Origin: a virus | Taxonomy: Duplodnaviria; Heunggongvirae; Uroviricota; Caudoviricetes | IMG/VR virus record: IMGVR_UViG_3300035208_001992 | Direction: 5' to 3' (one strand) | DNA length: 64,000 nucleotides | In this document: in pieces, positions 1 to 64,000 of the stretch | How the letters are laid out: each line of letters begins with the position of its first letter | Numbering within the stretch: position 1 is the stretch's first letter | Position numbers and translations under genes: made by a program | The notes under the pieces: generated by a model | The model's database searches: none | What the model was told of the DNA's origin: nothing | The model's input: only the letters and a program-made list of their open reading frames with translations

Positions 1-1133
1 AAGAATACTTGGTCCATAGCAATCAATGCTTCTACGTTTTTGATGATATCATTCTCTGTCGGTCGACGACCTTCTATTTCGCTGTATGGCCCAATCACGA
101 ACGAATGATTGTCATCGTCATGGCATCTTGACGCTATTGCGTAATCTACGACGCGATCGTGCTCGTCAAGCAAAGGCCACAACTCAACAGTGATATGGAT
201 GCCAAATGATTTGTATCCGTACGCTAGTACGCTAAAGTGACTAAACGTTGAGTGCGGCTTGATTGACTGCGCTTTGAAGTCGACACCAGCAATCTTGATC
301 GTCTTACGCAATAAATGCGCAACCTCTTTGAGGCCAGGCACAGCAACTTCGGTCGCTACGCGAGCAGTGACTGCGTTTGCTATGCTACAAGCCTTGTCGT
401 ACTCCTTTTTGGATTCACTGATAGCATGGACTATTAGACTAACGTCGCTAGGACTGAGATTGCCAAGATTGAGATCGAGCGATCCGTTAAGGTCAGAGTC
501 CAAATGTATCGTTCTTGACGGCCTGTAACCAGGATACCCAATTGTGAATGTCCGCCTGCGATTATCTAGCTTTATGAACATGTTAACAATGCGCTTAATC
601 GGATTCTTGTTTTGACGTGGAAACGTCATAATGAATTTGACACCACATGTAAGTCCTGATCCTATCACTCGGTCAAACTTGCATGAGCTACCAAAAGTGT
701 CTTTGACGCTCTCTTTAATGACACTCACAATTCGGTTGCGGTTTCTGTTGTCGGTTGATTTGACTTCGACAAGCAGCTCATCGAACGCTTTTGACGACAT
801 CTCAAGCATGCTATATCTGTTCATGCTAGCCATGCTTTGTTTGAAGCGCTTGTGCGCGTACGCGCCATCGTCAAGCAAGATCGAAAAGACTATGACGCAG
901 CGATCGCTTAGCGCTTCTGAATTGAATGTAGCATAGATAGTTGCACGGAATTTTACGTCACCATCGACTACATGTTGCGCGTACGTGACTTCGACGTGAC
1001 GATCAACAGTCTGTTTGACACGCACTAACTTCACGTCTTTGCCGTTGATCTTGGTATTTATGAAGTCAACGCGCTTTGCCGACGCGAACGGATATGCTTC
1101 TTTTTCTGCGTTGATTCGTGCAATTGCGTGCAT
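1..1133 (-). CDS. Leader-motif cargo protein, two modules; partial, runs off the left edge; not in the supplied ORF track
   Basis: ATG at 1133 overlaps the upstream TGA (TGATG). Frame checked open to the window edge. Starts MHAIARINAE; internal TARVATE at 348-365. Confidence 0.85.
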   Translation of the reverse strand, partial: MHAIARINAEKEAYPFASAKRVDFINTKINGKDVKLVRVKQTVDRHVEVTYAQHVVDGDVKFRATIYATFNSEALSDRCVIVFSILLDDGAYAHKRFKQSMASMNRYSMLEMSSKAFDELLVEVKSTDNRNRNRIVSVIKESVKDTFGSSCKFDRVIGSGLTCGVKFIMTFPRQNKNPIKRIVNMFIKLDNRRRTFTIGYPGYRPSRTIHLDSDLNGSLDLNLGNLSPSDVSLIVHAISESKKEYDKACSIANAVTARVATEVAVPGLKEVAHLLRKTIKIAGVDFKAQSIKPHSTFSHFSVLAYGYKSFGIHITVELWPLLDEHDRVVDYAIASRCHDDDNHSFVIGPYSEIEGRRPTENDIIKNVEALIAMDQVF

Positions 1134-1507
1134 CAGAAACCTGCCTCAACGCGCTGAATAAGCTTAGCCATTGCAGAAACAATGTCGAGTTCAGTTGCGC
1201 GCTTACTCAACTGCATCGATTCACTTTTGCGAGGCATGCCAAAGTGCAAAGTTATCGAAAACTGACCGGAGCGATCACTGGCGCTTATGATGAAGCGCCC
1301 GAATCGATTGAAGTACGTTGATGTTAGCGCAATCGCTTGATTCGTCTCTTTGGTCGTCTTATTGACGCCTGTGATCATCTCTTTTGTGAAAGACATACGA
1401 GTGTCAATTTTGATCATGCTTGGCAAACGCTCGTACAGCTCTTCGATGCTTGCGTGATCTTCATGTGATACGCGGCTTGTGATCTGGTAGAAGGCTAGAG
1501 TGCTCAT
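1133..1507 (-). CDS. Leader-motif cargo protein, 124 aa
   Basis: N-terminus MSTLAFYQITSRVSHE; paralog of 1504-1875; ATGA-coupled. Confidence 0.85.
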   Translation of the reverse strand: MSTLAFYQITSRVSHEDHASIEELYERLPSMIKIDTRMSFTKEMITGVNKTTKETNQAIALTSTYFNRFGRFIISASDRSGQFSITLHFGMPRKSESMQLSKRATELDIVSAMAKLIQRVEAGF

Positions 1508-1876
1508 GACTCTGCTTCTATACGTTGCTTCACGAGTTTGATCATCGCTTCGTTGACGTCAGTGACTTTAGCTGATACATTAGTTATCCGCTGTTCCAGT
1601 TGTCTCTGAAATCCGCGCATTTTAGTGTCCCAAAAGAGATATCTAAGAACAAGCGATCCATTTGACTCGGCATATAGAATGAATTCAGTTTTGCGTCCAA
1701 CACAAAATTTGATGATCTTTCCGAGGTGCTTATCATCTTCTAACGAAAGATCATAGAGCATTGACCAACCTTTTATGATGAAAGGATCTGGCAATTCTTC
1801 GTACAGACCAACGATGCCTTTGCGTCGTTCACTAGCAACGCGACTCGTGATCTGGTAGAAGGCTAGAGTGCTCATG
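1479..1876. repeat. 30-bp identical direct repeat at 1479-1508 and 1847-1876
   Basis: gtgatctggtagaaggctagagtgctcatg at both positions; it covers the start of two adjacent genes. Confidence 0.95.
1504..1875 (-). CDS. Leader-motif cargo protein, 123 aa
   Basis: N-terminus MSTLAFYQITSRVASE; ATGA-coupled. Confidence 0.85.
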   Translation of the reverse strand: MSTLAFYQITSRVASERRKGIVGLYEELPDPFIIKGWSMLYDLSLEDDKHLGKIIKFCVGRKTEFILYAESNGSLVLRYLFWDTKMRGFQRQLEQRITNVSAKVTDVNEAMIKLVKQRIEAES

Positions 1877-2951
1877 CGTTAGCATCCATGAATTTGTCAA
1901 CAGCCTTCATTGCAGTTTTGACCGTATTCTCGAACTCGCGCTTGAATAGATCGATGATCTGCATGCGATCATGCGTTGTCGCATCGAATCGAGTGTCACC
2001 GCTTGCTATTGCTTCAGTAAGGCCTGGTTGAGCTATTACCCAAAGCATGCGTAGAGATTGCTGTGCTGTGTTGAATGATCTACCGCGTACACAAATGATG
2101 ATGCCGCGATATTCGAGCTCGATCGCAGGCTCGTTGGCGCCTAATGCTCCGTGTACTTGAAGTCCAAGCCGCTTAGCTGTTTTGGTTGCGCTCAGTATTG
2201 CGTCAGTCATGAAGTGATGCTCAATGCGCAGCAGTTGTGGGAACAGCTTTTCAAAGACATAGCCAACATGCCACGTGATCGTTTCACGTGTCTTTGACTT
2301 GTTCTTGAATGCCACTGACTTGTCTACACTAACGCCATTGTCGCGACGAAGTAAACGTGACACAGCATGTATCATGCGGTATCTGCCAGTGCCAGCCTCA
2401 AACAGATTGAAGAAGCAGATCATTGGGACGTCATGAAACGTGACACGCGCGCTATAGCTCATTATCTGTTTGCTCTTGAATGCTGTAAGCGGAAATTCAA
2501 TCCTTTGGCCGAACGCGCTGATAATAAGCTTCTTTGGCAAATCACTGTAGTCGAACTCTGACGGGTTCTCAGTACCTACGCGCGCAACGACTGATTTCTT
2601 GTTGACTGCTTCGATCACGTTTTCAATCATCTGCATGGACAGTTTTTCGCCTTTAGGCAGATGACTTTTGATCTGCTTTATGAGGCTGTCTCGCAGTGCT
2701 TGCGGAATACTGACGCTCTGTATGACGCGTTGTTGATCTGTATCTATCTCGATTTGTACATGCTTGTTGAGCTCGACTAGGTACTGGTAAACTACAGTGT
2801 TCTTATTGCGCAATGTCCACATGGACAGAGTGTTGTTTACGCGTATCTCTTCGCTTTCTTGCTTACCATTTGGTATTTGCGGTGGCACCGGGACTAGTTC
2901 ATTTTGTTCGCCAGCAACGCGCGCTTTGATGATTTGCAGTGCTGTTAGCAT
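1872..2951 (-). CDS. Leader-motif cargo protein, at least two modules, 359 aa
   Basis: MLTALQIIKARVAGE leader; internal VVARVGTE. Confidence 0.85.
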   Translation of the reverse strand: MLTALQIIKARVAGEQNELVPVPPQIPNGKQESEEIRVNNTLSMWTLRNKNTVVYQYLVELNKHVQIEIDTDQQRVIQSVSIPQALRDSLIKQIKSHLPKGEKLSMQMIENVIEAVNKKSVVARVGTENPSEFDYSDLPKKLIISAFGQRIEFPLTAFKSKQIMSYSARVTFHDVPMICFFNLFEAGTGRYRMIHAVSRLLRRDNGVSVDKSVAFKNKSKTRETITWHVGYVFEKLFPQLLRIEHHFMTDAILSATKTAKRLGLQVHGALGANEPAIELEYRGIIICVRGRSFNTAQQSLRMLWVIAQPGLTEAIASGDTRFDATTHDRMQIIDLFKREFENTVKTAMKAVDKFMDANA

Positions 2952-3634
2952 CAGTGATTCTCCGCAATCTCACGCTTAGCAGCGCTTAGAAGTTCGGTGC
3001 ATGCATTCATGATACGAGATCTGGACGTTGGCATTGGCAGCTTAGCTTCACGCTCAGCGCGTTCAACACGGTTGGTCGGTTTCATGATGCCGACTACAGC
3101 AGTTATTGTAAGTGTGCCTGCTGTTTGCCTGAATTCAATTCTTGAGAACTTTGGTTCGCGTTCATCAGATGTGAACTTATGGACGCGATTACCCATAGTG
3201 CCGGCTGACATTGAGTATTCGAAATTCGAGCCGACGCATGAGAAGCCATCGTACAAATCCATGATTATGCTGTTGACTTGCAGTTGCTCGCCAGCAACGC
3301 GCGCAGTCACAATGGTCACGTCATCTTCAGACGCGTCTTCAAGAGCACTGATGAGCTCGGCCTTGCTAACTGGATACGTGAGCTGGCCATGTTCGTACTG
3401 GCCATGGTTCTCACTTCTGAATTCAAAGAAACCTGACGGGTAGAACGTCAAGTAATTTATGTGCGCTGGACCGTGCTCTTCATGATATGAAACGAGGCCA
3501 GTAGGATCCGGACGCTCGAAACGTACCAAATGCGTACGGCCTATGCGAATGTGCATTGGCAAATCAGCTAACTTGCCGTAGACAGCGCGTTCACGATCGA
3601 CGCGCGCGATGATTGCATTGAGCGCTTGCGTCAT
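2951..3634 (-). CDS. Leader-motif cargo protein, two modules, 227 aa
   Basis: MTQALNAIIARVDRE leader; internal IVTARVAGE. Confidence 0.85.
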   Translation of the reverse strand: MTQALNAIIARVDRERAVYGKLADLPMHIRIGRTHLVRFERPDPTGLVSYHEEHGPAHINYLTFYPSGFFEFRSENHGQYEHGQLTYPVSKAELISALEDASEDDVTIVTARVAGEQLQVNSIIMDLYDGFSCVGSNFEYSMSAGTMGNRVHKFTSDEREPKFSRIEFRQTAGTLTITAVVGIMKPTNRVERAEREAKLPMPTSRSRIMNACTELLSAAKREIAENH

Positions 3635-6048
3635 AACCGGCGTCTCCGTTGTGCGATCTCTCGTGATTCTCGATGATTCCTTGTAGCTTCGTCCAACGCT
3701 GCCTTGAACTCACCAAGTGTTGATGGCATATCAAGCTTGCCGTGATGCGTCCAACCGTACAACGCGCGACTTGGCCTTTTGCGCGTCAACACGTTGATGT
3801 TGTAATCATGATCGATTGAGATCACAAAGCCAAGTTCACTGTCTTCTAGCTCGCCGCTGTATTGGGCAAGTATTTTAGCGTGACCATATGATACGCGCTC
3901 TATTGCGACGAGGTCAAGATTGAGGCGCTCAGGAAATTCGGCTTCACTTTTGATGATGTTGTCTTCCGACGCAACTCGAGATTCTACAGGCTTGTTAGCG
4001 AGCTTGCTTGCAGCATTCTTTGCGCGAGCATCAGCAACTTGCTTGTCGATCAACGGCGCAACACGCCGAAGCAGCTCATTCAAATTGAATGGATTCAACA
4101 TGCGGAAAGTCTTCATGTTGACATACGGAGGACCATGCACGTCAACGACAACGACGATTCCTTTAGTTGCGTCATGCGCGTCAAACAACTTGATGACTAC
4201 ATACGCGTCAACGTCTGTGATCTCACTGACTAAGTACGTTGCGTTCACAATGTCGCTGAATCTTTGCATGTTGTTCGAGAACTTGAGCACGTGATGTCCA
4301 GCTTTGAGTTCATCGACGTGCTCAAGATCATTTAACGTGGTGAGCTCTTGCTTTTCGCCAGCAACACGAGCTATAGTCACTTTCTTTGATTTGCGTTCTA
4401 CTTCTGCGAATAGTGCACGCAACGTTTTGAACAACATATGATAGCTCAGATTTGGTTTATTGATTACATAATCTACGCGTATGCCGTCACTAACAACGCC
4501 AACAACAAATTTGTCTTTTGAGAAGTCACGCGATACTTCTATACGCCGAAGCGTGTTGAAGTTGAAATTATTGACTACATCGCCATGTATGAAACTCACT
4601 TGCACAACGTGATCAAATGAGCGTGAACTACGACGAACATAGCGATCGTTGTCAAAGACCAAAACGTTACCAATGTCGTCTGGTCCTTCAATTGCGCCTT
4701 TGTCTTCACCAGCAACGCGGGCTTCAACGCGGGCTTCAACGTTCTTTTGCTTTAGCGCTTTTTCAAGAAGCTCTACAACGGTGCGCTTGAAGACAACAAT
4801 ATTGATTGGGTTAGTAATTACTGTCGAGCCAAATTCGCTGACTGCTCCTCCTCTATGATCATCATGAAACTGCTGAATGCACACATCAAGATCATTGATT
4901 TTCTCGCCTGGAAGACGCGGTTTTTGCGTTGGCGATACTTTGACAAACAGCGCTTTGCTAGATACGTTTTTGACGTCAAAAGCAATGCTAAGAACGTGGC
5001 CAAAAGGCGAAATGATGCGATCCATAGCTAGCGCGTATTTGCCGCACTGAATCTTGTCGATTTTTGACAGATCTTCAAAAGACATCTCGTTGTGCTCGCC
5101 AGCAACGCGAGCTTCGGTGAAGCCACCGTGCTGAGCTTTGTTCATCGCAGTCAAGCACATATTCATGAGCTGAGATTGCTTAAGAACATCTGTATTGAGC
5201 GTCACACGAGAAGTACTTGAGCCAAACCTAGCGTTCACGTCAACCCTGTTCAACTTTTCGTTTTCATTATTGTCTTTGAATAATGCGATGTAGAACGATT
5301 GAATCTGACGCGTTCCAGCACGCTCGAAGCTGACTGAAGTCATGTTAGACGCGATTAACTTACCAGTCTGTTTGTATTGTATACCGTTAACGGTGATGTC
5401 ACGCATGTTGACGAATTCTGCGAACGTTATCATCTGTATTTGCTCAGCGCCGACGCGAGCTTGCGCCACTTCTTGCAAGATCGGTTCGTGCAAGATCGGT
5501 TCGTGCGGTTCTGTCAGCATCGCGCTCTCAATTGAGACACCGCGTTTGGTCTTGATCTGCAAGATCTCGGTAGGTAGCGCTGTGATGCGCTCACGAGCAA
5601 TGCCGTTGTGCGCTTGAATATGCAGTGGCGTAGCGCCGTTCAGATTACGGATGAGCAGACGTCGAATTGGCAGCAGCCCAAGCAAATCGACTTTGTTCTG
5701 CGCGAGATAGTGCAATGCGCAATTGCCTTTGTCGTTCTGCAGTGACAATGTCAAGATGTCCTGCTTCAGCAACAGATCGAGCTCACGTGAGTATGGCTTC
5801 ACACAACGCGCAACAACGTGAACAACCAAGTTCACGCCTGCGTCATCAAGCTTCTGTCGAAGCTTCTCAGCGTCAGACACGAGCGTCAACAAGAAGTTTT
5901 CGTTCCAGTCTTCGACAAGCTGCTTCACTACGTCATTGGCTGGCTTTGTCTCTTTTGGATCAAGCCGCACAAGGAAGTTCACAGCAGTAGGACCGAAACC
6001 GATTTCGACTTGTTCTTCAGCGTCTCTGATGAAGTTTGAGTCAGTCAT
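3631..6048 (-). CDS. Putative polyprotein: N-terminal ankyrin-like repeats plus five motif-delimited modules
   Basis: Ankyrin-like GNCALHYLAQN and GATPLHIQAHNG; five internal ARVxxE/SRVASE copies. ATG at 6048 preferred over the TTG at 6060. Confidence 0.85.
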   Translation of the reverse strand: MTDSNFIRDAEEQVEIGFGPTAVNFLVRLDPKETKPANDVVKQLVEDWNENFLLTLVSDAEKLRQKLDDAGVNLVVHVVARCVKPYSRELDLLLKQDILTLSLQNDKGNCALHYLAQNKVDLLGLLPIRRLLIRNLNGATPLHIQAHNGIARERITALPTEILQIKTKRGVSIESAMLTEPHEPILHEPILQEVAQARVGAEQIQMITFAEFVNMRDITVNGIQYKQTGKLIASNMTSVSFERAGTRQIQSFYIALFKDNNENEKLNRVDVNARFGSSTSRVTLNTDVLKQSQLMNMCLTAMNKAQHGGFTEARVAGEHNEMSFEDLSKIDKIQCGKYALAMDRIISPFGHVLSIAFDVKNVSSKALFVKVSPTQKPRLPGEKINDLDVCIQQFHDDHRGGAVSEFGSTVITNPINIVVFKRTVVELLEKALKQKNVEARVEARVAGEDKGAIEGPDDIGNVLVFDNDRYVRRSSRSFDHVVQVSFIHGDVVNNFNFNTLRRIEVSRDFSKDKFVVGVVSDGIRVDYVINKPNLSYHMLFKTLRALFAEVERKSKKVTIARVAGEKQELTTLNDLEHVDELKAGHHVLKFSNNMQRFSDIVNATYLVSEITDVDAYVVIKLFDAHDATKGIVVVVDVHGPPYVNMKTFRMLNPFNLNELLRRVAPLIDKQVADARAKNAASKLANKPVESRVASEDNIIKSEAEFPERLNLDLVAIERVSYGHAKILAQYSGELEDSELGFVISIDHDYNINVLTRKRPSRALYGWTHHGKLDMPSTLGEFKAALDEATRNHRESREIAQRRRRL
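4714..4737. repeat. 12-bp tandem duplication encoding EARV EARV
   Basis: aacgcgggcttc twice. Confidence 0.95.
5474..5503. repeat. 15-bp tandem duplication encoding EPILH EPILQ
   Basis: tgcaagatcggttcg twice. Confidence 0.95.
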
Positions 6049-6110
6049 GGTCGAAAGCAAGAAAGGGCCGCAGTCGTAGACGGCAGCCCGAGTGAGTGAT
6101 TGTTGCTCAT
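6045..6110 (-). CDS. Possible 21-aa peptide MSNNHSLGLPSTTAALSCFRP
   Basis: ATG lies 1 nt after the upstream TAG; its TGA overlaps the next ATG (ATGA); it spans a terminator-like hairpin. Confidence 0.35.
   Translation of the reverse strand: MSNNHSLGLPSTTAALSCFRP
6059..6089 (-). terminator. Rho-independent terminator-like hairpin
   Basis: GGGCUGCCGUC-UAC-GACUGCGGCCC followed by UUUCUU. Confidence 0.6.
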
Positions 6111-6111
6111 G

Positions 6112-6291
6112 CTAAGAGTTCTCTTCTCTGTCTGGTACATAGAGCCGAAGTTGCGGTCTACTACGCGTTGGAGGAGGTGGAACAAGCTCGTTGAGCTGTT
6201 GTTCAAACAGTTCACGAACTAACGTATTCTCGCGCTCGGCTTCGAGCCGACGCAATCGATGCATTGGGCGTTCAGCTCTTTCTCGCATCAT
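6112..6291 (-). CDS. Hypothetical protein, 59 aa (below the track cutoff)
   Basis: MMRERAERPMHRLRRLEAERENTLVRELFEQQLNELVPPPPTRSRPQLRLYVPDREENS; ATGA overlap with the upstream gene; fills the gap. Confidence 0.6.
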   Translation of the reverse strand: MMRERAERPMHRLRRLEAERENTLVRELFEQQLNELVPPPPTRSRPQLRLYVPDREENS

Positions 6292-6983
6292 CCACGACCC
6301 TCGTGAGCAATCCGTTGTTTGATCCGCTGGCCCATGCGATCCATCACATCATTGAACTTGCTAGCGCTCATAGGAAACTTCAATGACTCTCCGTGCTCAA
6401 GCACAGCAACAAGAACTAAATCAATTGCAGCGCGAACAGAACCATCGTCAGTGAAGTTGATCACGACGCCTTTGTCTGGTCCGTAGCCTCGCTCACGATA
6501 GGCTCTCATTGATCTGGTTGACATCACTTCATCGTACATAGTTCCAGCGGCGTTGATCACATTTGGCAAGCTGTCGAAAGTGATCTTGAGATCTTCATGA
6601 TTGACTCGAGCCTCAACGTAGTTCTCTAAATGCACGTCAACACGCATGAGCACTTTAAGCAGCACGTCATTGAAAACTTTACGCTTGACTGGAAAACGAA
6701 ATTGACGTCTGCCTGTATCGTTTACACGCATATTGTCAATGTCTACTAACACGTCACCGTCTCTCCAGATGTCAACTTCAATCTCAGTGACGTGCCTGCC
6801 GTGACGCTCAACGTCTTCTTTGTACTCAGTGCACATTCCGTACAGCCTTTGCAATTGCAACTTGTGCTTTCCAAGCTCAATCACAGACGGTAGACTATCG
6901 TACTCGACCATATCGTCAAGTTCGCCAGCAACGCGTGCTTGCACGATGTCAAGCGCTGGCGAGATCCAAGTAGTGTCTACCAT
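6288..6983 (-). CDS. Leader-motif cargo protein, two modules, 231 aa
   Basis: SPALDIVQARVAGE leader; internal EARVNHE; both modules begin (Y/F)DSLP. Confidence 0.85.
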   Translation of the reverse strand: MVDTTWISPALDIVQARVAGELDDMVEYDSLPSVIELGKHKLQLQRLYGMCTEYKEDVERHGRHVTEIEVDIWRDGDVLVDIDNMRVNDTGRRQFRFPVKRKVFNDVLLKVLMRVDVHLENYVEARVNHEDLKITFDSLPNVINAAGTMYDEVMSTRSMRAYRERGYGPDKGVVINFTDDGSVRAAIDLVLVAVLEHGESLKFPMSASKFNDVMDRMGQRIKQRIAHEGRG

Positions 6984-8857
6984 ACTTTGCCTGCAATTCC
7001 AAATGCACGCTTGAAGTTTTCATTGCTTGAGTCAATCTTTGAACGAGCCATATTGTGTAAAGCTGTGCGTTGATGCAGACTCATGTTACGGTCACCATTC
7101 GTGCCGCTCACTTCGATTTCAATGATCTTGCCATTTGACGTCGAAATCTCGATCCATGTACCAGGCATGATTCTTGCTGTGTAGCTCGATCGATGCTCTC
7201 CATGGTCTTCATAGCGCCATATGATGTCATTGGCATCCTTGAACGTTGAGTGCGGTACAAGGTCAAACACTTTCTCGTTAGCGATGCGCGCAGTCACCGC
7301 TTTTGCGCCAATGCTCGATAGCAATGCTTGCAACGTTTCGAATGTTGCTGGCTTGTGATCGAATGGCTCAAGCTCTTCTCGACTGATTCCCTTTGAGCCG
7401 ACAATGAAGTAAATCAAGTCGAAGTTAGCTACGTCGAAACGTAGGATTCGTCCATCGCCTAGATTTGCTGTGTAGTGAGTCGAGCGTGAGCACTCATCCA
7501 CTTCGTGCTTGAATTGCACGCCGCTTAAAGTGAAGTCGGCCATTGGGACGCGTTCAACAGCTGTACTCGCAGTTGCTTGCGTATCGTTGCGCTTCATCCG
7601 CTTTGCATACTCAGCTAGCTTGAGCAACAGCGCTTCGCCCAAGACGACACGATCATTTGCAACGAGCTTTTTGAGCGCATCGCGATCCAAATGTTTGCCA
7701 ATCATTCCGGAAAGCTCAATGTCGACGATGCGTTGTTTCTCATCAGTCAAGACTAGCAGGAATGTGCCAAGCTCAACTCTGGTATGGTACGCAATGTGAT
7801 GGCGCTTGACATACTTGCCATTGCTATTTTTGATGTCAGCTTTTTGTGTCCACACAGCGAAATTGAATTTGCCAAGTTGAAAACTGACGTCATCATTGGT
7901 GTTAGCTGGTATTGGCAGTGGCTCATTATGCTCGCTAGAGACACGCGCAACAGCTTGATTCGGCACAGCTATTTCGATGATCTTGCGCAAGTTCTCTTGC
8001 GTTGCAGCTGGTCGGTCTTTGCAGAACTGCAGTAATGCCTCGCGAGAGTCGCCAAGTATCGTTGTTGAGCTGTTCTCTAGCCAAGCGGCATGAATGCGAT
8101 CATTGACGACGTCAAGCATGCAGTAGCGATTTGGACGCACACGTGCTCGATACCAGCGCTCATCGCGTTGATCGCTGCCTTCGAATGACCAGCTAAAACC
8201 ACCAAATTTGAATTCGTGTTGTGGCAACGCGTTGTTCAATTCAGCAGCCACACGCGCTGTCGCTGAATTGTGTGAAGGCACGAGTATGTCTAAGAATGCC
8301 TTCAAGTTCTTCAAGTTAGCGTCAGGCTCTGTTTCAAGTAGACTCGTCACTTTTTGCTTGCGAGCAGCAGGCTCTTCTCGAAGTTCTCCGTGAATCGTGA
8401 CGAACGCATCAGTGATCTTGTCATGATCGATCATTACGGAGAAATAGACGTTTGATCGCAGCGTTGTGTCGTAAAACGACAGGCCAGTAGCCATGTCAGT
8501 GCCTTCGGCTGGCTCCCATGATCGACCAAAGGCTTTGAAACGACGCTTTGGCAGCGGATCATCGTCTGCATCGAACGCAACGCGGCCAGCGACAAGACTG
8601 CTTGGCTGACCGCTAGTAGCGCGACGCTTGACCAACATCTTGCAGTCACTTAGCGTCTCAGCAAGTGCATCTGCATTGTCCTCTTCATCGCGATCGTATC
8701 GAGCCTTGGCACGCGCAAGCAACAATTGCTGTTGGAGCCAGCGCTCACAGCATAGTGAGAAGTCTGCAAGTGTGATCTTGTACTTTTGCCAGTCTTTGAC
8801 TACATCAATATAGCCACGACGTTCAAGATCTAACAGCAATTGCGTTGGAGTTTTCAT
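6977..8857 (-). CDS. Putative polyprotein of five diverged tandem modules, 626 aa
   Basis: Internal GRVAFD, ARVAAE, ARVSSE and ARIANE, each followed by a similar LP..F.(F/L)G module. Confidence 0.85.
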   Translation of the reverse strand: MKTPTQLLLDLERRGYIDVVKDWQKYKITLADFSLCCERWLQQQLLLARAKARYDRDEEDNADALAETLSDCKMLVKRRATSGQPSSLVAGRVAFDADDDPLPKRRFKAFGRSWEPAEGTDMATGLSFYDTTLRSNVYFSVMIDHDKITDAFVTIHGELREEPAARKQKVTSLLETEPDANLKNLKAFLDILVPSHNSATARVAAELNNALPQHEFKFGGFSWSFEGSDQRDERWYRARVRPNRYCMLDVVNDRIHAAWLENSSTTILGDSREALLQFCKDRPAATQENLRKIIEIAVPNQAVARVSSEHNEPLPIPANTNDDVSFQLGKFNFAVWTQKADIKNSNGKYVKRHHIAYHTRVELGTFLLVLTDEKQRIVDIELSGMIGKHLDRDALKKLVANDRVVLGEALLLKLAEYAKRMKRNDTQATASTAVERVPMADFTLSGVQFKHEVDECSRSTHYTANLGDGRILRFDVANFDLIYFIVGSKGISREELEPFDHKPATFETLQALLSSIGAKAVTARIANEKVFDLVPHSTFKDANDIIWRYEDHGEHRSSYTARIMPGTWIEISTSNGKIIEIEVSGTNGDRNMSLHQRTALHNMARSKIDSSNENFKRAFGIAGKVW

Positions 8858-9237
8858 TGGTCGTCTTGCCAGTCGCTCATGCGATCTTTGAACATCTTCT
8901 CAAGCGTTTCCATCGTCTGCTTAAACGTTCTTTGGCATTTGAGTGTCGACGTTTGGCTTTCACTATCTTCATCTTCGAGTTTGATTAAGCCAAGCTCAAT
9001 ATGGATGAAATCATTTTTCGCTTTATTGAAGGTCAAGTACAAATCTGGACGATGCTTGTCAGAGTGGTACTCAACAACGTAGTCTTCACGACGCTCTATC
9101 CAAAACAAGTGCCCATTGATACGCAGTTCTCTTGGATAGCTTTCGAAATCTTCAAGCGTTTTGTCATCGTCACGCTCGCTAGACGTACGCGCGACAACGT
9201 TGAAGCCTAGTTGACGTAGAGTTGCAGTGATGCTCAT
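8854..9237 (-). CDS. Leader-motif cargo protein, 127 aa
   Basis: MSITATLRQLGFNVVARTSSE; TAATG overlap at 9237 supports this start. Confidence 0.85.
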   Translation of the reverse strand: MSITATLRQLGFNVVARTSSERDDDKTLEDFESYPRELRINGHLFWIERREDYVVEYHSDKHRPDLYLTFNKAKNDFIHIELGLIKLEDEDSESQTSTLKCQRTFKQTMETLEKMFKDRMSDWQDDQ

Positions 9238-10034
9238 TATAAACCTCGTGGCCAAGTTTTGCGTACATCAATCCAGTCTTGCTTAATTATACGTGTTTTC
9301 AGCAAGTCACTAACTTTGTCAAGCGCCTCTTTGAAAGTCGTTTTGGCTGGCAGTGCTCGCAGTTCATTGAGTCTGTCTTCGTCATCATCGTAACGTTTTC
9401 CAACATCTATTTGGACGCTACCGCTAGGATGCTGCGTGAAGATGATATAGACTGTATGATCACTATACTTGCCGTAGTACGTTGTACCTTGATGATCGCG
9501 CTCTTCGCATTCGAACTTGATCTTGTTGAGCATGAACTTTTGAGGCATGCGTTCAAACGAGTCGATCGTTGGATTCGCGTCGTACTCAGGCGAGACACGT
9601 GCAACCACGCGAGTTGGTTTTGCTGTGATCACAAGTGGTGGTTGTGTGCTGCGTTTAAGCTCTGCGTTCAACCGCTTGAGCAAATCATCCAAAGGGATTG
9701 GAAACACGCTCTCGTTTGATATGAGCCGGCGCATTAAACGCGTAGGATCTTTTGTACCTGCTTCACGCGCGCGTACAGTGACTGTCTGCGTGCCGCCGCT
9801 ATCATTGTTTTGTATGAATGGTATTTTGTACGTGACATCATCGATATCACATGAATACTCGACGAGTGAAAACGAATGATAGCCTGTATCGACGCTTCCA
9901 CGCTTAGCAACATGGCCGTCCAGATAGAGTATTGCTGGCAGTTGACCGATGCGCTCGATGTTCTTTTGCTCGTTGGCAGCGCGAGCAGCCACGCTAAAAC
10001 CAAGAAGCGCCAGACGTTGTACAACGTTAGTCAT
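9237..10034 (-). CDS. Leader-motif cargo protein, two modules, 265 aa
   Basis: MTNVVQRLALLGFSVAARAANE; internal VVARVSPE; ATGA overlap at 10034. Confidence 0.85.
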   Translation of the reverse strand: MTNVVQRLALLGFSVAARAANEQKNIERIGQLPAILYLDGHVAKRGSVDTGYHSFSLVEYSCDIDDVTYKIPFIQNNDSGGTQTVTVRAREAGTKDPTRLMRRLISNESVFPIPLDDLLKRLNAELKRSTQPPLVITAKPTRVVARVSPEYDANPTIDSFERMPQKFMLNKIKFECEERDHQGTTYYGKYSDHTVYIIFTQHPSGSVQIDVGKRYDDDEDRLNELRALPAKTTFKEALDKVSDLLKTRIIKQDWIDVRKTWPRGL

Positions 10035-10570
10035 TTGTGCATTGTCTTTCGTAAGTGCTTCAACAAAGCTTCGTCTGCTTTGTGCACGTTGTTCTCGACC
10101 CAATCAGGTAGATCATTGATGCTGTTGAGCTTCGTCTGCGCAATGACCAAATCTTCAATCGAAAACGAAACCGGAATCTCAGTCATGTCTTGAGCCATCG
10201 AGTGCTGGACGATGTTGCTTTGCGCGTCTTCCCAATCAGCGCCTTTGATATGACCTATGTTGAGCTGTAGTGGCAGTCCCCAAGCATACAGATCAGTCTG
10301 GTACATTTTGGCGTCTGCTTCATCTTCGATGAGCGACTTTGCCTCAGTAGAGAGCGCCTCAATTTGCATGTAGTTGGCATCGCACTGCCGATCCCAATTG
10401 CAATCAAGCGTGAAGTGACGTGCCTTCTTCAGAGCGCGATTGACATCATCTGAGAACGCGTCATGATACAACGGCACAATGCCAGGTGAAACAAACTTCT
10501 GTCTGTTCTCGCTAGCAACGCGTCCTGTGACGACGAATCCTAATTTAGCTAACTTAGCCGATACTTGCAT
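10031..10570 (-). CDS. Leader-motif cargo protein, 179 aa
   Basis: MQVSAKLAKLGFVVTGRVASE. Confidence 0.85.
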   Translation of the reverse strand: MQVSAKLAKLGFVVTGRVASENRQKFVSPGIVPLYHDAFSDDVNRALKKARHFTLDCNWDRQCDANYMQIEALSTEAKSLIEDEADAKMYQTDLYAWGLPLQLNIGHIKGADWEDAQSNIVQHSMAQDMTEIPVSFSIEDLVIAQTKLNSINDLPDWVENNVHKADEALLKHLRKTMHK

Positions 10571-10598
10571 TTGTCTGCCCTCTAAGATTTGATCGCGA

Positions 10599-11600
10599 TC
10601 AGCGTTCTACGTGCTTCCAAGGCTTCGGCTGTATGATCTTGCCGCCATTGTCAATCACGATCTTCTTGATCGCGTCAAGTGCACTTGTACGCGATTGCGG
10701 ATCAGGAAATACCATGAAAGCGTCTTCATCATAGTCGAATGTGGTACTAAGTTCTCGAACAGTAGCTGAGTTAGGTTTGTTCGATGTATTCGATGTGCGC
10801 TGATTTGCGTTGAACTTGATTGCGCGTTCGGGGTGTATTGGCTTCGATACTGTCGAATCAATGAACTCAACAAGTGCAGCACTGCTATGGATTGCGTCGA
10901 TCATTTCTTTGAAAGACTTGAAGCGCTTTTTCTTCAAGAAGGCGCCGATCGGTTGCGTGATGACGTCAAGATCTTTGCCTGGCTTGAGCTCATGTATGCC
11001 AGCAAGATCAAGTGAGACAATCGTGCCAGTAGGCGAATTGATAATTAGCGTTATTAAGCTTTGCTCATTCTCGTCTTCTTCGAATGATATAGCAAACGTA
11101 TCACCTGCGTCGTTGCTGTGATTGTCCAAGCGACGCATCATGAAACGCCCAAGCATGAACTTCTTTGGCACAATGATCAGCGACTGATACTTTTCTTTGA
11201 AAGCGTCATGCGCGCTGATCAGTCGCTGCTTCAGTTCGCTAACAGGAACGTTTGCAGACGTATTTGACGGCGCAAGCTTGAATGTGCGCTTCATCAAAAT
11301 TTGGTTATTGGACGTAAGCTGTACATAAATCTCGTAGCTTGTGACTTTGTAGCTCTTGATGTCCACAGACACAACGAAGGTCATCGAGCCACGTCGTGCG
11401 TAATAGCTAAAATATGAGTCAACGCGGTTTACGTCACAATCTTCTAACTTGAACTTCAAACCAGCGACTTCGAACTTGTGGTCGCTCATTTTGAAGTCAT
11501 CATCTCCCACGCTGTCAATGCTGAATGGCAGCAAGCTGATACTGCTGGCCTCTCCAGCAAAACGTGCTTGTGCAAGTTCAAATGCTTGTGTCATGATCAC
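10599..11600 (-). CDS. Leader-motif cargo protein, 333 aa; paralog of 14952-15923
   Basis: QAFELAQARFAGE; shared C-terminal DNGG(K/R)I...K.WK module. Confidence 0.85.
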   Translation of the reverse strand: MIMTQAFELAQARFAGEASSISLLPFSIDSVGDDDFKMSDHKFEVAGLKFKLEDCDVNRVDSYFSYYARRGSMTFVVSVDIKSYKVTSYEIYVQLTSNNQILMKRTFKLAPSNTSANVPVSELKQRLISAHDAFKEKYQSLIIVPKKFMLGRFMMRRLDNHSNDAGDTFAISFEEDENEQSLITLIINSPTGTIVSLDLAGIHELKPGKDLDVITQPIGAFLKKKRFKSFKEMIDAIHSSAALVEFIDSTVSKPIHPERAIKFNANQRTSNTSNKPNSATVRELSTTFDYDEDAFMVFPDPQSRTSALDAIKKIVIDNGGKIIQPKPWKHVER

Positions 11601-12370
11601 TTACTCCCGCGAGTTGACTTGCCATACAGCTTCTTCAGATTGTCGATGTGACGCGCAAAAAGCTTCAATGACGCAACGCTGACTTCGATCGTTTCATCAC
11701 CAATCTTGACTGTGCCTTTGACTCTGGCATCTTCGGTTGGAACAAGTACCAGCTTGTTAGCTATAATGGCCTCATCAAGCTTTTGCTGCAGGTTGCTGAC
11801 CAGCAATCTACCTTTGAGCGTTGCTGAAACTCGTTTGGTTGTGTCAGCGCGCCGCGCTTGTAGAATTGCGCTGTTAACGTTATTTGCTTCGCCATAGACG
11901 TCAAGCTTGAACGATCCATTGTATGAAAATCGCCAGTCGCCTCGAAGATTTACGCCGGTTACGACCTTGATTGGTATCACTACGTCGCCGAATCTTAGTG
12001 CATAGCGTTTTGCAATCACGTTAGCGCTTGTTGCTGTCAATTTGTTGATTTTGGCAATGTCTTCACGTAAAGCGTCGACAAGATCTTTGCTGTTGTCAAT
12101 ATCGCGACTTGTGTCATTTCTGTTGATGTACGTGCCTACACTTACTGTGTCTCCATCTTGATCAGATATTGTGATGCCATTCACGCGACCGAGCGCTGTT
12201 TTGTAGTCGGCTCTAAGCACCTTTTGATTTCGCCAAAGTACTTTGAAGTCAAGCCCTTCTATTTTGATTATTACAGCGCCTGATTTCTTAGGCATCTTCG
12301 AAAAGATGCGCTTCAACTGTTGGAGATAGTCAATGCCTTCGCCAGCGAAACGAGCAATTGCAGTGTTCAT
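11597..12370 (-). CDS. Leader-motif cargo protein, 257 aa
   Basis: MNTAIARFAGE. Confidence 0.85.
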   Translation of the reverse strand: MNTAIARFAGEGIDYLQQLKRIFSKMPKKSGAVIIKIEGLDFKVLWRNQKVLRADYKTALGRVNGITISDQDGDTVSVGTYINRNDTSRDIDNSKDLVDALREDIAKINKLTATSANVIAKRYALRFGDVVIPIKVVTGVNLRGDWRFSYNGSFKLDVYGEANNVNSAILQARRADTTKRVSATLKGRLLVSNLQQKLDEAIIANKLVLVPTEDARVKGTVKIGDETIEVSVASLKLFARHIDNLKKLYGKSTRGSK

Positions 12371-12371
12371 C

Positions 12372-13247
12372 TTAGTTTCCCTTCAAGTACTGCAACAAGT
12401 GCTTCTTGAATGCAACAGCATCTTTCACTTCAAACGTTTGCTTGACGCTGCCAACGTCAACAACTACTGTTGCGCCCATGCCTTGAGCTGTTGATTGGAA
12501 GATGTTCTTTGCATTACAAAGTTCACGTAATTTTGCTGGCAATTGTCCAGACTCTGCAAAGCTCGCTGGAATCTTGAAATCAAAGGTCCGATTCGATGTA
12601 GCACCGCGCGGCTTTGCTGTAACGCTTATTGCGATGTTAGGCTTACCAACGACATAGTGCAACTGCACTGCAATTGACGACGTTGACCAATTCCGAGTAG
12701 AAACAACTATGTCGCCGTCAGAATCTAACTCAATGACGGGATTGAGCTTCACGCCCATAAGCGTAATAGGTTGCTTTGCCCAATCAGGCACTTTAGTTGA
12801 CATCTCGTCGACTTTTGCGATTGCTGCGTTTATGCGCAATGCAAACTGCTCAGCCGCGTTATTAGCTGTTGCCTTTACAGGAGTGCCGATAGGATCGTCA
12901 CTAAGCGTCACAACGTATTTGTTGTCACTAATAATGTCATCATTGTCTATAGATATGGAAAAGCCTTTGTAAGTAGCGCCGTGGTTGATGTACTCGAACT
13001 CACGCGTGTAGAAGCCGTCTTCATTGTCGCTCATCGCATTGTTGATTACGCGCTCAAACCGTTTGCGTTCGGCGTCTAATGATCTCGTTCCAAATTTGAC
13101 GAACTTAAGATTTTTATAGACAAAAGCCGTCGGGAACTGATGATACCGCCTGAACGTTGCAAGCGCCTCAGTCAGCGATGGGTCTTTCGATTCGAGATTG
13201 ATCCGCGCTTGGACGATGTCAAGTGCTGGACTCACTGTTAGCATCAT
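12372..13247 (-). CDS. Leader-motif cargo protein, 291 aa
   Basis: SPALDIVQARINLE; the SPALDIVQAR segment is identical to that of 6288-6983. Confidence 0.85.
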   Translation of the reverse strand: MMLTVSPALDIVQARINLESKDPSLTEALATFRRYHQFPTAFVYKNLKFVKFGTRSLDAERKRFERVINNAMSDNEDGFYTREFEYINHGATYKGFSISIDNDDIISDNKYVVTLSDDPIGTPVKATANNAAEQFALRINAAIAKVDEMSTKVPDWAKQPITLMGVKLNPVIELDSDGDIVVSTRNWSTSSIAVQLHYVVGKPNIAISVTAKPRGATSNRTFDFKIPASFAESGQLPAKLRELCNAKNIFQSTAQGMGATVVVDVGSVKQTFEVKDAVAFKKHLLQYLKGN

Positions 13248-14062
13248 TTGCCTGCTTTGTGCTGCTCCAGCACGACTTTGATCTGTTCAAGAGCTGTACG
13301 GTAATTCGATACGTCATAGCGGAAGATGCGTTCGCCTTTGTTCAAGCGCTTGTCACGCAAGATGACGTCGATTTCAGCAGTCTTATCACCAGGGAAACCA
13401 TGATCCTTCAAGCACTTGGATATTGCGTTGACGATCTTCTCAACAGGCCATGTGTCCAGATCAAATTTGATCGGATACCTAAGTCTGCTGCGAACGAGCA
13501 TAGTGATGTCTTTGTCTTCAACATCGAAGAAGATCTCGATTGGGTAGTCTTTGAGCTTCCAACCGATCCAAGGCAAGTGTCCTACTGTATCATCGAAGTC
13601 GCCATTGCTGATTTCTGCATCAAGTCCGTTGAATGACTTGACTTTCGCCAGCTCTCTAAACTTCGGCATTGCGTTAGTGATCTTCGAATCAACCTCGTCG
13701 ACGATGCGACGAACTTCTACGTACTTTGGTGGAATGATGTCGTCAAGACTGTCGCCACTGCTTCTGCTGTCATCATATCCCCATCTAGCCTTGAGATTAC
13801 GACTTATCTGCATTACGCGTGTATGACCGGCAATGTTGAAAGACATGCTAACGTCGTTTTGGTTGACGCGGACGTTTGCGTCTAGTCCGCATTTAGCTAA
13901 TTTGCCACTACCACCATATGATGCACTTGACCAGCTTCTATCACGTACGTCATCGACCTGATTCAGCGTGAGCTCAATGCCACTCGCAGTGAATGACTCG
14001 AGCGCACGATCTGGATCTTCTGCGGCGATACGTGCTGACACGATCGAAAGCGCGGTATTCAT
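13244..14062 (-). CDS. Leader-motif cargo protein, 272 aa
   Basis: MNTALSIVSARIAAE. Confidence 0.85.
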   Translation of the reverse strand: MNTALSIVSARIAAEDPDRALESFTASGIELTLNQVDDVRDRSWSSASYGGSGKLAKCGLDANVRVNQNDVSMSFNIAGHTRVMQISRNLKARWGYDDSRSSGDSLDDIIPPKYVEVRRIVDEVDSKITNAMPKFRELAKVKSFNGLDAEISNGDFDDTVGHLPWIGWKLKDYPIEIFFDVEDKDITMLVRSRLRYPIKFDLDTWPVEKIVNAISKCLKDHGFPGDKTAEIDVILRDKRLNKGERIFRYDVSNYRTALEQIKVVLEQHKAGK

Positions 14063-14955
14063 TTCTTTGCTTTCTTCATTGGCGCAGCTGTGAAGCGATG
14101 CTTTTCAAGCAATGCCGTAAGTTCTTTATTGAATGCTTTCTTGTCTGCGATTGGCACGCGTTGTGATTGTCCATCGACGTCGATCAGCGCTGTTGGAATG
14201 CTCATGCCACTAACTTTAGATTTAGCAAGTTCTTTGTCAATCAGCTTCCTTGCACCATCGAAATTGACAACTTTAGAGAACGATAAGTTCTCAATCGTTT
14301 CGTTGATGCTGACAACGTTGTTGTCAGTTGTATGGAGTTTGTCTCCTTCAATTGTGATCGAAAACACTGGCTCTGATGGCTTTTCGCCGGCCGCACGATT
14401 CGCTGACAGTTCGAAATAAATGTTGAAGTGCTTTGCATCAACGTATTCTGCAAAGTACGATGACGTGTCTCGCAGTTTGTGCGAAACAGCTTTGAGCTTT
14501 ATGTCGCCAATATCGAACTCTGGCAGTAATGTACCAGCAAAGTTGTCCATGCTTTGCGCGTATTGCATTATCTGCTCAACAGCTTTGTTAGCCTTGCGCA
14601 AGTCTATGCCTTCATCGTAATTGTCTTCTGGAATAGGTATACCAGCGCTTATGTCAATGCATGCTAGCTCAAACTCGCTTGACCTATTCATCGACTTCCG
14701 TGTGTCACCGTTGCTCAAGCTGCTGCGAATCTCAACAGATATTTGACCATCATTGAGGTCACATGCAACCATTACACCATTTCGCAACGTGTGTACGAAT
14801 GAGTCCACCCTTGGAGCCCAACGTCGAAATACGAAGCCACCAACGCGTATTGACTTGATAGCTTTGAGATCGTCTTGGTCAAGATTGATGAGACCTGAGA
14901 CTGCGTTGTCTTCGCCTGCAACGCGAGCCTGAATCACTTGCAGTGCGGTCTTCAT
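14059..14955 (-). CDS. Leader-motif cargo protein, 298 aa
   Basis: MKTALQVIQARVAGE; ATGA overlap at 14955. Confidence 0.85.
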   Translation of the reverse strand: MKTALQVIQARVAGEDNAVSGLINLDQDDLKAIKSIRVGGFVFRRWAPRVDSFVHTLRNGVMVACDLNDGQISVEIRSSLSNGDTRKSMNRSSEFELACIDISAGIPIPEDNYDEGIDLRKANKAVEQIMQYAQSMDNFAGTLLPEFDIGDIKLKAVSHKLRDTSSYFAEYVDAKHFNIYFELSANRAAGEKPSEPVFSITIEGDKLHTTDNNVVSINETIENLSFSKVVNFDGARKLIDKELAKSKVSGMSIPTALIDVDGQSQRVPIADKKAFNKELTALLEKHRFTAAPMKKAKK

Positions 14956-15923
14956 GGCGTTGGCTTCCAATCTTTCTCGCTCATAATACGACCGCCGTTG
15001 TCTTTGATCAATTTGCGTAGCGTATCGAGCACAGTGTTGCGCGTTTCAGCATCTTTGAAGATCACGTGCATGAAGCCGTCATCATCGATGTATTCACTTG
15101 GACTGTTAAGCGCATCAGCAGGCAGTGGAGAAGTGTGCTGCACGTTCAGCTGCATAATGCGTTCATCAATGCCACGCTTTGGTTTGAGCTTGGCTAACTT
15201 TGACATAATTGACTTGTTGCTAGTTATAGCCTTCAGCATCTCATCGAAGTTCGCTGCCGGCTTTTCAAGCAAGTCAACAATAGTATCGTTGTCGCATTCA
15301 GTGAGATCGAATGGGTCTTCACCGTCAGCCATGTCACCGTTCAAGAAGAACCAGCAGACGTTGTTCTTGTATTTGTCGATCCCGATTTCGACCATTGGCT
15401 TGTCTTCTGAATCTTTGGTGTCAGATACGAACTCATGAGTGTCGTCACGCTTCTTCTTAATCATGTTGAACGGGCCAAGATTGAATGACGCAGGAGTCTT
15501 GAATGAATCCTTAAACATAGCCCTAGCTGCTGGCTTCAGCATATTGAATGCGTCTTCAATCGCTGACATGCTGATTGAGTCGCCAGTTGCTTTGAATTTC
15601 TTCGTATTGTTGTTTTCTCGACGACGCATGTTAGACGGGTGAGCGTCGCACTCGTAGCTAGCGAATTTACCAGCTCTATAATTCAACGTGAGCGCATATG
15701 TAATGCCACTGACTTTAGCGTAGAAGCTGATCCACTCCAACTTGCCCTTTGACGTGTAGTCACAGCTAGTTTTTGTGAATTTCAACTTCCCAACGTTTGC
15801 CAATTCAAGAATCGCGCGTTCGTCCGCGTCATCTAGCTCGGCAAGGTGCTTGATTTGCGCTGCGTCGATTGATTTAGTTTCGCCGGCAACGCGGGCCTTC
15901 ACGATTGAAAGTGCGGTCTTCAT
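14952..15923 (-). CDS. Leader-motif cargo protein, 323 aa
   Basis: MKTALSIVKARVAGE. Confidence 0.85.
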   Translation of the reverse strand: MKTALSIVKARVAGETKSIDAAQIKHLAELDDADERAILELANVGKLKFTKTSCDYTSKGKLEWISFYAKVSGITYALTLNYRAGKFASYECDAHPSNMRRRENNNTKKFKATGDSISMSAIEDAFNMLKPAARAMFKDSFKTPASFNLGPFNMIKKKRDDTHEFVSDTKDSEDKPMVEIGIDKYKNNVCWFFLNGDMADGEDPFDLTECDNDTIVDLLEKPAANFDEMLKAITSNKSIMSKLAKLKPKRGIDERIMQLNVQHTSPLPADALNSPSEYIDDDGFMHVIFKDAETRNTVLDTLRKLIKDNGGRIMSEKDWKPTP

Positions 15924-16849
15924 GCTGCTGCTTTCTTTTGTTCTGTCGTTGCGTCGAGTTCTGTTGCTGCAGTTGATGCTTGTGGACGCAAGTACAAAGA
16001 TGATAAGTTAGCCTGATATACAACTTCGAGCGTTTTGATTGCTCGATTGAATTCGCCGCGCACTTTCTCTTCAATCTTGCGCGCAGAGTCTTTGAGGCCT
16101 TCACGGAACTGATCACGCTGGAACTCGGACACCATCGTTGGTGACATGTCTTCGATCATCGTTCTGAACGCGTCGATGTTCAACTTGATCACGCCAGACA
16201 TGAACGGATACACAAGCTGCTTGACGATCTTCTCAGCAACTTCCTGAGGATCATCGAGGTCCTGATAGGACTCGTACAATTCCTTCATCGTCTTCATGAA
16301 GCCGTTCATCGCGGCATGATTCGTCTCAGACGCTGGATCGTTCTTGTATTCTTGAACAGCGATTTCGAGGCACTCATCGAAGTCACGCATGCGGCGACTG
16401 AAGACTTCTTTTGGTGAAGGCAACGAGTCTGCAGACGCTACATTTGAGTTAGCGTTTTGAACGCTTGGCAAGCCAATGGTCTGTCTGTTCACGATTGACA
16501 TCGTTGTTTGGCCACGACGCAACTCAAAGATTCTCGACAGAGATACGCCGCATTGCACTGCAACTAGAGGTTCGCTTGCACCTGACGAAAGCAACTCCAT
16601 AGCCTTGCGCTCGAGATCTTCGATCGGTGACAGCACTGTTGACGCATGCTCAAGCGGCTGTAGCTCAACGAACTGCGTTGGCTTGATCTCGCGTTCAACA
16701 GTCACAGTTGCTGATTGAGTTCGAGCTGGAGGTACAGGAGCGGGACGACGCTGTGGAGCGACTGGAGGCGCTGGACGCAATGGCGGAGGCGGTGGGCGCT
16801 TTGGTGGCGCGCTCACTTGCCTCAGCTGAGATAGTCTTGAATCAAGCAT
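15920..16849 (-). CDS. Pro-rich, helix-turn-helix-containing protein, 309 aa
   Basis: PPKRPPPPPLRPAPP N-terminus; HTH-like ELLSSGASEPLVAVQCGVSLSRIFELRRG; helical C-terminus; no leader motif. Confidence 0.7.
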   Translation of the reverse strand: MLDSRLSQLRQVSAPPKRPPPPPLRPAPPVAPQRRPAPVPPARTQSATVTVEREIKPTQFVELQPLEHASTVLSPIEDLERKAMELLSSGASEPLVAVQCGVSLSRIFELRRGQTTMSIVNRQTIGLPSVQNANSNVASADSLPSPKEVFSRRMRDFDECLEIAVQEYKNDPASETNHAAMNGFMKTMKELYESYQDLDDPQEVAEKIVKQLVYPFMSGVIKLNIDAFRTMIEDMSPTMVSEFQRDQFREGLKDSARKIEEKVRGEFNRAIKTLEVVYQANLSSLYLRPQASTAATELDATTEQKKAAA

Positions 16850-17645
16850 CTTGAACCTCTACACCGTATTTGTTGAGCAATGCATTGAGCTCTTGTCTGA
16901 ACTTTGCTTGATCGTTGATTTGGAATTCGCGTTTGTCAACGCCGTACTGATATTCGAACGTCGCGTCAGTGCTGTCAAGCACTTCTCTGATTTTGCGTGC
17001 ATTGTTACGAGCTAGCGCGTTCAACACTGCAATGTAGTTCAGCGGATCAACGTATTTATGCACGCTGAACTTGCTGTCGCCACGACCAACAACTATTGAC
17101 ACCTCTGTTGGCACAAACATGTTGCTGCTAAGATCATCGTTCCATTCAGACATTGCTGTGCCACGGAAGCGTACTTGCAAGCTGTTTAGCTGATTTTCAC
17201 TACGCGTTTCGTAAACGAATAGTCTTTGTGGACCAGCAAATTTTGATGCGCTAACAAGCGGAATAGTCAAGCCAGCAAACTTGATCGGCTTCTTCGCATT
17301 GAAATTTGTGATGGCTGCATTGCAACGCTGCTCGATCAAAACAGTCTTTTCATAGGCCTGAATTAGATCAAACTCCTTGAGGTTTGCTATTGGCCAAGTG
17401 CTTGACGTATTGAACAAGCTTACAATTACTTTTTTCGCTCTTAAATTGACAACAAGTATTGAGCTCAAGCCAGTGAAAGCTATTTCAGTAAGACCATCTT
17501 CATTATCTACTATGTTAGCATAAATGCCAGACTTCAAACTGACACGTTCTTCTGGTTGACGATCAAGCGTCAAGTCGATAGCATGAATCATCGGCTTCTC
17601 AGCAGAAATGCGCGCAACGATGCTAGGCCAAATGCTGCTGATCAC
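16842..17645 (-). CDS. Leader-motif cargo protein, about 267 aa
   Basis: A GTG start gives (M)ISSIWPSIVARISAE, matching leader length and avoiding overlap with 17678-18070. Confidence 0.8.
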   Translation of the reverse strand: MISSIWPSIVARISAEKPMIHAIDLTLDRQPEERVSLKSGIYANIVDNEDGLTEIAFTGLSSILVVNLRAKKVIVSLFNTSSTWPIANLKEFDLIQAYEKTVLIEQRCNAAITNFNAKKPIKFAGLTIPLVSASKFAGPQRLFVYETRSENQLNSLQVRFRGTAMSEWNDDLSSNMFVPTEVSIVVGRGDSKFSVHKYVDPLNYIAVLNALARNNARKIREVLDSTDATFEYQYGVDKREFQINDQAKFRQELNALLNKYGVEVQDA

Positions 17646-17677
17646 TTTTGAGACTTTCTGCTGTGCGTGTCCATATA

Positions 17678-18070
17678 CTAAGAGTTCCTTGAATGCTGCT
17701 GTATCAGCCGGGCTAACTTGTGATCTTCTTTGGCAGCGACAAGCAGTTCTTTTAGCCCAACGCGTTGATTTGCTGTATGTTGCGATGCGCTTGAGTAGAT
17801 GCCTTCCCATGTATGTGGATCAGTCCGGACGTCAAATGAGTAATGAGCATGATCGCGGTAGAAAAAGATTCGCATGATCTGTTTATGCTCGTAAACAACG
17901 GCACCTCCACCGAAGAGCGAGTCAACGACATACATATCACAGAAGTAATCCCAGACAATTCCACCAACCGTGATCGTCTTTGGCTTGTTAGCCCATGACT
18001 GCTCTTCAGGTTCAGCAGCTACGCGTGCAACGCATAAGCCAAGCTGCGCTAAACGCTTTTGCATGTTCAT
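17678..18070 (-). CDS. Leader-motif cargo protein, 130 aa
   Basis: MNMQKRLAQLGLCVARVAAE. Confidence 0.85.
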   Translation of the reverse strand: MNMQKRLAQLGLCVARVAAEPEEQSWANKPKTITVGGIVWDYFCDMYVVDSLFGGGAVVYEHKQIMRIFFYRDHAHYSFDVRTDPHTWEGIYSSASQHTANQRVGLKELLVAAKEDHKLARLIQQHSRNS

Positions 18071-18966
18071 GAGATGAGCTCCGCGTACTTCTTCATGAAT
18101 TCGGTTGCAGCTTTCTTGTCAGCCATTTTGTGCACGATGCTGATTTCACCAACGCCACTCTTGACGAATTTCTTCATATTGACAGTGATGTCATCGAGCA
18201 ACTGTTTCACTGAGCATGGCTTCATCATGCCTTCAATGATGTCTGCTTTACGATCGTTGATTGAGAGTCCAACGTAGTATTGGATTGGCCATCTCTCGTC
18301 GTGGATAACGCTGTGACCGGTTCCAAGATCATCCTTGTAGACATGGAGCCTAACTTTCCAATTGTTGCCGTCATCAACAGTCGCGACCCAGCGCATGACT
18401 TCACGGAATTCAGCTTGGTCGTACATGAATCCATCTATTTTGAACTTCATATTGCCGATGCTGAACTCGCGTGGCAGTTCTTTGCGGATGCTGTTGATGT
18501 GCTGCACTTCGCCAGCAGTACGTGCAAGCACTACGTTCGGAAGTTTGCGGAACTTGTTGCAAGCAGCCTTGTAAGCATTTGTTAGCTTACGGATGCTTGC
18601 CTCGCGTTCGATCCTGATATGATATGTGGCTCTCGGCCAGTCTTTGCGTGCTGCACGCGTATCCGCTAGCGGCGCGAATTGCACAAACATGATGCCTGGT
18701 TTGGACGACTCGCGCACATGCATAAAGATGATTGGATCGCCAGAATCTTTCAGTGGTCTCAGCGTTGTGTCAAAGCCAGAGTGCTCGCCTTGTCGCGCAA
18801 ACTTTAGTGATGGAAGACCAGTAGCGTTGTCATTACCGACAATACGATTGATGATCTCCATGGCTTCACGCATCTTGTAGCGCTTAAGCGTCAAGTCGAA
18901 TGTCTCGTCATCGATTTCAGACGCAACTCGTGCTTGTATGATGTCGAGGGCTTTGGTGAGCTCCAT
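18067..18966 (-). CDS. Leader-motif cargo protein, two modules, 299 aa
   Basis: MELTKALDIIQARVASE; internal VVLARTAGE; GGAG RBS. Confidence 0.85.
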   Translation of the reverse strand: MELTKALDIIQARVASEIDDETFDLTLKRYKMREAMEIINRIVGNDNATGLPSLKFARQGEHSGFDTTLRPLKDSGDPIIFMHVRESSKPGIMFVQFAPLADTRAARKDWPRATYHIRIEREASIRKLTNAYKAACNKFRKLPNVVLARTAGEVQHINSIRKELPREFSIGNMKFKIDGFMYDQAEFREVMRWVATVDDGNNWKVRLHVYKDDLGTGHSVIHDERWPIQYYVGLSINDRKADIIEGMMKPCSVKQLLDDITVNMKKFVKSGVGEISIVHKMADKKAATEFMKKYAELIS

Positions 18967-18990
18967 GATTCACTCCAGATTGCGTTAGAA

Positions 18991-19026
18991 TAACACAAAG
19001 AGGCGCCACCAATCGGCAGCGCCTCT
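18991..19026 (-). terminator. Rho-independent terminator
   Basis: AGAGGCGC / GCGCCUCU stem (18999-19006 with 19019-19026) followed by UUGUGUUAUU; intergenic. Confidence 0.75.
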
Positions 19027-19049
19027 CAAATGCGGCAACAAGTCACAGC

Positions 19050-19526
19050 TTACGAATAGGCCTCATCAAGACTTGTCGCAAATGACTTCTCAGCGCAAGC
19101 AATGAACGTCTGCGCGTCGTGCTCTTCTGTGAACGGGCCGTGACACAAGAAGTCACGTTGACCTGCGATCTGTTGTCCATTTTCTGAAAGCTTGCGTACG
19201 TAAGTGACACCACGCGTTAGTTCAGTCATAGCTGATTGGCGTGAGCTGTCAAGTTGCCGTAGCAGCAAACCAGGGATGAGGACCAGTTGGAAGAAGCCAC
19301 CGTTACGATGGCGCATCCGCTTGCTCACGTACTCGACGATGTCAATGTCTGAGATCGCAGAATTGTCATCGTCCAGTGAGAGCGTGATCGGCGTTGACTT
19401 GACATGCAACTCGATGTGCTGCGGCAAATCTTTAAGCGTAGGCGGTGCAAAGCGTCCGCCAACAACGCTCAAACCAGCACGTTGTGCTGCGTTAGAGATA
19501 CGCCGCATTTCGTTGTCAGTCATCAT
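19050..19526 (-). CDS. Hypothetical protein with a degenerate leader, 158 aa
   Basis: ISNAAQRAGLSVVGGRFAPP followed by TLKDLPQHIEL. Confidence 0.75.
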   Translation of the reverse strand: MMTDNEMRRISNAAQRAGLSVVGGRFAPPTLKDLPQHIELHVKSTPITLSLDDDNSAISDIDIVEYVSKRMRHRNGGFFQLVLIPGLLLRQLDSSRQSAMTELTRGVTYVRKLSENGQQIAGQRDFLCHGPFTEEHDAQTFIACAEKSFATSLDEAYS

Positions 19527-20349
19527 CGCCGTTTTCCTCGTGTTCCTTGATCACTTGCTGGTACTTCTTACCAGCCTTCTTCAGGATCGTCTCTTCATGT
19601 CCATGCACGATCACTAGTGAAGCACGCTTGATCTCACGAATGAACGTGAGCGTCAAGTGACCTTCCCAGCCAGGAGCGTTATGGTCCATGAAGTGAACAG
19701 TTGAGTCACGAAGAGCGTTGAGCTCAGTAGCTGTCTGCATTGGGTTGTCTGCAACGAGCGCGACCGTGTAGCTGCCTTTACCGAACAGCTGATCGAGTGT
19801 ACGCTCCAGATTCCACTTAGTGATCTCTTGAACTTCGCGAACCATGTCTAACACGGTTTCTGGTATCTCAGTGCGATCGTTCAAGTGAAGATCTTTGTTC
19901 TTCAGCTTGATGGACTTGAAGTCATCTGGCAAGTCGCGTTCGTCAACGTCCCAGAAACTGCCCTTCTCTTCGATCTCGGAAATCACCTTGCGGATGTACT
20001 TGTCCAAGTTCGGGATAGTGAGATCCTTGTCTTCGATGTAGAGCAATTTCTGCAGATCAGCGAGACGCTCAGGCGACATCTCTTTTGGATTGTCTGCGAC
20101 GGTCTGCAAGAAGCGAGCATGCGACAGATTGAGAGGATCCTTGCGGCGTGTCTCAGCAACGAGCTTCTTCATTTCGGCTGGTTGCATCGCTGCCAAGTGC
20201 TCTAGTAGCTCTTGCATGCGCGCTAACCGACGTGTCTCTTCGGGAGGCGCCGAACGCCGATACTTCGGATCACCAACTGTGAGTTTGGCCTGGATCTCAA
20301 CGCCGTGCGTCTTGAGACTCCGCATAATGCTGAACAGATCGGCTTCCAT
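19516..20349 (-). CDS. Hypothetical protein, 277 aa
   Basis: Strong GAGGGGG RBS before the ATG at 20349; C-terminal part weakly resembles 20351-20830 (APGW vs SPGW). Confidence 0.75.
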   Translation of the reverse strand: MEADLFSIMRSLKTHGVEIQAKLTVGDPKYRRSAPPEETRRLARMQELLEHLAAMQPAEMKKLVAETRRKDPLNLSHARFLQTVADNPKEMSPERLADLQKLLYIEDKDLTIPNLDKYIRKVISEIEEKGSFWDVDERDLPDDFKSIKLKNKDLHLNDRTEIPETVLDMVREVQEITKWNLERTLDQLFGKGSYTVALVADNPMQTATELNALRDSTVHFMDHNAPGWEGHLTLTFIREIKRASLVIVHGHEETILKKAGKKYQQVIKEHEENGDDD

Positions 20350-20350
20350 G

Positions 20351-20830
20351 TCAGTTGTCCCCCTCAGCATCTTCACGTTGTTTGGACATCATCTCGAGAT
20401 GTTCGAGATACTTGTCCATTGCAGCGGCGACTTTCTTGCGATCGCCAGTGATGTAAAACACAGCGTTGCCAGCTGCCAAGAAGAAGGCTTCATTGCGCCA
20501 GCCTGGGCTTGCGCGATCCATGACCTGCTCGATGTATGACTTGCAATCCTTTGCCTTAACGTGCCGAAGCTCATCAGTGAAGCTCTGGACGTTAGCGTCA
20601 TTGCCTGCGATGCGCTCAACCAGACGCAGCGTCAAGCGCTCGCCCTTTGACAGATCAGCGATCTTGTCGAAGATCTCTTCTGGCGTGCCGATCTCGCGCT
20701 TCTGCTTTGCTGGTGCGCCCTTGGCTGGCGCAGACTTCGTTGGCGCTGCTTTTGTGGCAGCCTTCTTCGGAGCGGCTTTTGTTGGAGCAGCTGCCGGTTT
20801 TGGCTCGGCTGCTTTCTTTGCTGGTCTCAT
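20351..20830 (-). CDS. Protein with a histone H1/AlgP-like Lys-Ala-Pro N-terminus, 159 aa
   Basis: MRPAKKAAEPKPAAAPTKAAPKKAATKAAPTKSAPAK; GGAG RBS. Confidence 0.75.
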   Translation of the reverse strand: MRPAKKAAEPKPAAAPTKAAPKKAATKAAPTKSAPAKGAPAKQKREIGTPEEIFDKIADLSKGERLTLRLVERIAGNDANVQSFTDELRHVKAKDCKSYIEQVMDRASPGWRNEAFFLAAGNAVFYITGDRKKVAAAMDKYLEHLEMMSKQREDAEGDN

Positions 20831-20884
20831 CGTATGATCTCCAGTGGACTGTATTGTCCCGATAATAAGAATTGAGCTAATTTA

Positions 20885-21373
20885 TTAGTCGACTTCATTC
20901 CACATGGTGGACTTAGCGAACTCAAGGCCACGTGGTGAATTGAGCGTGTTGTTGAGCGCAACGAACAAGACTTTGAATAGGCGCTTTGGATCGCCTTTAC
21001 CTGTTAGCTCGAGTATCCAGGTCTGCGCTGAGAATCCAGGTCGATAAAATGTGTTGCTCGATCTTACGTATAGCACTAGCATTTGGCTGCCAGTACTGTA
21101 GCGCACTTCAAGCGAGATACTTGTGTCTTTAGGCATCAGTCTCGTTGGAGCCACGTACCTATATGTGAAGCCATCACCATCTTTATAGAGCTTGCCGAGC
21201 AATCGCGTCTTAACATCAATTGGATCTTCAACGCCATTGCTCAATTGGTATTGCAGTGCAAAGCTCTTTGGTGGCCTGGACTTGATAGCTTGCTTCAGGA
21301 ACTCGACTGGGTCGCTGAACTGGTCAGCTTCAGACGCTGTACGTGCAATGATTGCCAACGCCGGTGTTAGCAT
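20885..21373 (-). CDS. Leader-motif cargo protein, 162 aa
   Basis: MLTPALAIIARTASE. Confidence 0.85.
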   Translation of the reverse strand: MLTPALAIIARTASEADQFSDPVEFLKQAIKSRPPKSFALQYQLSNGVEDPIDVKTRLLGKLYKDGDGFTYRYVAPTRLMPKDTSISLEVRYSTGSQMLVLYVRSSNTFYRPGFSAQTWILELTGKGDPKRLFKVLFVALNNTLNSPRGLEFAKSTMWNEVD

Positions 21374-21960
21374 TAGCCTATCTCTTCTACCTGATGATCA
21401 AGCGATTGTAATGGCAAGTCACTGTCGATTCTGACCTTCACTGGTATCCCGTCGCAGTCGACCTTCAGATCAGCAGTGATGTGCATGGTCGTACCAGTGC
21501 ATGTGATACGCTGATTCGACAGCTGAGCATTGCTGGCTTCACTGAGCAACAATGATACGATTTGCGGATCATCATTTGCTGTCGCATACATCTGTAGTGC
21601 TTCAGCCAGATTCGCAGCAACTTCGTCTTCACCAATGTCAGCTGCTATGTCAAGCAGTTCTGTTGCGGCCACTGCGACTGCGTCAAGCTGTGACGCGCCG
21701 CCAAGCTTGATACTCAACTGCTGAAGCAGATCAGTGAGATTCTTCGCAGCGATGATCACGTATTCGCGCATGAACTGAGAAGCCGGAGCCATTGGCCCCT
21801 TAAGGATCTTGTTCAGCTGATCAACAACCTGCGAGATTGCAGCGATCGACGCGGTGAGCGCAGATCCTGGATCCATCTTCTTCGCTGGGTTGACAAGCGG
21901 GATTGGGCGCTTGTAGCGCTTGTTCCCACTGCCACTGAAGTTAGAGCGCTTGATTGGCAT
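21373..21960 (-). CDS. Hypothetical helical protein, 195 aa
   Basis: Long ORF coupled to both neighbours. Confidence 0.75.
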   Translation of the reverse strand: MPIKRSNFSGSGNKRYKRPIPLVNPAKKMDPGSALTASIAAISQVVDQLNKILKGPMAPASQFMREYVIIAAKNLTDLLQQLSIKLGGASQLDAVAVAATELLDIAADIGEDEVAANLAEALQMYATANDDPQIVSLLLSEASNAQLSNQRITCTGTTMHITADLKVDCDGIPVKVRIDSDLPLQSLDHQVEEIG

Positions 21961-21961
21961 C

Positions 21962-22480
21962 TCAGGACTTCCGCTGCTTTATGATGTTCACGTAGACTGC
22001 AAGTGGTGATGTATCACTGTTCTCAGACCATACTGAAATCGTCAGTTCAGCGCGCATTGGAACGCCAGCATCTTCGAAATGTGCAATGGCTTTAGCGCCA
22101 TGCGAGTCACTTGAGAATGCAAGTCCACGACGTACGCCGTAGACAACGTCAAGACACTTCTTGAGAGTCGGACCGTATAGATCTTTGACAAGCTTTGCGC
22201 CTGCATCTATGGCTTCGTCTTTGGCGTACTTCTTGACAGACAACACTGGATTCTGCTGATACGTCATCGGCAGGATCTGTGCAGCCGATGCTTCACCAGC
22301 CAAAAATGGCTTGATTGTTGTCAGACCGTACTTGGCGCCAGCTTTGAAGTCACGCTCTTCCCATAGTGCCTTCTTGGGGAAGACATTTGTGAAGTGCTCG
22401 AACAGCTCGCGCAGTTTGCTTTCAGCATCTGTTTGCTCAGCAGCAAGCGCCATTGAAACGAGAGTTAGAGCCGTGCTCAT
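21962..22480 (-). CDS. Hypothetical protein with a degenerate class A leader, 172 aa
   Basis: MSTALTLVSMALAAE; start lies 1 nt after the upstream stop. Confidence 0.75.
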   Translation of the reverse strand: MSTALTLVSMALAAEQTDAESKLRELFEHFTNVFPKKALWEERDFKAGAKYGLTTIKPFLAGEASAAQILPMTYQQNPVLSVKKYAKDEAIDAGAKLVKDLYGPTLKKCLDVVYGVRRGLAFSSDSHGAKAIAHFEDAGVPMRAELTISVWSENSDTSPLAVYVNIIKQRKS

Positions 22481-22481
22481 C

Positions 22482-23126
22482 TTACTTTTCCTCCTTGCCG
22501 AACTGCTCGACCTGCCGTGGGCCTTGATTGAAGTAGCCACGCTGATCTGCTGGCTTTGCGAGATTGGCATTGCGCTGCGCAAGCTCACGCTTGATTGTTC
22601 CAAGCTTACGCTCGAACGGCATTGGACGAACTGACGTGCCGCTAAACTGCAAACGCGCGTCAATCTTGCGCTTGATCCAGTACAGCATCAAGCCGAGCGT
22701 GAAGCCACCAAAGTAGCCGCTGAGCAACCGCTTGATCGCGTCAACGACCTTCTCGGAGTCTTGCTGGATGTCAATCGCAGCAGTGACGCCTTCGGTCTTG
22801 AACCATGCTTCGATGACCGTCGATGCTTCAGCTTGCGTTTGCTCGAGCGTTTGAGTTGCCTTCACGCTCCAAATGTTTGGCTGGAACATGAACTTCGGAT
22901 AGGTGTCAGGCGTCTTCAGCAACGACGCTGGAACAACGATGCGCTTGCCTTCAAGATCAGGACGGTCGCGATCTAACGCAATCTCTGTCTCTACTTGATC
23001 ATCGCCGTACGTGCGAATGGTCTTGACGTACTTGCGCTTGAATTCACCGTTTGGTCGTTGGACTTGATAGATCGCGTCAAGCACGACCTCTGGCTTCTTG
23101 TCCAGACTGGAGGTTGTCTCGCTCAT
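22482..23126 (-). CDS. Hypothetical virion protein, possibly tail completion/terminator-like, 214 aa
   Basis: Start MSETTSS overlaps the TGA of the 50-aa ORF; close to the putative neck gene. The function is positional inference only. Confidence 0.55.
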   Translation of the reverse strand: MSETTSSLDKKPEVVLDAIYQVQRPNGEFKRKYVKTIRTYGDDQVETEIALDRDRPDLEGKRIVVPASLLKTPDTYPKFMFQPNIWSVKATQTLEQTQAEASTVIEAWFKTEGVTAAIDIQQDSEKVVDAIKRLLSGYFGGFTLGLMLYWIKRKIDARLQFSGTSVRPMPFERKLGTIKRELAQRNANLAKPADQRGYFNQGPRQVEQFGKEEK

Positions 23127-23275
23127 TTCACAGGCTCCTTGCGTTGCTTTGGCACGAAGAACTTTTTGCAGCGTGGACACTGCACAGTATGATTTGTTGC
23201 TGGATGCAATGTACCGCAGTTCGGACAAGCTACACCGACAGACAATATTGGTCGGCGCTGATTGCAGCAACTCAT
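23123..23275 (-). CDS. Small zinc-ribbon protein, 50 aa (not in the track)
   Basis: MSCCNQRRPILSVGVACPNCGTLHPATNHTVQCPRCKKFFVPKQRKEPVK; CPNC and CPRC; ATGA overlaps at both ends. Confidence 0.75.
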   Translation of the reverse strand: MSCCNQRRPILSVGVACPNCGTLHPATNHTVQCPRCKKFFVPKQRKEPVK

Positions 23276-24087
23276 TGCCGCGCAGCGATGTAATCCACAG
23301 CGAACTGAGCAGCGATCTGCTTGTTCGTTGCTTCGTCGAAGATGTCTTCCCAGCTGCGATGACCTGAACCAGCGTCTGCATAGTAGCGTTGTGCAATCAG
23401 TCGCACGAACGGAATGTACAGGTTAGTGATCTGATTTTGATCGAGCTCAATGCCGCGCTCAGTGTCGCGCATTGCCTTCTCAACTGCGATCTTAGCATCT
23501 TGCAGATCCTTGTCACCGTCGACAACGTTTTTGAAGGCTTCGAATGAGACTTCAGCGAATTCTGACAGCTGCTTGTACTTGACACCATGTGCGCTGACGA
23601 GCTGTCGAGTCGGCTTAGATCGTTGAATCGCACTTGCGATGACAGTCAATGCTGTAGCAAGCGTGAACCCTGTCTGCGCAGATAGCTGCTTGATGACCAT
23701 GTCATGCTCGCGATTGATCGCGCTGTAGAGTTCTTCGCGGTCATCACCATAGCTGTCAAGCCATGCCTTGTTGCGTCGCAGAAAGCGGTAGTTGTCCGAT
23801 GCGGCTTGCAACAGCTCTTTGCCAGGTGAACGAACCTTGAAGCAAACGTATGCTGATGCAGCGCGCAACAGATTGCCGCGATCATTGAAGGTGTTGCTAT
23901 GAAGCACTTTCAACAGCGCAGACAAGCGAGCAGCTGGCTGCATACGATTGAGACGCTCGTCTAGTGCAAGCGCGTCATCGTTCTCGTCCCAACGCACGCC
24001 GAAATGGTTTGCTTTGTTCATTGTGACTTTTCTTGTTGGAATGTTAGCCGACTGCATGTCAGATTGGGAACTTCTGGTAGACTTCAT
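23272..24087 (-). CDS. Hypothetical helical protein, up to 271 aa
   Basis: Long ORF; alternative start at 24021 (MNKANH). Confidence 0.75.
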   Translation of the reverse strand: MKSTRSSQSDMQSANIPTRKVTMNKANHFGVRWDENDDALALDERLNRMQPAARLSALLKVLHSNTFNDRGNLLRAASAYVCFKVRSPGKELLQAASDNYRFLRRNKAWLDSYGDDREELYSAINREHDMVIKQLSAQTGFTLATALTVIASAIQRSKPTRQLVSAHGVKYKQLSEFAEVSFEAFKNVVDGDKDLQDAKIAVEKAMRDTERGIELDQNQITNLYIPFVRLIAQRYYADAGSGHRSWEDIFDEATNKQIAAQFAVDYIAARQ

Positions 24088-25033
24088 ATTTCTGAACCCA
24101 CCGAGCTGTCAGATCGAAACTTGTGTATAGACCGAGCGCATAGTTTGGTTTCACTTCAGTGATCTTCCAATAGCGTGAGCGCTCGATGTAGAAAAGGAAA
24201 TCATCAATCGTGAATGTTGTGATGCGACCGCTACGGTTCTTGCCAGCAGCGCCCATCACAATCTGCACGGAACCAAACTGCTCGTCGTATCCGTACTCCT
24301 GCAATGAGACCGACTCGGTGTTGACTGGTAAGTCACCAGCTAGCATGCATTCGTCTTTTGGAAGCACACCATAGCGCAAGTACCACTTGAGGAACTTTGG
24401 TGATGGCTTATCTGGCGTGTCTCGCTTGAGTGTGATCTCGAAGTCGAGCTCTGTAGCAGCACCAAGCACTGACGTCAATGAAGACGAATCCGTCACGTTG
24501 ATCCAGACAGTTGCACCAGCTTTGCGCGCCAAGATTGTGACGTCGCCCTTCACCATGCGATTCATATGGTCAAAGTAGCCGGAGTTAGCAGCAAGCCTGA
24601 TGCGACCGCGGATGACACCCTTAGTGGCACCGTCTTCAAGCACGAAGCTCGACGGCAACGTATCGGAGTGCTCGACGATGTTGATCAAATCGAGCCCAGG
24701 GTACGTGCTGTCGATCGTCTCAGAGCGTGTTCCGTATTTGTCGTAGCCACCAACGATGCCAGTGCCGTAGCAGATCTGGCAAACTGACGACGGAGATGAT
24801 TGCTCACCAAGCGAGCAAGAGCAACGGCGACCAGCGTTGCGACGCTTGTAGTAGTAAAACCAGCGCGTGTCAACGTTGAGTGCATTGTCTGTCATCTGTT
24901 GAATTTGCTTCACCAGATCAAGAGAAATGCGACGAGGGTTGTCGCCCATGTGGTCAGTGCGCGTGTACACGCGGCCAGGATCATCTCGATGCTGCTGCGT
25001 ACGCTCATTTGGCCGGTATTGGCGCAATCCCAT
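24059..25033 (-). CDS. Probable neck/head-closure protein with a Cys cluster, 324 aa
   Basis: RRCSCS...VCQICYGTG, beta-rich C-terminus (YWKITEV, FDLTARW); near the portal gene. Confidence 0.55.
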   Translation of the reverse strand: MGLRQYRPNERTQQHRDDPGRVYTRTDHMGDNPRRISLDLVKQIQQMTDNALNVDTRWFYYYKRRNAGRRCSCSLGEQSSPSSVCQICYGTGIVGGYDKYGTRSETIDSTYPGLDLINIVEHSDTLPSSFVLEDGATKGVIRGRIRLAANSGYFDHMNRMVKGDVTILARKAGATVWINVTDSSSLTSVLGAATELDFEITLKRDTPDKPSPKFLKWYLRYGVLPKDECMLAGDLPVNTESVSLQEYGYDEQFGSVQIVMGAAGKNRSGRITTFTIDDFLFYIERSRYWKITEVKPNYALGLYTSFDLTARWVQKYEVYQKFPI

Positions 25034-25047
25034 TCAAGTCACCTCAG

Positions 25048-25743
25048 TCAGCGTTGTATGTTAATGAGAAGAGGTGAAAATGCAAGCGCCGCGATTGCAG
25101 CGTGACTTCCAAGGTCTCCTAAGTTGCTCAACAGCATTGCAGCTGAATCACGTCCATCACGCTCGTCTGCATCACAAGCACTGTCGAGATCAACGCTTGA
25201 CAGATCAACAACGTGACTGTCGAAGTCCTCGATCTTGATCTCACGGCGATAATTCAGGTTGAGCAAGATGCCGTAGTCAATCTCGTTCGATACACGCCAG
25301 CTATTGTCTGTGACAAGCTCTGGCATGACCGAGTAGATGCTGAGATAGTAGTCTTCGTTTTCAAGCCGTGTAGGATCAAGCTCAAGCGGATCAACGCGCA
25401 GCACTGACGGCTTGTGACGCTTCATCCAGTTCTTCATGAACGCAGGATAAGGCGGTTTCAATCCAGGCCCAAGTATGACAAGGTTCGGGCTAAGCCCAAC
25501 AGCCTTGAAGACGCGATCGAATCGATCATCATAGAAGCCAATGATCTTCACGTCGTAACCAACACCAGGAGGAGCAATTAAGCTACTCGACTGGCCGATG
25601 AAGCTACGATACGCGTTTCGCATCGCGTGCACCCGAGCCCGATCAAGACCAACGCAAAACACGAGATAGCGTGGTCTTTCTGCAGGCTCTTCAAGATCTG
25701 TGATGCTTGGACTTACTTGTTCAGTTGTGAGCTTGTCATTCAT
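25048..25743 (-). CDS. Hypothetical protein, 231 aa
   Basis: Long ORF with an alpha/beta pattern (PNLVILGPG). Confidence 0.7.
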   Translation of the reverse strand: MNDKLTTEQVSPSITDLEEPAERPRYLVFCVGLDRARVHAMRNAYRSFIGQSSSLIAPPGVGYDVKIIGFYDDRFDRVFKAVGLSPNLVILGPGLKPPYPAFMKNWMKRHKPSVLRVDPLELDPTRLENEDYYLSIYSVMPELVTDNSWRVSNEIDYGILLNLNYRREIKIEDFDSHVVDLSSVDLDSACDADERDGRDSAAMLLSNLGDLGSHAAIAALAFSPLLINIQR

Positions 25744-25763
25744 GCTACTACCTTTGGCTTAGT

Positions 25764-26336
25764 TCACTTGTTCAGCAAGTTGCCGACGTAGTCAAACGCG
25801 CCGTCGAGAAGTTTAGCGCCAACAATTGCAGCGGCGCCGACTATGAGCGAGAATTTCAACTTTAGACTTCCAAGTGCGCTCTTTAACGCATTGACAGTCT
25901 TGATCAACGTGTCCACTTTAGTAGACATCTCGTCAATCACAGTCTTATCAGCAACGCGTTCGCGCTCAAGCTGCTTGACACGCTGCTCTGGTGAGCTGTC
26001 AACGTGTTCGAGCCTGTTGCGTAGATCTGTAAGTTCACGTTGCTGGAACGCTGCGTCGATTGCCTTCTTGACTATCTCATGAACGACATCAACGTCGATC
26101 TCATCAAAAGCTTGTTCGAGCTTTTGCACGCGCGAAGGTAATGATTCTACGATCATACGCAGACTCGATAAACGCTCGTTGCTTGCAGCGCCAGCACTAC
26201 GAATCTCATCAATGATTTCGAAGATGCGCCCTACTTCTTCGCGCAGTCTCCTAAATTCTGCTTGTGCATACGCACGAATCTCAACGATCGATGCATACTG
26301 TTGATTGTCGTGATCTTGGCTCTGGCCTTCAGGCAT
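25764..26336 (-). CDS. Coiled-coil protein with a C-terminal hydrophobic helix, 190 aa
   Basis: Heptad-rich body; FSLIVGAAAIVGAKLL membrane-like segment. Confidence 0.7.
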   Translation of the reverse strand: MPEGQSQDHDNQQYASIVEIRAYAQAEFRRLREEVGRIFEIIDEIRSAGAASNERLSSLRMIVESLPSRVQKLEQAFDEIDVDVVHEIVKKAIDAAFQQRELTDLRNRLEHVDSSPEQRVKQLERERVADKTVIDEMSTKVDTLIKTVNALKSALGSLKLKFSLIVGAAAIVGAKLLDGAFDYVGNLLNK

Positions 26337-28509
26337 TGGTCACTCCGGAGTACAGGTATTTTCCGCTAACGCGGTCATCAACACCTTGCATCTGTCGCAG
26401 TACGGCGCGGGCGGCTACCGATGCGGCGTCTTTCTTGATTCTAGTTTGAGCAAGTTGATAAAATGCGGGGGATATAGCTTCATTGAGTTCTTTAGATCGT
26501 GCGTACAACGCGGCAATGATCACTAACTCATCACGCACGAGTTTGAGACGCTGTTTGGAGATGTCATTCTGCTTCGAGATAGCGGCGAATTGCTCAGCGA
26601 TTGTGAGCAAGTATGCTGTATCAACAGGGCAACGAGCATAACCAGCGCGAGCCAAGACGTACTTGACAGTCTCGACTTGCTGATCATTATCCGTACGCTC
26701 GGCGATAAACCGCTCGAGTGCCGGCCAATCAGTCAAGATCTCCATGGCCTTGTGATTCGCAGTGATCTCGTTGAAGATCTCATTGATCGACTGAGGTGCA
26801 ATGCCAAGTATGCGCTTGTCAGAATCGAATCCGACAAATGATGCAAGCACGTTGATGCCAAGGTCATCGATGGTGAAGGCATTGTAGTAGCGACTGCCGT
26901 CATTGGCTGCACTACCAAACGCGCCACCGCCGCCTCCGCCAAAGCCACCGCCTTCAGCAGGCTTCGGCTGATACTTCTTCAGCTTCTTGCGAAGCGCAGC
27001 ATCATCAGGCAGTGTCTCGACGAGTTGCGTGAGATCGATACCAGCAGCTGAAGCCCACATACTAACTGGGATGGGCACGCCCTTTGTCTCAGCTTTCTCA
27101 AGGATGTCGAAGTAGGCTTGGTCAGACTGTGGTGACAGGTTCTTCGTCCAATGCACCATCGGGATTTCGAGATCCTTGAACGGGATCTTGAGAGCTTCAT
27201 CGACAGAGAGCGGAGCGGCAGACACGCGACGTCCGCCTGTGCGTACGTTGTGTGATGCGTCAGCTTGTGAGCGATCGCTCTTCAACAGACCGTGTGCACG
27301 CGCGATTTGAGCGAACAGCATGCGGTAGATCACTTGATTCGTCAAGTGTGACCGCACAACCTTCTGGCCCTCAACGAACATCGTAAGGGTTGCGTCCATC
27401 GTGTTGAAGTTAGCATCACCCGACAGGATCGCTTCAGAGATGCCAAGGCCATTGAGCTTCGCAGCGCGTAGCTGGTCTTGCTCGTCAGAGATCTTCCAGT
27501 GGTCTGAGCCAGCACGAACTTCACCAACGTTGAAGCCGTTGCGCGTGACGATCACTGCGCCTGCTGGATCTTCTTCAGATTGCAGGAACAAGTTCGTAGC
27601 GTCGGCCATCTCAGCGTCGGTTGGTTCCCAAACCTGATCAATGCCCATCTGCACATGCAAAATTGAGCGAGTACGACGACGAGCATTTGAGATCGTCGAA
27701 GACAGCAACGCACGCTCGATCGCGTAATATGGCAAGATGCGCCAGAATAGCGACGTGCCCTTCCAGTCAGTCATGCTGACACGACGCGGCACGAAGAGCG
27801 TTGTTAGCGGGTCAAGCTCAGCACGGCCCTTCTTGAGGGCATCGATCAGACGCTTTGGAATGCGTTCACGCGCGATCTTGTCGCGTGGATCAGTTGATGA
27901 AAGCAAGCGCTGCATTTCAGTTGAAGCAGTGACGTCAATGCGCGGATCGAATCCACGGATTGGAATGCCTTCAAGAATGCAGTGCGCGGGATTGTGCGGG
28001 ATGATGTCAGTCCAAGTGCCAAGCTCTTGCGAGAACACGAGAGTCGAGATCGAACGACCGTACTTCAAGAACTCGCCATGGATTTCTGGCATGGTGACGA
28101 TCGGATTGAACATATCCAATGCGTCAGCAAACAACTTCATTTTCGCTGGATCTTTGATGCCTGACAGCGTGTAGTCAGACCATGCAAATGTGCGAAGCAT
28201 GTCAACAGCGGTACCAGCAACTGCGTCAGTCTGGTAGATGCGCTCGAACAAGCTCATGAGCTGCGCGTCAGCCTTGGGGATAACGTCATCAAGCAACCAA
28301 TCGCGATCAAGGCCTTCGTTTGAAGGGTTGTAGCGATCAGTTTGCGCGCCGGCAGCTTTGACGCGCGTTAGTGGCTCACTGCCACGATACACGCTTCGCG
28401 TGGACGAGTTGCCCACGTTGCCGACGATCAAGTTGTTGTAGCCCGGTGTAGCCAACGGGTTCATGTACGAACCGATAGGCGTTTTCCCGACTTGGAAAAT
28501 TGGAGGCAC
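26329..28509 (-). CDS. Portal protein, 726 aa
   Basis: Portal-like segments FERIYQTDAVAGTAVD, EFLKYGRSISTL, RRTRSILHVQMG, AKLNGLGISEAILSGDANF; near terminase; recognised by pattern. Confidence 0.8.
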   Translation of the reverse strand: MPPIFQVGKTPIGSYMNPLATPGYNNLIVGNVGNSSTRSVYRGSEPLTRVKAAGAQTDRYNPSNEGLDRDWLLDDVIPKADAQLMSLFERIYQTDAVAGTAVDMLRTFAWSDYTLSGIKDPAKMKLFADALDMFNPIVTMPEIHGEFLKYGRSISTLVFSQELGTWTDIIPHNPAHCILEGIPIRGFDPRIDVTASTEMQRLLSSTDPRDKIARERIPKRLIDALKKGRAELDPLTTLFVPRRVSMTDWKGTSLFWRILPYYAIERALLSSTISNARRRTRSILHVQMGIDQVWEPTDAEMADATNLFLQSEEDPAGAVIVTRNGFNVGEVRAGSDHWKISDEQDQLRAAKLNGLGISEAILSGDANFNTMDATLTMFVEGQKVVRSHLTNQVIYRMLFAQIARAHGLLKSDRSQADASHNVRTGGRRVSAAPLSVDEALKIPFKDLEIPMVHWTKNLSPQSDQAYFDILEKAETKGVPIPVSMWASAAGIDLTQLVETLPDDAALRKKLKKYQPKPAEGGGFGGGGGGAFGSAANDGSRYYNAFTIDDLGINVLASFVGFDSDKRILGIAPQSINEIFNEITANHKAMEILTDWPALERFIAERTDNDQQVETVKYVLARAGYARCPVDTAYLLTIAEQFAAISKQNDISKQRLKLVRDELVIIAALYARSKELNEAISPAFYQLAQTRIKKDAASVAARAVLRQMQGVDDRVSGKYLYSGVTNA

Positions 28510-29232
28510 TTAGTGGATCCTCACGCGTAAGTTTTGACCCTTTGCGATCTTCTCGAAGAGCCTCATCGATTCTTCACTGATCGGGTCTGTGAACTCAGAC
28601 TTTGGTAATTCTTGCTCTGGTTCCGGCTTGCGAGCATTCGGATCTTTGACAGGCAAGTCAATACCAAGCGTGCGCGTGCGCCACTGGTATTTAGCGTTCG
28701 GATTCGTTGTGCCACGCGCGTTTGCGACGTTCACTGTGAATCGAGCTAAAGCAGAACGCAACGTGCGAGTGACGTACTTCGGCGCGTCGGTCGCAATCCA
28801 GAAATTGCAGTTGCCAGCGAAGCCGACCTTTGCGTCAGGTGTCCATGCGCCATGTACACGTGGATCGAATTCACAGTCAAACATGACGGTGCCGTCTGAA
28901 TTGCTGAATGTTAGATAGCGCTGACCATTGTAGTCAACGTAGTGCATTGTGCGTGGGCTCAATCCAGCTTCGCGTAAGAAGCGATCGAACACAGCCGAAA
29001 TATCGATCTCGCCTGTAGGCCGACCACGCGCAATGCTCCGTTTGAATTTCACACCTGTGAATTCCAAAGAGTCCTTTAGCATGAAGTCGCGCTTGTCTGG
29101 CTCGACGACATCTGAAGCAATCAAACGAGAAAAGCCACCACTTCTGGAAATGGCGGCTTTGACTAACAATAGCGCTGAATACATGACATGATCTCCGCAG
29201 TGCTGAAGTGCTCTATAAGAGTTCCAGCTCAA
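28510..29232 (-). CDS. Hypothetical protein, 240 aa
   Basis: ORF abuts the portal start. Confidence 0.75.
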   Translation of the reverse strand: MSWNSYRALQHCGDHVMYSALLLVKAAISRSGGFSRLIASDVVEPDKRDFMLKDSLEFTGVKFKRSIARGRPTGEIDISAVFDRFLREAGLSPRTMHYVDYNGQRYLTFSNSDGTVMFDCEFDPRVHGAWTPDAKVGFAGNCNFWIATDAPKYVTRTLRSALARFTVNVANARGTTNPNAKYQWRTRTLGIDLPVKDPNARKPEPEQELPKSEFTDPISEESMRLFEKIAKGQNLRVRIH

Positions 29233-29600
29233 ATGGCTGGTGCCGCACCTGTATTGACGGGAATCGGCCAGACGGAGTTGTTCTTCGGATTGAACATCGC
29301 GTAGCGCTTGCCTGCAAGTTTGACGCGCGTGAGGCGTTCACCAGTAAGCGGATCAATGCCAGCAATGACTTTGCGATCATGCTCGCCAAGCTCTGCCTCG
29401 TAAGGAACAGGCTGACGCTCTGAGACTGGAGTCCGCTTTGCTTTGATCTTGGCAAGCAGTGAATCAATCATCTGCCGATAGCTCTCGGTTGTGTCAGCCG
29501 TGACAACAACGCCAGCGCGCTTGAGATCACCAATGACACGACGTTTGAGAACTGCGTCGTCACCAACTGACGCGCTTACATACTGTTCGATCTTTTGCAT
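29229..29600 (-). CDS. Hypothetical protein, 123 aa
   Basis: Coupled ORF between terminase and portal. Confidence 0.75.
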   Translation of the reverse strand: MQKIEQYVSASVGDDAVLKRRVIGDLKRAGVVVTADTTESYRQMIDSLLAKIKAKRTPVSERQPVPYEAELGEHDRKVIAGIDPLTGERLTRVKLAGKRYAMFNPKNNSVWPIPVNTGAAPAI

Positions 29601-29612
29601 CGTTAGTTCCCT

Positions 29613-30059
29613 TTATTCCTTGAAAGACTTGTGGGCTTCAATGAGATCATCAATGGCTTGTATGATGAGCGGATTGTCTTCGCTTACGATCTTCAAACAC
29701 AAGCTGTTGAGATCAGGATAAGACGATGAAACAAACAACTGAGTGCCATGGCTGTTCATTTGGATGATGTGGCGTGAACCACTCAATCGCTTTCTTCGAC
29801 CAGCGTCAATGCCTTGCATATACGCTTGATACGCAGCGCGCGTAGCTGATTTAGCGTCGACTGCGTCAAAGTTCTCAACATAGTCAAGATCTTTGAACAT
29901 CGAAACAGCTTCAGCGACAGCATCGTCATGGCCGATATTGCCAATGTCAACAAGAGCATTGTGCAGAAGGACGGCGCGTGCTTTGTCAGCGTGATCGGCG
30001 CCAGTACGCGCAACAATAGTGAGCCCAGACTTCTTTGCAATAGACCTGATGTCATTCAT
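29613..30059 (-). CDS. Class B leader cargo protein, 148 aa
   Basis: MNDIRSIAKKSGLTIVARTGAD; resembles 56047-56472 (H..KAR.LL). Confidence 0.8.
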   Translation of the reverse strand: MNDIRSIAKKSGLTIVARTGADHADKARAVLLHNALVDIGNIGHDDAVAEAVSMFKDLDYVENFDAVDAKSATRAAYQAYMQGIDAGRRKRLSGSRHIIQMNSHGTQLFVSSSYPDLNSLCLKIVSEDNPLIIQAIDDLIEAHKSFKE

Positions 30060-32131
30060 CTACGTGCTCCTGATTGTCCGCGAACTAGTCCAAGGCCGAT
30101 TGAGCCGACGCGTGATCCGCCAGACGCGCCACTGCCTTGAGACAGTTGCGCGATCATGCCGATCGATCTACGCGGTCCATTCTTGTTAGATGCCGCGCCT
30201 AAGCCGCCTGCCATTATCTTTGGCAAGAGCTCTTCGTCATTCAAGAATCGGTAGCATAGTGCCATTGTACGAAAGACGTCGTCGTCTCCATACTTCGGTT
30301 TCACTACTTTGCCGTTGCCGATTTCACGAACTGTCAACGTCTGCAGCACAAGCGAGAAATTCGGTTTGTCTGCTGCAGTTTGCACTAGATCAACGTCGGC
30401 TGTGCGATCTAATAGAGAGTTGAGCGGGAACTCAGTGAACGGCATTGACAGCGTCTTCGAGAAGATCGCCTGCCGCAAATCGTTGAAGTCCTTTGCGAGC
30501 AGCGTATACTGCCTTGCGTCCATGCCTTGGTCACGCATGTGCTGCACGTTTTGGATCGAGTTCCAGTGATCATATACCAATGCAACGCAGTTAGAGCGTT
30601 CGACAAGAGGCTTCACGAAGTCCGTGAACATGCGATCAAGATTGACCTTGGTGTTCGCAGGAGGCTTAAGCATGAATGCTGTATCAACACGAGAGAGCTT
30701 GCCGGCGTCGAGTGATCCAATGCAGCAACCGAACGCATTGTTCGTCAATCCATTGTCGATCGCGATGATGTGCGCACCTGAACCAAGGTTGACTTTGTCT
30801 AGTTGGAACCAAGTGGTCGTGTCACCATACATATTGGTGTCAGTCATCTGCTTGTACGTGACATATGGAGGATCGGGCAGCTTACGCACGATGTCGATTA
30901 CTGCTTTGACATCGCCAATCCATGGTGCGTTAGCGAGCGGTGGAATCGCACCGAAGTCACGCCAAGCTACTTCAGGATCTTTCACGAACTCTTCGGCGAG
31001 AGATTCCTGCGTGTAGTTGGGGTTGAATTCCCAAGTTGCGTAGTGACCAGCGTAGATACGCTTGTTTTGACGAGCTTCGCGCATGTGCTGCGACAAGATG
31101 TCATTCACATCGAATGGTGACGAGATATCCATTGAGATCGCGTTTGGCACGTCGTAACGGCCTGCACGCATCATCTGGTCAGCAGCGTTGCGGATGGTAC
31201 GCAGCGAGTTGTTGAGCGCCACCCACACTTCTTTGATGTCACCGACCTTCTTCTCTTGCGCATCAGTCATTGAGCTGTTGAACCAACAGATTTCGTCGAC
31301 ACCACAGAAGTAACGAGTCGCACCACGAAGCTTACGCTTGTCTGGCGCCTTGATCGTGACACCCATGCGCTTGTGATGGTAACTAACAAATGTATCGGAA
31401 ATCTTGAAGAGCTCCTGGCCAAGACGCTGTCCATGAAACTTCAGGAACTCGAAGTAGCTGTTGTACCATGGCGACTCTTTACGAATCGAAACAATCTGAT
31501 CCCAGACGTTATCGAACGCTTGAGTTGCAGTGACGCCTGTGAACGCTTGTCGAACGAATGTTGGCATCAGCCCGAAGTACTCATATGGAGCAACGCGGCG
31601 ATTGTCGTTCTCAAGTGTTAGATACAAGTGATCTTGATAGAGCGATGCCATGCCAAGCGTCATGTTCTTGCCACCGCGCTGACCGACAAGCAATGCAATG
31701 CGGTTGGGGAAGTACCAGTGACGTTGCACTAGCATGTCAAAGCGTGTCTGACCACACTTTGGACATTTGCCAAAGCGCATGAACACGATGTGCTCGAGGT
31801 ATTCTTCCATCGGCTTCTCGTGCATGTTGTTTGCCCACTCATGATCTGAGCAGAACATGCAGATTTCGCCGTAGGCTTGCATCACAACTTGAAGCTGACG
31901 CGGGAATGCCTTTACGCCAAGACCGCGCTTCGTGAATTCATAGAAGTTTGCATAGCGCGGAATCTCGCGTTCATCGAACGCAGCTGCAACGCGGAAGTCG
32001 AAGTTGTTGACAATCGCTGACTGCAATTGATCAAGCAAAATCTCTGGATTGAATTCTGTGTCTTCTTCAAGCCTGTATGCTTCTACGCTACCGAGTAGCT
32101 CAGCATCAGTCTTCTTTCGTCTCATTGCCAT
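30056..32131 (-). CDS. terL: Terminase large subunit, 691 aa
   Basis: Walker A GQRGGKN, Walker B FCGVDE, RNase H-like nuclease IIAIDNG and C-terminal DDDV. Confidence 0.92.
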   Translation of the reverse strand: MAMRRKKTDAELLGSVEAYRLEEDTEFNPEILLDQLQSAIVNNFDFRVAAAFDEREIPRYANFYEFTKRGLGVKAFPRQLQVVMQAYGEICMFCSDHEWANNMHEKPMEEYLEHIVFMRFGKCPKCGQTRFDMLVQRHWYFPNRIALLVGQRGGKNMTLGMASLYQDHLYLTLENDNRRVAPYEYFGLMPTFVRQAFTGVTATQAFDNVWDQIVSIRKESPWYNSYFEFLKFHGQRLGQELFKISDTFVSYHHKRMGVTIKAPDKRKLRGATRYFCGVDEICWFNSSMTDAQEKKVGDIKEVWVALNNSLRTIRNAADQMMRAGRYDVPNAISMDISSPFDVNDILSQHMREARQNKRIYAGHYATWEFNPNYTQESLAEEFVKDPEVAWRDFGAIPPLANAPWIGDVKAVIDIVRKLPDPPYVTYKQMTDTNMYGDTTTWFQLDKVNLGSGAHIIAIDNGLTNNAFGCCIGSLDAGKLSRVDTAFMLKPPANTKVNLDRMFTDFVKPLVERSNCVALVYDHWNSIQNVQHMRDQGMDARQYTLLAKDFNDLRQAIFSKTLSMPFTEFPLNSLLDRTADVDLVQTAADKPNFSLVLQTLTVREIGNGKVVKPKYGDDDVFRTMALCYRFLNDEELLPKIMAGGLGAASNKNGPRRSIGMIAQLSQGSGASGGSRVGSIGLGLVRGQSGARR

Positions 32132-32153
32132 GTTGTTTTACCTAGTTTGCAAG

Positions 32154-32756
32154 TTAGAGATCGTCTTCAGGCTCGTCATACAGGCCTTGATCGCCTGGAT
32201 GGTCTTGGTCGTCTTCATCGATATTTATGTGCTGGAGATTTGGCCTGTCGAACCCGAACTTCTCCAGCCAGTTCTTGAATCGCTTGTCGCTGTGTGCCAG
32301 CTCTTTTATTTTCATGGAGCGCATGCAATCACATAGTATCGTTGCGAGATCTTTTTCGGTATTCAGCAAGCGCTCGATGAATTTGTCAATCGTAGCCATC
32401 GCCGATTCAGGCGCGATTATGATGAATGTGCTTCTCTTGCTCTTGCCGCGTTGACTGTGGACCCATTCAAGCCTGAGTGGCTGCTTGATGAACTTTGTTC
32501 CGATCGCGCCAATCATGTCTTCCATGTCACGCGCCCATGCGCTTGGAGGACTAGCGATGAGCACGTGCCTAGAGAAGCTTCTATTGATACGCTTCAGAAG
32601 CTTTTCACCGAGTTCGTCACAAGCATTGTCGAACACGTTCACATTTTCGCTCTCACAGACGAAGCGCAGCGTGAACGGAAACCAAGTTGATTGCGTATCA
32701 GCCGCAACGCGTGCTGTCACAACCAATCTGTGCTTGTTAGTGATCTCCTTGATCAT
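32154..32756 (-). CDS. Class B leader protein with an acidic tail, 200 aa
   Basis: MIKEITNKHRLVVTARVAAD. Confidence 0.8.
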   Translation of the reverse strand: MIKEITNKHRLVVTARVAADTQSTWFPFTLRFVCESENVNVFDNACDELGEKLLKRINRSFSRHVLIASPPSAWARDMEDMIGAIGTKFIKQPLRLEWVHSQRGKSKRSTFIIIAPESAMATIDKFIERLLNTEKDLATILCDCMRSMKIKELAHSDKRFKNWLEKFGFDRPNLQHINIDEDDQDHPGDQGLYDEPEDDL

Positions 32757-33214
32757 CTCGTATGTTCCAACTGCACGCGACTTGCGCGATGAACTAGAGC
32801 CTCTGCGCTCTCTTCGAGATGCTGACAGAGCTGCAGTGTGATGCTCAAGCTACGTCGATCAAGCGTTGGCAAAAGCAGCTTGACACTCTTCTCAACAGCT
32901 AAACCGAAGTCATCAACGACCTTCGAAAGGCGTTCATGCGGATTGCGAGGATCAGTCTTGTTTATGATGTTGATCAATCCGTTTGTAAGCTTGCGGATGC
33001 GCTCAACTTGCTTACGTGATTCGACGTCGAGCATCATGCCAGCTGTATCGCGATAGCGCTCAACAGCGCGGTCAACGTTTGAGACAATGCCATTCAAAGC
33101 GATCTTCATGTTGTCGATCAGCTCAAGTCTGTCTGCATTCATTGCTACCACACGTGATCCAGATTGTATCAATGCAGCTTTGACGATCTGCAATGCAGTG
33201 ACGTGCTTCTTCAT
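32753..33214 (-). CDS. Helical hypothetical protein with a partial class A leader, 153 aa
   Basis: MKKHVTALQIVKA; GGAG RBS. Confidence 0.75.
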   Translation of the reverse strand: MKKHVTALQIVKAALIQSGSRVVAMNADRLELIDNMKIALNGIVSNVDRAVERYRDTAGMMLDVESRKQVERIRKLTNGLINIINKTDPRNPHERLSKVVDDFGLAVEKSVKLLLPTLDRRSLSITLQLCQHLEESAEALVHRASRVQLEHTR

Positions 33215-33226
33215 CTCTTTCTCCAA

Positions 33227-33610
33227 TTATGGCTTGCGGTGAGACTTCAACGCAAGCTCACTGAGCTCTGTGTACAAGTTGAATAGCTTGTTAGACTCTC
33301 GTACTGCTTTGACCATCGGTGTAAGCGTTGGTGATGTAGTCAGCAGCTCGACGTTCTTTGACAGCGCAATGACGTGGATCGAAGCGCCTTTAGCATCGGC
33401 ATCGAACATACTGCGAATCGCGTTCTTCACAGCGTCCTCTGCAACGCGACTTGACACCATGAAGATGATGCCAGTCGCTTCTTGCAGCAGGCGCTTGAAC
33501 GTAGTAGATTCCTTGCCGCCATAGCCGTACATGAAGTGGAAGACGCGCTTCAAGCTGTCTTCAGTCACTGTCATGTACGCGCTGCGGTCCTCAGGAGCGT
33601 GTCTGGTCAC
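33227..33610 (-). CDS. Hypothetical protein, 127 aa
   Basis: Coupled ORF. Confidence 0.7.
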   Translation of the reverse strand: MTRHAPEDRSAYMTVTEDSLKRVFHFMYGYGGKESTTFKRLLQEATGIIFMVSSRVAEDAVKNAIRSMFDADAKGASIHVIALSKNVELLTTSPTLTPMVKAVRESNKLFNLYTELSELALKSHRKP

Positions 33611-35130
33611 GGGATGCGTCCTGCATAAATCACCTTGACAGCCTTGCGCTTGATCAAGCCGACGAGGAACGTGAGGCCATCATCATATGACAGCAGCTTC
33701 AGCCTCTCGTGGATGCGACCAGAGAAACCGTCGATGTCTTCATCTGGCTTCAGGATCTTTGGGTTAGGTATGGCCGCATATTCCTTTGCACCCATCTCAA
33801 ACCAAATGCACACGTCTTGATTCGACACACGTTGGATCCCAACACCACGGTAGCGCCAAGGAGTTCCTGCTGGAACGTCGACTGCACCGAGCTGTGCGCG
33901 ATCAATTTCTGTCGACACGTCATCACGGATTTCGCTTGTCGAGAGCTTGTCGGCTTGGGTGATCTTGAGTTTCTTTGCTTTCACTAAGCTGTTGAGCCGT
34001 TGCAGCACAGCAGTGTAGCCAGGAGCTGTGTTGAGTAGCTTACGAACTGCTGTATCTAGCTTTGCTACGTTGCCGCCAAATAGCGCGTCTGATGGAGCGT
34101 AGAAGTAGCGCTTGTCTCCGACGATGGCACAAATGTGCTTGTCGTCTTCGCATACACCTAAGTACGCAAAGCGGAAGCCGCTCTCAGCAGCTGCAGTAGC
34201 CACGGCTGATTCAGCGGTGTTAGCGTCTTCTCCTTCGGCGTCCTCGCCTTCACCTTCGCCGATCGAGTTGAGGAAGCCTTTCTTCTTGCCATCCTTTGCA
34301 GCCTCGTCTTCGTCGGTCTCTTCGCCTTCTCCTTCACCTTCGCCGGCGCTTTCATCGCCCTCTTGAGCAGGCTCGCCTTCGCCAGTGTCTTCGCCTTCGC
34401 CTGAATCACCTTCCTGTGAATCTTCAGGCACTTGCTTTGCTGGCTTGCCGTTCTTCAGATTCTTGACGACTTGGTCGAACTCGTTGGCGTATTGATCGCC
34501 ATCAGTTGTCTGGACTTCTCCGTCCTCATCCATCTCAGCGTCTTGACCGTCTTCTCCAGCATCTTCTGGGTTAGCGTCTTCAGCAGGCTCGCCGCCTGCA
34601 TCGCCGTCCTCTGGTTGAACGTTCGCTGGATCTACGTCAGGGCTCTCCGTAGCTGAGTCATCAGCCACTTCCTTGTCAGGAGACATAACGGCGTCTTCTG
34701 GAGGCTGCGGATTGCCATCGTCGACTTGCAGATCGAGTGCTGGATCTTCGCCAGCAACATCGTCTTTGACGCCATCGCCATCTGCGTCCGCTTCACCGAA
34801 GAACGACAACTGCTGCGTCACCTTGGAGACCGATCGCAAAAGACTGACGTATGCTGTGGTGTCTTCACCAGCCACGCTCGAGAAGTGAATGAGCGTTGTG
34901 AGTGACTGCGTGAGCTTGAGCAAGTCATCGCCAACTGCAGCGCGTGCTTCGTAGATCTTCGAGTACGCGTTCTCGCGGAGCTGCGCACGCAGCGCAGTGA
35001 GCTGCTTCACAATGCTGTTCGTCATCGTAGCATTTGCTGTGACGAGTGATTCAATGCGCTCTCTGACGTCAGTCTTCGAAAGCACAGATTCGACCCAGTC
35101 GAGTGTTTCTGTTGTTTTGTCATGTGCCAT
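33607..35130 (-). CDS. Acidic low-complexity protein, possible scaffold/core protein, 507 aa
   Basis: About 200-aa D/E/G-rich tract; two VAGE sites; duplicated C-terminal domain. Confidence 0.75.
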   Translation of the reverse strand: MAHDKTTETLDWVESVLSKTDVRERIESLVTANATMTNSIVKQLTALRAQLRENAYSKIYEARAAVGDDLLKLTQSLTTLIHFSSVAGEDTTAYVSLLRSVSKVTQQLSFFGEADADGDGVKDDVAGEDPALDLQVDDGNPQPPEDAVMSPDKEVADDSATESPDVDPANVQPEDGDAGGEPAEDANPEDAGEDGQDAEMDEDGEVQTTDGDQYANEFDQVVKNLKNGKPAKQVPEDSQEGDSGEGEDTGEGEPAQEGDESAGEGEGEGEETDEDEAAKDGKKKGFLNSIGEGEGEDAEGEDANTAESAVATAAAESGFRFAYLGVCEDDKHICAIVGDKRYFYAPSDALFGGNVAKLDTAVRKLLNTAPGYTAVLQRLNSLVKAKKLKITQADKLSTSEIRDDVSTEIDRAQLGAVDVPAGTPWRYRGVGIQRVSNQDVCIWFEMGAKEYAAIPNPKILKPDEDIDGFSGRIHERLKLLSYDDGLTFLVGLIKRKAVKVIYAGRIP

Positions 35131-35134
35131 TCTG

Positions 35135-35686
35135 TTAGTCTCCGATTAGGGTTGAATCGTTTGTGCGCGTCTCTTCAGGCTGTGCGCCAGAAGTCTCTTG
35201 CGTCGTTGTGAACCTGAAGATCTCTGCACCGCCTGATCTCGAGTCGAACACACGTTCTTGTATGCTCGTGTCGCCGTTCAAGCGATGGAACTCGCGACGC
35301 TGCGCAAGAGTGTAGCGATGGAGCTCTTGAATCATCGCGATCTCAGGAGCGCCAAAGTCGTACCGCGTTACTTCAGCATAAGGATACGGTACGCTATTTG
35401 ACATCACAGTGACGATGTACGCTTCACGCGAGCTTGATTGGCCAGCTTGTGACACGTTCGCACCATAGACGTATGCGATGCCTGGCACAGGCGACATCGG
35501 GTTTTGCACGGGCGTATCTGACCAAGCAGCGTTCACGAAATCGTAGAACTTGCCGTAGTGCGCTGACGTTGACGTGTCACAGTACCAGGTGAACGTTGGC
35601 GCGAGTCCAAGAACGAACGCGCCATTGTTCGGTACAGCGAATCTCAAGTTAGCTGTGCCACCTAGTGGCAAAGACTGCTGGATCAT
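35135..35686 (-). CDS. Probable virion structural protein (beta-rich), 183 aa
   Basis: Beta-sandwich-like composition; GGAG RBS. Confidence 0.65.
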   Translation of the reverse strand: MIQQSLPLGGTANLRFAVPNNGAFVLGLAPTFTWYCDTSTSAHYGKFYDFVNAAWSDTPVQNPMSPVPGIAYVYGANVSQAGQSSSREAYIVTVMSNSVPYPYAEVTRYDFGAPEIAMIQELHRYTLAQRREFHRLNGDTSIQERVFDSRSGGAEIFRFTTTQETSGAQPEETRTNDSTLIGD

Positions 35687-35704
35687 TGATCGTCTCCGTT
35701 TCTA

Positions 35705-36088
35705 TTACTTCAACAGCTCTTCTTTGACGTACGGACCTGCTTTGGCGAGCAGTGCCTTCAAGCCAGCATCAGTGAACTTCGTTGTGGTCTCGACAGGCTC
35801 GTAGATCTTGTCAGAAGGACGGCGCACAAGCAGTTGCAGCTCGACAGCGTTCTTCTTCTTGCGATTCTCGACGACGCGTAGGATCGCGCTGAGCTTGGTA
35901 CCGTCGACGTCTGCTGAACCTTCCCACCGGCGAGATTCGCGCGATGTGCCACGATCAGATTCATGGAACTTCCACTTGACACCACCGAGATCTTCAGCGA
36001 TGTTCTTCACGCTGGTTAGTCCCTCAGGCGCGTTGTGCGATCCGATGACGTTCAGTCCATAGGTGGCTGCGATATGCTTGATGCTCAT
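35705..36088 (-). CDS. Class B leader protein, 127 aa
   Basis: MSIKHIAATYGLNVIG; the ARV core is degenerate. Confidence 0.75.
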   Translation of the reverse strand: MSIKHIAATYGLNVIGSHNAPEGLTSVKNIAEDLGGVKWKFHESDRGTSRESRRWEGSADVDGTKLSAILRVVENRKKKNAVELQLLVRRPSDKIYEPVETTTKFTDAGLKALLAKAGPYVKEELLK

Positions 36089-36609
36089 TGTCTCGTCCTT
36101 GTTCTGTATGGTTTGCTCAACATGACTTTCAAAGCATGTTCAGCGTCTGAATATGCTTCATGGATTGCAGCTTTAGCAGCCGCTGTTATGACGTGCATTT
36201 GATTATGACCGTCAACTAATTTGAATTCTTTGCTCACAGTCTCAACTGATTCGCCGTATTGGCCTTCACGACCATGACTCACTGCGCACTTAAGGACCCA
36301 TTGGCACGAAGCAGAATATGGCGAATTCGTCTTCAGCACATTGTTCAGTAGAACAGGTTCTGATCTTACGTCGTCGAAAATTTGCAAATCAAAGATGATT
36401 GTCCTGTCTTCTTCACTTGCTTTGCCAGGAACAATGTATGACCAGTGCCCGTAGTCATGCTCAAGTTCTACTTCTGCATCACCTTTCGGGATCAATGAAT
36501 TGATCAGCGACTGCTCTAACAGATGCTTTGGCGTGATGCTATTGTTGATATTTTCGCCGGCTGTTCTTGCAAGTGCTTGTTCAACAGCAGCGAATGCAAG
36601 CGTCGTCAT
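36085..36609 (-). CDS. Leader-motif cargo protein, 174 aa
   Basis: MTTLAFAAVEQALARTAGE. Confidence 0.8.
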   Translation of the reverse strand: MTTLAFAAVEQALARTAGENINNSITPKHLLEQSLINSLIPKGDAEVELEHDYGHWSYIVPGKASEEDRTIIFDLQIFDDVRSEPVLLNNVLKTNSPYSASCQWVLKCAVSHGREGQYGESVETVSKEFKLVDGHNQMHVITAAAKAAIHEAYSDAEHALKVMLSKPYRTRTRQ

Positions 36610-36611
36610 GC

Positions 36612-37544
36612 TTAGACCTCATCATCACGCGTTGCGAAGTATGGCAATGCAGTAAGAAGCATGCCGTTCACAACACGACCGAATTCACCGTCTTCAAGTT
36701 GCTCGTACAGTTCTTGCGCTGACTGACGCGCGTTGCCTTGAAGCGTAAGCGTATGATCCTTGTCAGAATCAGAGTAGTCCGTTGCGCGATGAAGCAGACG
36801 AATCTTGCGAATTGCAACGGCACCAAAATCAGCATCGGTAGTGACATAGAAATTGAGCAGCAAATCGTTCGGCAAGTCATCAGCCTCGACTGTGAACTTG
36901 ATGACGACGTCCGTGCCTTCTTTCATACGCCCAGCAGTTAGTGGCGTCAACGTTGCGCGGTTCGCAATCTTGATTGCTGGCTTCGTGTTGAGGTAGCGCA
37001 TCATCTCTTGCGCAAAATCGAACGGATCGGGCTGCTCGATGTCACGATTGAGTTCTGGATGGCGTTCGCCAATGTGAGCCATTGCGTTGGTATACAAGCG
37101 ATGAGCAACGCGATTCAGATCACTGGTGCGATCATGGAACTTCTCGCGTAGTGCTGTAACGATTTCTGCAGGCTCGAAGCAGATGACTTCACGCTCATCA
37201 GGCGCGGTGTTGCGGTATTCCTTCTCTTTCGAGATGGCACGCAGCTTACGCGCGTATAGCGTTCCCATGTCTTGGTCGTACGAGACATAGAGGACGAACT
37301 CAAGATCTGGCACTTCAACATTCTCTGTGACGTACACGAATTTGAGCGTATAGTCACCAGTCGCTACTAACTTGCCGATTGTACGGAAGCGTAGCTTGAG
37401 TCCATTGCCGATGTCAGCTTCTTGGCGGTATCCCCAATGCGTCTTGAGATAACGCGCGAAGTCTTGAGTTGTAGGCGGCGCTTGCGCAATGATGAGCTTA
37501 CTGCCAGGCAACACGTATTTGAGCAACTGTAGTGACGAAATCAT
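36612..37544 (-). CDS. Hypothetical protein with an internal duplication, 310 aa
   Basis: DLEFVLYVSYDQDMGTLYARKLR vs DLLLNFYVTTDADFGAVAIRKIR. Confidence 0.75.
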   Translation of the reverse strand: MISSLQLLKYVLPGSKLIIAQAPPTTQDFARYLKTHWGYRQEADIGNGLKLRFRTIGKLVATGDYTLKFVYVTENVEVPDLEFVLYVSYDQDMGTLYARKLRAISKEKEYRNTAPDEREVICFEPAEIVTALREKFHDRTSDLNRVAHRLYTNAMAHIGERHPELNRDIEQPDPFDFAQEMMRYLNTKPAIKIANRATLTPLTAGRMKEGTDVVIKFTVEADDLPNDLLLNFYVTTDADFGAVAIRKIRLLHRATDYSDSDKDHTLTLQGNARQSAQELYEQLEDGEFGRVVNGMLLTALPYFATRDDEV

Positions 37545-37554
37545 TGCGTTGACC

Positions 37555-37938
37555 TCAGAAGTTTGCGTTGAGAAGATCGTCAGCAGTCAGCAGATTGCCA
37601 GCGTTGTTTCGAACTTCGATGTCGCCTTGGTAAACCAAGCGTGCGAGATGCACGGTTAAAGTGCCGCCCATCGACGTTACGACTGTCTTCTTGATGAAGA
37701 GCTCTTCAAGTTGAATCGGCTGCGTCGAGATGTTGATTGCACTGTTGTTCGATTGACCAGCTGCGAACGGATAACCGTCGATGGTACGCGTGCCAACTGG
37801 ATTCGGAACAAGAGGCACGTTGGCATGATCAAGTGAATTGTCTTTGATCGTGATTGCAACGCGACCGCGCTTGCTCACTGGGACAGACTTACCAGGTTCT
37901 TTCAACCAGTATGTGTCAGCGATTCGAATTGACAGCAT
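37555..37938 (-). CDS. Hypothetical (possibly structural) protein, 127 aa
   Basis: ORF with an AGGA RBS. Confidence 0.7.
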   Translation of the reverse strand: MLSIRIADTYWLKEPGKSVPVSKRGRVAITIKDNSLDHANVPLVPNPVGTRTIDGYPFAAGQSNNSAINISTQPIQLEELFIKKTVVTSMGGTLTVHLARLVYQGDIEVRNNAGNLLTADDLLNANF

Positions 37939-37953
37939 GTTAGATTCCTTGTC

Positions 37954-38424
37954 TTAGCTTCGTTTGTTTGCGTTGTAATATGCAGCAAACGCGCGAGTGA
38001 TTGGTCCATTTGATTGAAAGTCGGCGTTTAACTTGGTCAATGGATATTCGGTGCCGTGGGCAATGATCATCGTCTTGCCGTCAGTGTAACCGGAAATCTT
38101 CCAAACTTCAATGTTTGCGCGAGCGCCAAGCAAGCCAACGATCTTCATGCCAGTATACACCGGAGTTGTCAGATCATGCTTAGCACCATATGTGCAAACG
38201 TAGAAGCCACTGTTCTTAAGCGCGTCAGCAACGTTTATTGCAAGTGGGTTGCTAGATCCTGATCTATATCCGTCCGTATCACTGATGTAGTGAAATATCA
38301 TGAGCGCTTTTTGCAAGCTCTTGTGAATCGACTTGAATTCTTTGACGTCGACATCTGATTCTTCAGATGCAACGCGTCCAACTATAGCAAGACCAGATTT
38401 CTTAGCAATGTGTTGTATGCTCAT
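37954..38424 (-). CDS. Class B leader cargo protein, 156 aa
   Basis: MSIQHIAKKSGLAIVGRVASE. Confidence 0.85.
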   Translation of the reverse strand: MSIQHIAKKSGLAIVGRVASEESDVDVKEFKSIHKSLQKALMIFHYISDTDGYRSGSSNPLAINVADALKNSGFYVCTYGAKHDLTTPVYTGMKIVGLLGARANIEVWKISGYTDGKTMIIAHGTEYPLTKLNADFQSNGPITRAFAAYYNANKRS

Positions 38425-38425
38425 G

Positions 38426-38818
38426 TTAGATCTCTTCAAGAAGCCCGTTGAGCTGCTCAACAAGTTCAGGATGCTTATTGACTTGTTTAACGAAGCTATC
38501 GAAGTTGCCTAGCTCCATGTCTTTAGCGCCAAGGACATAAACAGTTTGGTCTTTATCTGTATACGTTGCAAAACTGTAGCCAGGTTTCTTCAACAGACTG
38601 ATAATGTAAGATGTGGCTCTTGACGTACTTTCGATTTCGCTAGAATCATAGAAGTCAACGCTGAATGCTTTGAATTTGTAAAACAAGTCACAAAGTGGAC
38701 TAAGTCCGTTCCTGTCAAGGATTCGCGTAAAGTCTTTGGCGCTGATCACTGATCTTGCTTCTGACGCTTTACGCGCAACAACAGTGAATCCGAAGCTGTT
38801 AGCGATTTGCTTGATCAT
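38426..38818 (-). CDS. Class B leader cargo protein, 130 aa
   Basis: MIKQIANSFGFTVVARKASE. Confidence 0.85.
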   Translation of the reverse strand: MIKQIANSFGFTVVARKASEARSVISAKDFTRILDRNGLSPLCDLFYKFKAFSVDFYDSSEIESTSRATSYIISLLKKPGYSFATYTDKDQTVYVLGAKDMELGNFDSFVKQVNKHPELVEQLNGLLEEI

Positions 38819-39204
38819 TCTATGATCTTTCGTAGTGCTTCAACAAGTGCTATCTTCTTGTTTACGGCCGCAATGAATTTATTCTCGTCAATCTTGCCGC
38901 TGACCTTCAAACCGAAAATATGAACAGCATATGTGGTAAAAACATAGCTGATCGAGTGACCTGACTGATGCGCACGTATAGCAGCGTCAAGACATAACTC
39001 AGCAACGTCGTTAGTGTCATCTTCTGTGTGGATTGAAGATATGAATAAGCTATCGCTGCTGTCATGATCGACAAACGCATCTATTGTTTCATGCGGAAAC
39101 TCATCAATGATCTTCACGAATTCGTCGAACGTGAGTGGCTCTACGCGTTCTTGCGATCGTCTAGCTACAACTAGATTGTGCTTGTTAGCAATCTGCTTGA
39201 TCAT
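38815..39204 (-). CDS. Class B leader cargo protein, 129 aa
   Basis: MIKQIANKHNLVVARRSQE; ATGA overlap at 39204. Confidence 0.85.
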   Translation of the reverse strand: MIKQIANKHNLVVARRSQERVEPLTFDEFVKIIDEFPHETIDAFVDHDSSDSLFISSIHTEDDTNDVAELCLDAAIRAHQSGHSISYVFTTYAVHIFGLKVSGKIDENKFIAAVNKKIALVEALRKIIE

Positions 39205-41273
39205 GCCCAGTCTCCTCCATACACGGCGGCAAGATTCTTCTCGCCGTTGTATTCGACGATCTCGAATGTAAGTGACGGATGCGTCACCTTCATGTTGAGG
39301 TTGTGCAGCCACGAGCGATTGCTCGAATACTGCCAAGTTGTAACTGGTCCAAGGAACTTGATGATCTTGCTGATGCCCTGTCGAGCAGTTGGCAAGTTGT
39401 TGAATTCCTCAACAAGCAACTCGAAAGCTGCTTCCATCGACCCATCAAAAGTCTCGATGTCGCTATCGATATGAGCGCACTTCTGATGCTGTTCTGGACC
39501 AAAGCGCAGGCGCTTGCCAAAACTCGACGGTGGATGAGCAATCTGGAAGCAGTTCACAGTGTCTTCATCGTTCGCTGGCAGTAGCACAGCGCCTTTTGGA
39601 ACCTTGATCTGGTCTGTGCCATCGATCGACTCAGCCTCGAAATCTTCGAGAGCGCGCAGCTGCCGAACAGCTGCAGTCACAGGCTTGTTAGCGTTCCACC
39701 ATCCGTAGATGCGCTTGATGACGCGCCGCTCATTGTCAAGTCGCAGATTTGCGATGAAGTCAGCATTACGCGTGCCTGGAATGAAGAATGCTTTGAACTT
39801 TGCGTAGAACTCGTTGAACGGCATTGCGAAGTCTGTGGCATTCAATGAACGCGAGAACGCGTTGATCATTGATTGCAAGTACGCGTTCAACTCGGCTGGA
39901 GTATTGAAGTACGCTTCATCACCGCGCTCAAGTGCAGCTTGATATGAATCAAGGTCACGACCGTTGTTGCGCTTGAAGCTTAGCAAGTGGATGCACTCAT
40001 GCTCAAGTGTCTCGAGCAGATCTGAGCCATGCCAGTTCTTCAGCTTAGTTGGTAGCCCATAATGCTCGAATGAGCAGCTGAGCTTGATCTTTGGTATGGC
40101 AGTGCGCGAGTTCCGAATGAAGCCGCCGCTTGTCACGTTTGTGCTCGAGTTCGACAACGTCAAGAACACTGCCTTAGATCCAAGCAGCTTTGAATGAGTG
40201 ACTGAGCCAACAAGTTCACCAGCGTCGTTCTGACGCAGCTTCACTTTGCGTGTCTCAATGCCATTGAGAATCAAGTTAGCAAGCTTGTTCGCCTGATCAC
40301 GTTGCTTCTCATCGCTCTCAGCATTGGCTGTGACTTCACTTGCAACAACAGATCGCATTGATTCAAGCAGCGTCTGGCCTAGTTGCCGACGTGCATTGAG
40401 AAGCAGTTCTGCGCCTGTTGTGTTTGCTTCTAGTCCAAGTGCTGCAACGAGCTGTGCACGCGTATAGCGAAGTGACAGCGACACGTGCAGTTCATGTTGT
40501 TCTGGCACAACGTCAAACACGACAAATCCATTTGGCGTAGGTCTAGCCAGCAAGTCTTCACCGTTGAAACCTTCATAGCGCTTGAGCAAGCTCTTGATGC
40601 GCGTGACTGAAGCAGCGCGAACTACAATGCGCTTTGTTGACTTCAGCTCGTACAGATTGCCATGCACAGCAATCGTTGTATTCGACCAATTGAACTGGCG
40701 CGTCACTACGTTGAGCGACGCCATGTTGCGGAAGATCTGCTCGACGTACGACTTGCAGATCCCAAGCTCACGCATCATTCGCGATTTCAAGTTAGCATCT
40801 GGCTTGCCACCAGCATCACCATCATTGAACGCTGTGATGTTGCGACGCCGGCATACTTCGTTGAGCCACTTCACTGCAATTGCGAACGTGGCAACAGCAT
40901 CGCGGCCAACAATGGCTTGCTTGAATCGCTGAGACTCCATGATCTCATCCCAGACAGCTCTAGCCTTCGCGCTGATGTTCTTCGGGTAACGACCACGTCC
41001 AGGACGCACAACTGCAGCTTCAACGTAACCGTTGACTGGATGCACTTGCACTTGACCATGGAAGATCGTTGAGAGCTGCTCCCAAATTTCATCACGCGTT
41101 ACACAGCCATGCAGCTTATTGAGTAAGTGGTCCTTGAACAGCAACAGCTCATCTACCTGCAACACATGCGTAGCGCCGACGTTAGAAGCAACAAAAAGCG
41201 CCTCCGGTAATCCGGATTGCGCCTCTGCTGAGATTTTTGCGTGCTCGATGTCGAGCAATATGTATTTGTCCAT
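39201..41273 (-). CDS. Multidomain protein with a zincin-like HExxH domain, 690 aa
   Basis: LEHECIH at 39987-40001 with a downstream YFNTPAELNAY. Confidence 0.75.
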   Translation of the reverse strand: MDKYILLDIEHAKISAEAQSGLPEALFVASNVGATHVLQVDELLLFKDHLLNKLHGCVTRDEIWEQLSTIFHGQVQVHPVNGYVEAAVVRPGRGRYPKNISAKARAVWDEIMESQRFKQAIVGRDAVATFAIAVKWLNEVCRRRNITAFNDGDAGGKPDANLKSRMMRELGICKSYVEQIFRNMASLNVVTRQFNWSNTTIAVHGNLYELKSTKRIVVRAASVTRIKSLLKRYEGFNGEDLLARPTPNGFVVFDVVPEQHELHVSLSLRYTRAQLVAALGLEANTTGAELLLNARRQLGQTLLESMRSVVASEVTANAESDEKQRDQANKLANLILNGIETRKVKLRQNDAGELVGSVTHSKLLGSKAVFLTLSNSSTNVTSGGFIRNSRTAIPKIKLSCSFEHYGLPTKLKNWHGSDLLETLEHECIHLLSFKRNNGRDLDSYQAALERGDEAYFNTPAELNAYLQSMINAFSRSLNATDFAMPFNEFYAKFKAFFIPGTRNADFIANLRLDNERRVIKRIYGWWNANKPVTAAVRQLRALEDFEAESIDGTDQIKVPKGAVLLPANDEDTVNCFQIAHPPSSFGKRLRFGPEQHQKCAHIDSDIETFDGSMEAAFELLVEEFNNLPTARQGISKIIKFLGPVTTWQYSSNRSWLHNLNMKVTHPSLTFEIVEYNGEKNLAAVYGGDWA

Positions 41274-41290
41274 GCCTATAGAGAATTGAG

Positions 41291-44206
41291 TCAACAAGCC
41301 GTCAAAGACTTCAATTTGTCCATAATCTGCTGCCTGATCTGCTCAATGATCGCCGCAGCTCCTTCAGACGCAGAAATCTCCATTGACTTGTAAACCAGCA
41401 CGCTCTTATCGAGTTGATTGAATTTCAGCGATTGCAGCTGAAGTAGTCCAAGCAGGATGCGGATATTCGCTTTGAGCTTCGCAATTTCACGCGCAAGCGC
41501 TGGATCACCTCCACCAAAGCCGATGCTTGCAGTGCAGTTGAGCTTGAAGCTAACTGGGATTGGAACAAGACCCATTGCTACATAATTGCCTGCGCCAGAC
41601 ATCTCATAGCTCATATAGCCAGAAAATGAATTCATTAGCTTATCGGCGAGACATTCGATCACGTTCAGCGCGTCAATGATTGACTTCATGAGCGCTTGGA
41701 TCTTGTCATTGATCTTCGCAATAATGCCGTTGATCTTGTCCATCAACTTTGCGAACAGCGCAGAGAGCAAGACATCGGCGCCGCCTGAAACGTAGCAGCT
41801 GACGAATTTCGTCTGCCACGACATATTGCCGTACACGTTGTAGTTCAAGTTAGCCAGATCCTCGAGAATCTCCGGCAGAGTCTTATTTGTGTCGAACGCA
41901 GATTGGAAAAACTTTGTAGCACGCTCACGACCCTTACGTACAAGCTTTTGAGCGCGCTCGAGTAAGCGATTGATCATTGCGATTGCTCCAACTAGCGCGC
42001 GGTAGGCTTCGCCGAGCGTTGATGAAACCAAGTCACCAATGAAGTCAGCAAGCTTGCCTTCATATCTGTTTGCGAGCGACTGCGAGTCTTCCCAGAAGTT
42101 CTTGAGCTTTGCGCAGGTCTCTGCGTCCGATTGACAGATGTAGTCCAGCATCGATGCTAGCAGGTTCTGCGCAGCGTTTGGATTGACGATGTCGCCAGCT
42201 AGATCTACGATGTCATCCCATAGCGTTGATGCGCGCTGTGACTTGTTCTCAAGATCGGCCTTCGAGATGATGCCAACTATCGACGGTGCCATTGACGCCG
42301 AGTATCCGCAGAAGCGCTCACGCAGGTCAATAGCTTCGTCATGAGCTAGCAACTCGAAGTCACGATCAAGTCGATTGAAGATCGCTAACGCATAAGCGAA
42401 CTTGCCATGGTTCTGCCGAAATGCGTTGATGATCGTTGTGTCATACGTGATGTCTTCGATGCCATCTGAATCGATATGCGCGTCAACAGCGCTGAGCAAT
42501 CGAGATCGCACTGCGTCTTGTGACTCATAGATGTCAAGCTCATCGATCGTTGGACGCTTGTTGAGTACGTCAGCAAGGCCATCACCAAGGATGTCGAACA
42601 TTGCGAGTCCATCGCGCGTGCGAAAGACATTCAAGTCAACGAACCCATATGTATCTGTCAAGGCCCTGACTGGTTCACGCGTAAGCGCTACGAATTCACG
42701 ATTCGACTTTGTCGACAACGCGTCGCATTGGTCTTCAAGCGCAGTTGCTTGCGCTGATCCAATGTCACTCACAGCTTCCCAATACGATGTTCCAGACAGC
42801 ATGCACGAGAATTGCTTGTCTGTCAGCTCATAGTTCAACAGAGCGTTGATGACTGCTGCAGACACTTGAGTTCCGCTTAAGTCACCGCCTGTCCACGTGG
42901 CTGAACCAGCTTGCTTGAGCGTGATGCTTGAGTCTGGCGCAACGCCACCGCTACGGTTTGCGTTAGCTGCTGACCGCTGCAAGATCCCGTCAATTCCGAG
43001 TGCTTCACTTGCGTCTCCGTCTCCGACATAGAAGAAGCTGATTGAAGCGTTTGGTCCGCGATCTGCTGTTGCAAACGAGATCTCGTTGCCGTAGCCAGCA
43101 ACGCGTAGATACAAGCCGAACACGCGTGATATAGCTGATGCAACGCTGTCAGCATTGTACTTGTCGAACAATGTGCGTGAGCCTTGGTCACCTGTGACGT
43201 CAACAACGCGTGCAAGACCGCCGACCTTGATGCCAAGCTTGTATGCAGTGACTCCAAGTTTCGATTCGTCAAAACCGCTTGTGCGTAGCACTGGAGTCTG
43301 ATTGCGCACGTCTTCAGTATCGCTGTGACGAAGCACGCGACATACAAGCTGTGGATTGCCCTTCCAGCCTTGTTCGGTGTAGAAGTCACGTGCAACAGCT
43401 TCAGCATAAGCGCGTGATGCATCGCGAGCAATGAATCTCTCAGAGAATACTAACGCAGTCCTGTCAGTGATCAAGATGTCTTCATCAAACGCTGGCTGTG
43501 ACAGAGACGCGCGTACGACGTCATAATCGAATGTTGAGCCATCGTCTGTTGCCGCAACAACTTCAGTCATTGGCAGAGACCAGACAACGCCAACACCGTT
43601 CTTCCAAGTGTCCTTGATGAACGTCTTCACATCGACTAAGTTGCCACCAAATGCCTTTGAGAGCTCGCGCAGTTGATCAATCGTTCCACCAGCGTTGTAA
43701 GTGCCTGTGCAACTCTGCGCATCGCGTTGACGCGTCATTGATGATGAGCTTGGTGGAACCGTGATCACTGGATCAACATATGTGTCATCACCAAGTATGA
43801 CACGCAATTCTGGAATAGCTGCAAGGCCTTGACCAAACTGCAGTGTGAGAGCTTCAGTCGATGCATTGCCTATGCCGTTGTTCATCGCATAGATCGCGCC
43901 ATTGACTACGCAGAAACCGCGCTTCTCCATGCGCAGTTCAGCGTCTCGCTGCGTGCGATCGATACGCGTGATCTCAGAATCCTTGAAGGCCTCGTTCAGT
44001 GAACCTGGGTTAGATGCAGTGAATGCTTCGTTGTGATCATTGATCACTGAAGTCAGTTCCTTAGCCATCGCAGCTGAATCAGCATCAGTCACGTTGTCAA
44101 GGGCAGCATCGATGGCAGTTTCGAGCGCATCTAGTTGGACATCGAGATCATCGAGCTGCTTCTTGATTCCAGGATCGGCTTGGCACGCAAGTATCAGTGT
44201 TGACAT
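41291..44206 (-). CDS. Large virion-associated protein, possibly tail tip/baseplate or ejected, 971 aa
   Basis: Downstream of the tape measure gene; long amphipathic helical C-terminus. The function is inferred from position. Confidence 0.6.
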   Translation of the reverse strand: MSTLILACQADPGIKKQLDDLDVQLDALETAIDAALDNVTDADSAAMAKELTSVINDHNEAFTASNPGSLNEAFKDSEITRIDRTQRDAELRMEKRGFCVVNGAIYAMNNGIGNASTEALTLQFGQGLAAIPELRVILGDDTYVDPVITVPPSSSSMTRQRDAQSCTGTYNAGGTIDQLRELSKAFGGNLVDVKTFIKDTWKNGVGVVWSLPMTEVVAATDDGSTFDYDVVRASLSQPAFDEDILITDRTALVFSERFIARDASRAYAEAVARDFYTEQGWKGNPQLVCRVLRHSDTEDVRNQTPVLRTSGFDESKLGVTAYKLGIKVGGLARVVDVTGDQGSRTLFDKYNADSVASAISRVFGLYLRVAGYGNEISFATADRGPNASISFFYVGDGDASEALGIDGILQRSAANANRSGGVAPDSSITLKQAGSATWTGGDLSGTQVSAAVINALLNYELTDKQFSCMLSGTSYWEAVSDIGSAQATALEDQCDALSTKSNREFVALTREPVRALTDTYGFVDLNVFRTRDGLAMFDILGDGLADVLNKRPTIDELDIYESQDAVRSRLLSAVDAHIDSDGIEDITYDTTIINAFRQNHGKFAYALAIFNRLDRDFELLAHDEAIDLRERFCGYSASMAPSIVGIISKADLENKSQRASTLWDDIVDLAGDIVNPNAAQNLLASMLDYICQSDAETCAKLKNFWEDSQSLANRYEGKLADFIGDLVSSTLGEAYRALVGAIAMINRLLERAQKLVRKGRERATKFFQSAFDTNKTLPEILEDLANLNYNVYGNMSWQTKFVSCYVSGGADVLLSALFAKLMDKINGIIAKINDKIQALMKSIIDALNVIECLADKLMNSFSGYMSYEMSGAGNYVAMGLVPIPVSFKLNCTASIGFGGGDPALAREIAKLKANIRILLGLLQLQSLKFNQLDKSVLVYKSMEISASEGAAAIIEQIRQQIMDKLKSLTAC

Positions 44207-44212
44207 TTTGCC

Positions 44213-44653
44213 TCAATAGACCGTGATGATGAGCCAAGAAACGCCGGCTGCAATGACAACATATGCTGCTGTGACCACGCCAGCTCCTGTCCAAAATCCG
44301 CGTTTGAATCCAGTCTTTCGAGCCTCATTCGCAACTGCATCAAGTTGTCCAACGACTTTGAGTCGATTCGCGTTTGCTGTGTCGTACGCAGCTTTCCAAT
44401 TCGCTGCTGCAATCGAATCGTGCTTGTCTGCATTGCGGTATGCGTCGACCTGTTTGGCTAACACCTTGTTCAGATCTTGGCACAAACCGTTCTCACGTTC
44501 AAGCGCAATCTTCGTTTCTTGATTCGCGATCACTTGCCTAAACTCAGTGAGTGGCATGACAGCGGACGGCGTATCAATTGGAGCACAACCAGACTTGTAC
44601 AGTTTGGTTTCTGCTCCAGCAAGCAGCATCAATGCTGCAGCAAGCGCTAGCAT
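44213..44653 (-). CDS. Signal-peptide, coiled-coil, C-terminal TM protein (spanin-like topology), 146 aa
   Basis: MLALAAALMLLAGA N-terminus; FWTGAGVVTAAYVVIAAGVSWLII C-terminus. Confidence 0.6.
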   Translation of the reverse strand: MLALAAALMLLAGAETKLYKSGCAPIDTPSAVMPLTEFRQVIANQETKIALERENGLCQDLNKVLAKQVDAYRNADKHDSIAAANWKAAYDTANANRLKVVGQLDAVANEARKTGFKRGFWTGAGVVTAAYVVIAAGVSWLIITVY

Positions 44654-44859
44654 ACAACTAGCACGATGCCATTTGCAACGAGCTCCTTTATGTTCGACTT
44701 TTCGATTGCCTTGCGAACTTCAGTTGTACCAATAGCGATCACCTTTGGGTTGTTGTCACAGATTGTGATCGCTGGCACTGTGCTTACTCGAACGTCACCG
44801 ACCGTGTTCTTTCGAACAACGAGAGATCCGCTCAAGATTGAGAAATCAAGCGCTTTCAT
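44647..44859 (-). CDS. Small hypothetical protein, 70 aa
   Basis: ATG lies 1 nt after the tape measure stop. Confidence 0.65.
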   Translation of the reverse strand: MKALDFSILSGSLVVRKNTVGDVRVSTVPAITICDNNPKVIAIGTTEVRKAIEKSNIKELVANGIVLVVC

Positions 44860-44860
44860 G

Positions 44861-47800
44861 TTAGACCTTTCCTGCATAGCCTGAGCGATCGGATGACAGA
44901 CGCATGAGCTGTCCGTCAAGCCAGCGCTGAGAGTTGTCCACGTCGATTACGATGCGAGAACGACCTGTGCTGTCGCTCTCAAGCCGTCCAAATGCCTTTG
45001 ACGCGTTCGGTCCACCTGTAGCTGTTTGTGTTTGTTGCGCAACTACGTTTGGCGTTAGTACTGCTGCGTTTGGTACTGGCGCGTTTGGCATCACGACATT
45101 GTTTTCATCAGTTGCTTCAACGTCATCACCGAGGAACTTGTCGTATGCTTTGTTCGCAGCCCAAGCTGCGCCTTTACCACCAGCCATTGACGCGCCAGCA
45201 GAAGCGCCACCAAGAAGCAAGCCACCACCAATACCGACGCCTGTTGCGCCCATACCAGCGGCTGCTGCAAGCGTAGCAGTACGAGCACCAAAGCTACCAG
45301 CTGCAGATGCTGCACCAACGAATAGCTTCTTGCCAATTGAGCCTTCAGTTGCAATGCCATCAGTGACACCTTGAAGCACGTCACCAACGCCTGGAAGCCA
45401 TTTACCAATGAACTTAGCGCCGTTGCCAGCAATGCGAAGCATGCGACCGACACCGAACTTGTTCACGACGCCTGCTACTTTAGATATCGCCTTTTGCGCA
45501 AACGGGAAGCGCTTAGCTAGTCCCATCACACGCCCAAAGCCTGATGCCATCTTGTTCTTGAGCCAAGCGGCAGCGCCAACGAAGTTAGCCCATAGCCCAG
45601 CAAACATTGGAAGATGCATCAAGCCAAGAGCTCCGTGCATCACGCCTTGTGCAGTCATCAGCCAAGTATTGAAGCCACGCCACTTCTTGTTGTCAACTGT
45701 AGTGTCAGCGCCGCGCTTGTTCAGCCATCCCTTGTCGTCTCCGGCTTCGCGTTCCAGACGCTTAAGCAAGTCCTTCTGCGCGTCGACTTCCTTTTGTGGC
45801 CGCCCAATCTTCTTGAGACGCTCAATGCGATCTTTGACGGCCTTGATCATCGTTATCTTTTGCTGATAGGCCTTGTCCTTCTGATCGTACAGATTCTTCT
45901 CATCTTCCTTCGCCTTGAGCTCTGCTTCTTTGGCTTTGGCCTCTGACTCGAGAGCTTCAATCAAAGTGCGATCACCAGTGGCCCGAGCGGCCGCTAACGC
46001 TTCACCGAGTTCGCCAAGATACTGACTACGTCCAGCTATTTGTTCGCCGAACTTGCGTGTACCTGCGGTATCGGTATCTTCTTCATTTGGATTCTCGTCG
46101 TTAGTCAGACCAGCGTCCATCGCGCTCAATGCCGCTGTTCCAGCGACCATGCCAATGCTCATTAGCGCAGTCTTGCCGAGGAAGCTGTTCAAGAAGCCGA
46201 TCTTACCAAGCGGCTTCAATACAGGAGCTCCTATTCTTGACGCACTCTTCAATCCAGCTTTGCCACGCTTAAGCATACTTGACATTCTACCTGGAACAGC
46301 TTGTCCAGCTTTACGCGCACGCATACGAGCTAGTCGTGTACGAGCACTAAGCCTTGCTCCCTTGCCAGCAGTGACTGATCCAGGGGATTCATCTCCCATT
46401 TCACCGGCCATCATGGCTTCGTCCATCATGCCAGCGCCGCCCATTGCACCGCCAGCAAAACCGCCGCCAAAACCTGGAGCGCCCATGCCAGGCATTCCCA
46501 TGCCCATGATACGCATCTGTGCGGCCGCTGCAACGCTATTGATGCTCTCTCTTGCTGATCCAGTCAAGCTGCCAAGCCTGTTAGCAGCACCGCGCAATGA
46601 AGCACCAGCATTTGAAGCAATAGAAAGATCAACGCCAGCGAATCGATCTTTGAATGATCCAGACATGCGTTGATACATGCGATTTGCGCCGCTTGCTGCA
46701 TTACGACCGAGTACTTGGACTCGAGCCGCGCCAGACCTGAACAACGCACGCATATCAAAACTTGAGTGCATGATCTTTGCGAGATACTCTTTCGAGATCT
46801 TCAACCATTGACCAAGGCGATCAAGCACTGCGCCTGTACGAACATGCCGCCAGAGCTGGCCAAGCGTTGATTTGGCTTGCTCTGCATAGCTGGCAAGAGG
46901 CGTTAGTTTTTCGTTCAGCGCTCCGAGCGGTGGAGACAGCTTGCGTTCGGCCCAAGCAGTAAAGCGATCCATTGGACCAGCCATTGCGTTCTTGATATTT
47001 TCAAATACGCGTGGAATGCCTTGGAACAGCTTATAGAGCAAGCCAATTGTGCCAATCACTACAGCTACTTTTGTGAACTTCTGCATCAACTTCCAGAGGC
47101 CAACAACAGCAAGGCCATATGTGTGGTATTGAGGCGAACTCACCACAGCCTTCATGACTTCTTTGATCATTGTTGGCGCCATGATCGATTGGTCGATCAC
47201 AGCTGAAGCGTTAGTCTTATCCTTAGTACCGCCGAGAGCAAGCTTGAATTCCTCAAAGCCACCGCCCTTCTGGAGCACTTGTAGCAAGTCACCTGCTTGT
47301 TCTGGCGACAGATTTTCACCGCCAGCAAACTGCTTGAAGACTTCGAGACTTTGTGCATTTCCCTTCGCGATACCGCGCATCAGCTCGAACTGCTTTTGCA
47401 TGCCTGCATCAGTGCCCTTCATGATTTCCATGACTTGCACTTGAGCATTCACGTCCTTACGCGCAATGTCGAGCGTACGAGCAGTCGACTCAGACACGCC
47501 ATAGTGTGAAGAGATGAGGCGAGCGCGCTCTTCAGCATCATCAACACCTGCAAGCAACTTCTGTAGTTCCTGGCGCAGTTGTTCACCAGCCTGGAAACCC
47601 AGGTAGCCGCCAGGCTTCGCAAAGATGCCTGTTAGCTGCTTGGCCACGTCCATTGACTGGTTGTATGTCATGCCGAGCTCTTTGCCGACCTTGACAGCAT
47701 AAGCAACGCGAGCAGAAAGGTGATCAACGTTTAGTGTGAAGCCATCGAATGCCTGTGCGGCGTCAGTCAAAATGCCAGTCAAGTCATTCAAGAAGATGCC

Positions 47801-48994
47801 GCCGTTGACGCCCATCTCCTCGAGTGTTTCGTTGACTAACTGACCAGAACGCGCAATTGTGTTGAGGCCTTCCTTGGCTTGCTTGTGGCTCTTGCCGAAT
47901 TGATTGACGAGACGCGCGTACAATTCAGTAGCCTGGTCGACAGACGCGCCAGTGACGCGTGAGAAAGCCAGGATGTTCTCAATCGCGTCCGTAGCAATGT
48001 CCGTGCGGATCTTTCCGTCTTTGCCGTAGACAAGTCGAACTGATTGGCTCAGCTTTGCATATGCCTCATTCGCTGCTTCAATCGGCATGTTCATGCGAGC
48101 AGCAGACAGGCCAAGCCGCGTCTGCATCTTCGCAAGATTCCATGTGTCGACTGTTAGCGTCCTGATGCCATAGCTAGTATGGTCTAGGGACTGGCCGTAT
48201 CCGTAGTAGTTCTCGATCGCTTTGTCAGCGATTGCATTCATCTCAGCAAAGACGACAGCGAGTGACGCGCCAGCGATGAACTCGCCCTTCATCGTCTTGA
48301 TCTTGTCCCAAGCCGATGCTAGCAATCCAGCTTGTTTGGCCGCCTCTTTCGTATCGTCCTTGATGTCTTCAACGTTGTCCGCAGCCTTGCCTGTGCCTTC
48401 AGCAACATCGCCAGACATCGAGTCGCCGAGGTTAGCCGAATACTGAGATGCTTCACGCAAGTCAGCAGCGATCGACTCAAACTGCGGCCGCATTGCTTCA
48501 ATCTGCTCATTCGTCTTGCGCAGCTCTTCAGCGTCGGCTCCCGACAGGTTGCCTTGCTTACTCATTTGTGCTGCTTTAGCGCGCAGTTCCATGTACTCGC
48601 GTTCTTTGCCGCGCAATGAATCATACTCGCGGCGGAGTTGAGACATGCGCTCAATACGAGCTTCAAGAGCGCGAGCTTGTACGTCATCACCGTTCTTAGC
48701 AGCACGTGCGGCAGCTTGAGAATAGCTGTTCTGCACGATGCTCATTGACCTCAAAACCTTTGTACGCCGCTCCTCTAGGGCTGTTAGATCGGACACAGCC
48801 ACTTGCGCGTCAGTCAATGGCTTCGTATAGTTCTGGACGTCGGCGGCTGCTTGACGCGCAGTGCCAGAGTCAACTGTGCGCGCGTTTCGATACAGTCCAG
48901 CACCGCCTTTTGCAAGGTCTGCAGACACTTTCGCGCCTTCGACAATGTCACCCGCGGATGCTGCCATCCGCAGGCCTTCAAGCAGTGCTCCCAT
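44861..48994 (-). CDS. Tail tape measure protein, 1377 aa
   Basis: Ala/Gly-rich helical protein with hydrophobic segments; follows sheath, tube and the chaperone pair. Confidence 0.85.
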   Translation of the reverse strand: MGALLEGLRMAASAGDIVEGAKVSADLAKGGAGLYRNARTVDSGTARQAAADVQNYTKPLTDAQVAVSDLTALEERRTKVLRSMSIVQNSYSQAAARAAKNGDDVQARALEARIERMSQLRREYDSLRGKEREYMELRAKAAQMSKQGNLSGADAEELRKTNEQIEAMRPQFESIAADLREASQYSANLGDSMSGDVAEGTGKAADNVEDIKDDTKEAAKQAGLLASAWDKIKTMKGEFIAGASLAVVFAEMNAIADKAIENYYGYGQSLDHTSYGIRTLTVDTWNLAKMQTRLGLSAARMNMPIEAANEAYAKLSQSVRLVYGKDGKIRTDIATDAIENILAFSRVTGASVDQATELYARLVNQFGKSHKQAKEGLNTIARSGQLVNETLEEMGVNGGIFLNDLTGILTDAAQAFDGFTLNVDHLSARVAYAVKVGKELGMTYNQSMDVAKQLTGIFAKPGGYLGFQAGEQLRQELQKLLAGVDDAEERARLISSHYGVSESTARTLDIARKDVNAQVQVMEIMKGTDAGMQKQFELMRGIAKGNAQSLEVFKQFAGGENLSPEQAGDLLQVLQKGGGFEEFKLALGGTKDKTNASAVIDQSIMAPTMIKEVMKAVVSSPQYHTYGLAVVGLWKLMQKFTKVAVVIGTIGLLYKLFQGIPRVFENIKNAMAGPMDRFTAWAERKLSPPLGALNEKLTPLASYAEQAKSTLGQLWRHVRTGAVLDRLGQWLKISKEYLAKIMHSSFDMRALFRSGAARVQVLGRNAASGANRMYQRMSGSFKDRFAGVDLSIASNAGASLRGAANRLGSLTGSARESINSVAAAAQMRIMGMGMPGMGAPGFGGGFAGGAMGGAGMMDEAMMAGEMGDESPGSVTAGKGARLSARTRLARMRARKAGQAVPGRMSSMLKRGKAGLKSASRIGAPVLKPLGKIGFLNSFLGKTALMSIGMVAGTAALSAMDAGLTNDENPNEEDTDTAGTRKFGEQIAGRSQYLGELGEALAAARATGDRTLIEALESEAKAKEAELKAKEDEKNLYDQKDKAYQQKITMIKAVKDRIERLKKIGRPQKEVDAQKDLLKRLEREAGDDKGWLNKRGADTTVDNKKWRGFNTWLMTAQGVMHGALGLMHLPMFAGLWANFVGAAAWLKNKMASGFGRVMGLAKRFPFAQKAISKVAGVVNKFGVGRMLRIAGNGAKFIGKWLPGVGDVLQGVTDGIATEGSIGKKLFVGAASAAGSFGARTATLAAAAGMGATGVGIGGGLLLGGASAGASMAGGKGAAWAANKAYDKFLGDDVEATDENNVVMPNAPVPNAAVLTPNVVAQQTQTATGGPNASKAFGRLESDSTGRSRIVIDVDNSQRWLDGQLMRLSSDRSGYAGKV

Positions 48995-49004
48995 CTAAGT
49001 ACTC

Positions 49005-49628
49005 CTACCAGGATGCGTCCTGGCGCAGATGCTGCGCGAGTTCGGGATCCTGTAACGCTATTTTCTCAAGGTCGAACTCGACGTTGAGTCCACCTGGCGA
49101 TTTAGTTGGAGGCGGTATGGTCTTAGCCAATGGCTGTATTGCGCGTGGCGTTGGATCATCTGGAGGCGGCGGCATCGTATTTTGCGGCGCCGGAATTCCA
49201 CCATTGAACATCTTGAGATAGTCTGTAGCTGGCACTTGTGACATATCGTATTCGCCGTCTGACGATACGCGTTGTGCTGGCGTGATGACTTCATCGCGAG
49301 TCTTGAGGTTGTTCTTCAATGTCTTTTGCAGCACCTCAGGCGCTAACGCAGACAGAAGCGGGACCCATATTTCCGACAACCTCTCGTTTGAGCCTTCGCC
49401 TGACGTCTTTGGATTGTAGTTCTCCGATGTCCAAAAGACGCCAAGTAGCCCACCAAGTCGTTTCATCGCGTCATCGCGGCCCTTGCGGATCCAGTGCCTG
49501 ACAAACAGCAGCTGCGTGTCAGACATTGTCGAGATGTCCCAACCTGCTGGAAGCGCGCCAAGATCAGCGATCAACTCGCCGATTGCCGCTAAACGCGGAA
49601 CGTTCTCGGTGAGCTTTATGCCAAAGGG
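49005..49628 (-). CDS. Tail assembly chaperone, frameshifted (gpGT-like) C-terminal part
   Basis: The -1 frame opens two codons before the slippery site and is in frame with track ORF 49005-49574, which has only a TTG start. Confidence 0.8.
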   Translation of the reverse strand, partial: PFGIKLTENVPRLAAIGELIADLGALPAGWDISTMSDTQLLFVRHWIRKGRDDAMKRLGGLLGVFWTSENYNPKTSGEGSNERLSEIWVPLLSALAPEVLQKTLKNNLKTRDEVITPAQRVSSDGEYDMSQVPATDYLKMFNGGIPAPQNTMPPPPDDPTPRAIQPLAKTIPPPTKSPGGLNVEFDLEKIALQDPELAQHLRQDASW

Positions 49629-50641
49629 GCGTTAGTGATCTCGCGCGTGTATCCAACTGGTGTCATGGTCGGTCCATGAGTCGGGCAGTAGCGAGGCCTG
49701 ATCGAGCCTGAGCTCACATCGATGTAGTCAGGAATGACGTTCTCGATGAAGCCACATCCATCGACGTTGCAACGGAAGTGAACGCGCTCGTCAACCTTGT
49801 CGACAGGAGCTGTCGCTTTGATCTTCTCAGCTGCAGCCACGATGTCACTTGACTCGTCGAATGCATTGTCGTATTCTTCAGCGATGCGAGCAGCCACATG
49901 GATCTTCAGTGTCGATGTGAACATCTCGAGCAGTGAAGGCGCGAATTTGACGCGCACAGCATACGGTGGGTTGAACGGGTTGTACGAGATCTTCAACGCT
50001 GACACTTGAGCCGAGAACAGCACTGAACACGGAATGCCATCGATTGCGATGACAGAGATGACGCCCATGATGAGCGCAAGCCTATACATGTACTCGTCAT
50101 TCGACTGTGACGTGCGAGATGCGAGCGACGTGCAGAAGCCCATGAGCTCCGCTGTTAGTGGCATGAGCTTGTACGTGTGCCCGCGATATTCGAAGTCATG
50201 ACCGTCTTGTTCAGTCAGTTGGAAGTCACGCATGAGTGACTCAAGCACTGGGTGCATGAGCGGCTGTCCAGGAACACGTTGTGATCCAGGAACGGTACCA
50301 GCAAGTGGCGGCGGTACCTGCTCGAATTGACGCTGCTGGCCTGACGCGGCGGTCTGCGCAATCGTCGGTTGTTCAGCAATGTTAGCAGCTTGCGCACCGA
50401 AGTCTTGCATATTGTACAGCGGAGGCATGCCGCCTGGTTGCTGAGCTGGAGCAGCAGCGTCTGGAGCACGAATCATCTCAGGGTAAAGATCTGTCGGAAT
50501 GCGAAGCGCAACGCGAGGAATGTTTGGATCGAGCGCGTTCATGTCTTGCTGAGTCATTGTCGGCGCTTCAACGCGACGTAAAGATTCAGGAAGGACATCG
50601 GCGGCACGGCTACGCGCAGGAATGTTTGGTGCATCAGGCAT
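49616..50641 (-). CDS. Tail assembly chaperone (gpG-like), 341 aa
   Basis: Upstream of the tape measure gene; FEYRGHTYKLMPLT...YRLALIMGVISVIAIDG; ends at the slippery site. Confidence 0.75.
   Translation of the reverse strand: MPDAPNIPARSRAADVLPESLRRVEAPTMTQQDMNALDPNIPRVALRIPTDLYPEMIRAPDAAAPAQQPGGMPPLYNMQDFGAQAANIAEQPTIAQTAASGQQRQFEQVPPPLAGTVPGSQRVPGQPLMHPVLESLMRDFQLTEQDGHDFEYRGHTYKLMPLTAELMGFCTSLASRTSQSNDEYMYRLALIMGVISVIAIDGIPCSVLFSAQVSALKISYNPFNPPYAVRVKFAPSLLEMFTSTLKIHVAARIAEEYDNAFDESSDIVAAAEKIKATAPVDKVDERVHFRCNVDGCGFIENVIPDYIDVSSGSIRPRYCPTHGPTMTPVGYTREITNAPLA
49622..49628 (-). other. -1 programmed frameshift slippery heptamer C CCT TTG
   Basis: X XXY YYZ in the correct phase (GCC CCT TTG GCA TAA). 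Confidence 0.75.
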
Positions 50642-50689
50642 TGTGAGTTGCTCCAGATTGTTGTTTGTTGAGTTAGTTGCTTAAATGAA

Positions 50690-50724
50690 AACACAAAAAG
50701 GCCGCTGCCCGAAGACAGCGGCCT
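50690..50724 (-). terminator. Rho-independent terminator
   Basis: AGGCCGCUG-UCUUCGGG-CAGCGGCCU, loop contains cUUCGg, followed by UUUUGUGUUUU. Confidence 0.85.
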
Positions 50725-50753
50725 AAGTTGGAAGATATGGATCGTCGATCAGG

Positions 50754-51374
50754 TCAGCGGTTGTACAACCAAAGCTGTACGCGCTTGCCTTCACCAACGA
50801 GTGCTTCGTGATCCTTGTCGTGCTTGGTGAAGCCGCAAGCGACCATGACCTTGTTCATGTTCTCGTCGTCGGTGCGCCAGACCGCGAAGACCTTCTTGCC
50901 AGCGAGATCCTTGAACGCGTTGTCTTCGCTCTGGCTGTTGATCGCGGCGAGGCCAGCGTCGAGCATTGCCTGTTCGATGCCCTTGTCCATGCGGCTGGGA
51001 CGGAGGCGAACCCAGCAGAACTCGAGCGAGTCGTGACCGAGACCGACGATGCCGCTGCGGCCGATGAGCTTCTGCATGTAGGAATTGGCCTGCTTGCGGA
51101 TGGCAGCGCAACCCTGCACCTTGCCCTCTTCCTTTGCGAGGATGACGAGCTCGGCGTCCTTGATGCGCTGATCGACGCTGTCGGGCTTGATGGTGCCGTT
51201 CTTCAGCACCAGCTCCTTAACATCGCGGTGTTCGACGTCGGTGAGCTCGGATCCCTTGAGGACCTTGAACTTCACGCGATCGAAATTGAATCCGCGCACC
51301 ACGTCTTCAGCGGTGTCAGCAGCCGTGGTGGTAACGGGCGCGGTGTCTTCCTTGGCGATCTTCTTCTTTCCCAT
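50754..51374 (-). CDS. GNAT-family acetyltransferase-like protein, 206 aa
   Basis: VILAKEEGKVQGCAAI, motif A-like VRLRPSRMDKGIEQAML, and ENMNKVMVACGF. Confidence 0.7.
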   Translation of the reverse strand: MGKKKIAKEDTAPVTTTAADTAEDVVRGFNFDRVKFKVLKGSELTDVEHRDVKELVLKNGTIKPDSVDQRIKDAELVILAKEEGKVQGCAAIRKQANSYMQKLIGRSGIVGLGHDSLEFCWVRLRPSRMDKGIEQAMLDAGLAAINSQSEDNAFKDLAGKKVFAVWRTDDENMNKVMVACGFTKHDKDHEALVGEGKRVQLWLYNR

Positions 51375-51429
51375 GGTGTGCTCCTAGATTGTGAGTTGTG
51401 ATTGGTTGCAAAGTGGAAGAAAATGTGGC

Positions 51430-51480
51430 ACTCTACGGTGCCTCCCAATAAGAATATAATCACACGGGAGGCACTAGAGT
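51430..51480 (-). promoter_or_regulatory. Intergenic stem-loop with an AT-rich loop
   Basis: actcta-cg-gtgcctccc / gggaggcac-tagagt flanking aataagaatataatcacac. Confidence 0.55.
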
Positions 51481-51508
51481 TGCAGTCTCTCAATAAGAGT
51501 TGAAGAGC

Positions 51509-52675
51509 TCAAGCGTTGACGAGATTCACGTCGGCCGTTCCTGGGCGTCGGTAGAATTCCCAACGTTGGCAATTGATGTGGCCATCAGCAACGAGCTGCT
51601 TGTCGAACAACAGGAACCAGATGTGACCTGACGTTCTTGTTGCACCGAGATTTGGGACGTCAGTCTTCTTTGACGGCTTGATCTTGGCACTCGGAATCAT
51701 GTAGACGATCTCGAGTTCACTCTCGTTGTTGCGTAGGCGTGCAGCATTCCGAAGGGCTAACAGCCTGCGCGCGTGGGCCTTGACTTCATCATCAGGCCGT
51801 TGATCTCCATACTCGTCGTAGCGTGACAGGCCAATGACCAACGCTTCGCTCATAATGAGGTAGCTGCCAAGGACGCGTTGCATACCGAAGTCGACTGCAA
51901 CTTGACGGCGAGCTATTTCAGAAACGAATGTGTTCGTGAGAACGACCGAAGCTCTGATGACTGCGGATTGCGTCGAATCAAGCTCACGCATCTTGACGCG
52001 GCCAGACAGATCGAGAACGTACGCGTCGTCACTCGTGATTGCATCGTCTGTTGCACTTGCAATCTGTTCTGCTTTGGCAACTGGTGCAGTAGCCTTTGGC
52101 GCGTCTGCTTGGTTCACGCGCTTCGCAACAGCCTGTGACTTCTTCACCTTCTGTTGTTCTTGGCGTTCAAGCACACGAGGCATGACATTGCGTAGTGCCT
52201 CGAGACCGCTGCCAATCGAGATGAACTTGTGCTGCTCTGGCGTGTCTTCGACTTCTTCGATCTGCACAGCAAGCTCGTCTTGTGCAGCGGCTTCGGCTTG
52301 ACGAGCGCGATGCTCGGCGAGATAGTCTTCGAGTGATGCGAACAGTGACTTGAGAAGTGGCTCGGCATGCATGCCAAGGAACGTGAGTGCCTTGCGCTTG
52401 ATCTTCTGAGGATTGGTGAGGTAGAATCTGCCGTAGCGCGTGAATCTGACGATTGCGTCGTTGTAGCGCTTCAGCACTGCTGCGTTGTCGACACGTACAG
52501 CGTTGAGTTCAATGAGTCTAGCCAGTGCCTTCTTTGGTTCGCGCTTCTTCGTGAGGGCCAAGACGCGCAGAATGCGATCGGCAACAAACAATCGAACTTG
52601 CTCTGGCGAAAGACCTTCAGTCGTGTCAATCGCTATAGCGAGCGGGGTTGGGCTCGTTACGGTTTCAGCTTGCAC
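51509..52675 (-). CDS. Hypothetical protein, 388 aa
   Basis: Long ORF with a GGAG RBS and its own intergenic leader. Confidence 0.8.
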   Translation of the reverse strand: MQAETVTSPTPLAIAIDTTEGLSPEQVRLFVADRILRVLALTKKREPKKALARLIELNAVRVDNAAVLKRYNDAIVRFTRYGRFYLTNPQKIKRKALTFLGMHAEPLLKSLFASLEDYLAEHRARQAEAAAQDELAVQIEEVEDTPEQHKFISIGSGLEALRNVMPRVLERQEQQKVKKSQAVAKRVNQADAPKATAPVAKAEQIASATDDAITSDDAYVLDLSGRVKMRELDSTQSAVIRASVVLTNTFVSEIARRQVAVDFGMQRVLGSYLIMSEALVIGLSRYDEYGDQRPDDEVKAHARRLLALRNAARLRNNESELEIVYMIPSAKIKPSKKTDVPNLGATRTSGHIWFLLFDKQLVADGHINCQRWEFYRRPGTADVNLVNA

Positions 52676-52724
52676 TGAGTTCTCCGGGTTGTTTGTGAGT
52701 TGGGTGGGGTTGTTGTATCGCGCT

Positions 52725-52767
52725 AGATGGAGTCAATCCAGTAGTTGTGGGTAGATTGATCCCATCT
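52725..52767 (-). promoter_or_regulatory. Intergenic stem-loop
   Basis: agatgg-ag-tcaatc / gattga-tc-ccatct. Confidence 0.45.
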
Positions 52768-52833
52768 TAATCTAATTATTCTTTACAAAGTTTGCAATGT
52801 TTACAGCGAGTTAACAAGATTCGTGTACGCGAT

Positions 52834-53232
52834 TCAATTGATCGCGTCATGCTTTTCCAGATACTCATAGATTTCTCTGCTAGCATTCGGGATCGCTTTG
52901 TTGATCTGGTCAGCGATTGATGCTGGATCATCTATAGTGCTCTTCGACTCTATGTTCTGCGCCGTGAAGATGAAGAACCAGTCGTAATTGCCTTTGAGCG
53001 CGCGATAGCCAAGATTGAGCATACGCGCGTCACTGATCGAGCGGCTGAGATGATCCAAATGAACTTTGGTAAGACCAAGCCCGCACGGAAAGCGTATGCG
53101 CACTTCAGAATGTCTATCAAGCACAGCAATCATGTTCTTGATTGTGTCAGCCGTGACTTTGCGGTAACGCTCGAGACCAATGCGCGCAATTACGTGCATC
53201 CCGTGCCGCGCTGCTAGGTGCTCAAGTATCAT
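52834..53232 (-). CDS. Class B leader cargo protein, 132 aa
   Basis: MILEHLAARHGMHVIARIGLE. Confidence 0.8.
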   Translation of the reverse strand: MILEHLAARHGMHVIARIGLERYRKVTADTIKNMIAVLDRHSEVRIRFPCGLGLTKVHLDHLSRSISDARMLNLGYRALKGNYDWFFIFTAQNIESKSTIDDPASIADQINKAIPNASREIYEYLEKHDAIN

Positions 53233-53581
53233 CGCCAGCTCGCGCAAGATCGATCATTGGAACCGTTTTGCCTGCTAACTCATGTGTGCAATCACCAAGA
53301 AACTGGATCATGCCATCTTTCACCCATGAGTGACAGATATATGCCTTTTGAGGAGGCAATGGAGCGCCTGCAATGTACGCATCATGCTCTTCGTCTGTGA
53401 TGCTGAGGAAACCTTTGCACATCACTGACGGCATAAGCGTTGGCGCTTCGAAACTGCCGTTCCATGTCCAGCACGGATGAGGCACGTCTGGACCTGCAAC
53501 AGTGATGCCATGATTCTCGCCGCAGCCTGGACATTCGAACCAAAGCGACTTTCCTTGATCTATTAGTCGTACCTTCTTCAT
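53222..53581 (-). CDS. DUF6527-like Cys/His metal-binding protein, 119 aa
   Basis: FECPGCGENH, WTWNGSFEAPTLMPSV, CHSWVKDGMIQFLGDCTH; family recognised from memory. Confidence 0.7.
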   Translation of the reverse strand: MKKVRLIDQGKSLWFECPGCGENHGITVAGPDVPHPCWTWNGSFEAPTLMPSVMCKGFLSITDEEHDAYIAGAPLPPQKAYICHSWVKDGMIQFLGDCTHELAGKTVPMIDLARAGDDT

Positions 53582-53583
53582 GT

Positions 53584-54396
53584 TCAGTCCTTTGCTCGTT
53601 TGACTTCGTCGACGATTGCGAATAGTGACGCGAGCGGAAGTGCTTTGCGACCACGGAGTGTGCTGACAAAGATCTCAGTTGAACCACTTGGTTGTCTTGC
53701 GAACACGACTTGTGCGTCCAACGGCTTGTTGAATGTCCAGACGCTCTGTTGATTGCCTTCAGGACTTTCAGTCGCGCCAATCGACGGATCTGAGAAGTTA
53801 GCTAATCCAAAGCCTTGCAATGCAACGTGTGCAGCAAGCGTGGTCAAGTTGTTGTCTGAAAGCGCTTTTGCGTGCTTCTGCTTAGCTTCGCTGATCATGA
53901 CTGCGACTTTGCGTCGTACTTCAGAAAGAGCTGGCGCGTCTGCCCAAGTGAAGTAGTGGACGTTCCATGACTCAGACAACTCGATCGATTCGCGAGATGC
54001 AGGCCAACCAGAAGCTTCTAAGATATCTGCAATAGCGCGTACACGAGCTTGAGCCCAGAAATTGCCAGCGACAGATTTGAGCAACTGAGACAACGCACGA
54101 CGTACAGCAACATGCAACAAGCGAATGTCCATGACCTCGCCATGCAATTTCGTGATGTCAACATGCGCTGGCAGACCATCAGAGTGTGACGCTCGCCAAA
54201 TGATCGGTGAGCGCGCTGTGATGCCATCAAGCTCGCGTTCTGGAATCGAGAACAGCTCGATCTCAACAAGACCGCGCTCTACCGGAATCGCGCGACGACC
54301 AGCAGGTTGGTAACCACCAGACATGCGAGCCACAGCTTCAAGCAGATCTTCTTCAGTTAGCTCCTCGATCTCTCCGCCATATGTGACGTAACGCAT
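53584..54396 (-). CDS. Hypothetical protein, 270 aa
   Basis: Long coupled ORF. Confidence 0.75.
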   Translation of the reverse strand: MRYVTYGGEIEELTEEDLLEAVARMSGGYQPAGRRAIPVERGLVEIELFSIPERELDGITARSPIIWRASHSDGLPAHVDITKLHGEVMDIRLLHVAVRRALSQLLKSVAGNFWAQARVRAIADILEASGWPASRESIELSESWNVHYFTWADAPALSEVRRKVAVMISEAKQKHAKALSDNNLTTLAAHVALQGFGLANFSDPSIGATESPEGNQQSVWTFNKPLDAQVVFARQPSGSTEIFVSTLRGRKALPLASLFAIVDEVKRAKD

Positions 54397-55019
54397 CAGT
54401 TTTCGTCCAATGGAAGGATCTTAGCGAACTCATCGTATAGCTCATTAGAGCTCTTGATCGCAGAAATTAAGCGTGGCTTAATCGCTTCGACTGTTGCTTT
54501 TGTGGCTTTGCCATCATGGTCAGCATGTAGGTCATATGTTGCGGCGATGAACGCGCTTGTAGAGTGACGCGTGCTTGGGATACGCGCAAAGTGGAGCTGA
54601 GTTGCATGTCTGCGCGCAGCGTCTGCAATCCCCTCGCAAAGCACAATGCCCGCGAGACTATTATGTGTTGCGTGAGCTGGACTAGTTAGCACAATTTGCA
54701 TAATGCCTCGCGCGTCAAATGAGCAAAGCACGCTTTCTTCATCTAGAAGATTCACAATTTGTTGATTGCCTTCCTCAATTACTTCGCCAAGTAGCACAGA
54801 AAGATTTGACATGTTTCCGTCGAGGTAATTCTCGATGCATGCGACGACATGATCATTGCCCTCCAATGCAACGCGCGCTTCTACTTTGAGACCATGCTTC
54901 TTGATAATCTTATCTACTGACATATTAGCCTCTCGATTTTGTGGCCTGACGGCCTTATAGCGTTTGATGATCGTCAAGCCATAGTAATCGTGCAAGCTAA
55001 CGCGTAACTTGTCGATCAT
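54396..55019 (-). CDS. Class B leader cargo protein; paralog of 55563-56060
   Basis: MSVDKIIKKHGLKVEARVALE (alternative start 54923); NLSVLL...LCSFDARG vs NVSVLL...ICSLECRG. Confidence 0.8.
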   Translation of the reverse strand: MIDKLRVSLHDYYGLTIIKRYKAVRPQNREANMSVDKIIKKHGLKVEARVALEGNDHVVACIENYLDGNMSNLSVLLGEVIEEGNQQIVNLLDEESVLCSFDARGIMQIVLTSPAHATHNSLAGIVLCEGIADAARRHATQLHFARIPSTRHSTSAFIAATYDLHADHDGKATKATVEAIKPRLISAIKSSNELYDEFAKILPLDEN

Positions 55020-55045
55020 TGCTTTACATCATAGTGCTTTGGCAA

Positions 55046-55558
55046 CTAGACGTCGTTGATAATTGAGTCTTGGATCAATTCCCAGACTTTCGCAGAAGCG
55101 CTCGGCGACTTGGAGAGTGCATCAATCGTAATCTTGACTAAGATCTTGTGTTTAGCAATAGGGCGCGACGCAAACAGAATCAAGATCTCGCGTCCACAAT
55201 CGAAGATCTTTAAGAAGACAGGCTTGTTTCCGTTACGGCGCTTAATTTTGCTGATCTCCTCGCGCGTCGATTCTCGATCATCGATGGACAGATCTTTTGT
55301 CGAGGCAGGATAGCCATCTGCGTGCACAGCAATATTGTTTTTGACGCGATACACGATGCCTGCACGATCAAACGCGTTAGCGATCTCAATCATGTCATCG
55401 CGATCAGCATCCATAAAAGCTAGAAACAGCCGCTCGATATTTCCTTCTTGCTTTCCAAGAAATTCTCGTATATCTTCAATGCGTGAGATGTCCTCTTCGA
55501 CTGATACACGCGCAACAACTAACTGATGACGTTGGGCAATGGCATGGATTTATTTCAT
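55046..55558 (-). pseudogene. Class B leader gene interrupted by TAA at codon 3, or using a non-canonical start
   Basis: ATG AAA TAA ATC CAT GCC... reads MK*IHAIAQRHQLVVARVSVE, in frame with track ORF 55046-55414. Confidence 0.7.
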
Positions 55559-55562
55559 GATG

Positions 55563-56060
55563 TCACTCGTCATCGTTGACGAACATAGCAAGTGCTCGTG
55601 TCAGCCTGGATGACGATCCAAGCGCTGCTATAAGCTTGTCACCAATCTCTTTGAGATTGCTACGTGTCAAAGAACCATCACTTACGTTGTTTGCAAGTTT
55701 GTATGGCAGCACAAGCCATGAGTCTCTCCACCGGCGCACAGATAATTGTGCTTGTGGACGATTTTGAGCTGCCACAGCAATCGCTTCAATAACACTAGCA
55801 GTGTCATGTTGCTCAGTGCTGACCAAAAGTGCTTGAGAGCCACGACATTCTAAAGAACAAATGACATCCGCGTCGTCAAGCGCGTCCATTGCGATGCTAC
55901 CAGCTGAAGTGCCGTCCTCGACGCGCTCAAATAACAAGACACTGACGTTCATGACATCGCTCTCGAACAGTTGCTTTAGCTTGTTTGCAACTTGATCTTG
56001 CTCAGATCCAACTCGAGCGATGACTAACCCATACTTTGCAGCGATTTTATGCGCGTTCAT
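55563..56060 (-). CDS. Class B leader cargo protein, 165 aa
   Basis: MNAHKIAAKYGLVIARVGSE. Confidence 0.85.
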   Translation of the reverse strand: MNAHKIAAKYGLVIARVGSEQDQVANKLKQLFESDVMNVSVLLFERVEDGTSAGSIAMDALDDADVICSLECRGSQALLVSTEQHDTASVIEAIAVAAQNRPQAQLSVRRWRDSWLVLPYKLANNVSDGSLTRSNLKEIGDKLIAALGSSSRLTRALAMFVNDDE

Positions 56061-56472
56061 CGATGTCCTCCAGTACCTCAACAAAGTCTTCAAGCGTCAT
56101 CAATTTGTGAGTCGTAGTTGCTTTCAACCAATCGATTGCTCTGGCTATGATGTCATCTCGAGTCTTGACCATTGTATATGATGACCAAGCAAGTACTGGT
56201 GTCTTGTCATGTACCTTGGACAATGAAATGCATGGCCCATATTTACTCGCGCATGCAGTTGTAACCATTTCAGCTATGCTGTCGCCAAGTTCTGCAGCTG
56301 TCACGTCAACGATATAGAAGTCACGTAGGACTCCCATAGTCAATAGATGCTCGATGACGCTTGCATTGTCGAGATGCTTGTCTAACAGCTTGCGAGCACG
56401 CGTTTCATGATTTTCTTCATTGCCGGCTCGCGCAAGCGCTAGCCCATGCCGTTTTAGAATCTTATGGAACAT
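56047..56472 (-). CDS. Class B leader cargo protein, 141 aa
   Basis: MFHKILKRHGLALARAGNE. Confidence 0.85.
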   Translation of the reverse strand: MFHKILKRHGLALARAGNEENHETRARKLLDKHLDNASVIEHLLTMGVLRDFYIVDVTAAELGDSIAEMVTTACASKYGPCISLSKVHDKTPVLAWSSYTMVKTRDDIIARAIDWLKATTTHKLMTLEDFVEVLEDIDERA

Positions 56473-56884
56473 TGGCAAAGTACTCCATAATGGCATTGAA
56501 TAGATCGCGATGCTTTTGCGAATGCTTTACTAAAGCATCTCGTAGTTCACGGAAGTTCTTGTACTTGGAGATGATGAACACGTTGTCATACTTCATTGGA
56601 TGATAATCATTGGCAGTGCTGTCATCCAATTCGCGCATCTCGACACCAGCGCAAAATGATGTCTCCATCAGCTCGCCAACGTCAGTAGAAAGAAGAGGAT
56701 TGGCTGAATGAATTCCAATTTCCCACAATGTCGATCGAAGATCACTGTCCTCGAATGCTTCAATCAAGAATTCTGCTAAATGAAGAGTTAACGCGTTGAC
56801 AACATTTGTGCTTAGAGCTTCTGGCTTTTCGCTGTGTGAACGCGCAACAGCTAAGCCGTGTCTAGCAGCGATGTTAGATAGCAT
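56462..56884 (-). CDS. Class B leader cargo protein, 140 aa
   Basis: MLSNIAARHGLAVARSHSE; GGAG RBS. Confidence 0.85.
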   Translation of the reverse strand: MLSNIAARHGLAVARSHSEKPEALSTNVVNALTLHLAEFLIEAFEDSDLRSTLWEIGIHSANPLLSTDVGELMETSFCAGVEMRELDDSTANDYHPMKYDNVFIISKYKNFRELRDALVKHSQKHRDLFNAIMEYFANVP

Positions 56885-56915
56885 GGTCAATCTCCGTCAT
56901 CTAGAATTCGAAGGT

Positions 56916-57008
56916 CTAAAGTGTTGAAGACATCGATGAGATAGTCTCGTTCGGCGCGCCTGCGACAACGAAACCGTATTTAGCTGAAATCTCGTGAATG
57001 CAGTCCAT
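56916..57008 (-). CDS. Leader-only mini-ORF, 30 aa (not in the track)
   Basis: MDCIHEISAKYGFVVAGAPNETISSMSSTL; GGGA upstream. Confidence 0.6.
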   Translation of the reverse strand: MDCIHEISAKYGFVVAGAPNETISSMSSTL

Positions 57009-57033
57009 GTTGATCCCATGTGGCTGTGTTGAT

Positions 57034-57071
57034 GCAAGAAAGCCCGGCGATCAATTTCGACCGCCGGGCTT
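57034..57071 (-). terminator. Rho-independent terminator, possibly bidirectional
   Basis: aagcccggcg / cgccgggctt stem (57040-57049 with 57062-57071); U-rich on both sides. Confidence 0.8.
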
Positions 57072-57092
57072 GTTTGTTGTTTGACCGTTACG

Positions 57093-57539
57093 TTATTTGC
57101 GCAAGCCAAGGCCAAGGCCAACGAGTGAAGCTGCGTTTTTCAATTTGCTCTTGACCGTTTTGGACCGTTTAAGAGCAGTATTGAGCCTTCTAGCTTCCTT
57201 AAGTTTAGAAAGCTGGTCGCCATAGCTAGCAGCCTGCTGATGCATCCAAAGGCCGCTGCGAAGACTGCGCAATGCATGCGCATGTCCCCACTTCTCGAAA
57301 GGAGACTTGGCCTTCTTGAATGCTGTGATGTGCTTCTTGATCGCGTTCTCGATGCTCTTGATTCGAACGAGCAGCGGAGCGATCGTGCCGTTAGCCGTCT
57401 TGAGTCCTTCAGCCGGAAGCGAAGCAAGCCATTTGATGTACTTCTTCTGCTTCGGCGAAAGGCTCTTGATCGGCAGTGGCTTGTCACTCACGTAGTCTTC
57501 AGGCTTTGCCGTTGTGGCTGCGGTGACGATGTCCATCAC
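57093..57539 (-). CDS. Basic Lys-rich hypothetical protein, 148 aa
   Basis: Coupled to the upstream gene (ATGA). Confidence 0.75.
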   Translation of the reverse strand: MMDIVTAATTAKPEDYVSDKPLPIKSLSPKQKKYIKWLASLPAEGLKTANGTIAPLLVRIKSIENAIKKHITAFKKAKSPFEKWGHAHALRSLRSGLWMHQQAASYGDQLSKLKEARRLNTALKRSKTVKSKLKNAASLVGLGLGLRK

Positions 57540-58321
57540 TTGCCCCTGACAAGCAGCTTGGCGAACGCAGGACCCTTAGTAATCGAGTAGTAGGCTTCAA
57601 GCTCTTGCCTGCGTGCCTCTTCAACCTTTGGGTTCAACGACAGCACCATGCGAATTGCCGGAGCATCCACAATGAACTGACGATCTTCAGCCAAGATCGA
57701 GACCTTGTCCTTGTCGATCTTCGTCACGTCGCCGCGGCGAAGTCCACCTTGCTCCGTATAGAACTCGACGAAGTCACCAACGTGGACTTCCACGTTAGCT
57801 GTGACGCCGGCTTCATTGAAGCGGATGGCTCCGTGCAGAGGACCTTGAGACGCGATTGCCGTGTTGAGAAGCGCTGGAAGATTCTCGCCGCGTGTGCACT
57901 TGAGATACTTCCGGCCGTCAGGTCCTTCAGCCACTTCCCAGTTCGCGTTGATCTGCTGATCCATGAACATCGTGTGCGACACGGCGATCATGTTTGCGCG
58001 CTCTTCGTATGGCAGCTTGAGCTCTTGTGGACGAACGATGACTGACAGACCATGCTTGCGCCCGTCAGTTGATGCATGTGTGCTCACAGTAGCGATCTCG
58101 GTATCGAGCTCGCCATTGAAGCGCTGTGTGGTGAACGCCACAATCTGATTTGCGTTTGGCGTGCCAAAACGTCCATCAAAGCCAATCATGATCTTGGCAG
58201 ATGACGCTGACACTGGCACGTAATCAGAAAGATACATGTCGGCGCGAGCGCCAGACTGTTCTTTGAGACGAGCCGAAAGCTGAGCACCGATGCGAGCGGT
58301 GACGCTATTCTTGTTTTGCAT
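57536..58321 (-). CDS. Probable virion protein with an SH3-like C-terminal domain, 261 aa
   Basis: VHVGDFVEFY...RGDVTKIDKDKVSI; downstream of the tube gene; GGAG RBS. Confidence 0.65.
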   Translation of the reverse strand: MQNKNSVTARIGAQLSARLKEQSGARADMYLSDYVPVSASSAKIMIGFDGRFGTPNANQIVAFTTQRFNGELDTEIATVSTHASTDGRKHGLSVIVRPQELKLPYEERANMIAVSHTMFMDQQINANWEVAEGPDGRKYLKCTRGENLPALLNTAIASQGPLHGAIRFNEAGVTANVEVHVGDFVEFYTEQGGLRRGDVTKIDKDKVSILAEDRQFIVDAPAIRMVLSLNPKVEEARRQELEAYYSITKGPAFAKLLVRGK

Positions 58322-58361
58322 TTGTTTTCTCCTGCCCTGAGGCTCTAGGTGTTAGAAATTA

Positions 58362-58940
58362 TCAGACCGTGACGAGTTGCGGATTGTACTGCAGCAAGAT
58401 GCGTGGCAAGTGCGCGAGTTCAATCTGCGCGGTCATGACGCCATCACCTTCAGCAGAGACTTCAGCTTCGCCATGCGATGTGATCCAGCATGACGGATAC
58501 TGCCAGAGCGTGTAGAGCTTCGAGTCGCCGTCGCCGCGGTAGAGGTATTCGTACAGCGTGATCGGCCAACGCATGTCCATGAGATCTCGGAACAGCTCTT
58601 TCGAACTGACGAGACCAAACACCTTTTCAGTCTCTTGTCCCCAAACTTCGAGGCGCGAGATTGAGATGGTGTAGCCTTCAGCGCGGCCTGGAATCAGGTC
58701 GACTGGACGGCCGTATGAGGTCGAGCTGATCTCATACTTGTGGATGGCTTGGCGTGTGCGCTGCTGAGGTGCCCAAGATTGCAGTCGACCAATGCGGTAG
58801 GTCTGACTATTGTACTCCACGGCGATGTCCATGCCATGGTAGATCTTGGTGCGTGGAAGCATCGACTCGTGGTTAGCGAAGTCGAGCTGCCTGACTCTGC
58901 TACCTTCGGGCGTGAAGGCGAACTGGTCGTTGAGAGCCAT
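58362..58940 (-). CDS. Tail tube protein, 192 aa
   Basis: Follows the sheath gene; RIGRLQSW, PVDLIPG, YTISISRLEVW and TLWQYPSCWITS tube-like pattern. Confidence 0.8.
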   Translation of the reverse strand: MALNDQFAFTPEGSRVRQLDFANHESMLPRTKIYHGMDIAVEYNSQTYRIGRLQSWAPQQRTRQAIHKYEISSTSYGRPVDLIPGRAEGYTISISRLEVWGQETEKVFGLVSSKELFRDLMDMRWPITLYEYLYRGDGDSKLYTLWQYPSCWITSHGEAEVSAEGDGVMTAQIELAHLPRILLQYNPQLVTV

Positions 58941-58946
58941 TCTGTG

Positions 58947-59426
58947 TCACTCCTTGTTCTTGTGGTGTTGAGCATCGGCGCGTGGCTTACGCGTATACGC
59001 GCCTAAGATCTTTGAACCGGCTATGAGCTTGGGCAGCCGAGATGATTGGAACTTGTCGAGTGGAACCCGATAAGCGCAAACCAACGTCGGCCCAGGAAGG
59101 ACCACCTCAATGAGATGGTCCTTATCCATGGGTGGAAGCCAGCCGAATCCACGTGTAGAGAGCGAGTTGCGGAAATCAGCAAGAACTGACTTCTGCTTCT
59201 CAACATCTGCTTCGACTTTCACGTGGATGTATGCTGACCGAAGCTTCTCCCGTGTGTACCGCGTCTTCTCTGCAGCCGCAGCTGGGATCTCTTTGACCCC
59301 AACTGCGCGTAGCAGCTCTAACGCGGTAGCAGTATGCCCGAGGTTGTCTAGGCCTCGGGCTACTTCAAACAGGTTCGGCTTTGGCGATGGTGATTTGAAA
59401 TCACTCATGGCTGCACCATTGCCCAT
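58947..59426 (-). CDS. Hypothetical protein, 159 aa
   Basis: Lies between sheath and tube; TAATG coupling. Confidence 0.65.
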   Translation of the reverse strand: MGNGAAMSDFKSPSPKPNLFEVARGLDNLGHTATALELLRAVGVKEIPAAAAEKTRYTREKLRSAYIHVKVEADVEKQKSVLADFRNSLSTRGFGWLPPMDKDHLIEVVLPGPTLVCAYRVPLDKFQSSRLPKLIAGSKILGAYTRKPRADAQHHKNKE

Positions 59427-62400
59427 TACGCGGCGATCGACTTGTTCACAGAGTAGAGACCGAAGAGCCTCTTCACTGCGAACCTGGTGTAGTAGGTGTA
59501 GTAGAAGTAGTACAGCGTCGGATCGTTCTCGTCGTTGTACACTTCCACGTCACCAGAGTTGATCGACCGCGCGTTGCCATTGTCGTCCTGGTAAGGAGCG
59601 ATGATGTTGCGGTTGACGAGGCCGATGAGCACCTGCATGATGCGCGCTGCGATTGTTGCAGTAGCATCACCGCGCGTGTTCGGAACCATGCCGACGACAG
59701 ACGCGTCAAGCTCGGAACGAACGATGCGTGTGACGTCTTGCTTCGTCCGCATTGGCAGGATTTCGTGGAACTCAGCACCGTAGTTGTCGACAGTCTGGTC
59801 TTCCTCGAACGTGTAGACTCCTGAACCTGCGTCGCTGAAGAAGATGACGCCTGCAGCGCCAAGCTTCTCGTTAGCCGAAACACCGAAGGTCTCGACGTAG
59901 TCGAAGCCATACATCTTCGACTTGAGCAGTGTGGTTGAGTAGTTCGGCGAACCAGCGACGCAAGCTGCGACTGCGCCAGCGACGAACGAGCCGTCGAGGG
60001 TCACAGACGAGATCGAGCCGTCACTCATCGTCATGGTCTTGCGCGCGAGGCGCGGTCCAACCATGATACGAGTGCCATGAGCGTATGACTTGCCGTAGAT
60101 CTGCAGCGTGCTCTTCGCCATGAAGACGATGGAGCCTGGAGTCGATGTGTCACCGATCGGTGTTCCAACTGGCGCGCCGAAGTACTGCTCGTGCTCGCGC
60201 TTGGCGAACGGATCACATGCCTTGACGTTGAACGCCAAGAACTTCGATGTGAACGCGTGCAACCGGATCGGAGTGAGGTCAGTGATGAAGCTGACTTCCT
60301 CACATGCGCTGAGCGCAGCGTCGATGTCCGCTGACGAGAAGACGCCGTCGTCGTCTGCATCTTCGATCTGAACTGTGGCGATTGCGAGAGGCGGGTTAGC
60401 CTGCCTGAACGCGATGTCAGCCATGATTGCCAGGTCGTTGTCAGCAGTGATGGGCTCGAGGAACTCACGCGCGGCATCAGGATCTGTGAAGACCTGAGGC
60501 TTGTTGTAGTACGATGCAGGCCGCTTGTAGTGACCTGTGATATAGTACGAACTGCCGAGAGCAGGCTCGTTGCCACGATGCTTATACGACACGGAAACAC
60601 CAGTGGTGAGCTCCGAGATGTCGGACACGTACAGACGCACGAACGATGTTCCGTCGATCAACTTGAAGGCCGTGGTTGCAACGCCACCGATCTTCACCAC
60701 GAGCGAATTTGCGTAAGGTGCATTCGTAAGCGAGAGATAGTAGGCGCCGAACGTGCCAGTCACTGAGCCATTGCGATCCGTGAGGACGTCGTTGCTCGTG
60801 AAGGCTTCAGTCGACTTCGAGTCCAGGCTCCAGAAGATGCGCTGGTTGTTCACGTGCTGCACCGAGAACTTGTCGCCGATCGCAAAGCGATTGACGCCAC
60901 TGGTGTTGCGCGCGGCCAAGCGGATTTGCCCTGGAAGCGTGAAGTACCCGTTCGTGTCAGCTGCAGCTTCGAGCGTACCGAATCCGCCTTCAGCAGTATT
61001 CGACTCGTAGATGATGCGCAGGTAGCGTGGGTCAACGACGTCAAGCGTGCTGAGACCAACCTTCTGGATGGTCAGCGACGTTGTGCGATCGTCGAGCGCT
61101 GTTGGGAACGAACGAGCGGCCTTGACTATGAACGTGAACTGGTCACCGACAGCGTAGTTCGACTTGCCGCCAGCAAAGCCGACGACTGAGATAGCCGTGC
61201 CGGTCTTCGTGATTGCGGTGTTGTGCGCGTTCGCTGGGCCTGTGCCGTTCTTCTTGTGCGTGAGCTTCACAGTCGAGCCAGAGACTTCGACGGTGAGTTG
61301 CAGCGCTGAAGAAGCGATGGCAGCAGCGAGGTTAGCCGCGGATGCAGCTGCTGTCGCACCAATGGCCACGGCAACGGATCCACCAGCGACACTTGCGTTG
61401 CTGTCGAATTCGAAGGTGACTGCAGTTGCCACAATGCCATCCGTGATTGTGACGGAGTTCGCGTCAGCTGGATTGGCGTTGATGTTGACTGTTGCACGCG
61501 CAGGAGCCGCAGCGCTTGTCGACAGACCGACCGTGATGCCACGGTAGAGTGAAGACTGAACGCCGTCCGTAAGGATTGCGAAGCCCGACGCGAAGTCGTC
61601 TCCAGCTGTTCCCCAAGCGATCGACACGCGGTCCGGGCTGCTCGTCGCGTCAGTGCCACCGGCAAAGCCGTACAACACGACGTCAGAGAGGCCGTTGGCG
61701 CCAGTGATTGTCGAATTTCCGTTCGACAGACTGTTGATGTCGTCAACCACCGAGACCTTCACGCTCGTGTTAGTGCCAGACTCGGAGATGCTGACGTTGC
61801 GACCAACGGTCGGAATGACGAGCAGACGGTCGGCAAGCACCAACACGGTTGCGTCGAGAGCGCTCTCGATCGCGGCTGCAGCTGCGGCGATGGTGTTGGC
61901 GACGCCTGCACCGATCGTAACAGAAACGTTCGTTCCTGCGACAGACGCGTCATCGTCGAATTCGAACACTGCAGCACCAGAGCCGACGTTCACAGTGAAC
62001 GTGTCTGCATCTGTGGGTTGAGCTGCGAACAACAGCTGTGCGCCGTGCTTCAGATCAACGCGTAGTGCATTCGACTCGTTGACTTCGGCAAGCATGCCGA
62101 GGCCAGCGTTGTTGACTGCTGCGATGAAGTTCGTGATCATGCCAGCAACGTTGACGATAGCGTCTGTGCCGCCAGCCATGCCGATGACTGTGACTGCTAC
62201 GCCGGCTGTCGAAGCATTGTCAGTGTTGACAACGATTGCAACGTTCGCAACCGAGCCAGCGACTTGAGCTGCCAGCGTGACCTTACCGACGTTGCCGTTG
62301 CCAGCAGATGCGTCAGTAGCAGTGATGCGCAGTGCAGATGCATTGATCGCCTTCACCAGGTTAGCGGCTGTGTTTGCCGACTGAGAACCACCAGTCGCGT

Positions 62401-63832
62401 CGATGAGCACGCGAACAGCACTTGGGATTGCGAGCTGGCCATCGCTGTCGAATTCGAAGGTGACCGTGCGAACGCCATCGGAGATTGCGAAAGCAACACC
62501 GTCTGCAGGCGTTTCAGTTGCGATGCCGCCGAACGTGATCGAGCCTGCACTTGGCGTGGCTGCAACGACTGGCTTGATGACCAGAGTCGAACCGACGATT
62601 GACTGGACGCCATCAGTGTCGAACTCGAATGTCTTCAACACGCGAGCTGCGCCGATGCGGCCGTTGTCGATGACGATGCCAGTGCCATCAGCAGGAGCTG
62701 TGGCGCCGAACTCGACGTAGCCAACTGGAAGCGTTGCAGAGACTGCGCCGTTGTCCACGTGAGTGATCTGAGCGCGCACCTTCAGGTTCGAGCTGCCAGC
62801 GTACTCGTCAGCACCAACAATCAGCGAACCGATTACGGCGTTGTCGAGATCAGGCGTGACTGCACCAGCTTCAGGGAACTGGTTAGTGTTGGAGATCGTT
62901 GGATCGATTTCGAGCAACGATGGGCCGTATGCGGAGAACGAGAACTTGTCTCCGACGAGGAATGCGCCGGTGAAGTTCAACCGAACGCTGAACTCGAGTG
63001 CCACGTTCTGCGTCTGTGCATCGGCTGAATCGACCACGAAGGTCGGAGCGTCGAGCGCGGACGAGATGGGCACTGCCACTGCACTGTCGTTGCCAGAGGA
63101 CAGCGGAGTCGCAGTCCAAGAGAACGTGTGCTGTGTGCCAGCAACTGCTGTGACTTCAAGCTTGTAGCCACGGCTGTAGTTGTGGTCGAACGCGGCGTAC
63201 GGGTCGAGCGCGACAGAGCCAGTTCCAGCGCCAGCGGTCTTGACAACAGGCGTGATAACCGATCCAGGATTTGCTTGCGCAACGATCGAGCCAGTGTCAT
63301 CGACAAGTGCTGCAGGAGGCAGCGTCTTCGTTTCGATGAAGAAGTCCTTGTTGCGCTCGTACTGATCGTGGTCGACCTGTGAGCCGATGAGCTTGATGAC
63401 GCGCAGGTCAGCGGTCTTAAGCTCGTCTCCAACTGCAGTGCTTGCACCTTGGTACGAGATAGTATAGGTCTCGCCCTGCAAGTAGGCTGCATCAGAGATG
63501 ATGACGGCATCATTCTCGGATGTGAAGAGCCATTGGTCAGCGCGCACTTCTGTTCCGTGACTGTCGACGAGGACAGCATTGTCCTTGGCGCCAGTTGTCG
63601 GGATCGCAAGCACAGCAGTGAACGGAGAAGACTTGCTGAATGCAAGTTCAACGTCGCTCAAGTAGCCACGAGTGTAACCTTCGTTGCGCACTTGCATGTA
63701 GCGGCTGCCGCGTCCAACATATGTAGGAACGCGAGTCTGTGGAGTGAGTGACACTCCACCGGGCTGCACGTCCTCGCCAATGTACGAGCCAGGAAGCACG
63801 TATGGCTTGTTCGTGGTGAGTCTATTAGGCAT
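59426..63832 (-). CDS. Contractile tail sheath protein with inserted repeat domains, 1468 aa
   Basis: N-terminal YVLPGSYI; sheath C-terminal domain (LDGSFVAGAVAA, GVIFF, DVTRIVRSEL, YYFYYTYYTRFAVKRL). Confidence 0.9.
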   Translation of the reverse strand: MPNRLTTNKPYVLPGSYIGEDVQPGGVSLTPQTRVPTYVGRGSRYMQVRNEGYTRGYLSDVELAFSKSSPFTAVLAIPTTGAKDNAVLVDSHGTEVRADQWLFTSENDAVIISDAAYLQGETYTISYQGASTAVGDELKTADLRVIKLIGSQVDHDQYERNKDFFIETKTLPPAALVDDTGSIVAQANPGSVITPVVKTAGAGTGSVALDPYAAFDHNYSRGYKLEVTAVAGTQHTFSWTATPLSSGNDSAVAVPISSALDAPTFVVDSADAQTQNVALEFSVRLNFTGAFLVGDKFSFSAYGPSLLEIDPTISNTNQFPEAGAVTPDLDNAVIGSLIVGADEYAGSSNLKVRAQITHVDNGAVSATLPVGYVEFGATAPADGTGIVIDNGRIGAARVLKTFEFDTDGVQSIVGSTLVIKPVVAATPSAGSITFGGIATETPADGVAFAISDGVRTVTFEFDSDGQLAIPSAVRVLIDATGGSQSANTAANLVKAINASALRITATDASAGNGNVGKVTLAAQVAGSVANVAIVVNTDNASTAGVAVTVIGMAGGTDAIVNVAGMITNFIAAVNNAGLGMLAEVNESNALRVDLKHGAQLLFAAQPTDADTFTVNVGSGAAVFEFDDDASVAGTNVSVTIGAGVANTIAAAAAAIESALDATVLVLADRLLVIPTVGRNVSISESGTNTSVKVSVVDDINSLSNGNSTITGANGLSDVVLYGFAGGTDATSSPDRVSIAWGTAGDDFASGFAILTDGVQSSLYRGITVGLSTSAAAPARATVNINANPADANSVTITDGIVATAVTFEFDSNASVAGGSVAVAIGATAAASAANLAAAIASSALQLTVEVSGSTVKLTHKKNGTGPANAHNTAITKTGTAISVVGFAGGKSNYAVGDQFTFIVKAARSFPTALDDRTTSLTIQKVGLSTLDVVDPRYLRIIYESNTAEGGFGTLEAAADTNGYFTLPGQIRLAARNTSGVNRFAIGDKFSVQHVNNQRIFWSLDSKSTEAFTSNDVLTDRNGSVTGTFGAYYLSLTNAPYANSLVVKIGGVATTAFKLIDGTSFVRLYVSDISELTTGVSVSYKHRGNEPALGSSYYITGHYKRPASYYNKPQVFTDPDAAREFLEPITADNDLAIMADIAFRQANPPLAIATVQIEDADDDGVFSSADIDAALSACEEVSFITDLTPIRLHAFTSKFLAFNVKACDPFAKREHEQYFGAPVGTPIGDTSTPGSIVFMAKSTLQIYGKSYAHGTRIMVGPRLARKTMTMSDGSISSVTLDGSFVAGAVAACVAGSPNYSTTLLKSKMYGFDYVETFGVSANEKLGAAGVIFFSDAGSGVYTFEEDQTVDNYGAEFHEILPMRTKQDVTRIVRSELDASVVGMVPNTRGDATATIAARIMQVLIGLVNRNIIAPYQDDNGNARSINSGDVEVYNDENDPTLYYFYYTYYTRFAVKRLFGLYSVNKSIAA
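61200..62730 (-). repeat. Four diverged protein repeats in the sheath, each with a (T/V)FEFD core
   Basis: FEF codons at 62621, 62450, 61958 and 61406, with shared PADG...DG and A..A.AI segments. Confidence 0.8.
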
Positions 63833-63903
63833 CTGATTCTCCCCAGGGGATTTCGATGAATGTCAACTTGGATTGACTTGAGAAATTTGATAATTTGGAA
63901 AAG

Positions 63904-64000
63904 TCAGTAAGCAACCTTAACGACTATTTCGGCGATGACTGTTGGTCTAACTCCACCACCTGGACTGTCGCCTGCTGTGCCATCAAGCACGCGTAGACTT
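63904..64000 (-). CDS. C-terminal fragment of a gene upstream of the sheath (partial)
   Basis: Open frame ...SLRVLDGTAGDSPGGGVRPTVIAEIVVKVAY* ending at 63904. Confidence 0.4.
   Translation of the reverse strand, partial: SLRVLDGTAGDSPGGGVRPTVIAEIVVKVAY

Follow-up and report, generated by a model that had tools for sequence, protein, structure and literature searches.

The window analysed here is a 64,000-nt stretch (positions 24034-88033) of the 278,473-bp record of an uncultured giant phage. Its minus strand encodes many otherwise unrelated proteins, hereafter carriers, that share a short peptide, defined strictly by the expression [AGS]R[VITF][ASGN].E. Run on the minus-strand ORFs, this expression finds 38 sites in 28 ORFs, rising to as many as ~53 sites in ~36 ORFs when near-variants (ARKASE, ARSHSE, ARAGNE, ARAANE, ARRSQE, ARVDRE, ARVAAD, ARTGAD and others) are included. 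The ~46 occurrences in 33 ORFs counted by hand in an earlier sequence-only reading are thus a fair estimate, and all five of its example peptides are found in window ORFs. The carriers are listed below in window coordinates, together with the portal and terminase large subunit (TerL) genes.

1..1133, minus: multi-site carrier, 511 aa, 3' part (runs off the window); ARINAE at residue 5, ARVATE at residue 257, third site outside the window
1133..1507, minus: single-module carrier, 124 aa; N-terminal leader ending SRVSHE
1504..1875, minus: single-module carrier, 123 aa; N-terminal leader ending SRVASE; paralogue of gene 1133..1507
1872..2951, minus: two-site carrier, 359 aa; ARVAGE ends at residue 15, ARVGTE at residue 128
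2951..3634, minus: carrier, 227 aa; leader variant ARVDRE, internal ARVAGE from residue 111
3631..6060, minus: polyprotein, 809 aa; five internal sites starting at residues 201, 317, 447, 564 and 694, spaced 116-130 aa
5443-5460, 5095-5112, 4705-4722, 4354-4371, 3964-3981, minus: DNA of the sites in the 809-aa polyprotein
6288..6983, minus: two-site carrier, 231 aa; ARVAGE leader, internal ARVNHE
6977..8857, minus: polyprotein, 626 aa; ARVAAE, ARVSSE and ARIANE from residues 201, 304 and 523; two neighbouring modules alike
8854..9255, minus: class-B leader carrier, 133 aa; LGFNVV-ARTSSE
9237..10103, minus: carrier, 288 aa; leader variant ARAANE, internal ARVSPE
10031..10570, minus: class-B leader carrier, 179 aa; LGFVVT-GRVASE
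10599..11600, minus: class-A leader carrier, 333 aa; ARFAGE; belongs to the aligned carrier family
11597..12370, minus: short-leader carrier, 257 aa; MNTAI-ARFAGE
12372..13247, minus: class-A leader carrier, 291 aa; ALDIVQ-ARINLE; the L007 orthologue is 43% identical over the BLAST-aligned protein but has the same final 12 leader residues
13244..14062, minus: class-A leader carrier, 272 aa; ARIAAE
14059..14970, minus: class-A leader carrier, 303 aa; ARVAGE
14952..15923, minus: class-A leader carrier, 323 aa (modelled); ARVAGE ends at residue 15; R11 and E15 among the only four nearly invariant family columns
16842..17810, minus: carrier, 322 aa; ARISAE from residue 66 of the longest ORF
17678..18070, minus: class-B leader carrier, 130 aa; LGLCV-ARVAAE
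18067..18966, minus: two-site carrier, 299 aa; ARVASE leader, internal ARTAGE
20885..21373, minus: class-A leader carrier, 162 aa; ARTASE
26329..28509, minus: portal protein (context); phrog_16240, E 1e-114; no strict site
29613..30059, minus: class-B leader variant with Asp end, 148 aa; SGLTIV-ARTGAD
30056..32131, minus: terminase large subunit (context); phrog_17415, E 1e-107; no motif
32154..32756, minus: class-B leader variant with Asp end, 200 aa; HRLVVT-ARVAAD
36085..36609, minus: leader carrier, 174 aa; ARTAGE; L004 orthologue with identical last 12 leader residues
37954..38463, minus: class-B leader carrier, 169 aa; SGLAIV-GRVASE
38426..38818, minus: class-B leader variant, 130 aa; FGFTVV-ARKASE; PSSM 15.6, the best non-strict score
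38815..39336, minus: class-B leader variant, 173 aa; HNLVV-ARRSQE
52834..53247, minus: class-B leader carrier, 137 aa; HGMHVI-ARIGLE
54396..55019, minus: class-B leader carrier, 207 aa; HGLKVE-ARVALE
55046..55591, minus: class-B leader carrier, 181 aa; HQLVV-ARVSVE
55563..56093, minus: class-B leader carrier, 176 aa; YGLVI-ARVGSE
56047..56496, minus: class-B leader variant, 149 aa; HGLAL-ARAGNE
56462..56890, minus: class-B leader variant, 142 aa; HGLAV-ARSHSE

In the whole record the strict expression matches 51 times, whereas 300 within-protein shuffles give 4.4 +/- 2.2 matches (maximum 13). A block of ~70 kb at 12-81 kb of the genome holds 47 of these in 34 of its 80 genes, compared with four, about the chance level, in the remaining 287 genes; the block's opposite-strand frames give 0-1 matches. 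The window opens inside this block, which begins ~12 kb further upstream in genome coordinates. The portal and TerL genes lie within it, on the same strand and interleaved with carriers. As previously noted for TerL, neither contains a strict site. Sheath and tube, in which the earlier reading also saw no motif, were identified by no HMM. At the opposite end of the genome, and not beside head genes, another 23 genes form a tandem family whose proteins start with a related motif, M-[ASPT]-R-[HRA]-[AM]-x-E.

The motif had been described as usually lying near the protein start. This applies to 26 of the 47 block sites (Glu within 35 residues of the start), which close leaders of 10-30 residues, but the other 21 are internal. 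Upstream of the site the leader is of one of two types, either a helix of the form 'M-x-T-A-L-x-I-V-x' or a segment of the form 'I-A-x-K-H-G-L-x-V-V', and two carriers end their leader in Asp (ARTGAD, ARVAAD). Internal sites fall at module boundaries of polyproteins, up to five in each, with modules of roughly 100-130 residues. At these sites the leader and Met are missing and the P8-P1 core is all that remains, in many cases unaltered (one protein has three copies of ARVAGE). With about 45% of the sites internal, ARVxxE is better read as a cut site, and any 'address' would be found in the helix upstream.

Over the 47 sites, the logo shows Ala at P6 in 40, V/I/T/F at P4, A/S/G/N at P3 and hydrophobic residues at P8 and P7; Arg at P5 and Glu at P1 are present in all 47, being fixed by the definition of the expression. 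There is zero information C-terminal to the Glu. A P8-P1 pattern with nothing after the Glu is what a protease subsite would show, which supports a cut site. Four Ala codons and five Arg codons are used, with GAA:GAG at 27:20, and there is a mild preference for GTT at P4 (20 of 31 Val) and GCT at P3 (18 of 31 Ala). As synonymous codons vary, conservation acts at the peptide rather than the DNA level.

Beyond the Glu the proteins diverge, as the sequence-only reading had claimed: BLASTP and phmmer link only four similar pairs among 69 post-site segments. None of the carriers has a recognisable function, and one has no homologue in a word search of 5.8 billion proteins. Only one carrier family has distant homologues, and here the Arg and Glu of the motif are among the few columns that barely vary. 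In two of these homologues an extra module precedes the shared module, with the motif between both. An AF2 model of the carrier at 14952-15923 (mean pLDDT 81) scores below 50 over residues 1-15 and is folded from residue 18, so its leader is predicted to be an unstructured tail ending at the Glu.

Comparison with related phages shows that the core changes in concert. Identity to the nearest relative is 66% over the final 12 residues of the leader and 37% over the aligned carrier proteins, compared with 69% for the portal and 80% for TerL. This relative keeps the core ARV[AS]xE. In a relative with a 55%-identical portal the core is ARAPSxE, and in two others (53% and 50% portal identity) it is AA[AST]E-P, on leaders and at up to five internal sites of one protein. 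The upstream parts 'ALxLVQ' and 'HxxxVV' persist across all of these relatives. As the core switches across all carriers of a phage together, one trans-acting recogniser per phage is indicated, and the sequence comparison supports the motif behaving as the recognition site of a single such factor. In the AA[AST]E-P lineages, Pro would occupy P1' if the cut came after the Glu. Many serine proteases reject Pro at this position, so the scissile bond in these lineages is uncertain.

A candidate for this factor is encoded outside the window, where the sequence-only reading had expected a prohead protease. The gene, at genome positions 184480-185400, is present as a single copy in the record and matches phrog_18299 'head maturation protease' (E 1.4e-43). 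There is no hit to PF03420, and the match to the gp21 sequence profile is weak (hhalign E 0.14). The predicted fold, from a model of moderate confidence (pLDDT 62.5), is nearest to T4 gp21 and herpesvirus assemblin, with T4 gp21 (5jbl) the best structural match (Z 9.9, rmsd 2.8, 126 residues aligned), followed by the VZV (Z 8.7) and HCMV (Z 6.8) proteases. Two invariant residues, His129 and Ser184, are separated by 55 positions, the same gap as between His85 and Ser140 of T4 gp21. The genes that follow encode a scaffold-like acidic protein, a virion protein and the major capsid protein (MCP). No ARVxxE site occurs in the MCP, portal or scaffold-like protein, in which minimal [ASG]-x-E matches are at chance level only.

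On this evidence, [hydrophobic x2]-A-R-V-[A/S/G]-x-E is probably the site at which the one head-maturation protease of this phage, with its predicted gp21/assemblin fold, acts on its substrates. The shared peptide is most likely a cutting signal of this enzyme, and it probably serves in loading as well. By analogy with the T4 capsid-targeting sequence (CTS), the N-terminal leader would dock a carrier to the prohead core and then be removed after the Glu. Long carriers would enter the prohead as polyproteins, and cuts between modules would give separate small proteins. The cargo would comprise 40 or more fast-evolving proteins that probably belong to the head interior or are ejected. Against this reading, the MCP and portal lack the extended motif, the protease is encoded ~100 kb away from the carriers and on the opposite strand, and 40 to 65 different cargo species are many for one capsid.

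It is unlikely that the peptide is instead an uncleaved docking signal, a strand or helix that would attach to one partner shared by all carriers (scaffold, portal, chaperone or another assembly) and stay on the mature proteins, with internal copies as gene-fusion relics. Such relics are conceivable, as neighbouring carrier genes are tightly packed with overlaps of a few bases, such that loss of a stop codon would create internal copies, and a module found at the N-terminus in one phage can be internal in a different one; the lack of the motif in MCP and portal also fits. However, retention of the P8-P1 core at internal sites that have lost leader and Met suits a cut site rather than a decaying relic, an invariant final Glu with nothing conserved after it suits Glu-specific head proteases, and the modelled leader is disordered. 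Just as improbable is cytoplasmic processing by the same or another protease, freeing small host-takeover or anti-defence proteins with nothing packaged. The polyprotein layout with modules of ~110-130 aa, the very fast evolution of carrier bodies and the 23-gene family with its related start, placed away from head genes, agree with this, but carriers of the main block alternate with portal and TerL on one strand, the sole protease found is of the head-maturation type, and known gp21-type enzymes work within proheads (PMC9026906).

Plain paralogy, in which one ancestral gene was duplicated often and the N-terminus is merely its slowest-evolving part, would require no recognition system. A few carriers are detectable paralogues, and the sites share the mild codon preference at P4 and P3, yet six residues are fixed while most bodies are unalignable, the motif also marks internal boundaries, and all copies in a genome switch core together while orthologous leader helices are kept, which independent drift would not produce. 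These observations already disfavour this explanation, and we regard it as very unlikely. A secretion or export signal, or a nucleic-acid element such as a translation start region or DNA repeat, is scarcely credible. The N-terminal position in many genes would suit either, but the leader has no hydrophobic core, a TM-like stretch is found in only two of 43 carriers, and the 21 internal sites, varying synonymous codons and lack of other-strand matches already speak against both.

The proposed cleavage by the head-maturation protease can be compared with three known systems. In T4, a CTS of 10 residues suffices for packaging, targeting and processing are assigned to different residues, and Asp at the last position stops cutting but not targeting (PMC9026906). 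The T4 CTS of IPI, IPII, IPIII and Alt, removed by gp21, resembles the present leaders as a short N-terminal propeptide ending in Glu on unrelated, fast-evolving mature parts, with a protease of the same fold (predicted here) and separable targeting and cutting determinants within the leader. The Asp-ending variants found here also recall the T4 substitution that blocks cutting only (PMC9026906). In contrast to T4, P3 is small (A/S/G/N) rather than Leu or Ile, P5 Arg is fixed, there are two upstream leader types, carriers number at least 40 where T4 has a handful, and many sites are internal, giving polyproteins. Nor is the phage T4-like: TerL and portal have phiRSL1/PaBG-type relatives, and there is no PF03420 match.

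The proteases of phiKZ, 201phi2-1 and T4 all cut after Glu (PMC10052503, PMC5694885), and for SPN3US gp245 the cut follows A-x-E, Val being favoured at P4 (PMC10052503). The P4-P1 core V-[A/S/G]-x-E found here equals the published SPN3US cleavage logo (PMC10052503), supporting a similar cut after Glu, as at the S/A/G-x-E motif of the proteases of this group (gp175/gp245, MEROPS S80). Also shared are the short propeptides at the N-termini of paralogous proteins that are internal or ejected, and several cuts per protein (PMC10052503, PMC5694885). However, the present site is longer and far stricter (A-R at P6-P5, hydrophobic P8/P7), and MCP and portal, whose sites fit the motif in phiKZ and SPN3US, lack the extended form here. 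The earlier claim that scale and motif length exceed those of T4 and phiKZ holds against the 14 sites in nine proteins published for SPN3US, with at least ~50 sites in ~40 proteins here. The 95 records that TerL or portal matched include no phiKZ-like phage.

Among cultured phages, PaBG (Baikalvirus) and the phiRSL1/Yoloswag/Y3/JA29 jumbo group are closest in TerL, portal, MCP and protease (~28-36% identity). Neither the 100 kb of PaBG examined nor the portal regions of Aura and JA29 are enriched in ARVxxE-type sites, and the literature considered defines no cleavage motif for the PaBG/phiRSL1 group. The gene order of protease, large acidic protein, ~240-aa virion protein and MCP is the same, and proteolytic processing is known for virion proteins of PaBG, with more than one cut in some of them (PMC7412058). 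The system would represent a very large form of the T4 CTS or phiKZ propeptide kind, in a phiRSL1/PaBG-type lineage.

The strict pattern [AGS]R[VITF][ASGN].E occurs 51 times in the whole record (simple gene set of 367 ORFs), whereas shuffling residues within each protein gives 4.4 ± 2.2 sites and a maximum of 13. This confirms the sequence-only reading, which had placed the motif on many phage proteins. That reading had also raised the question of whether the motif is as frequent elsewhere in the genome. It is not: 47 of the 51 sites lie in 34 of the 80 genes at 12–81 kb of the genome, while the remaining four are spread over the other 287 genes, close to what chance would give. In its three opposite-strand frames, the 12–81 kb block holds 0–1 strict sites. 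The block starts ~12 kb ahead of the window's first base, and the window itself contains 38 strict sites in 28 minus-strand ORFs by regular expression. When the sites are turned into a PSSM, it also picks up near-variants within the block (ARKASE, ARAANE, ARAGNE, ARSHSE, ARRSQE, ARVDRE, ARVAAD, and ARTGAD), and including them brings the window total close to the earlier hand count of about 46 sites in 33 ORFs. The strict match ARIAEE, which begins at residue 251 of the ORF at window 49616-50641 (minus strand), sits outside any leader context and could have arisen by chance.

The record is linear, 278,473 bp long and an estimated 74% complete, with the window covering its bases 24034-88033. Every substantial ORF of the window is on the minus strand. 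Two of these have PHROGs matches to head genes:

Window 26329-28509, minus strand: portal (E 1e-114).
Window 30056-32131, minus strand: large terminase, TerL (E 1e-107).

The rest of the window is almost without PHROGs or Pfam matches, with no family for any carrier (an ORF with an ARVxxE-type site) or for most neighbouring genes. The Pfam sheath (PF04984) and tube (PF06841) models give no match in the genome. TerL and portal match 95 cultured jumbo phage records at ~28–36% identity, including Erwinia Yoloswag/Y3/pEa_SNUABM, Dickeya JA29, P. putida phages, phiRSL1, BcepSauron, Vibrio GR7B, and PaBG. None of the 95 is phiKZ-like or T4-like, and by these TerL and portal matches the phage falls outside the phiKZ-like group. 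A 20-kb portion of the window had no megablast match among 50,697 phage records, nor did a portal-based scan of IMG/VR return one.

Several other genes of this phage and its relatives are of note. A 334-aa ORF outside the window (genome 217112-218116, plus strand) is a second, partial terminase-like gene matching TerL of Aura (E 7.5e-10) and PaBG (E 4.4e-19), and is probably a nuclease-domain gene. A 1468-aa protein (window 59426-63832, minus strand) with no PHROG match carries at least three internal repeats marked TFEFD(S/T)DG. The repeat recurs, at 38% identity over 167 aa, in a 389-aa protein encoded upstream of the window (genome 7932-9101), and the 1468-aa protein may be a fibre or decoration protein. 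The distant portal homologues P0101, P0104-P0106, P0131, and P0137 are 820–1250 aa long with intein and LAGLIDADG domains (PF14890, PF14528), and are intein-containing portal genes. In one related phage (L011:8665-9924, ENA ERZ27254250 contig) an IS605 OrfB/TnpB-type gene with a Cas12f-like TNB domain lies on the opposite strand directly upstream of the portal gene.

Within the site, numbered P1 at the Glu and upwards towards the N-terminus, the logo (n = 47) has V/A/I at P8, V/T/I/Q at P7, Ala at P6 (40/47), Arg at P5 (47/47), V (31), I (8), T (5), or F (3) at P4, A (31), S (7), G (6), or N (3) at P3, mostly G/S/A at P2, Glu at P1 (47/47), and no information downstream; P6, P5, P4, P3, and P1 are constrained by the regular expression itself, while P8, P7, P2, and the drop after the Glu are independent of it. 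The earlier description of the sites as usually lying near the protein start holds for 26 of the 47, with the Glu at residues 10–34, but not for the other 21, which are internal. Ahead of the core, N-terminal carriers show either a short helix-like M-x-T-A-L-x-I-V-x segment (class A) or a longer I-A-x-K-H-G-L-x-V-V segment (class B). Internal sites keep the P8–P1 core alone. Five of these are found 116–130 residues apart in an 809-aa protein (window 3631-6060) and three in a 626-aa protein (window 6977-8857). In silico cutting of all carriers at their sites yields 69 segments, most commonly of 100–130 aa.

Asp replaces the terminal Glu in two class-B leaders, namely ARTGAD (window 29613-30059, minus strand) and ARVAAD (window 32154-32756, minus strand). 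Carriers show no charge or pI bias against other proteins (p = 0.6), and the basic signature of T4 internal proteins is absent. The block also encodes two low-complexity Ala/Pro/Lys-rich proteins with AAPKKAA and PPPP runs (window 20351-20830 and 15920-16849, both minus strand). Both are kept in the L004/L007 relative at 45–61% identity and may serve inside the head as DNA-binding or linker proteins.

Selection acts on the peptide, neither at the DNA level nor by descent. Codons at the sites vary synonymously, with four Ala codons, five Arg codons, and a GAA:GAG ratio of 27:20, and only a mild preference for GTT at P4 and GCT at P3. Divergence of the proteins after the Glu, also put forward in the sequence-only reading, is borne out, as the leader-free segments are mostly unalignable and only four similar pairs exist among the 69 (phmmer E < 0.01; BLASTP was also run). 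A 323-aa carrier (window 14952-15923) illustrates this divergence. A word-indexed search of 5.8 billion proteins returned only the carrier itself and the ESM Atlas gave no usable match, while an exhaustive profile search found 12 relatives. Only four columns of the family alignment are nearly invariant: the motif Arg and Glu, one Phe, and one Gly. Two homologues have an extra module ahead with its own N-terminal (T/A)RVASE, placing ARVAGE between the modules. The AlphaFold model of this carrier has a pLDDT of 81.4, with residues 1–15, which are the leader through the Glu, below 50 and the first strand from residue 18. A fold search with the model gave no convincing match, with a best PDB Z of 5.8 to generic alpha/beta folds and nothing below E 0.001 in BFVD.

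A prohead protease had been predicted to lie outside the window, and a candidate was found at genome 184480-185400 (plus strand). This is the one ORF matched by the annotated head maturation protease of the P. putida phage Aura, and it matches phrog_18299 'head maturation protease' at E 1.4e-43. The record contains no second copy. The genes run protease, very acidic protein, 240-aa virion protein (phrog_16710), and major capsid protein (MCP; phrog_2522), an order also found in PaBG. The acidic protein is as follows:

Genome 185450-187072 (9450-11072 of L003, the fetched stretch with this locus), plus strand: 540 aa, GEGE/DDSE runs in the first 250 residues; counterparts of 528 and 584 aa in two relatives.

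Encoded between protease and MCP, it is probably the scaffold.

With 21 homologues as input, AlphaFold models the protease at moderate confidence (pLDDT 62.5) and predicts a fold of the herpesvirus assemblin/gp21 type. VIA-align matches the model to T4 gp21 (5jbl_A; Z 9.9, rmsd 2.8 Å over 126 aligned residues), VZV protease (1vzv; Z 8.7), and HCMV protease (8j3s; Z 6.8), with unrelated folds at Z ≤ 6.0, and the top three Foldseek hits are chains of gp21 5jbl (E 0.013). H129 and S184 are invariant in the 21 homologues. In a weak hhalign alignment to T4 gp21 (E 0.14), S184 pairs with T4 Ser140, and the His–Ser spacing is 55 in both enzymes; we take His85 and Ser140 to be the catalytic residues of gp21. 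By sequence profile the protease is not a member of the gp21 family, as Pfam Peptidase_S77 (PF03420) has no match in the genome, and the protease family profile found nothing meaningful among PDB sequences.

No extended site is present in the MCP, portal, scaffold-like protein, or protease of this phage, and none is conserved in the MCP, scaffold-like protein, 240-aa virion protein, or protease of three related phages. The MCP and portal contain minimal [ASG]-x-E matches only, which are not conserved among the three related MCPs. The A-R-V extension and hydrophobic P8/P7 thus belong to the cargo set alone, where they may contribute affinity or targeting instead of setting the minimal specificity of the enzyme. 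Separately, residues 14–19 of the MCP (L003:11980-13104, outside the window) read N-A-R-F-T-P, conserved in two ARV-type phages, which resembles the first half of the carrier motif without the Glu.

Five lineages were compared using flanking DNA obtained via metagenomic portal homologues. In the nearest (L004/L007; portal 69% and TerL 80% identical) orthologous genes retain their ARV[AS]xE leaders, with the last 12 leader residues 66% identical versus 37% for the aligned proteins. In L012 (portal 55% identical) the core becomes ARAPSxE, with RAPS observed 5 times versus 0.06 expected. In L005/L008 and L011 (portals 53% and 50% identical) it is AA[AST]E followed by Pro, with AAEP observed 17 times versus 0.29 expected. 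Leaders carry this form (...NALELVQ-AAAE-P, minimally MAAEP), and a 1497-aa protein has it at as many as five internal sites. The scissile bond in these lineages is uncertain because a cut after the Glu would precede Pro. No motif is enriched within the stretches fetched from L006 and L013 (portals 43–44% identical), and no comparable 4-mer in PaBG (100 kb) or the portal regions of Aura and JA29. Motif type and protease can be paired in the ARV lineage only, in which the portal contig and a 79%-identical protease come from one sample, SRR28640812.

Across lineages the upstream leader helices remain recognisable, yet all copies of the core switch together. Simple paralogy could be proposed for this pattern, but a concerted core change with the helices kept speaks against it and indicates many substrates tracking one recogniser.

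A tandem array of 23 genes (~200–340 aa each) lies ~150 kb past the window end (genome 238043-255581, minus strand). All 23 proteins start M-[ASPT]-R-[HRA]-[AM]-x-E (e.g. MARHAYE, MPRHMHE), with a conserved h-x-h-x-G-h strand ~30 residues on. This seven-residue start resembles the ARVAxE core, with Arg at P5 and Glu at P1. The link to the ARV carriers is one of motif resemblance, as an HMM of the array family matches its own members and neither the carriers nor the loci of relatives. From this resemblance, the array proteins could be additional substrates whose leader is minimal.

Comparative evidence gives good support to ARVxxE as a predicted cleavage site, and we infer by analogy that the leaders would target the capsid and their cargo would form an injected payload. 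A fuller reading is offered tentatively, at somewhat below an even chance. An uncultured jumbo lineage related to phiRSL1 and PaBG would load 40–65 hyper-variable small proteins into its head, many as polyproteins of ~120-aa modules. The two-part leader would carry a phage-specific cut-site code (ARVAxE, ARAPSxE, AAAE-P) co-evolving with the prohead protease, and the 23-gene M-A-R-H-x-x-E array would belong to the same system. If true, close relatives would have mutually orthogonal cargo-processing systems. If the cleavage-and-loading reading holds, a simple sequence rule would list the head-carried proteins of this phage; such proteins usually escape annotation, and host defences encounter them before any other phage protein. 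The concerted switch seen in sister phages would then amount to a natural experiment in the co-evolution of a protease with dozens of substrates. The leaders would further offer candidate tags with which to pack foreign cargo into large capsids, a use already made of the T4 capsid-targeting sequence (CTS).

The T4 CTS is regarded as a means of loading diverse proteins, and the first 10 residues of IPIII are enough for packaging (PMC9026906). Residues 4 and 7 of the CTS act in targeting and residues 8 and 10 in processing, with Asp at position 10 stopping cutting while leaving targeting and packaging intact (PMC9026906). The leaders described here are similar in being short N-terminal propeptides ending in Glu (residues 10–34, 26 sites) ahead of unrelated mature parts. 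The conserved CTS versus the loose L/I-x-E is also a similar split to that between the strict cargo site and the MCP and portal here. They differ from the (L/I)-x-E motif of gp21 at P3, which is A (31), S (7), G (6), or N (3) in the 47 sites and never L or I. The enzymes of phiKZ, 201phi2-1, and T4 all cut after Glu (PMC5694885). The SPN3US enzyme gp245 cleaves behind A-x-E, favouring Val at P4, at 14 sites in nine proteins, mostly releasing N-terminal propeptides, two of them of 20–24 residues (PMC10052503). The small P3, the Glu at P1, and the Val at P4 of the carriers match this S80-protease system (S/A/G-x-E), in which the MCP and portal are themselves cut at the motif. PaBG virion proteins are processed too, some at several sites, with the MCP losing ~20% of its mass (PMC7412058). 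By analogy, the carrier system would work like the T4 CTS and the phiKZ/SPN3US propeptide systems in a phage that is a member of neither group, distinguished by its scale, strict eight-residue site, modular polyproteins, and lineage-specific recoding.

Follow-up and report, generated by a model that had tools for sequence, protein, structure and literature searches.

A jumbo phage gene that may encode a cargo polyprotein of unrelated modules joined by candidate prohead-protease sites

Cutting at multiple sites by prohead proteases has been described in the phages T4, phiKZ, SPN3US, and PaBG (PMC5694885, PMC10052503, PMC7412058). The cleavage rule is S/A/G-x-E in phiKZ and A-x-E in SPN3US, and gp21 of T4 likewise cuts after Glu (PMC5694885, PMC10052503). 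The rapidly evolving internal proteins IPI, IPII, IPIII, and Alt of T4 carry a capsid-targeting leader and are processed by gp21, packaged, and injected; at least one of them, IPI*, acts against restriction by the host (PMC3012670, PMC5694885). PaBG processes its capsid protein, and gels of its virions show more than one band for several proteins, a pattern attributed by the authors to multiple sites of proteolysis (PMC7412058). Finally, the polyvalent proteins described by Iyer, Burroughs, Anand, de Souza, and Aravind (2017) are multi-domain proteins that are delivered with the invading DNA and that have been compared to processed viral polyproteins (PMC5512222). Here, we analyzed a stretch of 64,000 nucleotides (the window) from an uncultured jumbo phage that is known from a metagenomic contig only (278 kb; estimated 74% complete). 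An earlier note on this DNA had described a gene built around a repeated motif and had called its presumed strategy little documented in tailed phages. This wording has to be qualified, as multi-site cutting by a prohead protease is documented in the four phages named above; an array of unrelated modules linked by prohead-protease-type sites is what we did not find in the literature searched.

The open reading frame of interest (P0001) spans positions 3631..6060 of the minus strand, with 809 codons counted from TTG 6060 and a stop codon at 3631-3633. Translation could start at this TTG, but ATG 6048 is the more likely start and is also that of the database record of the protein (P0007; 805 aa). 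Translation of this frame and a six-frame motif scan recovered five [AS]RVxxE motifs, all in one frame and at the positions reported in the earlier note, and the segments following each Glu have the lengths that it gave (116, 130, 117, 130, and 110 aa). All features of the array lie on the minus strand. The N-terminal domain (residues 5-200; 5461..6048) is a divergent ankyrin-repeat domain and is followed by the first junction motif, ARVGAE (residues 201-206; 5443..5460), with a predicted cut after Glu206; this motif is conserved at the same junction in P0008, P0010, P0039, and P0011. Module 1 (residues 207-316; 5113..5442) belongs to a family that is also found in P0050, P0051, L004:2773-3522, and P0008, and it ends at a second motif, ARVAGE (residues 317-322; 5095..5112), where the whole-protein BLAST match to P0051 stops. 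The sole relative of module 2 (residues 323-442; 4735..5094) is a weak match to residues 432-540 of P0010. The third junction, identified by translation and the six-frame scan, presents the doubled form ARVEARVAGE (residues 443-452; 4705..4734) and precedes module 3 (residues 453-563; 4372..4704), whose relatives are the first module of P0009 and residues 541-654 of P0010. The fourth motif, ARVAGE (residues 564-569; 4354..4371), falls in the model within a coil of low confidence that links the terminal helix of module 3 to the beginning of module 4 (residues 570-693; 3982..4353), a relative of residues 439-559 of P0008. The fifth, SRVASE (residues 694-699; 3964..3981), was again located by translation and the six-frame scan and leads into module 5 (residues 700-809; 3634..3963), which is related to residues 672-791 of P0008.

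The five modules are not copies of a single module. We rejected this possibility at the sequence level after all-against-all BLAST and iterated profile searches detected no mutual similarity between the motif-delimited modules; judged by sequence, modules 1 to 5 represent five unrelated families. For a common module fold, with a beta-sheet and a C-terminal helix, there is only a hint from a low-confidence model. Searches of P0001 to P0006 against Pfam and PHROGs returned nothing but one weak PHROG of unknown function, and P0001 itself presented no Pfam or PHROG domain at E <=0.01 apart from such a weak match. No relative of the frame was found by megablast or by tblastn among 50,697 phage records, a scan of viral contigs with P0001 yielded no relative, and the atlas feature search gave no usable match for residues 203-805.

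We then quantified the motif in its strict form, [ASG]R[VI]xxE, against a null distribution of residue shuffles. The frame at 3631-6060 contains 5 strict motifs, relative to a mean of 0.10 in the shuffles and a maximum of 2 in 5000. Across the 76 same-strand genes located downstream of the portal gene (genome 14-81 kb), we counted 42 strict motifs where 2.35 were expected (maximum of 7 in 500 shuffles), which corresponds to an 18-fold enrichment. Only 4 were found in the remaining 65.5k aa of the 278-kb contig, and the reversed motif occurred 3 times. The part of the motif-bearing cluster that lies inside the window (1..19000, minus strand) comprises ~30 genes with a leader motif, internal motifs, or both, and the cluster extends ~10 kb further upstream of the window start. 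Its members include the single-module genes (1133-1507, 1504-1875, and 17678-18070) and the multi-motif genes (1872-2951, 2951-3634, 6288-6983, 9237-10103, 18067-18966, and one gene running off the window start) that had been described before. The first motif is found at most 35 residues from the N-terminus in 20 of the 28 motif-bearing genes, and the bodies of these leader-bearing genes are mutually unrelated by BLAST. Some motif-bearing genes are located amid apparent tail genes (37954-38463 and 52834-56093), an observation that we count against a cargo role.

The motif is well defined beyond its search pattern. In a profile of 40 sites, the Arg at P5 and the Glu at P1 are invariant (the latter by construction of the pattern), P3 is a small residue in 35 sites (A in 24, G in 6, and S in 5), and P8 is V or I in 31 sites even though this position lies outside the pattern. 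The Glu is followed by variable polar sequence. Every joint of P0001 presents the extended form [VI]-x-[AS]-R-[VI]-[AGS]-x-E. Since codons vary freely and synonymously at these sites, the motif is a peptide-level motif under selection as such and not a DNA repeat. It is also conserved in related phages, with a variant, ARxxLE, in P0041.

Homologues of P0001 retain the ankyrin domain and the motif and differ in the kind, number, and order of their modules. In related metagenomic phages, modules are found in a different order, in a different gene, or alone after a short leader; the breakpoints of homology coincide with the motif. We evaluated this with whole-protein BLAST without any prior segmentation, scoring as near those boundaries within 10 aa of a motif: 22 of 48 internal HSP starts (5.7 expected) and 46 of 85 internal HSP ends (11.6 expected) were near a motif. 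In 23 HSPs, representing about a dozen separate cases, a unit that is internal in one protein is N-terminal in another. P0050 and L004:3519-3932, for instance, share 81% identity starting exactly at the motif. The module 1 family constitutes the first module of the two-module proteins P0050, P0051, and L004:2773-3522, behind a 16-aa leader, and also the fourth unit of P0008. The upstream neighbour P0006 (6288..6983, minus strand) is organized as leader, motif, module A, motif, and module B; in the related contig L003, the orthologue P0008 carries an entire P0006-like unit in frame after its ankyrin domain (38% identity over 250 aa). The single-module gene P0004 (1504..1875, minus strand) encodes a 16-aa leader, SRVASE, and one module, and the two-module protein P0051 (identical to L004:2773-3522) contains this module internally, as its second unit. 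One homologue of P0001 presents a weak match to LPD26 (E 0.0035).

The first ~200 aa are not a leader; family-profile and structural matches identify this region as the ankyrin-repeat domain. Its family profile yielded 89 matches at E <=1 among PDB sequences, mostly ankyrin-repeat proteins (best E 1.2e-6). The AlphaFold2 (AF2) model of the domain reached a pLDDT of 70-88 over residues 71-182, and its top 50 structural matches were all ankyrin repeats, with Z up to 10.3. A VIA search with the whole P0007 model returned ankyrin matches only, to residues 8-184 (mostly ~45-183), and atlas features of the N-terminal domain also point to ankyrin. Pfam matches to Ank and Ank_2 were below the gathering threshold. 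This domain is kept in every homologue with 38-76% identity and is always the first unit. It may be a carrier or targeting unit, or an effector.

The AF2 model of the whole array agrees in part with the expectation of independent domains joined by motif-bearing linkers. All five motifs lie in low-confidence inter-domain segments (pLDDT <50), each following a long C-terminal helix, but usable confidence was reached only for the ankyrin domain, for module 3, and for a part of module 4. The pTM of 0.27 implies that the model contains no fixed inter-domain arrangement. Module 3 is the best modelled, with a beta-sheet followed by a C-terminal helix at pLDDT 75-89. Modules 1, 2, and 5 have a pLDDT <50, and the placement of the motif in linkers is therefore properly checked only around the ankyrin domain and modules 3-4. 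The pieces measure 110-130 aa and form folded alpha/beta domains where modelled.

A single head-maturation protease gene was identified in the contig (genome 184603-185400), outside the window, ~130-155 kb from P0001 and on the other strand. It matches phrog_18299 (E 9e-44) and presents conserved His and Ser residues, with a conserved Ser in a GWSMG motif; its homologues in PaBG, Y3, and JA11 bear the annotation of prohead core protease. An hhalign comparison of its family profile with T4 gp21 gave a weak match (E 0.2) in which the invariant His was paired with the gp21 region of residues 77-138. The AF2 model of the protease was poor (pLDDT 52) and retrieved no Foldseek match in the PDB at E <=0.001, and neither phmmer nor a profile search found a match among PDB sequences. 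These results do not assign the protease to the T4 gp21 family, and its specificity for Glu is therefore an assumption. The major capsid protein P0056 (phrog_2522, E 5e-45) presents no ARVxxE motif and no invariant Glu within residues 1-120 across 18 homologues; a minimal x-x-E site is possible in this protein. The strict motif is also absent from the portal, the scaffold-like protein, and the protease. The portal gene (26329..28509, minus strand; phrog_16240, E 1e-114) has the motif cluster downstream on the same strand, and its product is 30-36% identical to the portals of the jumbo phages GR7B, RSL1, and PaBG. Of ten large ORFs of the window, PHROGs recognized only those of the portal and of the large terminase subunit. 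For Vibrio phage GR7B, a cultured relative, no such motif array was found in the 50 kb around the portal gene.

We consider it probable that P0001 is a cargo polyprotein that is cut after Glu in the prohead, which would extend the processing of T4 internal proteins and of phiKZ and SPN3US proteins. The earlier note had proposed that one gene yields several mature proteins through the maturation protease. Comparative evidence supports independent units with protease-type sites between them, whereas cleavage, the enzyme responsible, the location in the capsid, ejection, and module function are inferred. In this phage, with its RSL1/PaBG-like portal, protease, and capsid protein, P0001 would be the precursor of capsid-internal proteins. 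The precursor would be incorporated into the prohead, where the head-maturation protease would cut C-terminal to each motif Glu and free six separate proteins, which would stay in the head and probably be ejected with the DNA. About 20 neighbouring genes encode the same motif after an N-terminal leader of 10-35 aa, which would be the counterpart of the T4 capsid-targeting sequence. Because all units would be cut apart at the motif, modules could be fused, split, or reordered there without altering the products; the shuffling that we observed in related phages is what cutting at the motif predicts. The pattern at P3 and P1 fits the published cleavage rule of phiKZ and SPN3US, and we count this similarity in favor of the cargo polyprotein, together with the processing seen in PaBG, whose protease is a homologue. 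The motif-free capsid protein, portal, scaffold-like protein, and protease count against it, as does the lack of an array in GR7B. By analogy with the internal proteins of T4, the modules possibly function in host takeover or anti-defence.

Several alternatives can be weighed against this interpretation. Under one of them, which we regard as unlikely, P0001 would carry a long propeptide cut at several sites, its upstream pieces serving only in assembly or as scaffold before being degraded and expelled, such that at most the last module survives in the virion. There are precedents: all identified cuts in SPN3US remove N-terminal propeptides, the long ones through several cuts as in gp53 (PMC10052503), and the T4 core proteins gp22, gp67, and gp68 are cut to short fragments that exit the head (PMC5694885). 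However, the same module family can be internal, C-terminal, or stand-alone with a short leader in different proteins, which is hard to reconcile with a fixed division into propeptide and mature part, and the pieces, by their size and by their fold where modelled, are unlike coiled-coil or acidic scaffold segments. It is also possible, if improbable, that ARVxxE is an uncleaved linker or docking motif, i.e., a repeated interaction or packaging signal that binds, for example, the scaffold, portal, or DNA, in a protein that stays full length, whether virion or non-virion. Docking would be consistent with a capsid protein, portal, and scaffold that lack the motif and with the conservation at P8, P6, P5, and P4, which exceeds that of published T4-, phiKZ-, and SPN3US-type sites. 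A leader or processing site nevertheless accounts better for a motif that 20 small proteins carry at residues 10-35 and that marks every multi-module joint, with a terminal Glu, a small P3, and variable polar sequence after it; moreover, if the products end up separated in any case, free joining and splitting of units at the motif would be expected.

The motif could also be cut by another enzyme or at another time, i.e., by a second phage protease, by a host protease, or only after ejection into the host. The sole recognizable protease is encoded far from P0001 and its Glu specificity is assumed, a second protease could be missing from a contig that is estimated to be incomplete, and for polyvalent proteins, processing after delivery has been proposed (PMC5512222). 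We nonetheless find this highly improbable: the prohead proteases of giant phages are known to be characterized by cuts after Glu with a small residue at P3, and the contig contains no gene of the ClpP, S49, S78, S78_2, or S77 families (no match to PF03420, PF04586, PF14550, PF00574, and PF01343) and no second phrog_18299 gene. Finally, chance, a compositional artefact, or a DNA-level repeat read in frame has virtually no weight. Such an origin has nothing in its favor other than the shortness of the motif, and it is refuted by the enrichment over shuffles on one strand and in one region, by the conservation of the motif in related phages, and by the synonymous variation of its codons.

If the cuts in the cargo polyprotein are real, one gene would put six different proteins into the capsid at fixed 1:1 proportions, and the more than 40 sites of the cluster would give rise to dozens of small internal proteins. 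The T4 scheme of one leader and one internal protein would then be extended to a polyprotein strategy, and a simple sequence rule would allow packaged and ejected proteins, as candidates for anti-defence effectors, to be found in uncultured jumbo phages. We propose, more tentatively, a plug-and-play system in which any module behind [VI]x[AS]RV[AGS]xE is loaded and freed, the ankyrin domain is the capsid-addressing carrier of a variable train of effectors, and this lineage diversifies an injected arsenal for anti-defence or host takeover mainly by fusing, splitting, and reordering units at the motif. Recombination at a cleavable joint would explain this diversification, and the motif could serve as a tag to load foreign proteins into such capsids, as the T4 capsid-targeting sequence does.

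These features can be compared to those of described systems. The polyproteins of eukaryotic viruses encode their own protease within, which frees itself and the adjacent units; none was detected in P0001 with Pfam and PHROGs, and the only recognizable protease gene lies elsewhere. The Pseudomonas phage PaBG (Baikalvirus) possesses a homologous portal (34% identity) and protease (35% identity), but neither a cleavage motif nor a module array has been described for it, and the proteins concerned include the capsid protein itself rather than cargo arrays. In phiKZ, 201phi2-1, and SPN3US, with gp175 or gp245 as the protease, many head proteins are cut after a Glu with a small P3; the motif here likewise has Glu at P1 and a small P3. 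These giant phages further possess paralogue families of internal proteins and several copies of the motif in one protein, gp53 (PMC5694885, PMC10052503). Their extra sites, however, lie in propeptides that are removed, such that the mature protein is the C-terminal part only. In these phages the major capsid protein and portal share the motif, which was not seen here, and the capsid proteins of T4, phiKZ, and SPN3US obey the same cleavage rule as the internal proteins. The present phage is not phiKZ-like, and no homology to the proteins of these giant phages was found with PHROGs and tblastn. The array resembles polyvalent proteins in that many unrelated domains are combined in one phage protein and shuffled between relatives. 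The release of polyvalent proteins has been proposed to occur through an embedded peptidase (MPTase), and they contain catalogued enzymatic and LPD domains; we found neither here, apart from the weak LPD26 match of one homologue. Unlike in polyvalent proteins, an explicit site of the type cut by a trans-acting protease is repeated at each joint. Finally, T4 offers the likeness of otherwise unrelated small proteins with a short N-terminal leader ending in a site with Glu at P1. The site is [LI]xE in T4 and ARV[AGS]xE here, with no sequence homology to T4 proteins, and the internal proteins of T4 consist of one unit per gene, whereas a single gene here links as many as five or six units, with a site at each joint.

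The polyprotein gene (window 3631-6060, minus strand; protein P0001) translates as a single open frame of 809 codons, and the database record of its protein (P0007) starts at the ATG at 6048 and comprises 805 aa. The earlier note had described five ARVxxE-type motifs in this gene. Translation and a motif scan placed all five exactly where it had put them, and the segments following each motif Glu are 116, 130, 117, 130 and 110 aa long, again as claimed. The pattern [ASG]R[VI]xxE occurs 5 times in the polyprotein relative to 0.10 times in residue shuffles (maximum of 2 in 5000 shuffles). We found it 42 times in the 76 minus-strand genes at 14-81 kb of the genome, where shuffles yielded 2.35 (maximum of 7 in 500) and the reversed pattern was found only 3 times; the remaining 65,543 residues of the genome contain 4 occurrences. 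The motif observation is real and far beyond chance.

Conservation of the sites reaches past the search pattern. Counting back from the motif Glu (P1), after which the cut is predicted, 40 sites present V or I at P8 (31/40), A at P6 (32/40), R at P5 (all 40), V or I at P4 (32 and 8, respectively) and A, G or S at P3 (35/40). Beyond the Glu, the residues are polar and differ between sites. Of the 28 motif-bearing genes, 20 have their first motif no more than 35 residues from the start. Synonymous codons vary at the motif about as they do elsewhere in these genes (GCG, GCT or GCA for Ala; 24 GAA and 18 GAG for Glu), which indicates that it is conserved as a peptide and not as a DNA repeat. The motif Arg is never encoded by AGA or AGG (0/42 sites, window 1-56093, minus strand), codons that represent ~15% of Arg codons in the same genes. 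Duplication or recombination, and not repeated independent origin, may have spread the sites. The third junction (window 4705-4734, minus strand) carries the doubled motif ARVEARVAGE, apparently a tandem duplication of 12 nt covering the E-A-R-V codons.

The N-terminal 200 residues of the protein form a divergent ankyrin-repeat domain. Its Pfam matches are below threshold, and a profile built from 13 homologues matches ankyrin proteins of the PDB (best E 1.2e-6). AlphaFold2 models the domain with pLDDT 70-88, and its top 50 structural matches are all ankyrin repeats (Z up to 10.3). The five modules that follow constitute separate small families without detectable mutual similarity, as determined by BLAST of the motif-delimited pieces and iterated profile searches. 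The polyprotein family is rare: among 1.84 billion representative proteins searched exhaustively with phmmer, only 21 scored E 0.001 or better, nearly all of which have only the N-terminal domain in common with the polyprotein.

Comparison of related phages is the strongest evidence in the case. The ankyrin domain with its terminal motif opens the metagenomic homologues P0008 (791 aa), P0009 (540 aa), P0010 (879 aa), P0011, P0039 and P0041, and the modules behind it differ in number, kind and order, each being delimited by the motif or one of its variants (e.g., ARxxLE in P0041). Of the polyprotein's own modules, module 1 opens the two-module proteins P0050 and P0051 and recurs as the fourth unit of P0008, whose third and fifth units correspond to modules 4 and 5. 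Module 3 heads the module series of P0009 and is the third module in P0010. The upstream neighbor of the polyprotein gene, P0006 (6288-6983, minus strand), is a separate gene encoding a leader, one module, a motif and a second module. P0008 contains the equivalent of this gene as an in-frame fusion downstream of its ankyrin domain (38% identity over 250 aa), and the P0006 leader aligns with the end of that domain. Similarly, the single-module gene 1504-1875 corresponds to the second, internal module of P0051, a protein identical to L004:2773-3522. The second module of P0050 exists as a gene of its own, with an 18-aa leader, in the related contig L004, where 81% identity starts exactly at the motif and the upstream sequences are unrelated.

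We repeated the BLAST comparison without pre-cutting the proteins at motifs. Internal match starts fell within 10 residues of a motif in 22 of 48 cases (5.7 expected) and internal match ends in 46 of 85 (11.6 expected); 23 matches, or ~12 separate cases, pair an internal stretch of one protein with the N-terminus of another. In the related contigs L003 and L004, the syntenic gene cluster uses the motif equally densely. The motif therefore marks the borders of units that evolve independently and function as well in fused as in separate form, and this is the picture expected if the units were separated after translation. The form of the motif differs from lineage to lineage, possibly in step with the protease. 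The more distant ankyrin-headed members P0041, P0040, P0011 and P0042 use a variant with Leu at P2 (e.g., ARIALE, ARTSLE, ARVSLE and GRAALE), and P0009 has AQVAGE and GRAAGE.

The AlphaFold2 model of the 805-aa protein was built from an alignment of 12 rows (mean pLDDT 51, pTM 0.27) and reached usable confidence for the ankyrin domain, module 3 (pLDDT 75-89) and part of module 4 (57-77). The five motifs all lie in segments with pLDDT <50 (model residues 183-211, 266-424, 434-450, 555-567 and 682-782), each preceded by a long helix closing the previous module. In all modules the prediction shows a beta-sheet and then a C-terminal helix, which hints at a common architecture. The expectation of independent domains with the motif in linkers agrees with this model, the real test being confined to the surroundings of the ankyrin domain and modules 3-4.

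The 626-aa product of the neighboring gene 6977-8857 (minus strand) contains three strict motifs and is a second multi-unit protein. Unlike the modules of the polyprotein gene, some of its units appear distantly interrelated, since both match units of the orthologue L003:7838-9754 (residues 1-297 and 528-638). The genes 10599-11600 and 14952-15923 (both minus strand) are near-full-length paralogues (24% identity over 292 aa, E 4e-14), and therefore the cluster also grew by whole-gene duplication. A second, longer type of leader (17-50 aa), ending in K-x-G-[LFM]-x-V-x-[AG]-R-V-x-x-E, was found in small proteins encoded on the minus strand at 37954-38463, 52834-53247, 54396-55019, 55046-55591 and 55563-56093, and also at 10031-10570. 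These small proteins sit among large, apparently tail-region genes, and those at 54396-55019 and 55563-56093 are paralogues (28% identity). An Arg-rich ORF of ~59 codons (6113-6290, minus strand), below the 60-aa minimum of our ORF list, is situated between gene 6288-6983 and the start of the polyprotein gene and overlaps the stop codon of the former; the corresponding gap in L003 is only 246 bp long.

The source is a 278,473-bp IMG/VR viral contig with an estimated completeness of 74%, and the window spans its bases 24034-88033. Its portal (26329-28509; phrog_16240, E 1e-114) and large terminase subunit (30056-32131; phrog_17415, E 1e-107) genes lie in the window. The nearest portals are those of the jumbo myophages Vibrio GR7B, Ralstonia RSL1, Pseudomonas PaBG and the Erwinia pEa_SNUABM group (30-36% identity), and a set of 50,697 phage records contains nothing similar to the polyprotein gene in either DNA or protein sequence. 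The phage is therefore an uncultured jumbo phage and a distant relative of the RSL1/PaBG assemblage. Identical copies of the protease P0013 and the capsid protein P0056 are recorded on a 305,891-bp contig, so a longer, probably more complete assembly of the same phage exists.

The head-maturation protease gene (genome 184603-185400, plus strand; phrog_18299, E 9e-44) is located outside the window, and no second copy was found in the contig. The 24 family members share an invariant His (HFEH), Ser (GWSMG) and His (YHLCTGS), and its homologues in PaBG, Y3 and JA11 carry the annotation prohead core protein protease. PF03420 is absent from the contig, the family profile matches T4 gp21 at only E 0.2 (hhalign), and the protease model was poor, with no fold match found. 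The protease gene is adjacent to genes for an acidic scaffold-like protein (540 aa) and the major capsid protein (374 aa; phrog_2522, E 5e-45) at G000:C1:184603-189104 (plus strand). This group adjoins a DNA primase gene and lies ~130 kb from the portal-terminase block; the head genes are thus split into two distant clusters, as they are in PaBG.

We consider it reasonably probable that the gene encodes a cargo polyprotein cut after the Glu at each joint by this protease; the neighboring genes would then represent the same cargo system with one, two or several units. The main weakness of this reading is that the ARVxxE motif is absent from the capsid protein, portal, scaffold-like protein and protease, since shell and cargo share one cleavage rule in T4, phiKZ and SPN3US; the N-terminal region of the capsid protein also has no invariant Glu among 18 homologues. 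Long propeptides of SPN3US are taken off by several cuts (PMC5694885, PMC10052503, PMC3012670), but it is unlikely that the present protein is such a propeptide, cut at several sites with its pieces discarded, since a module family can be internal in one protein and a stand-alone gene elsewhere. That the motif is an uncleaved docking or linker element seems quite unlikely given match borders that coincide with it in fused and separate units alike. Cleavage by another enzyme, or only after ejection, is very unlikely; no ClpP, S49, S78 or S78_2 protease was found in the contig.

Processing by the head-maturation protease, our preferred reading, has parallels in known systems. Prohead proteases cut after Glu, at [LI]xE in T4, S/A/G-x-E in phiKZ and 201phi2-1, and AxE in SPN3US, and the internal proteins of T4 are diverse, counter host defences and have only a cleavable capsid-targeting leader in common (PMC5694885, PMC10052503, PMC3012670). 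For PaBG, processing of the capsid protein is reported, as are multiple gel bands for several virion proteins (PMC7412058). The literature searched contained no account of unrelated modules arrayed in one protein with sites of the prohead-protease type at their joints. Phage "polyvalent proteins" are multi-domain, delivered and likened to polyproteins, and their release is thought to proceed via an embedded peptidase (PMC5512222).
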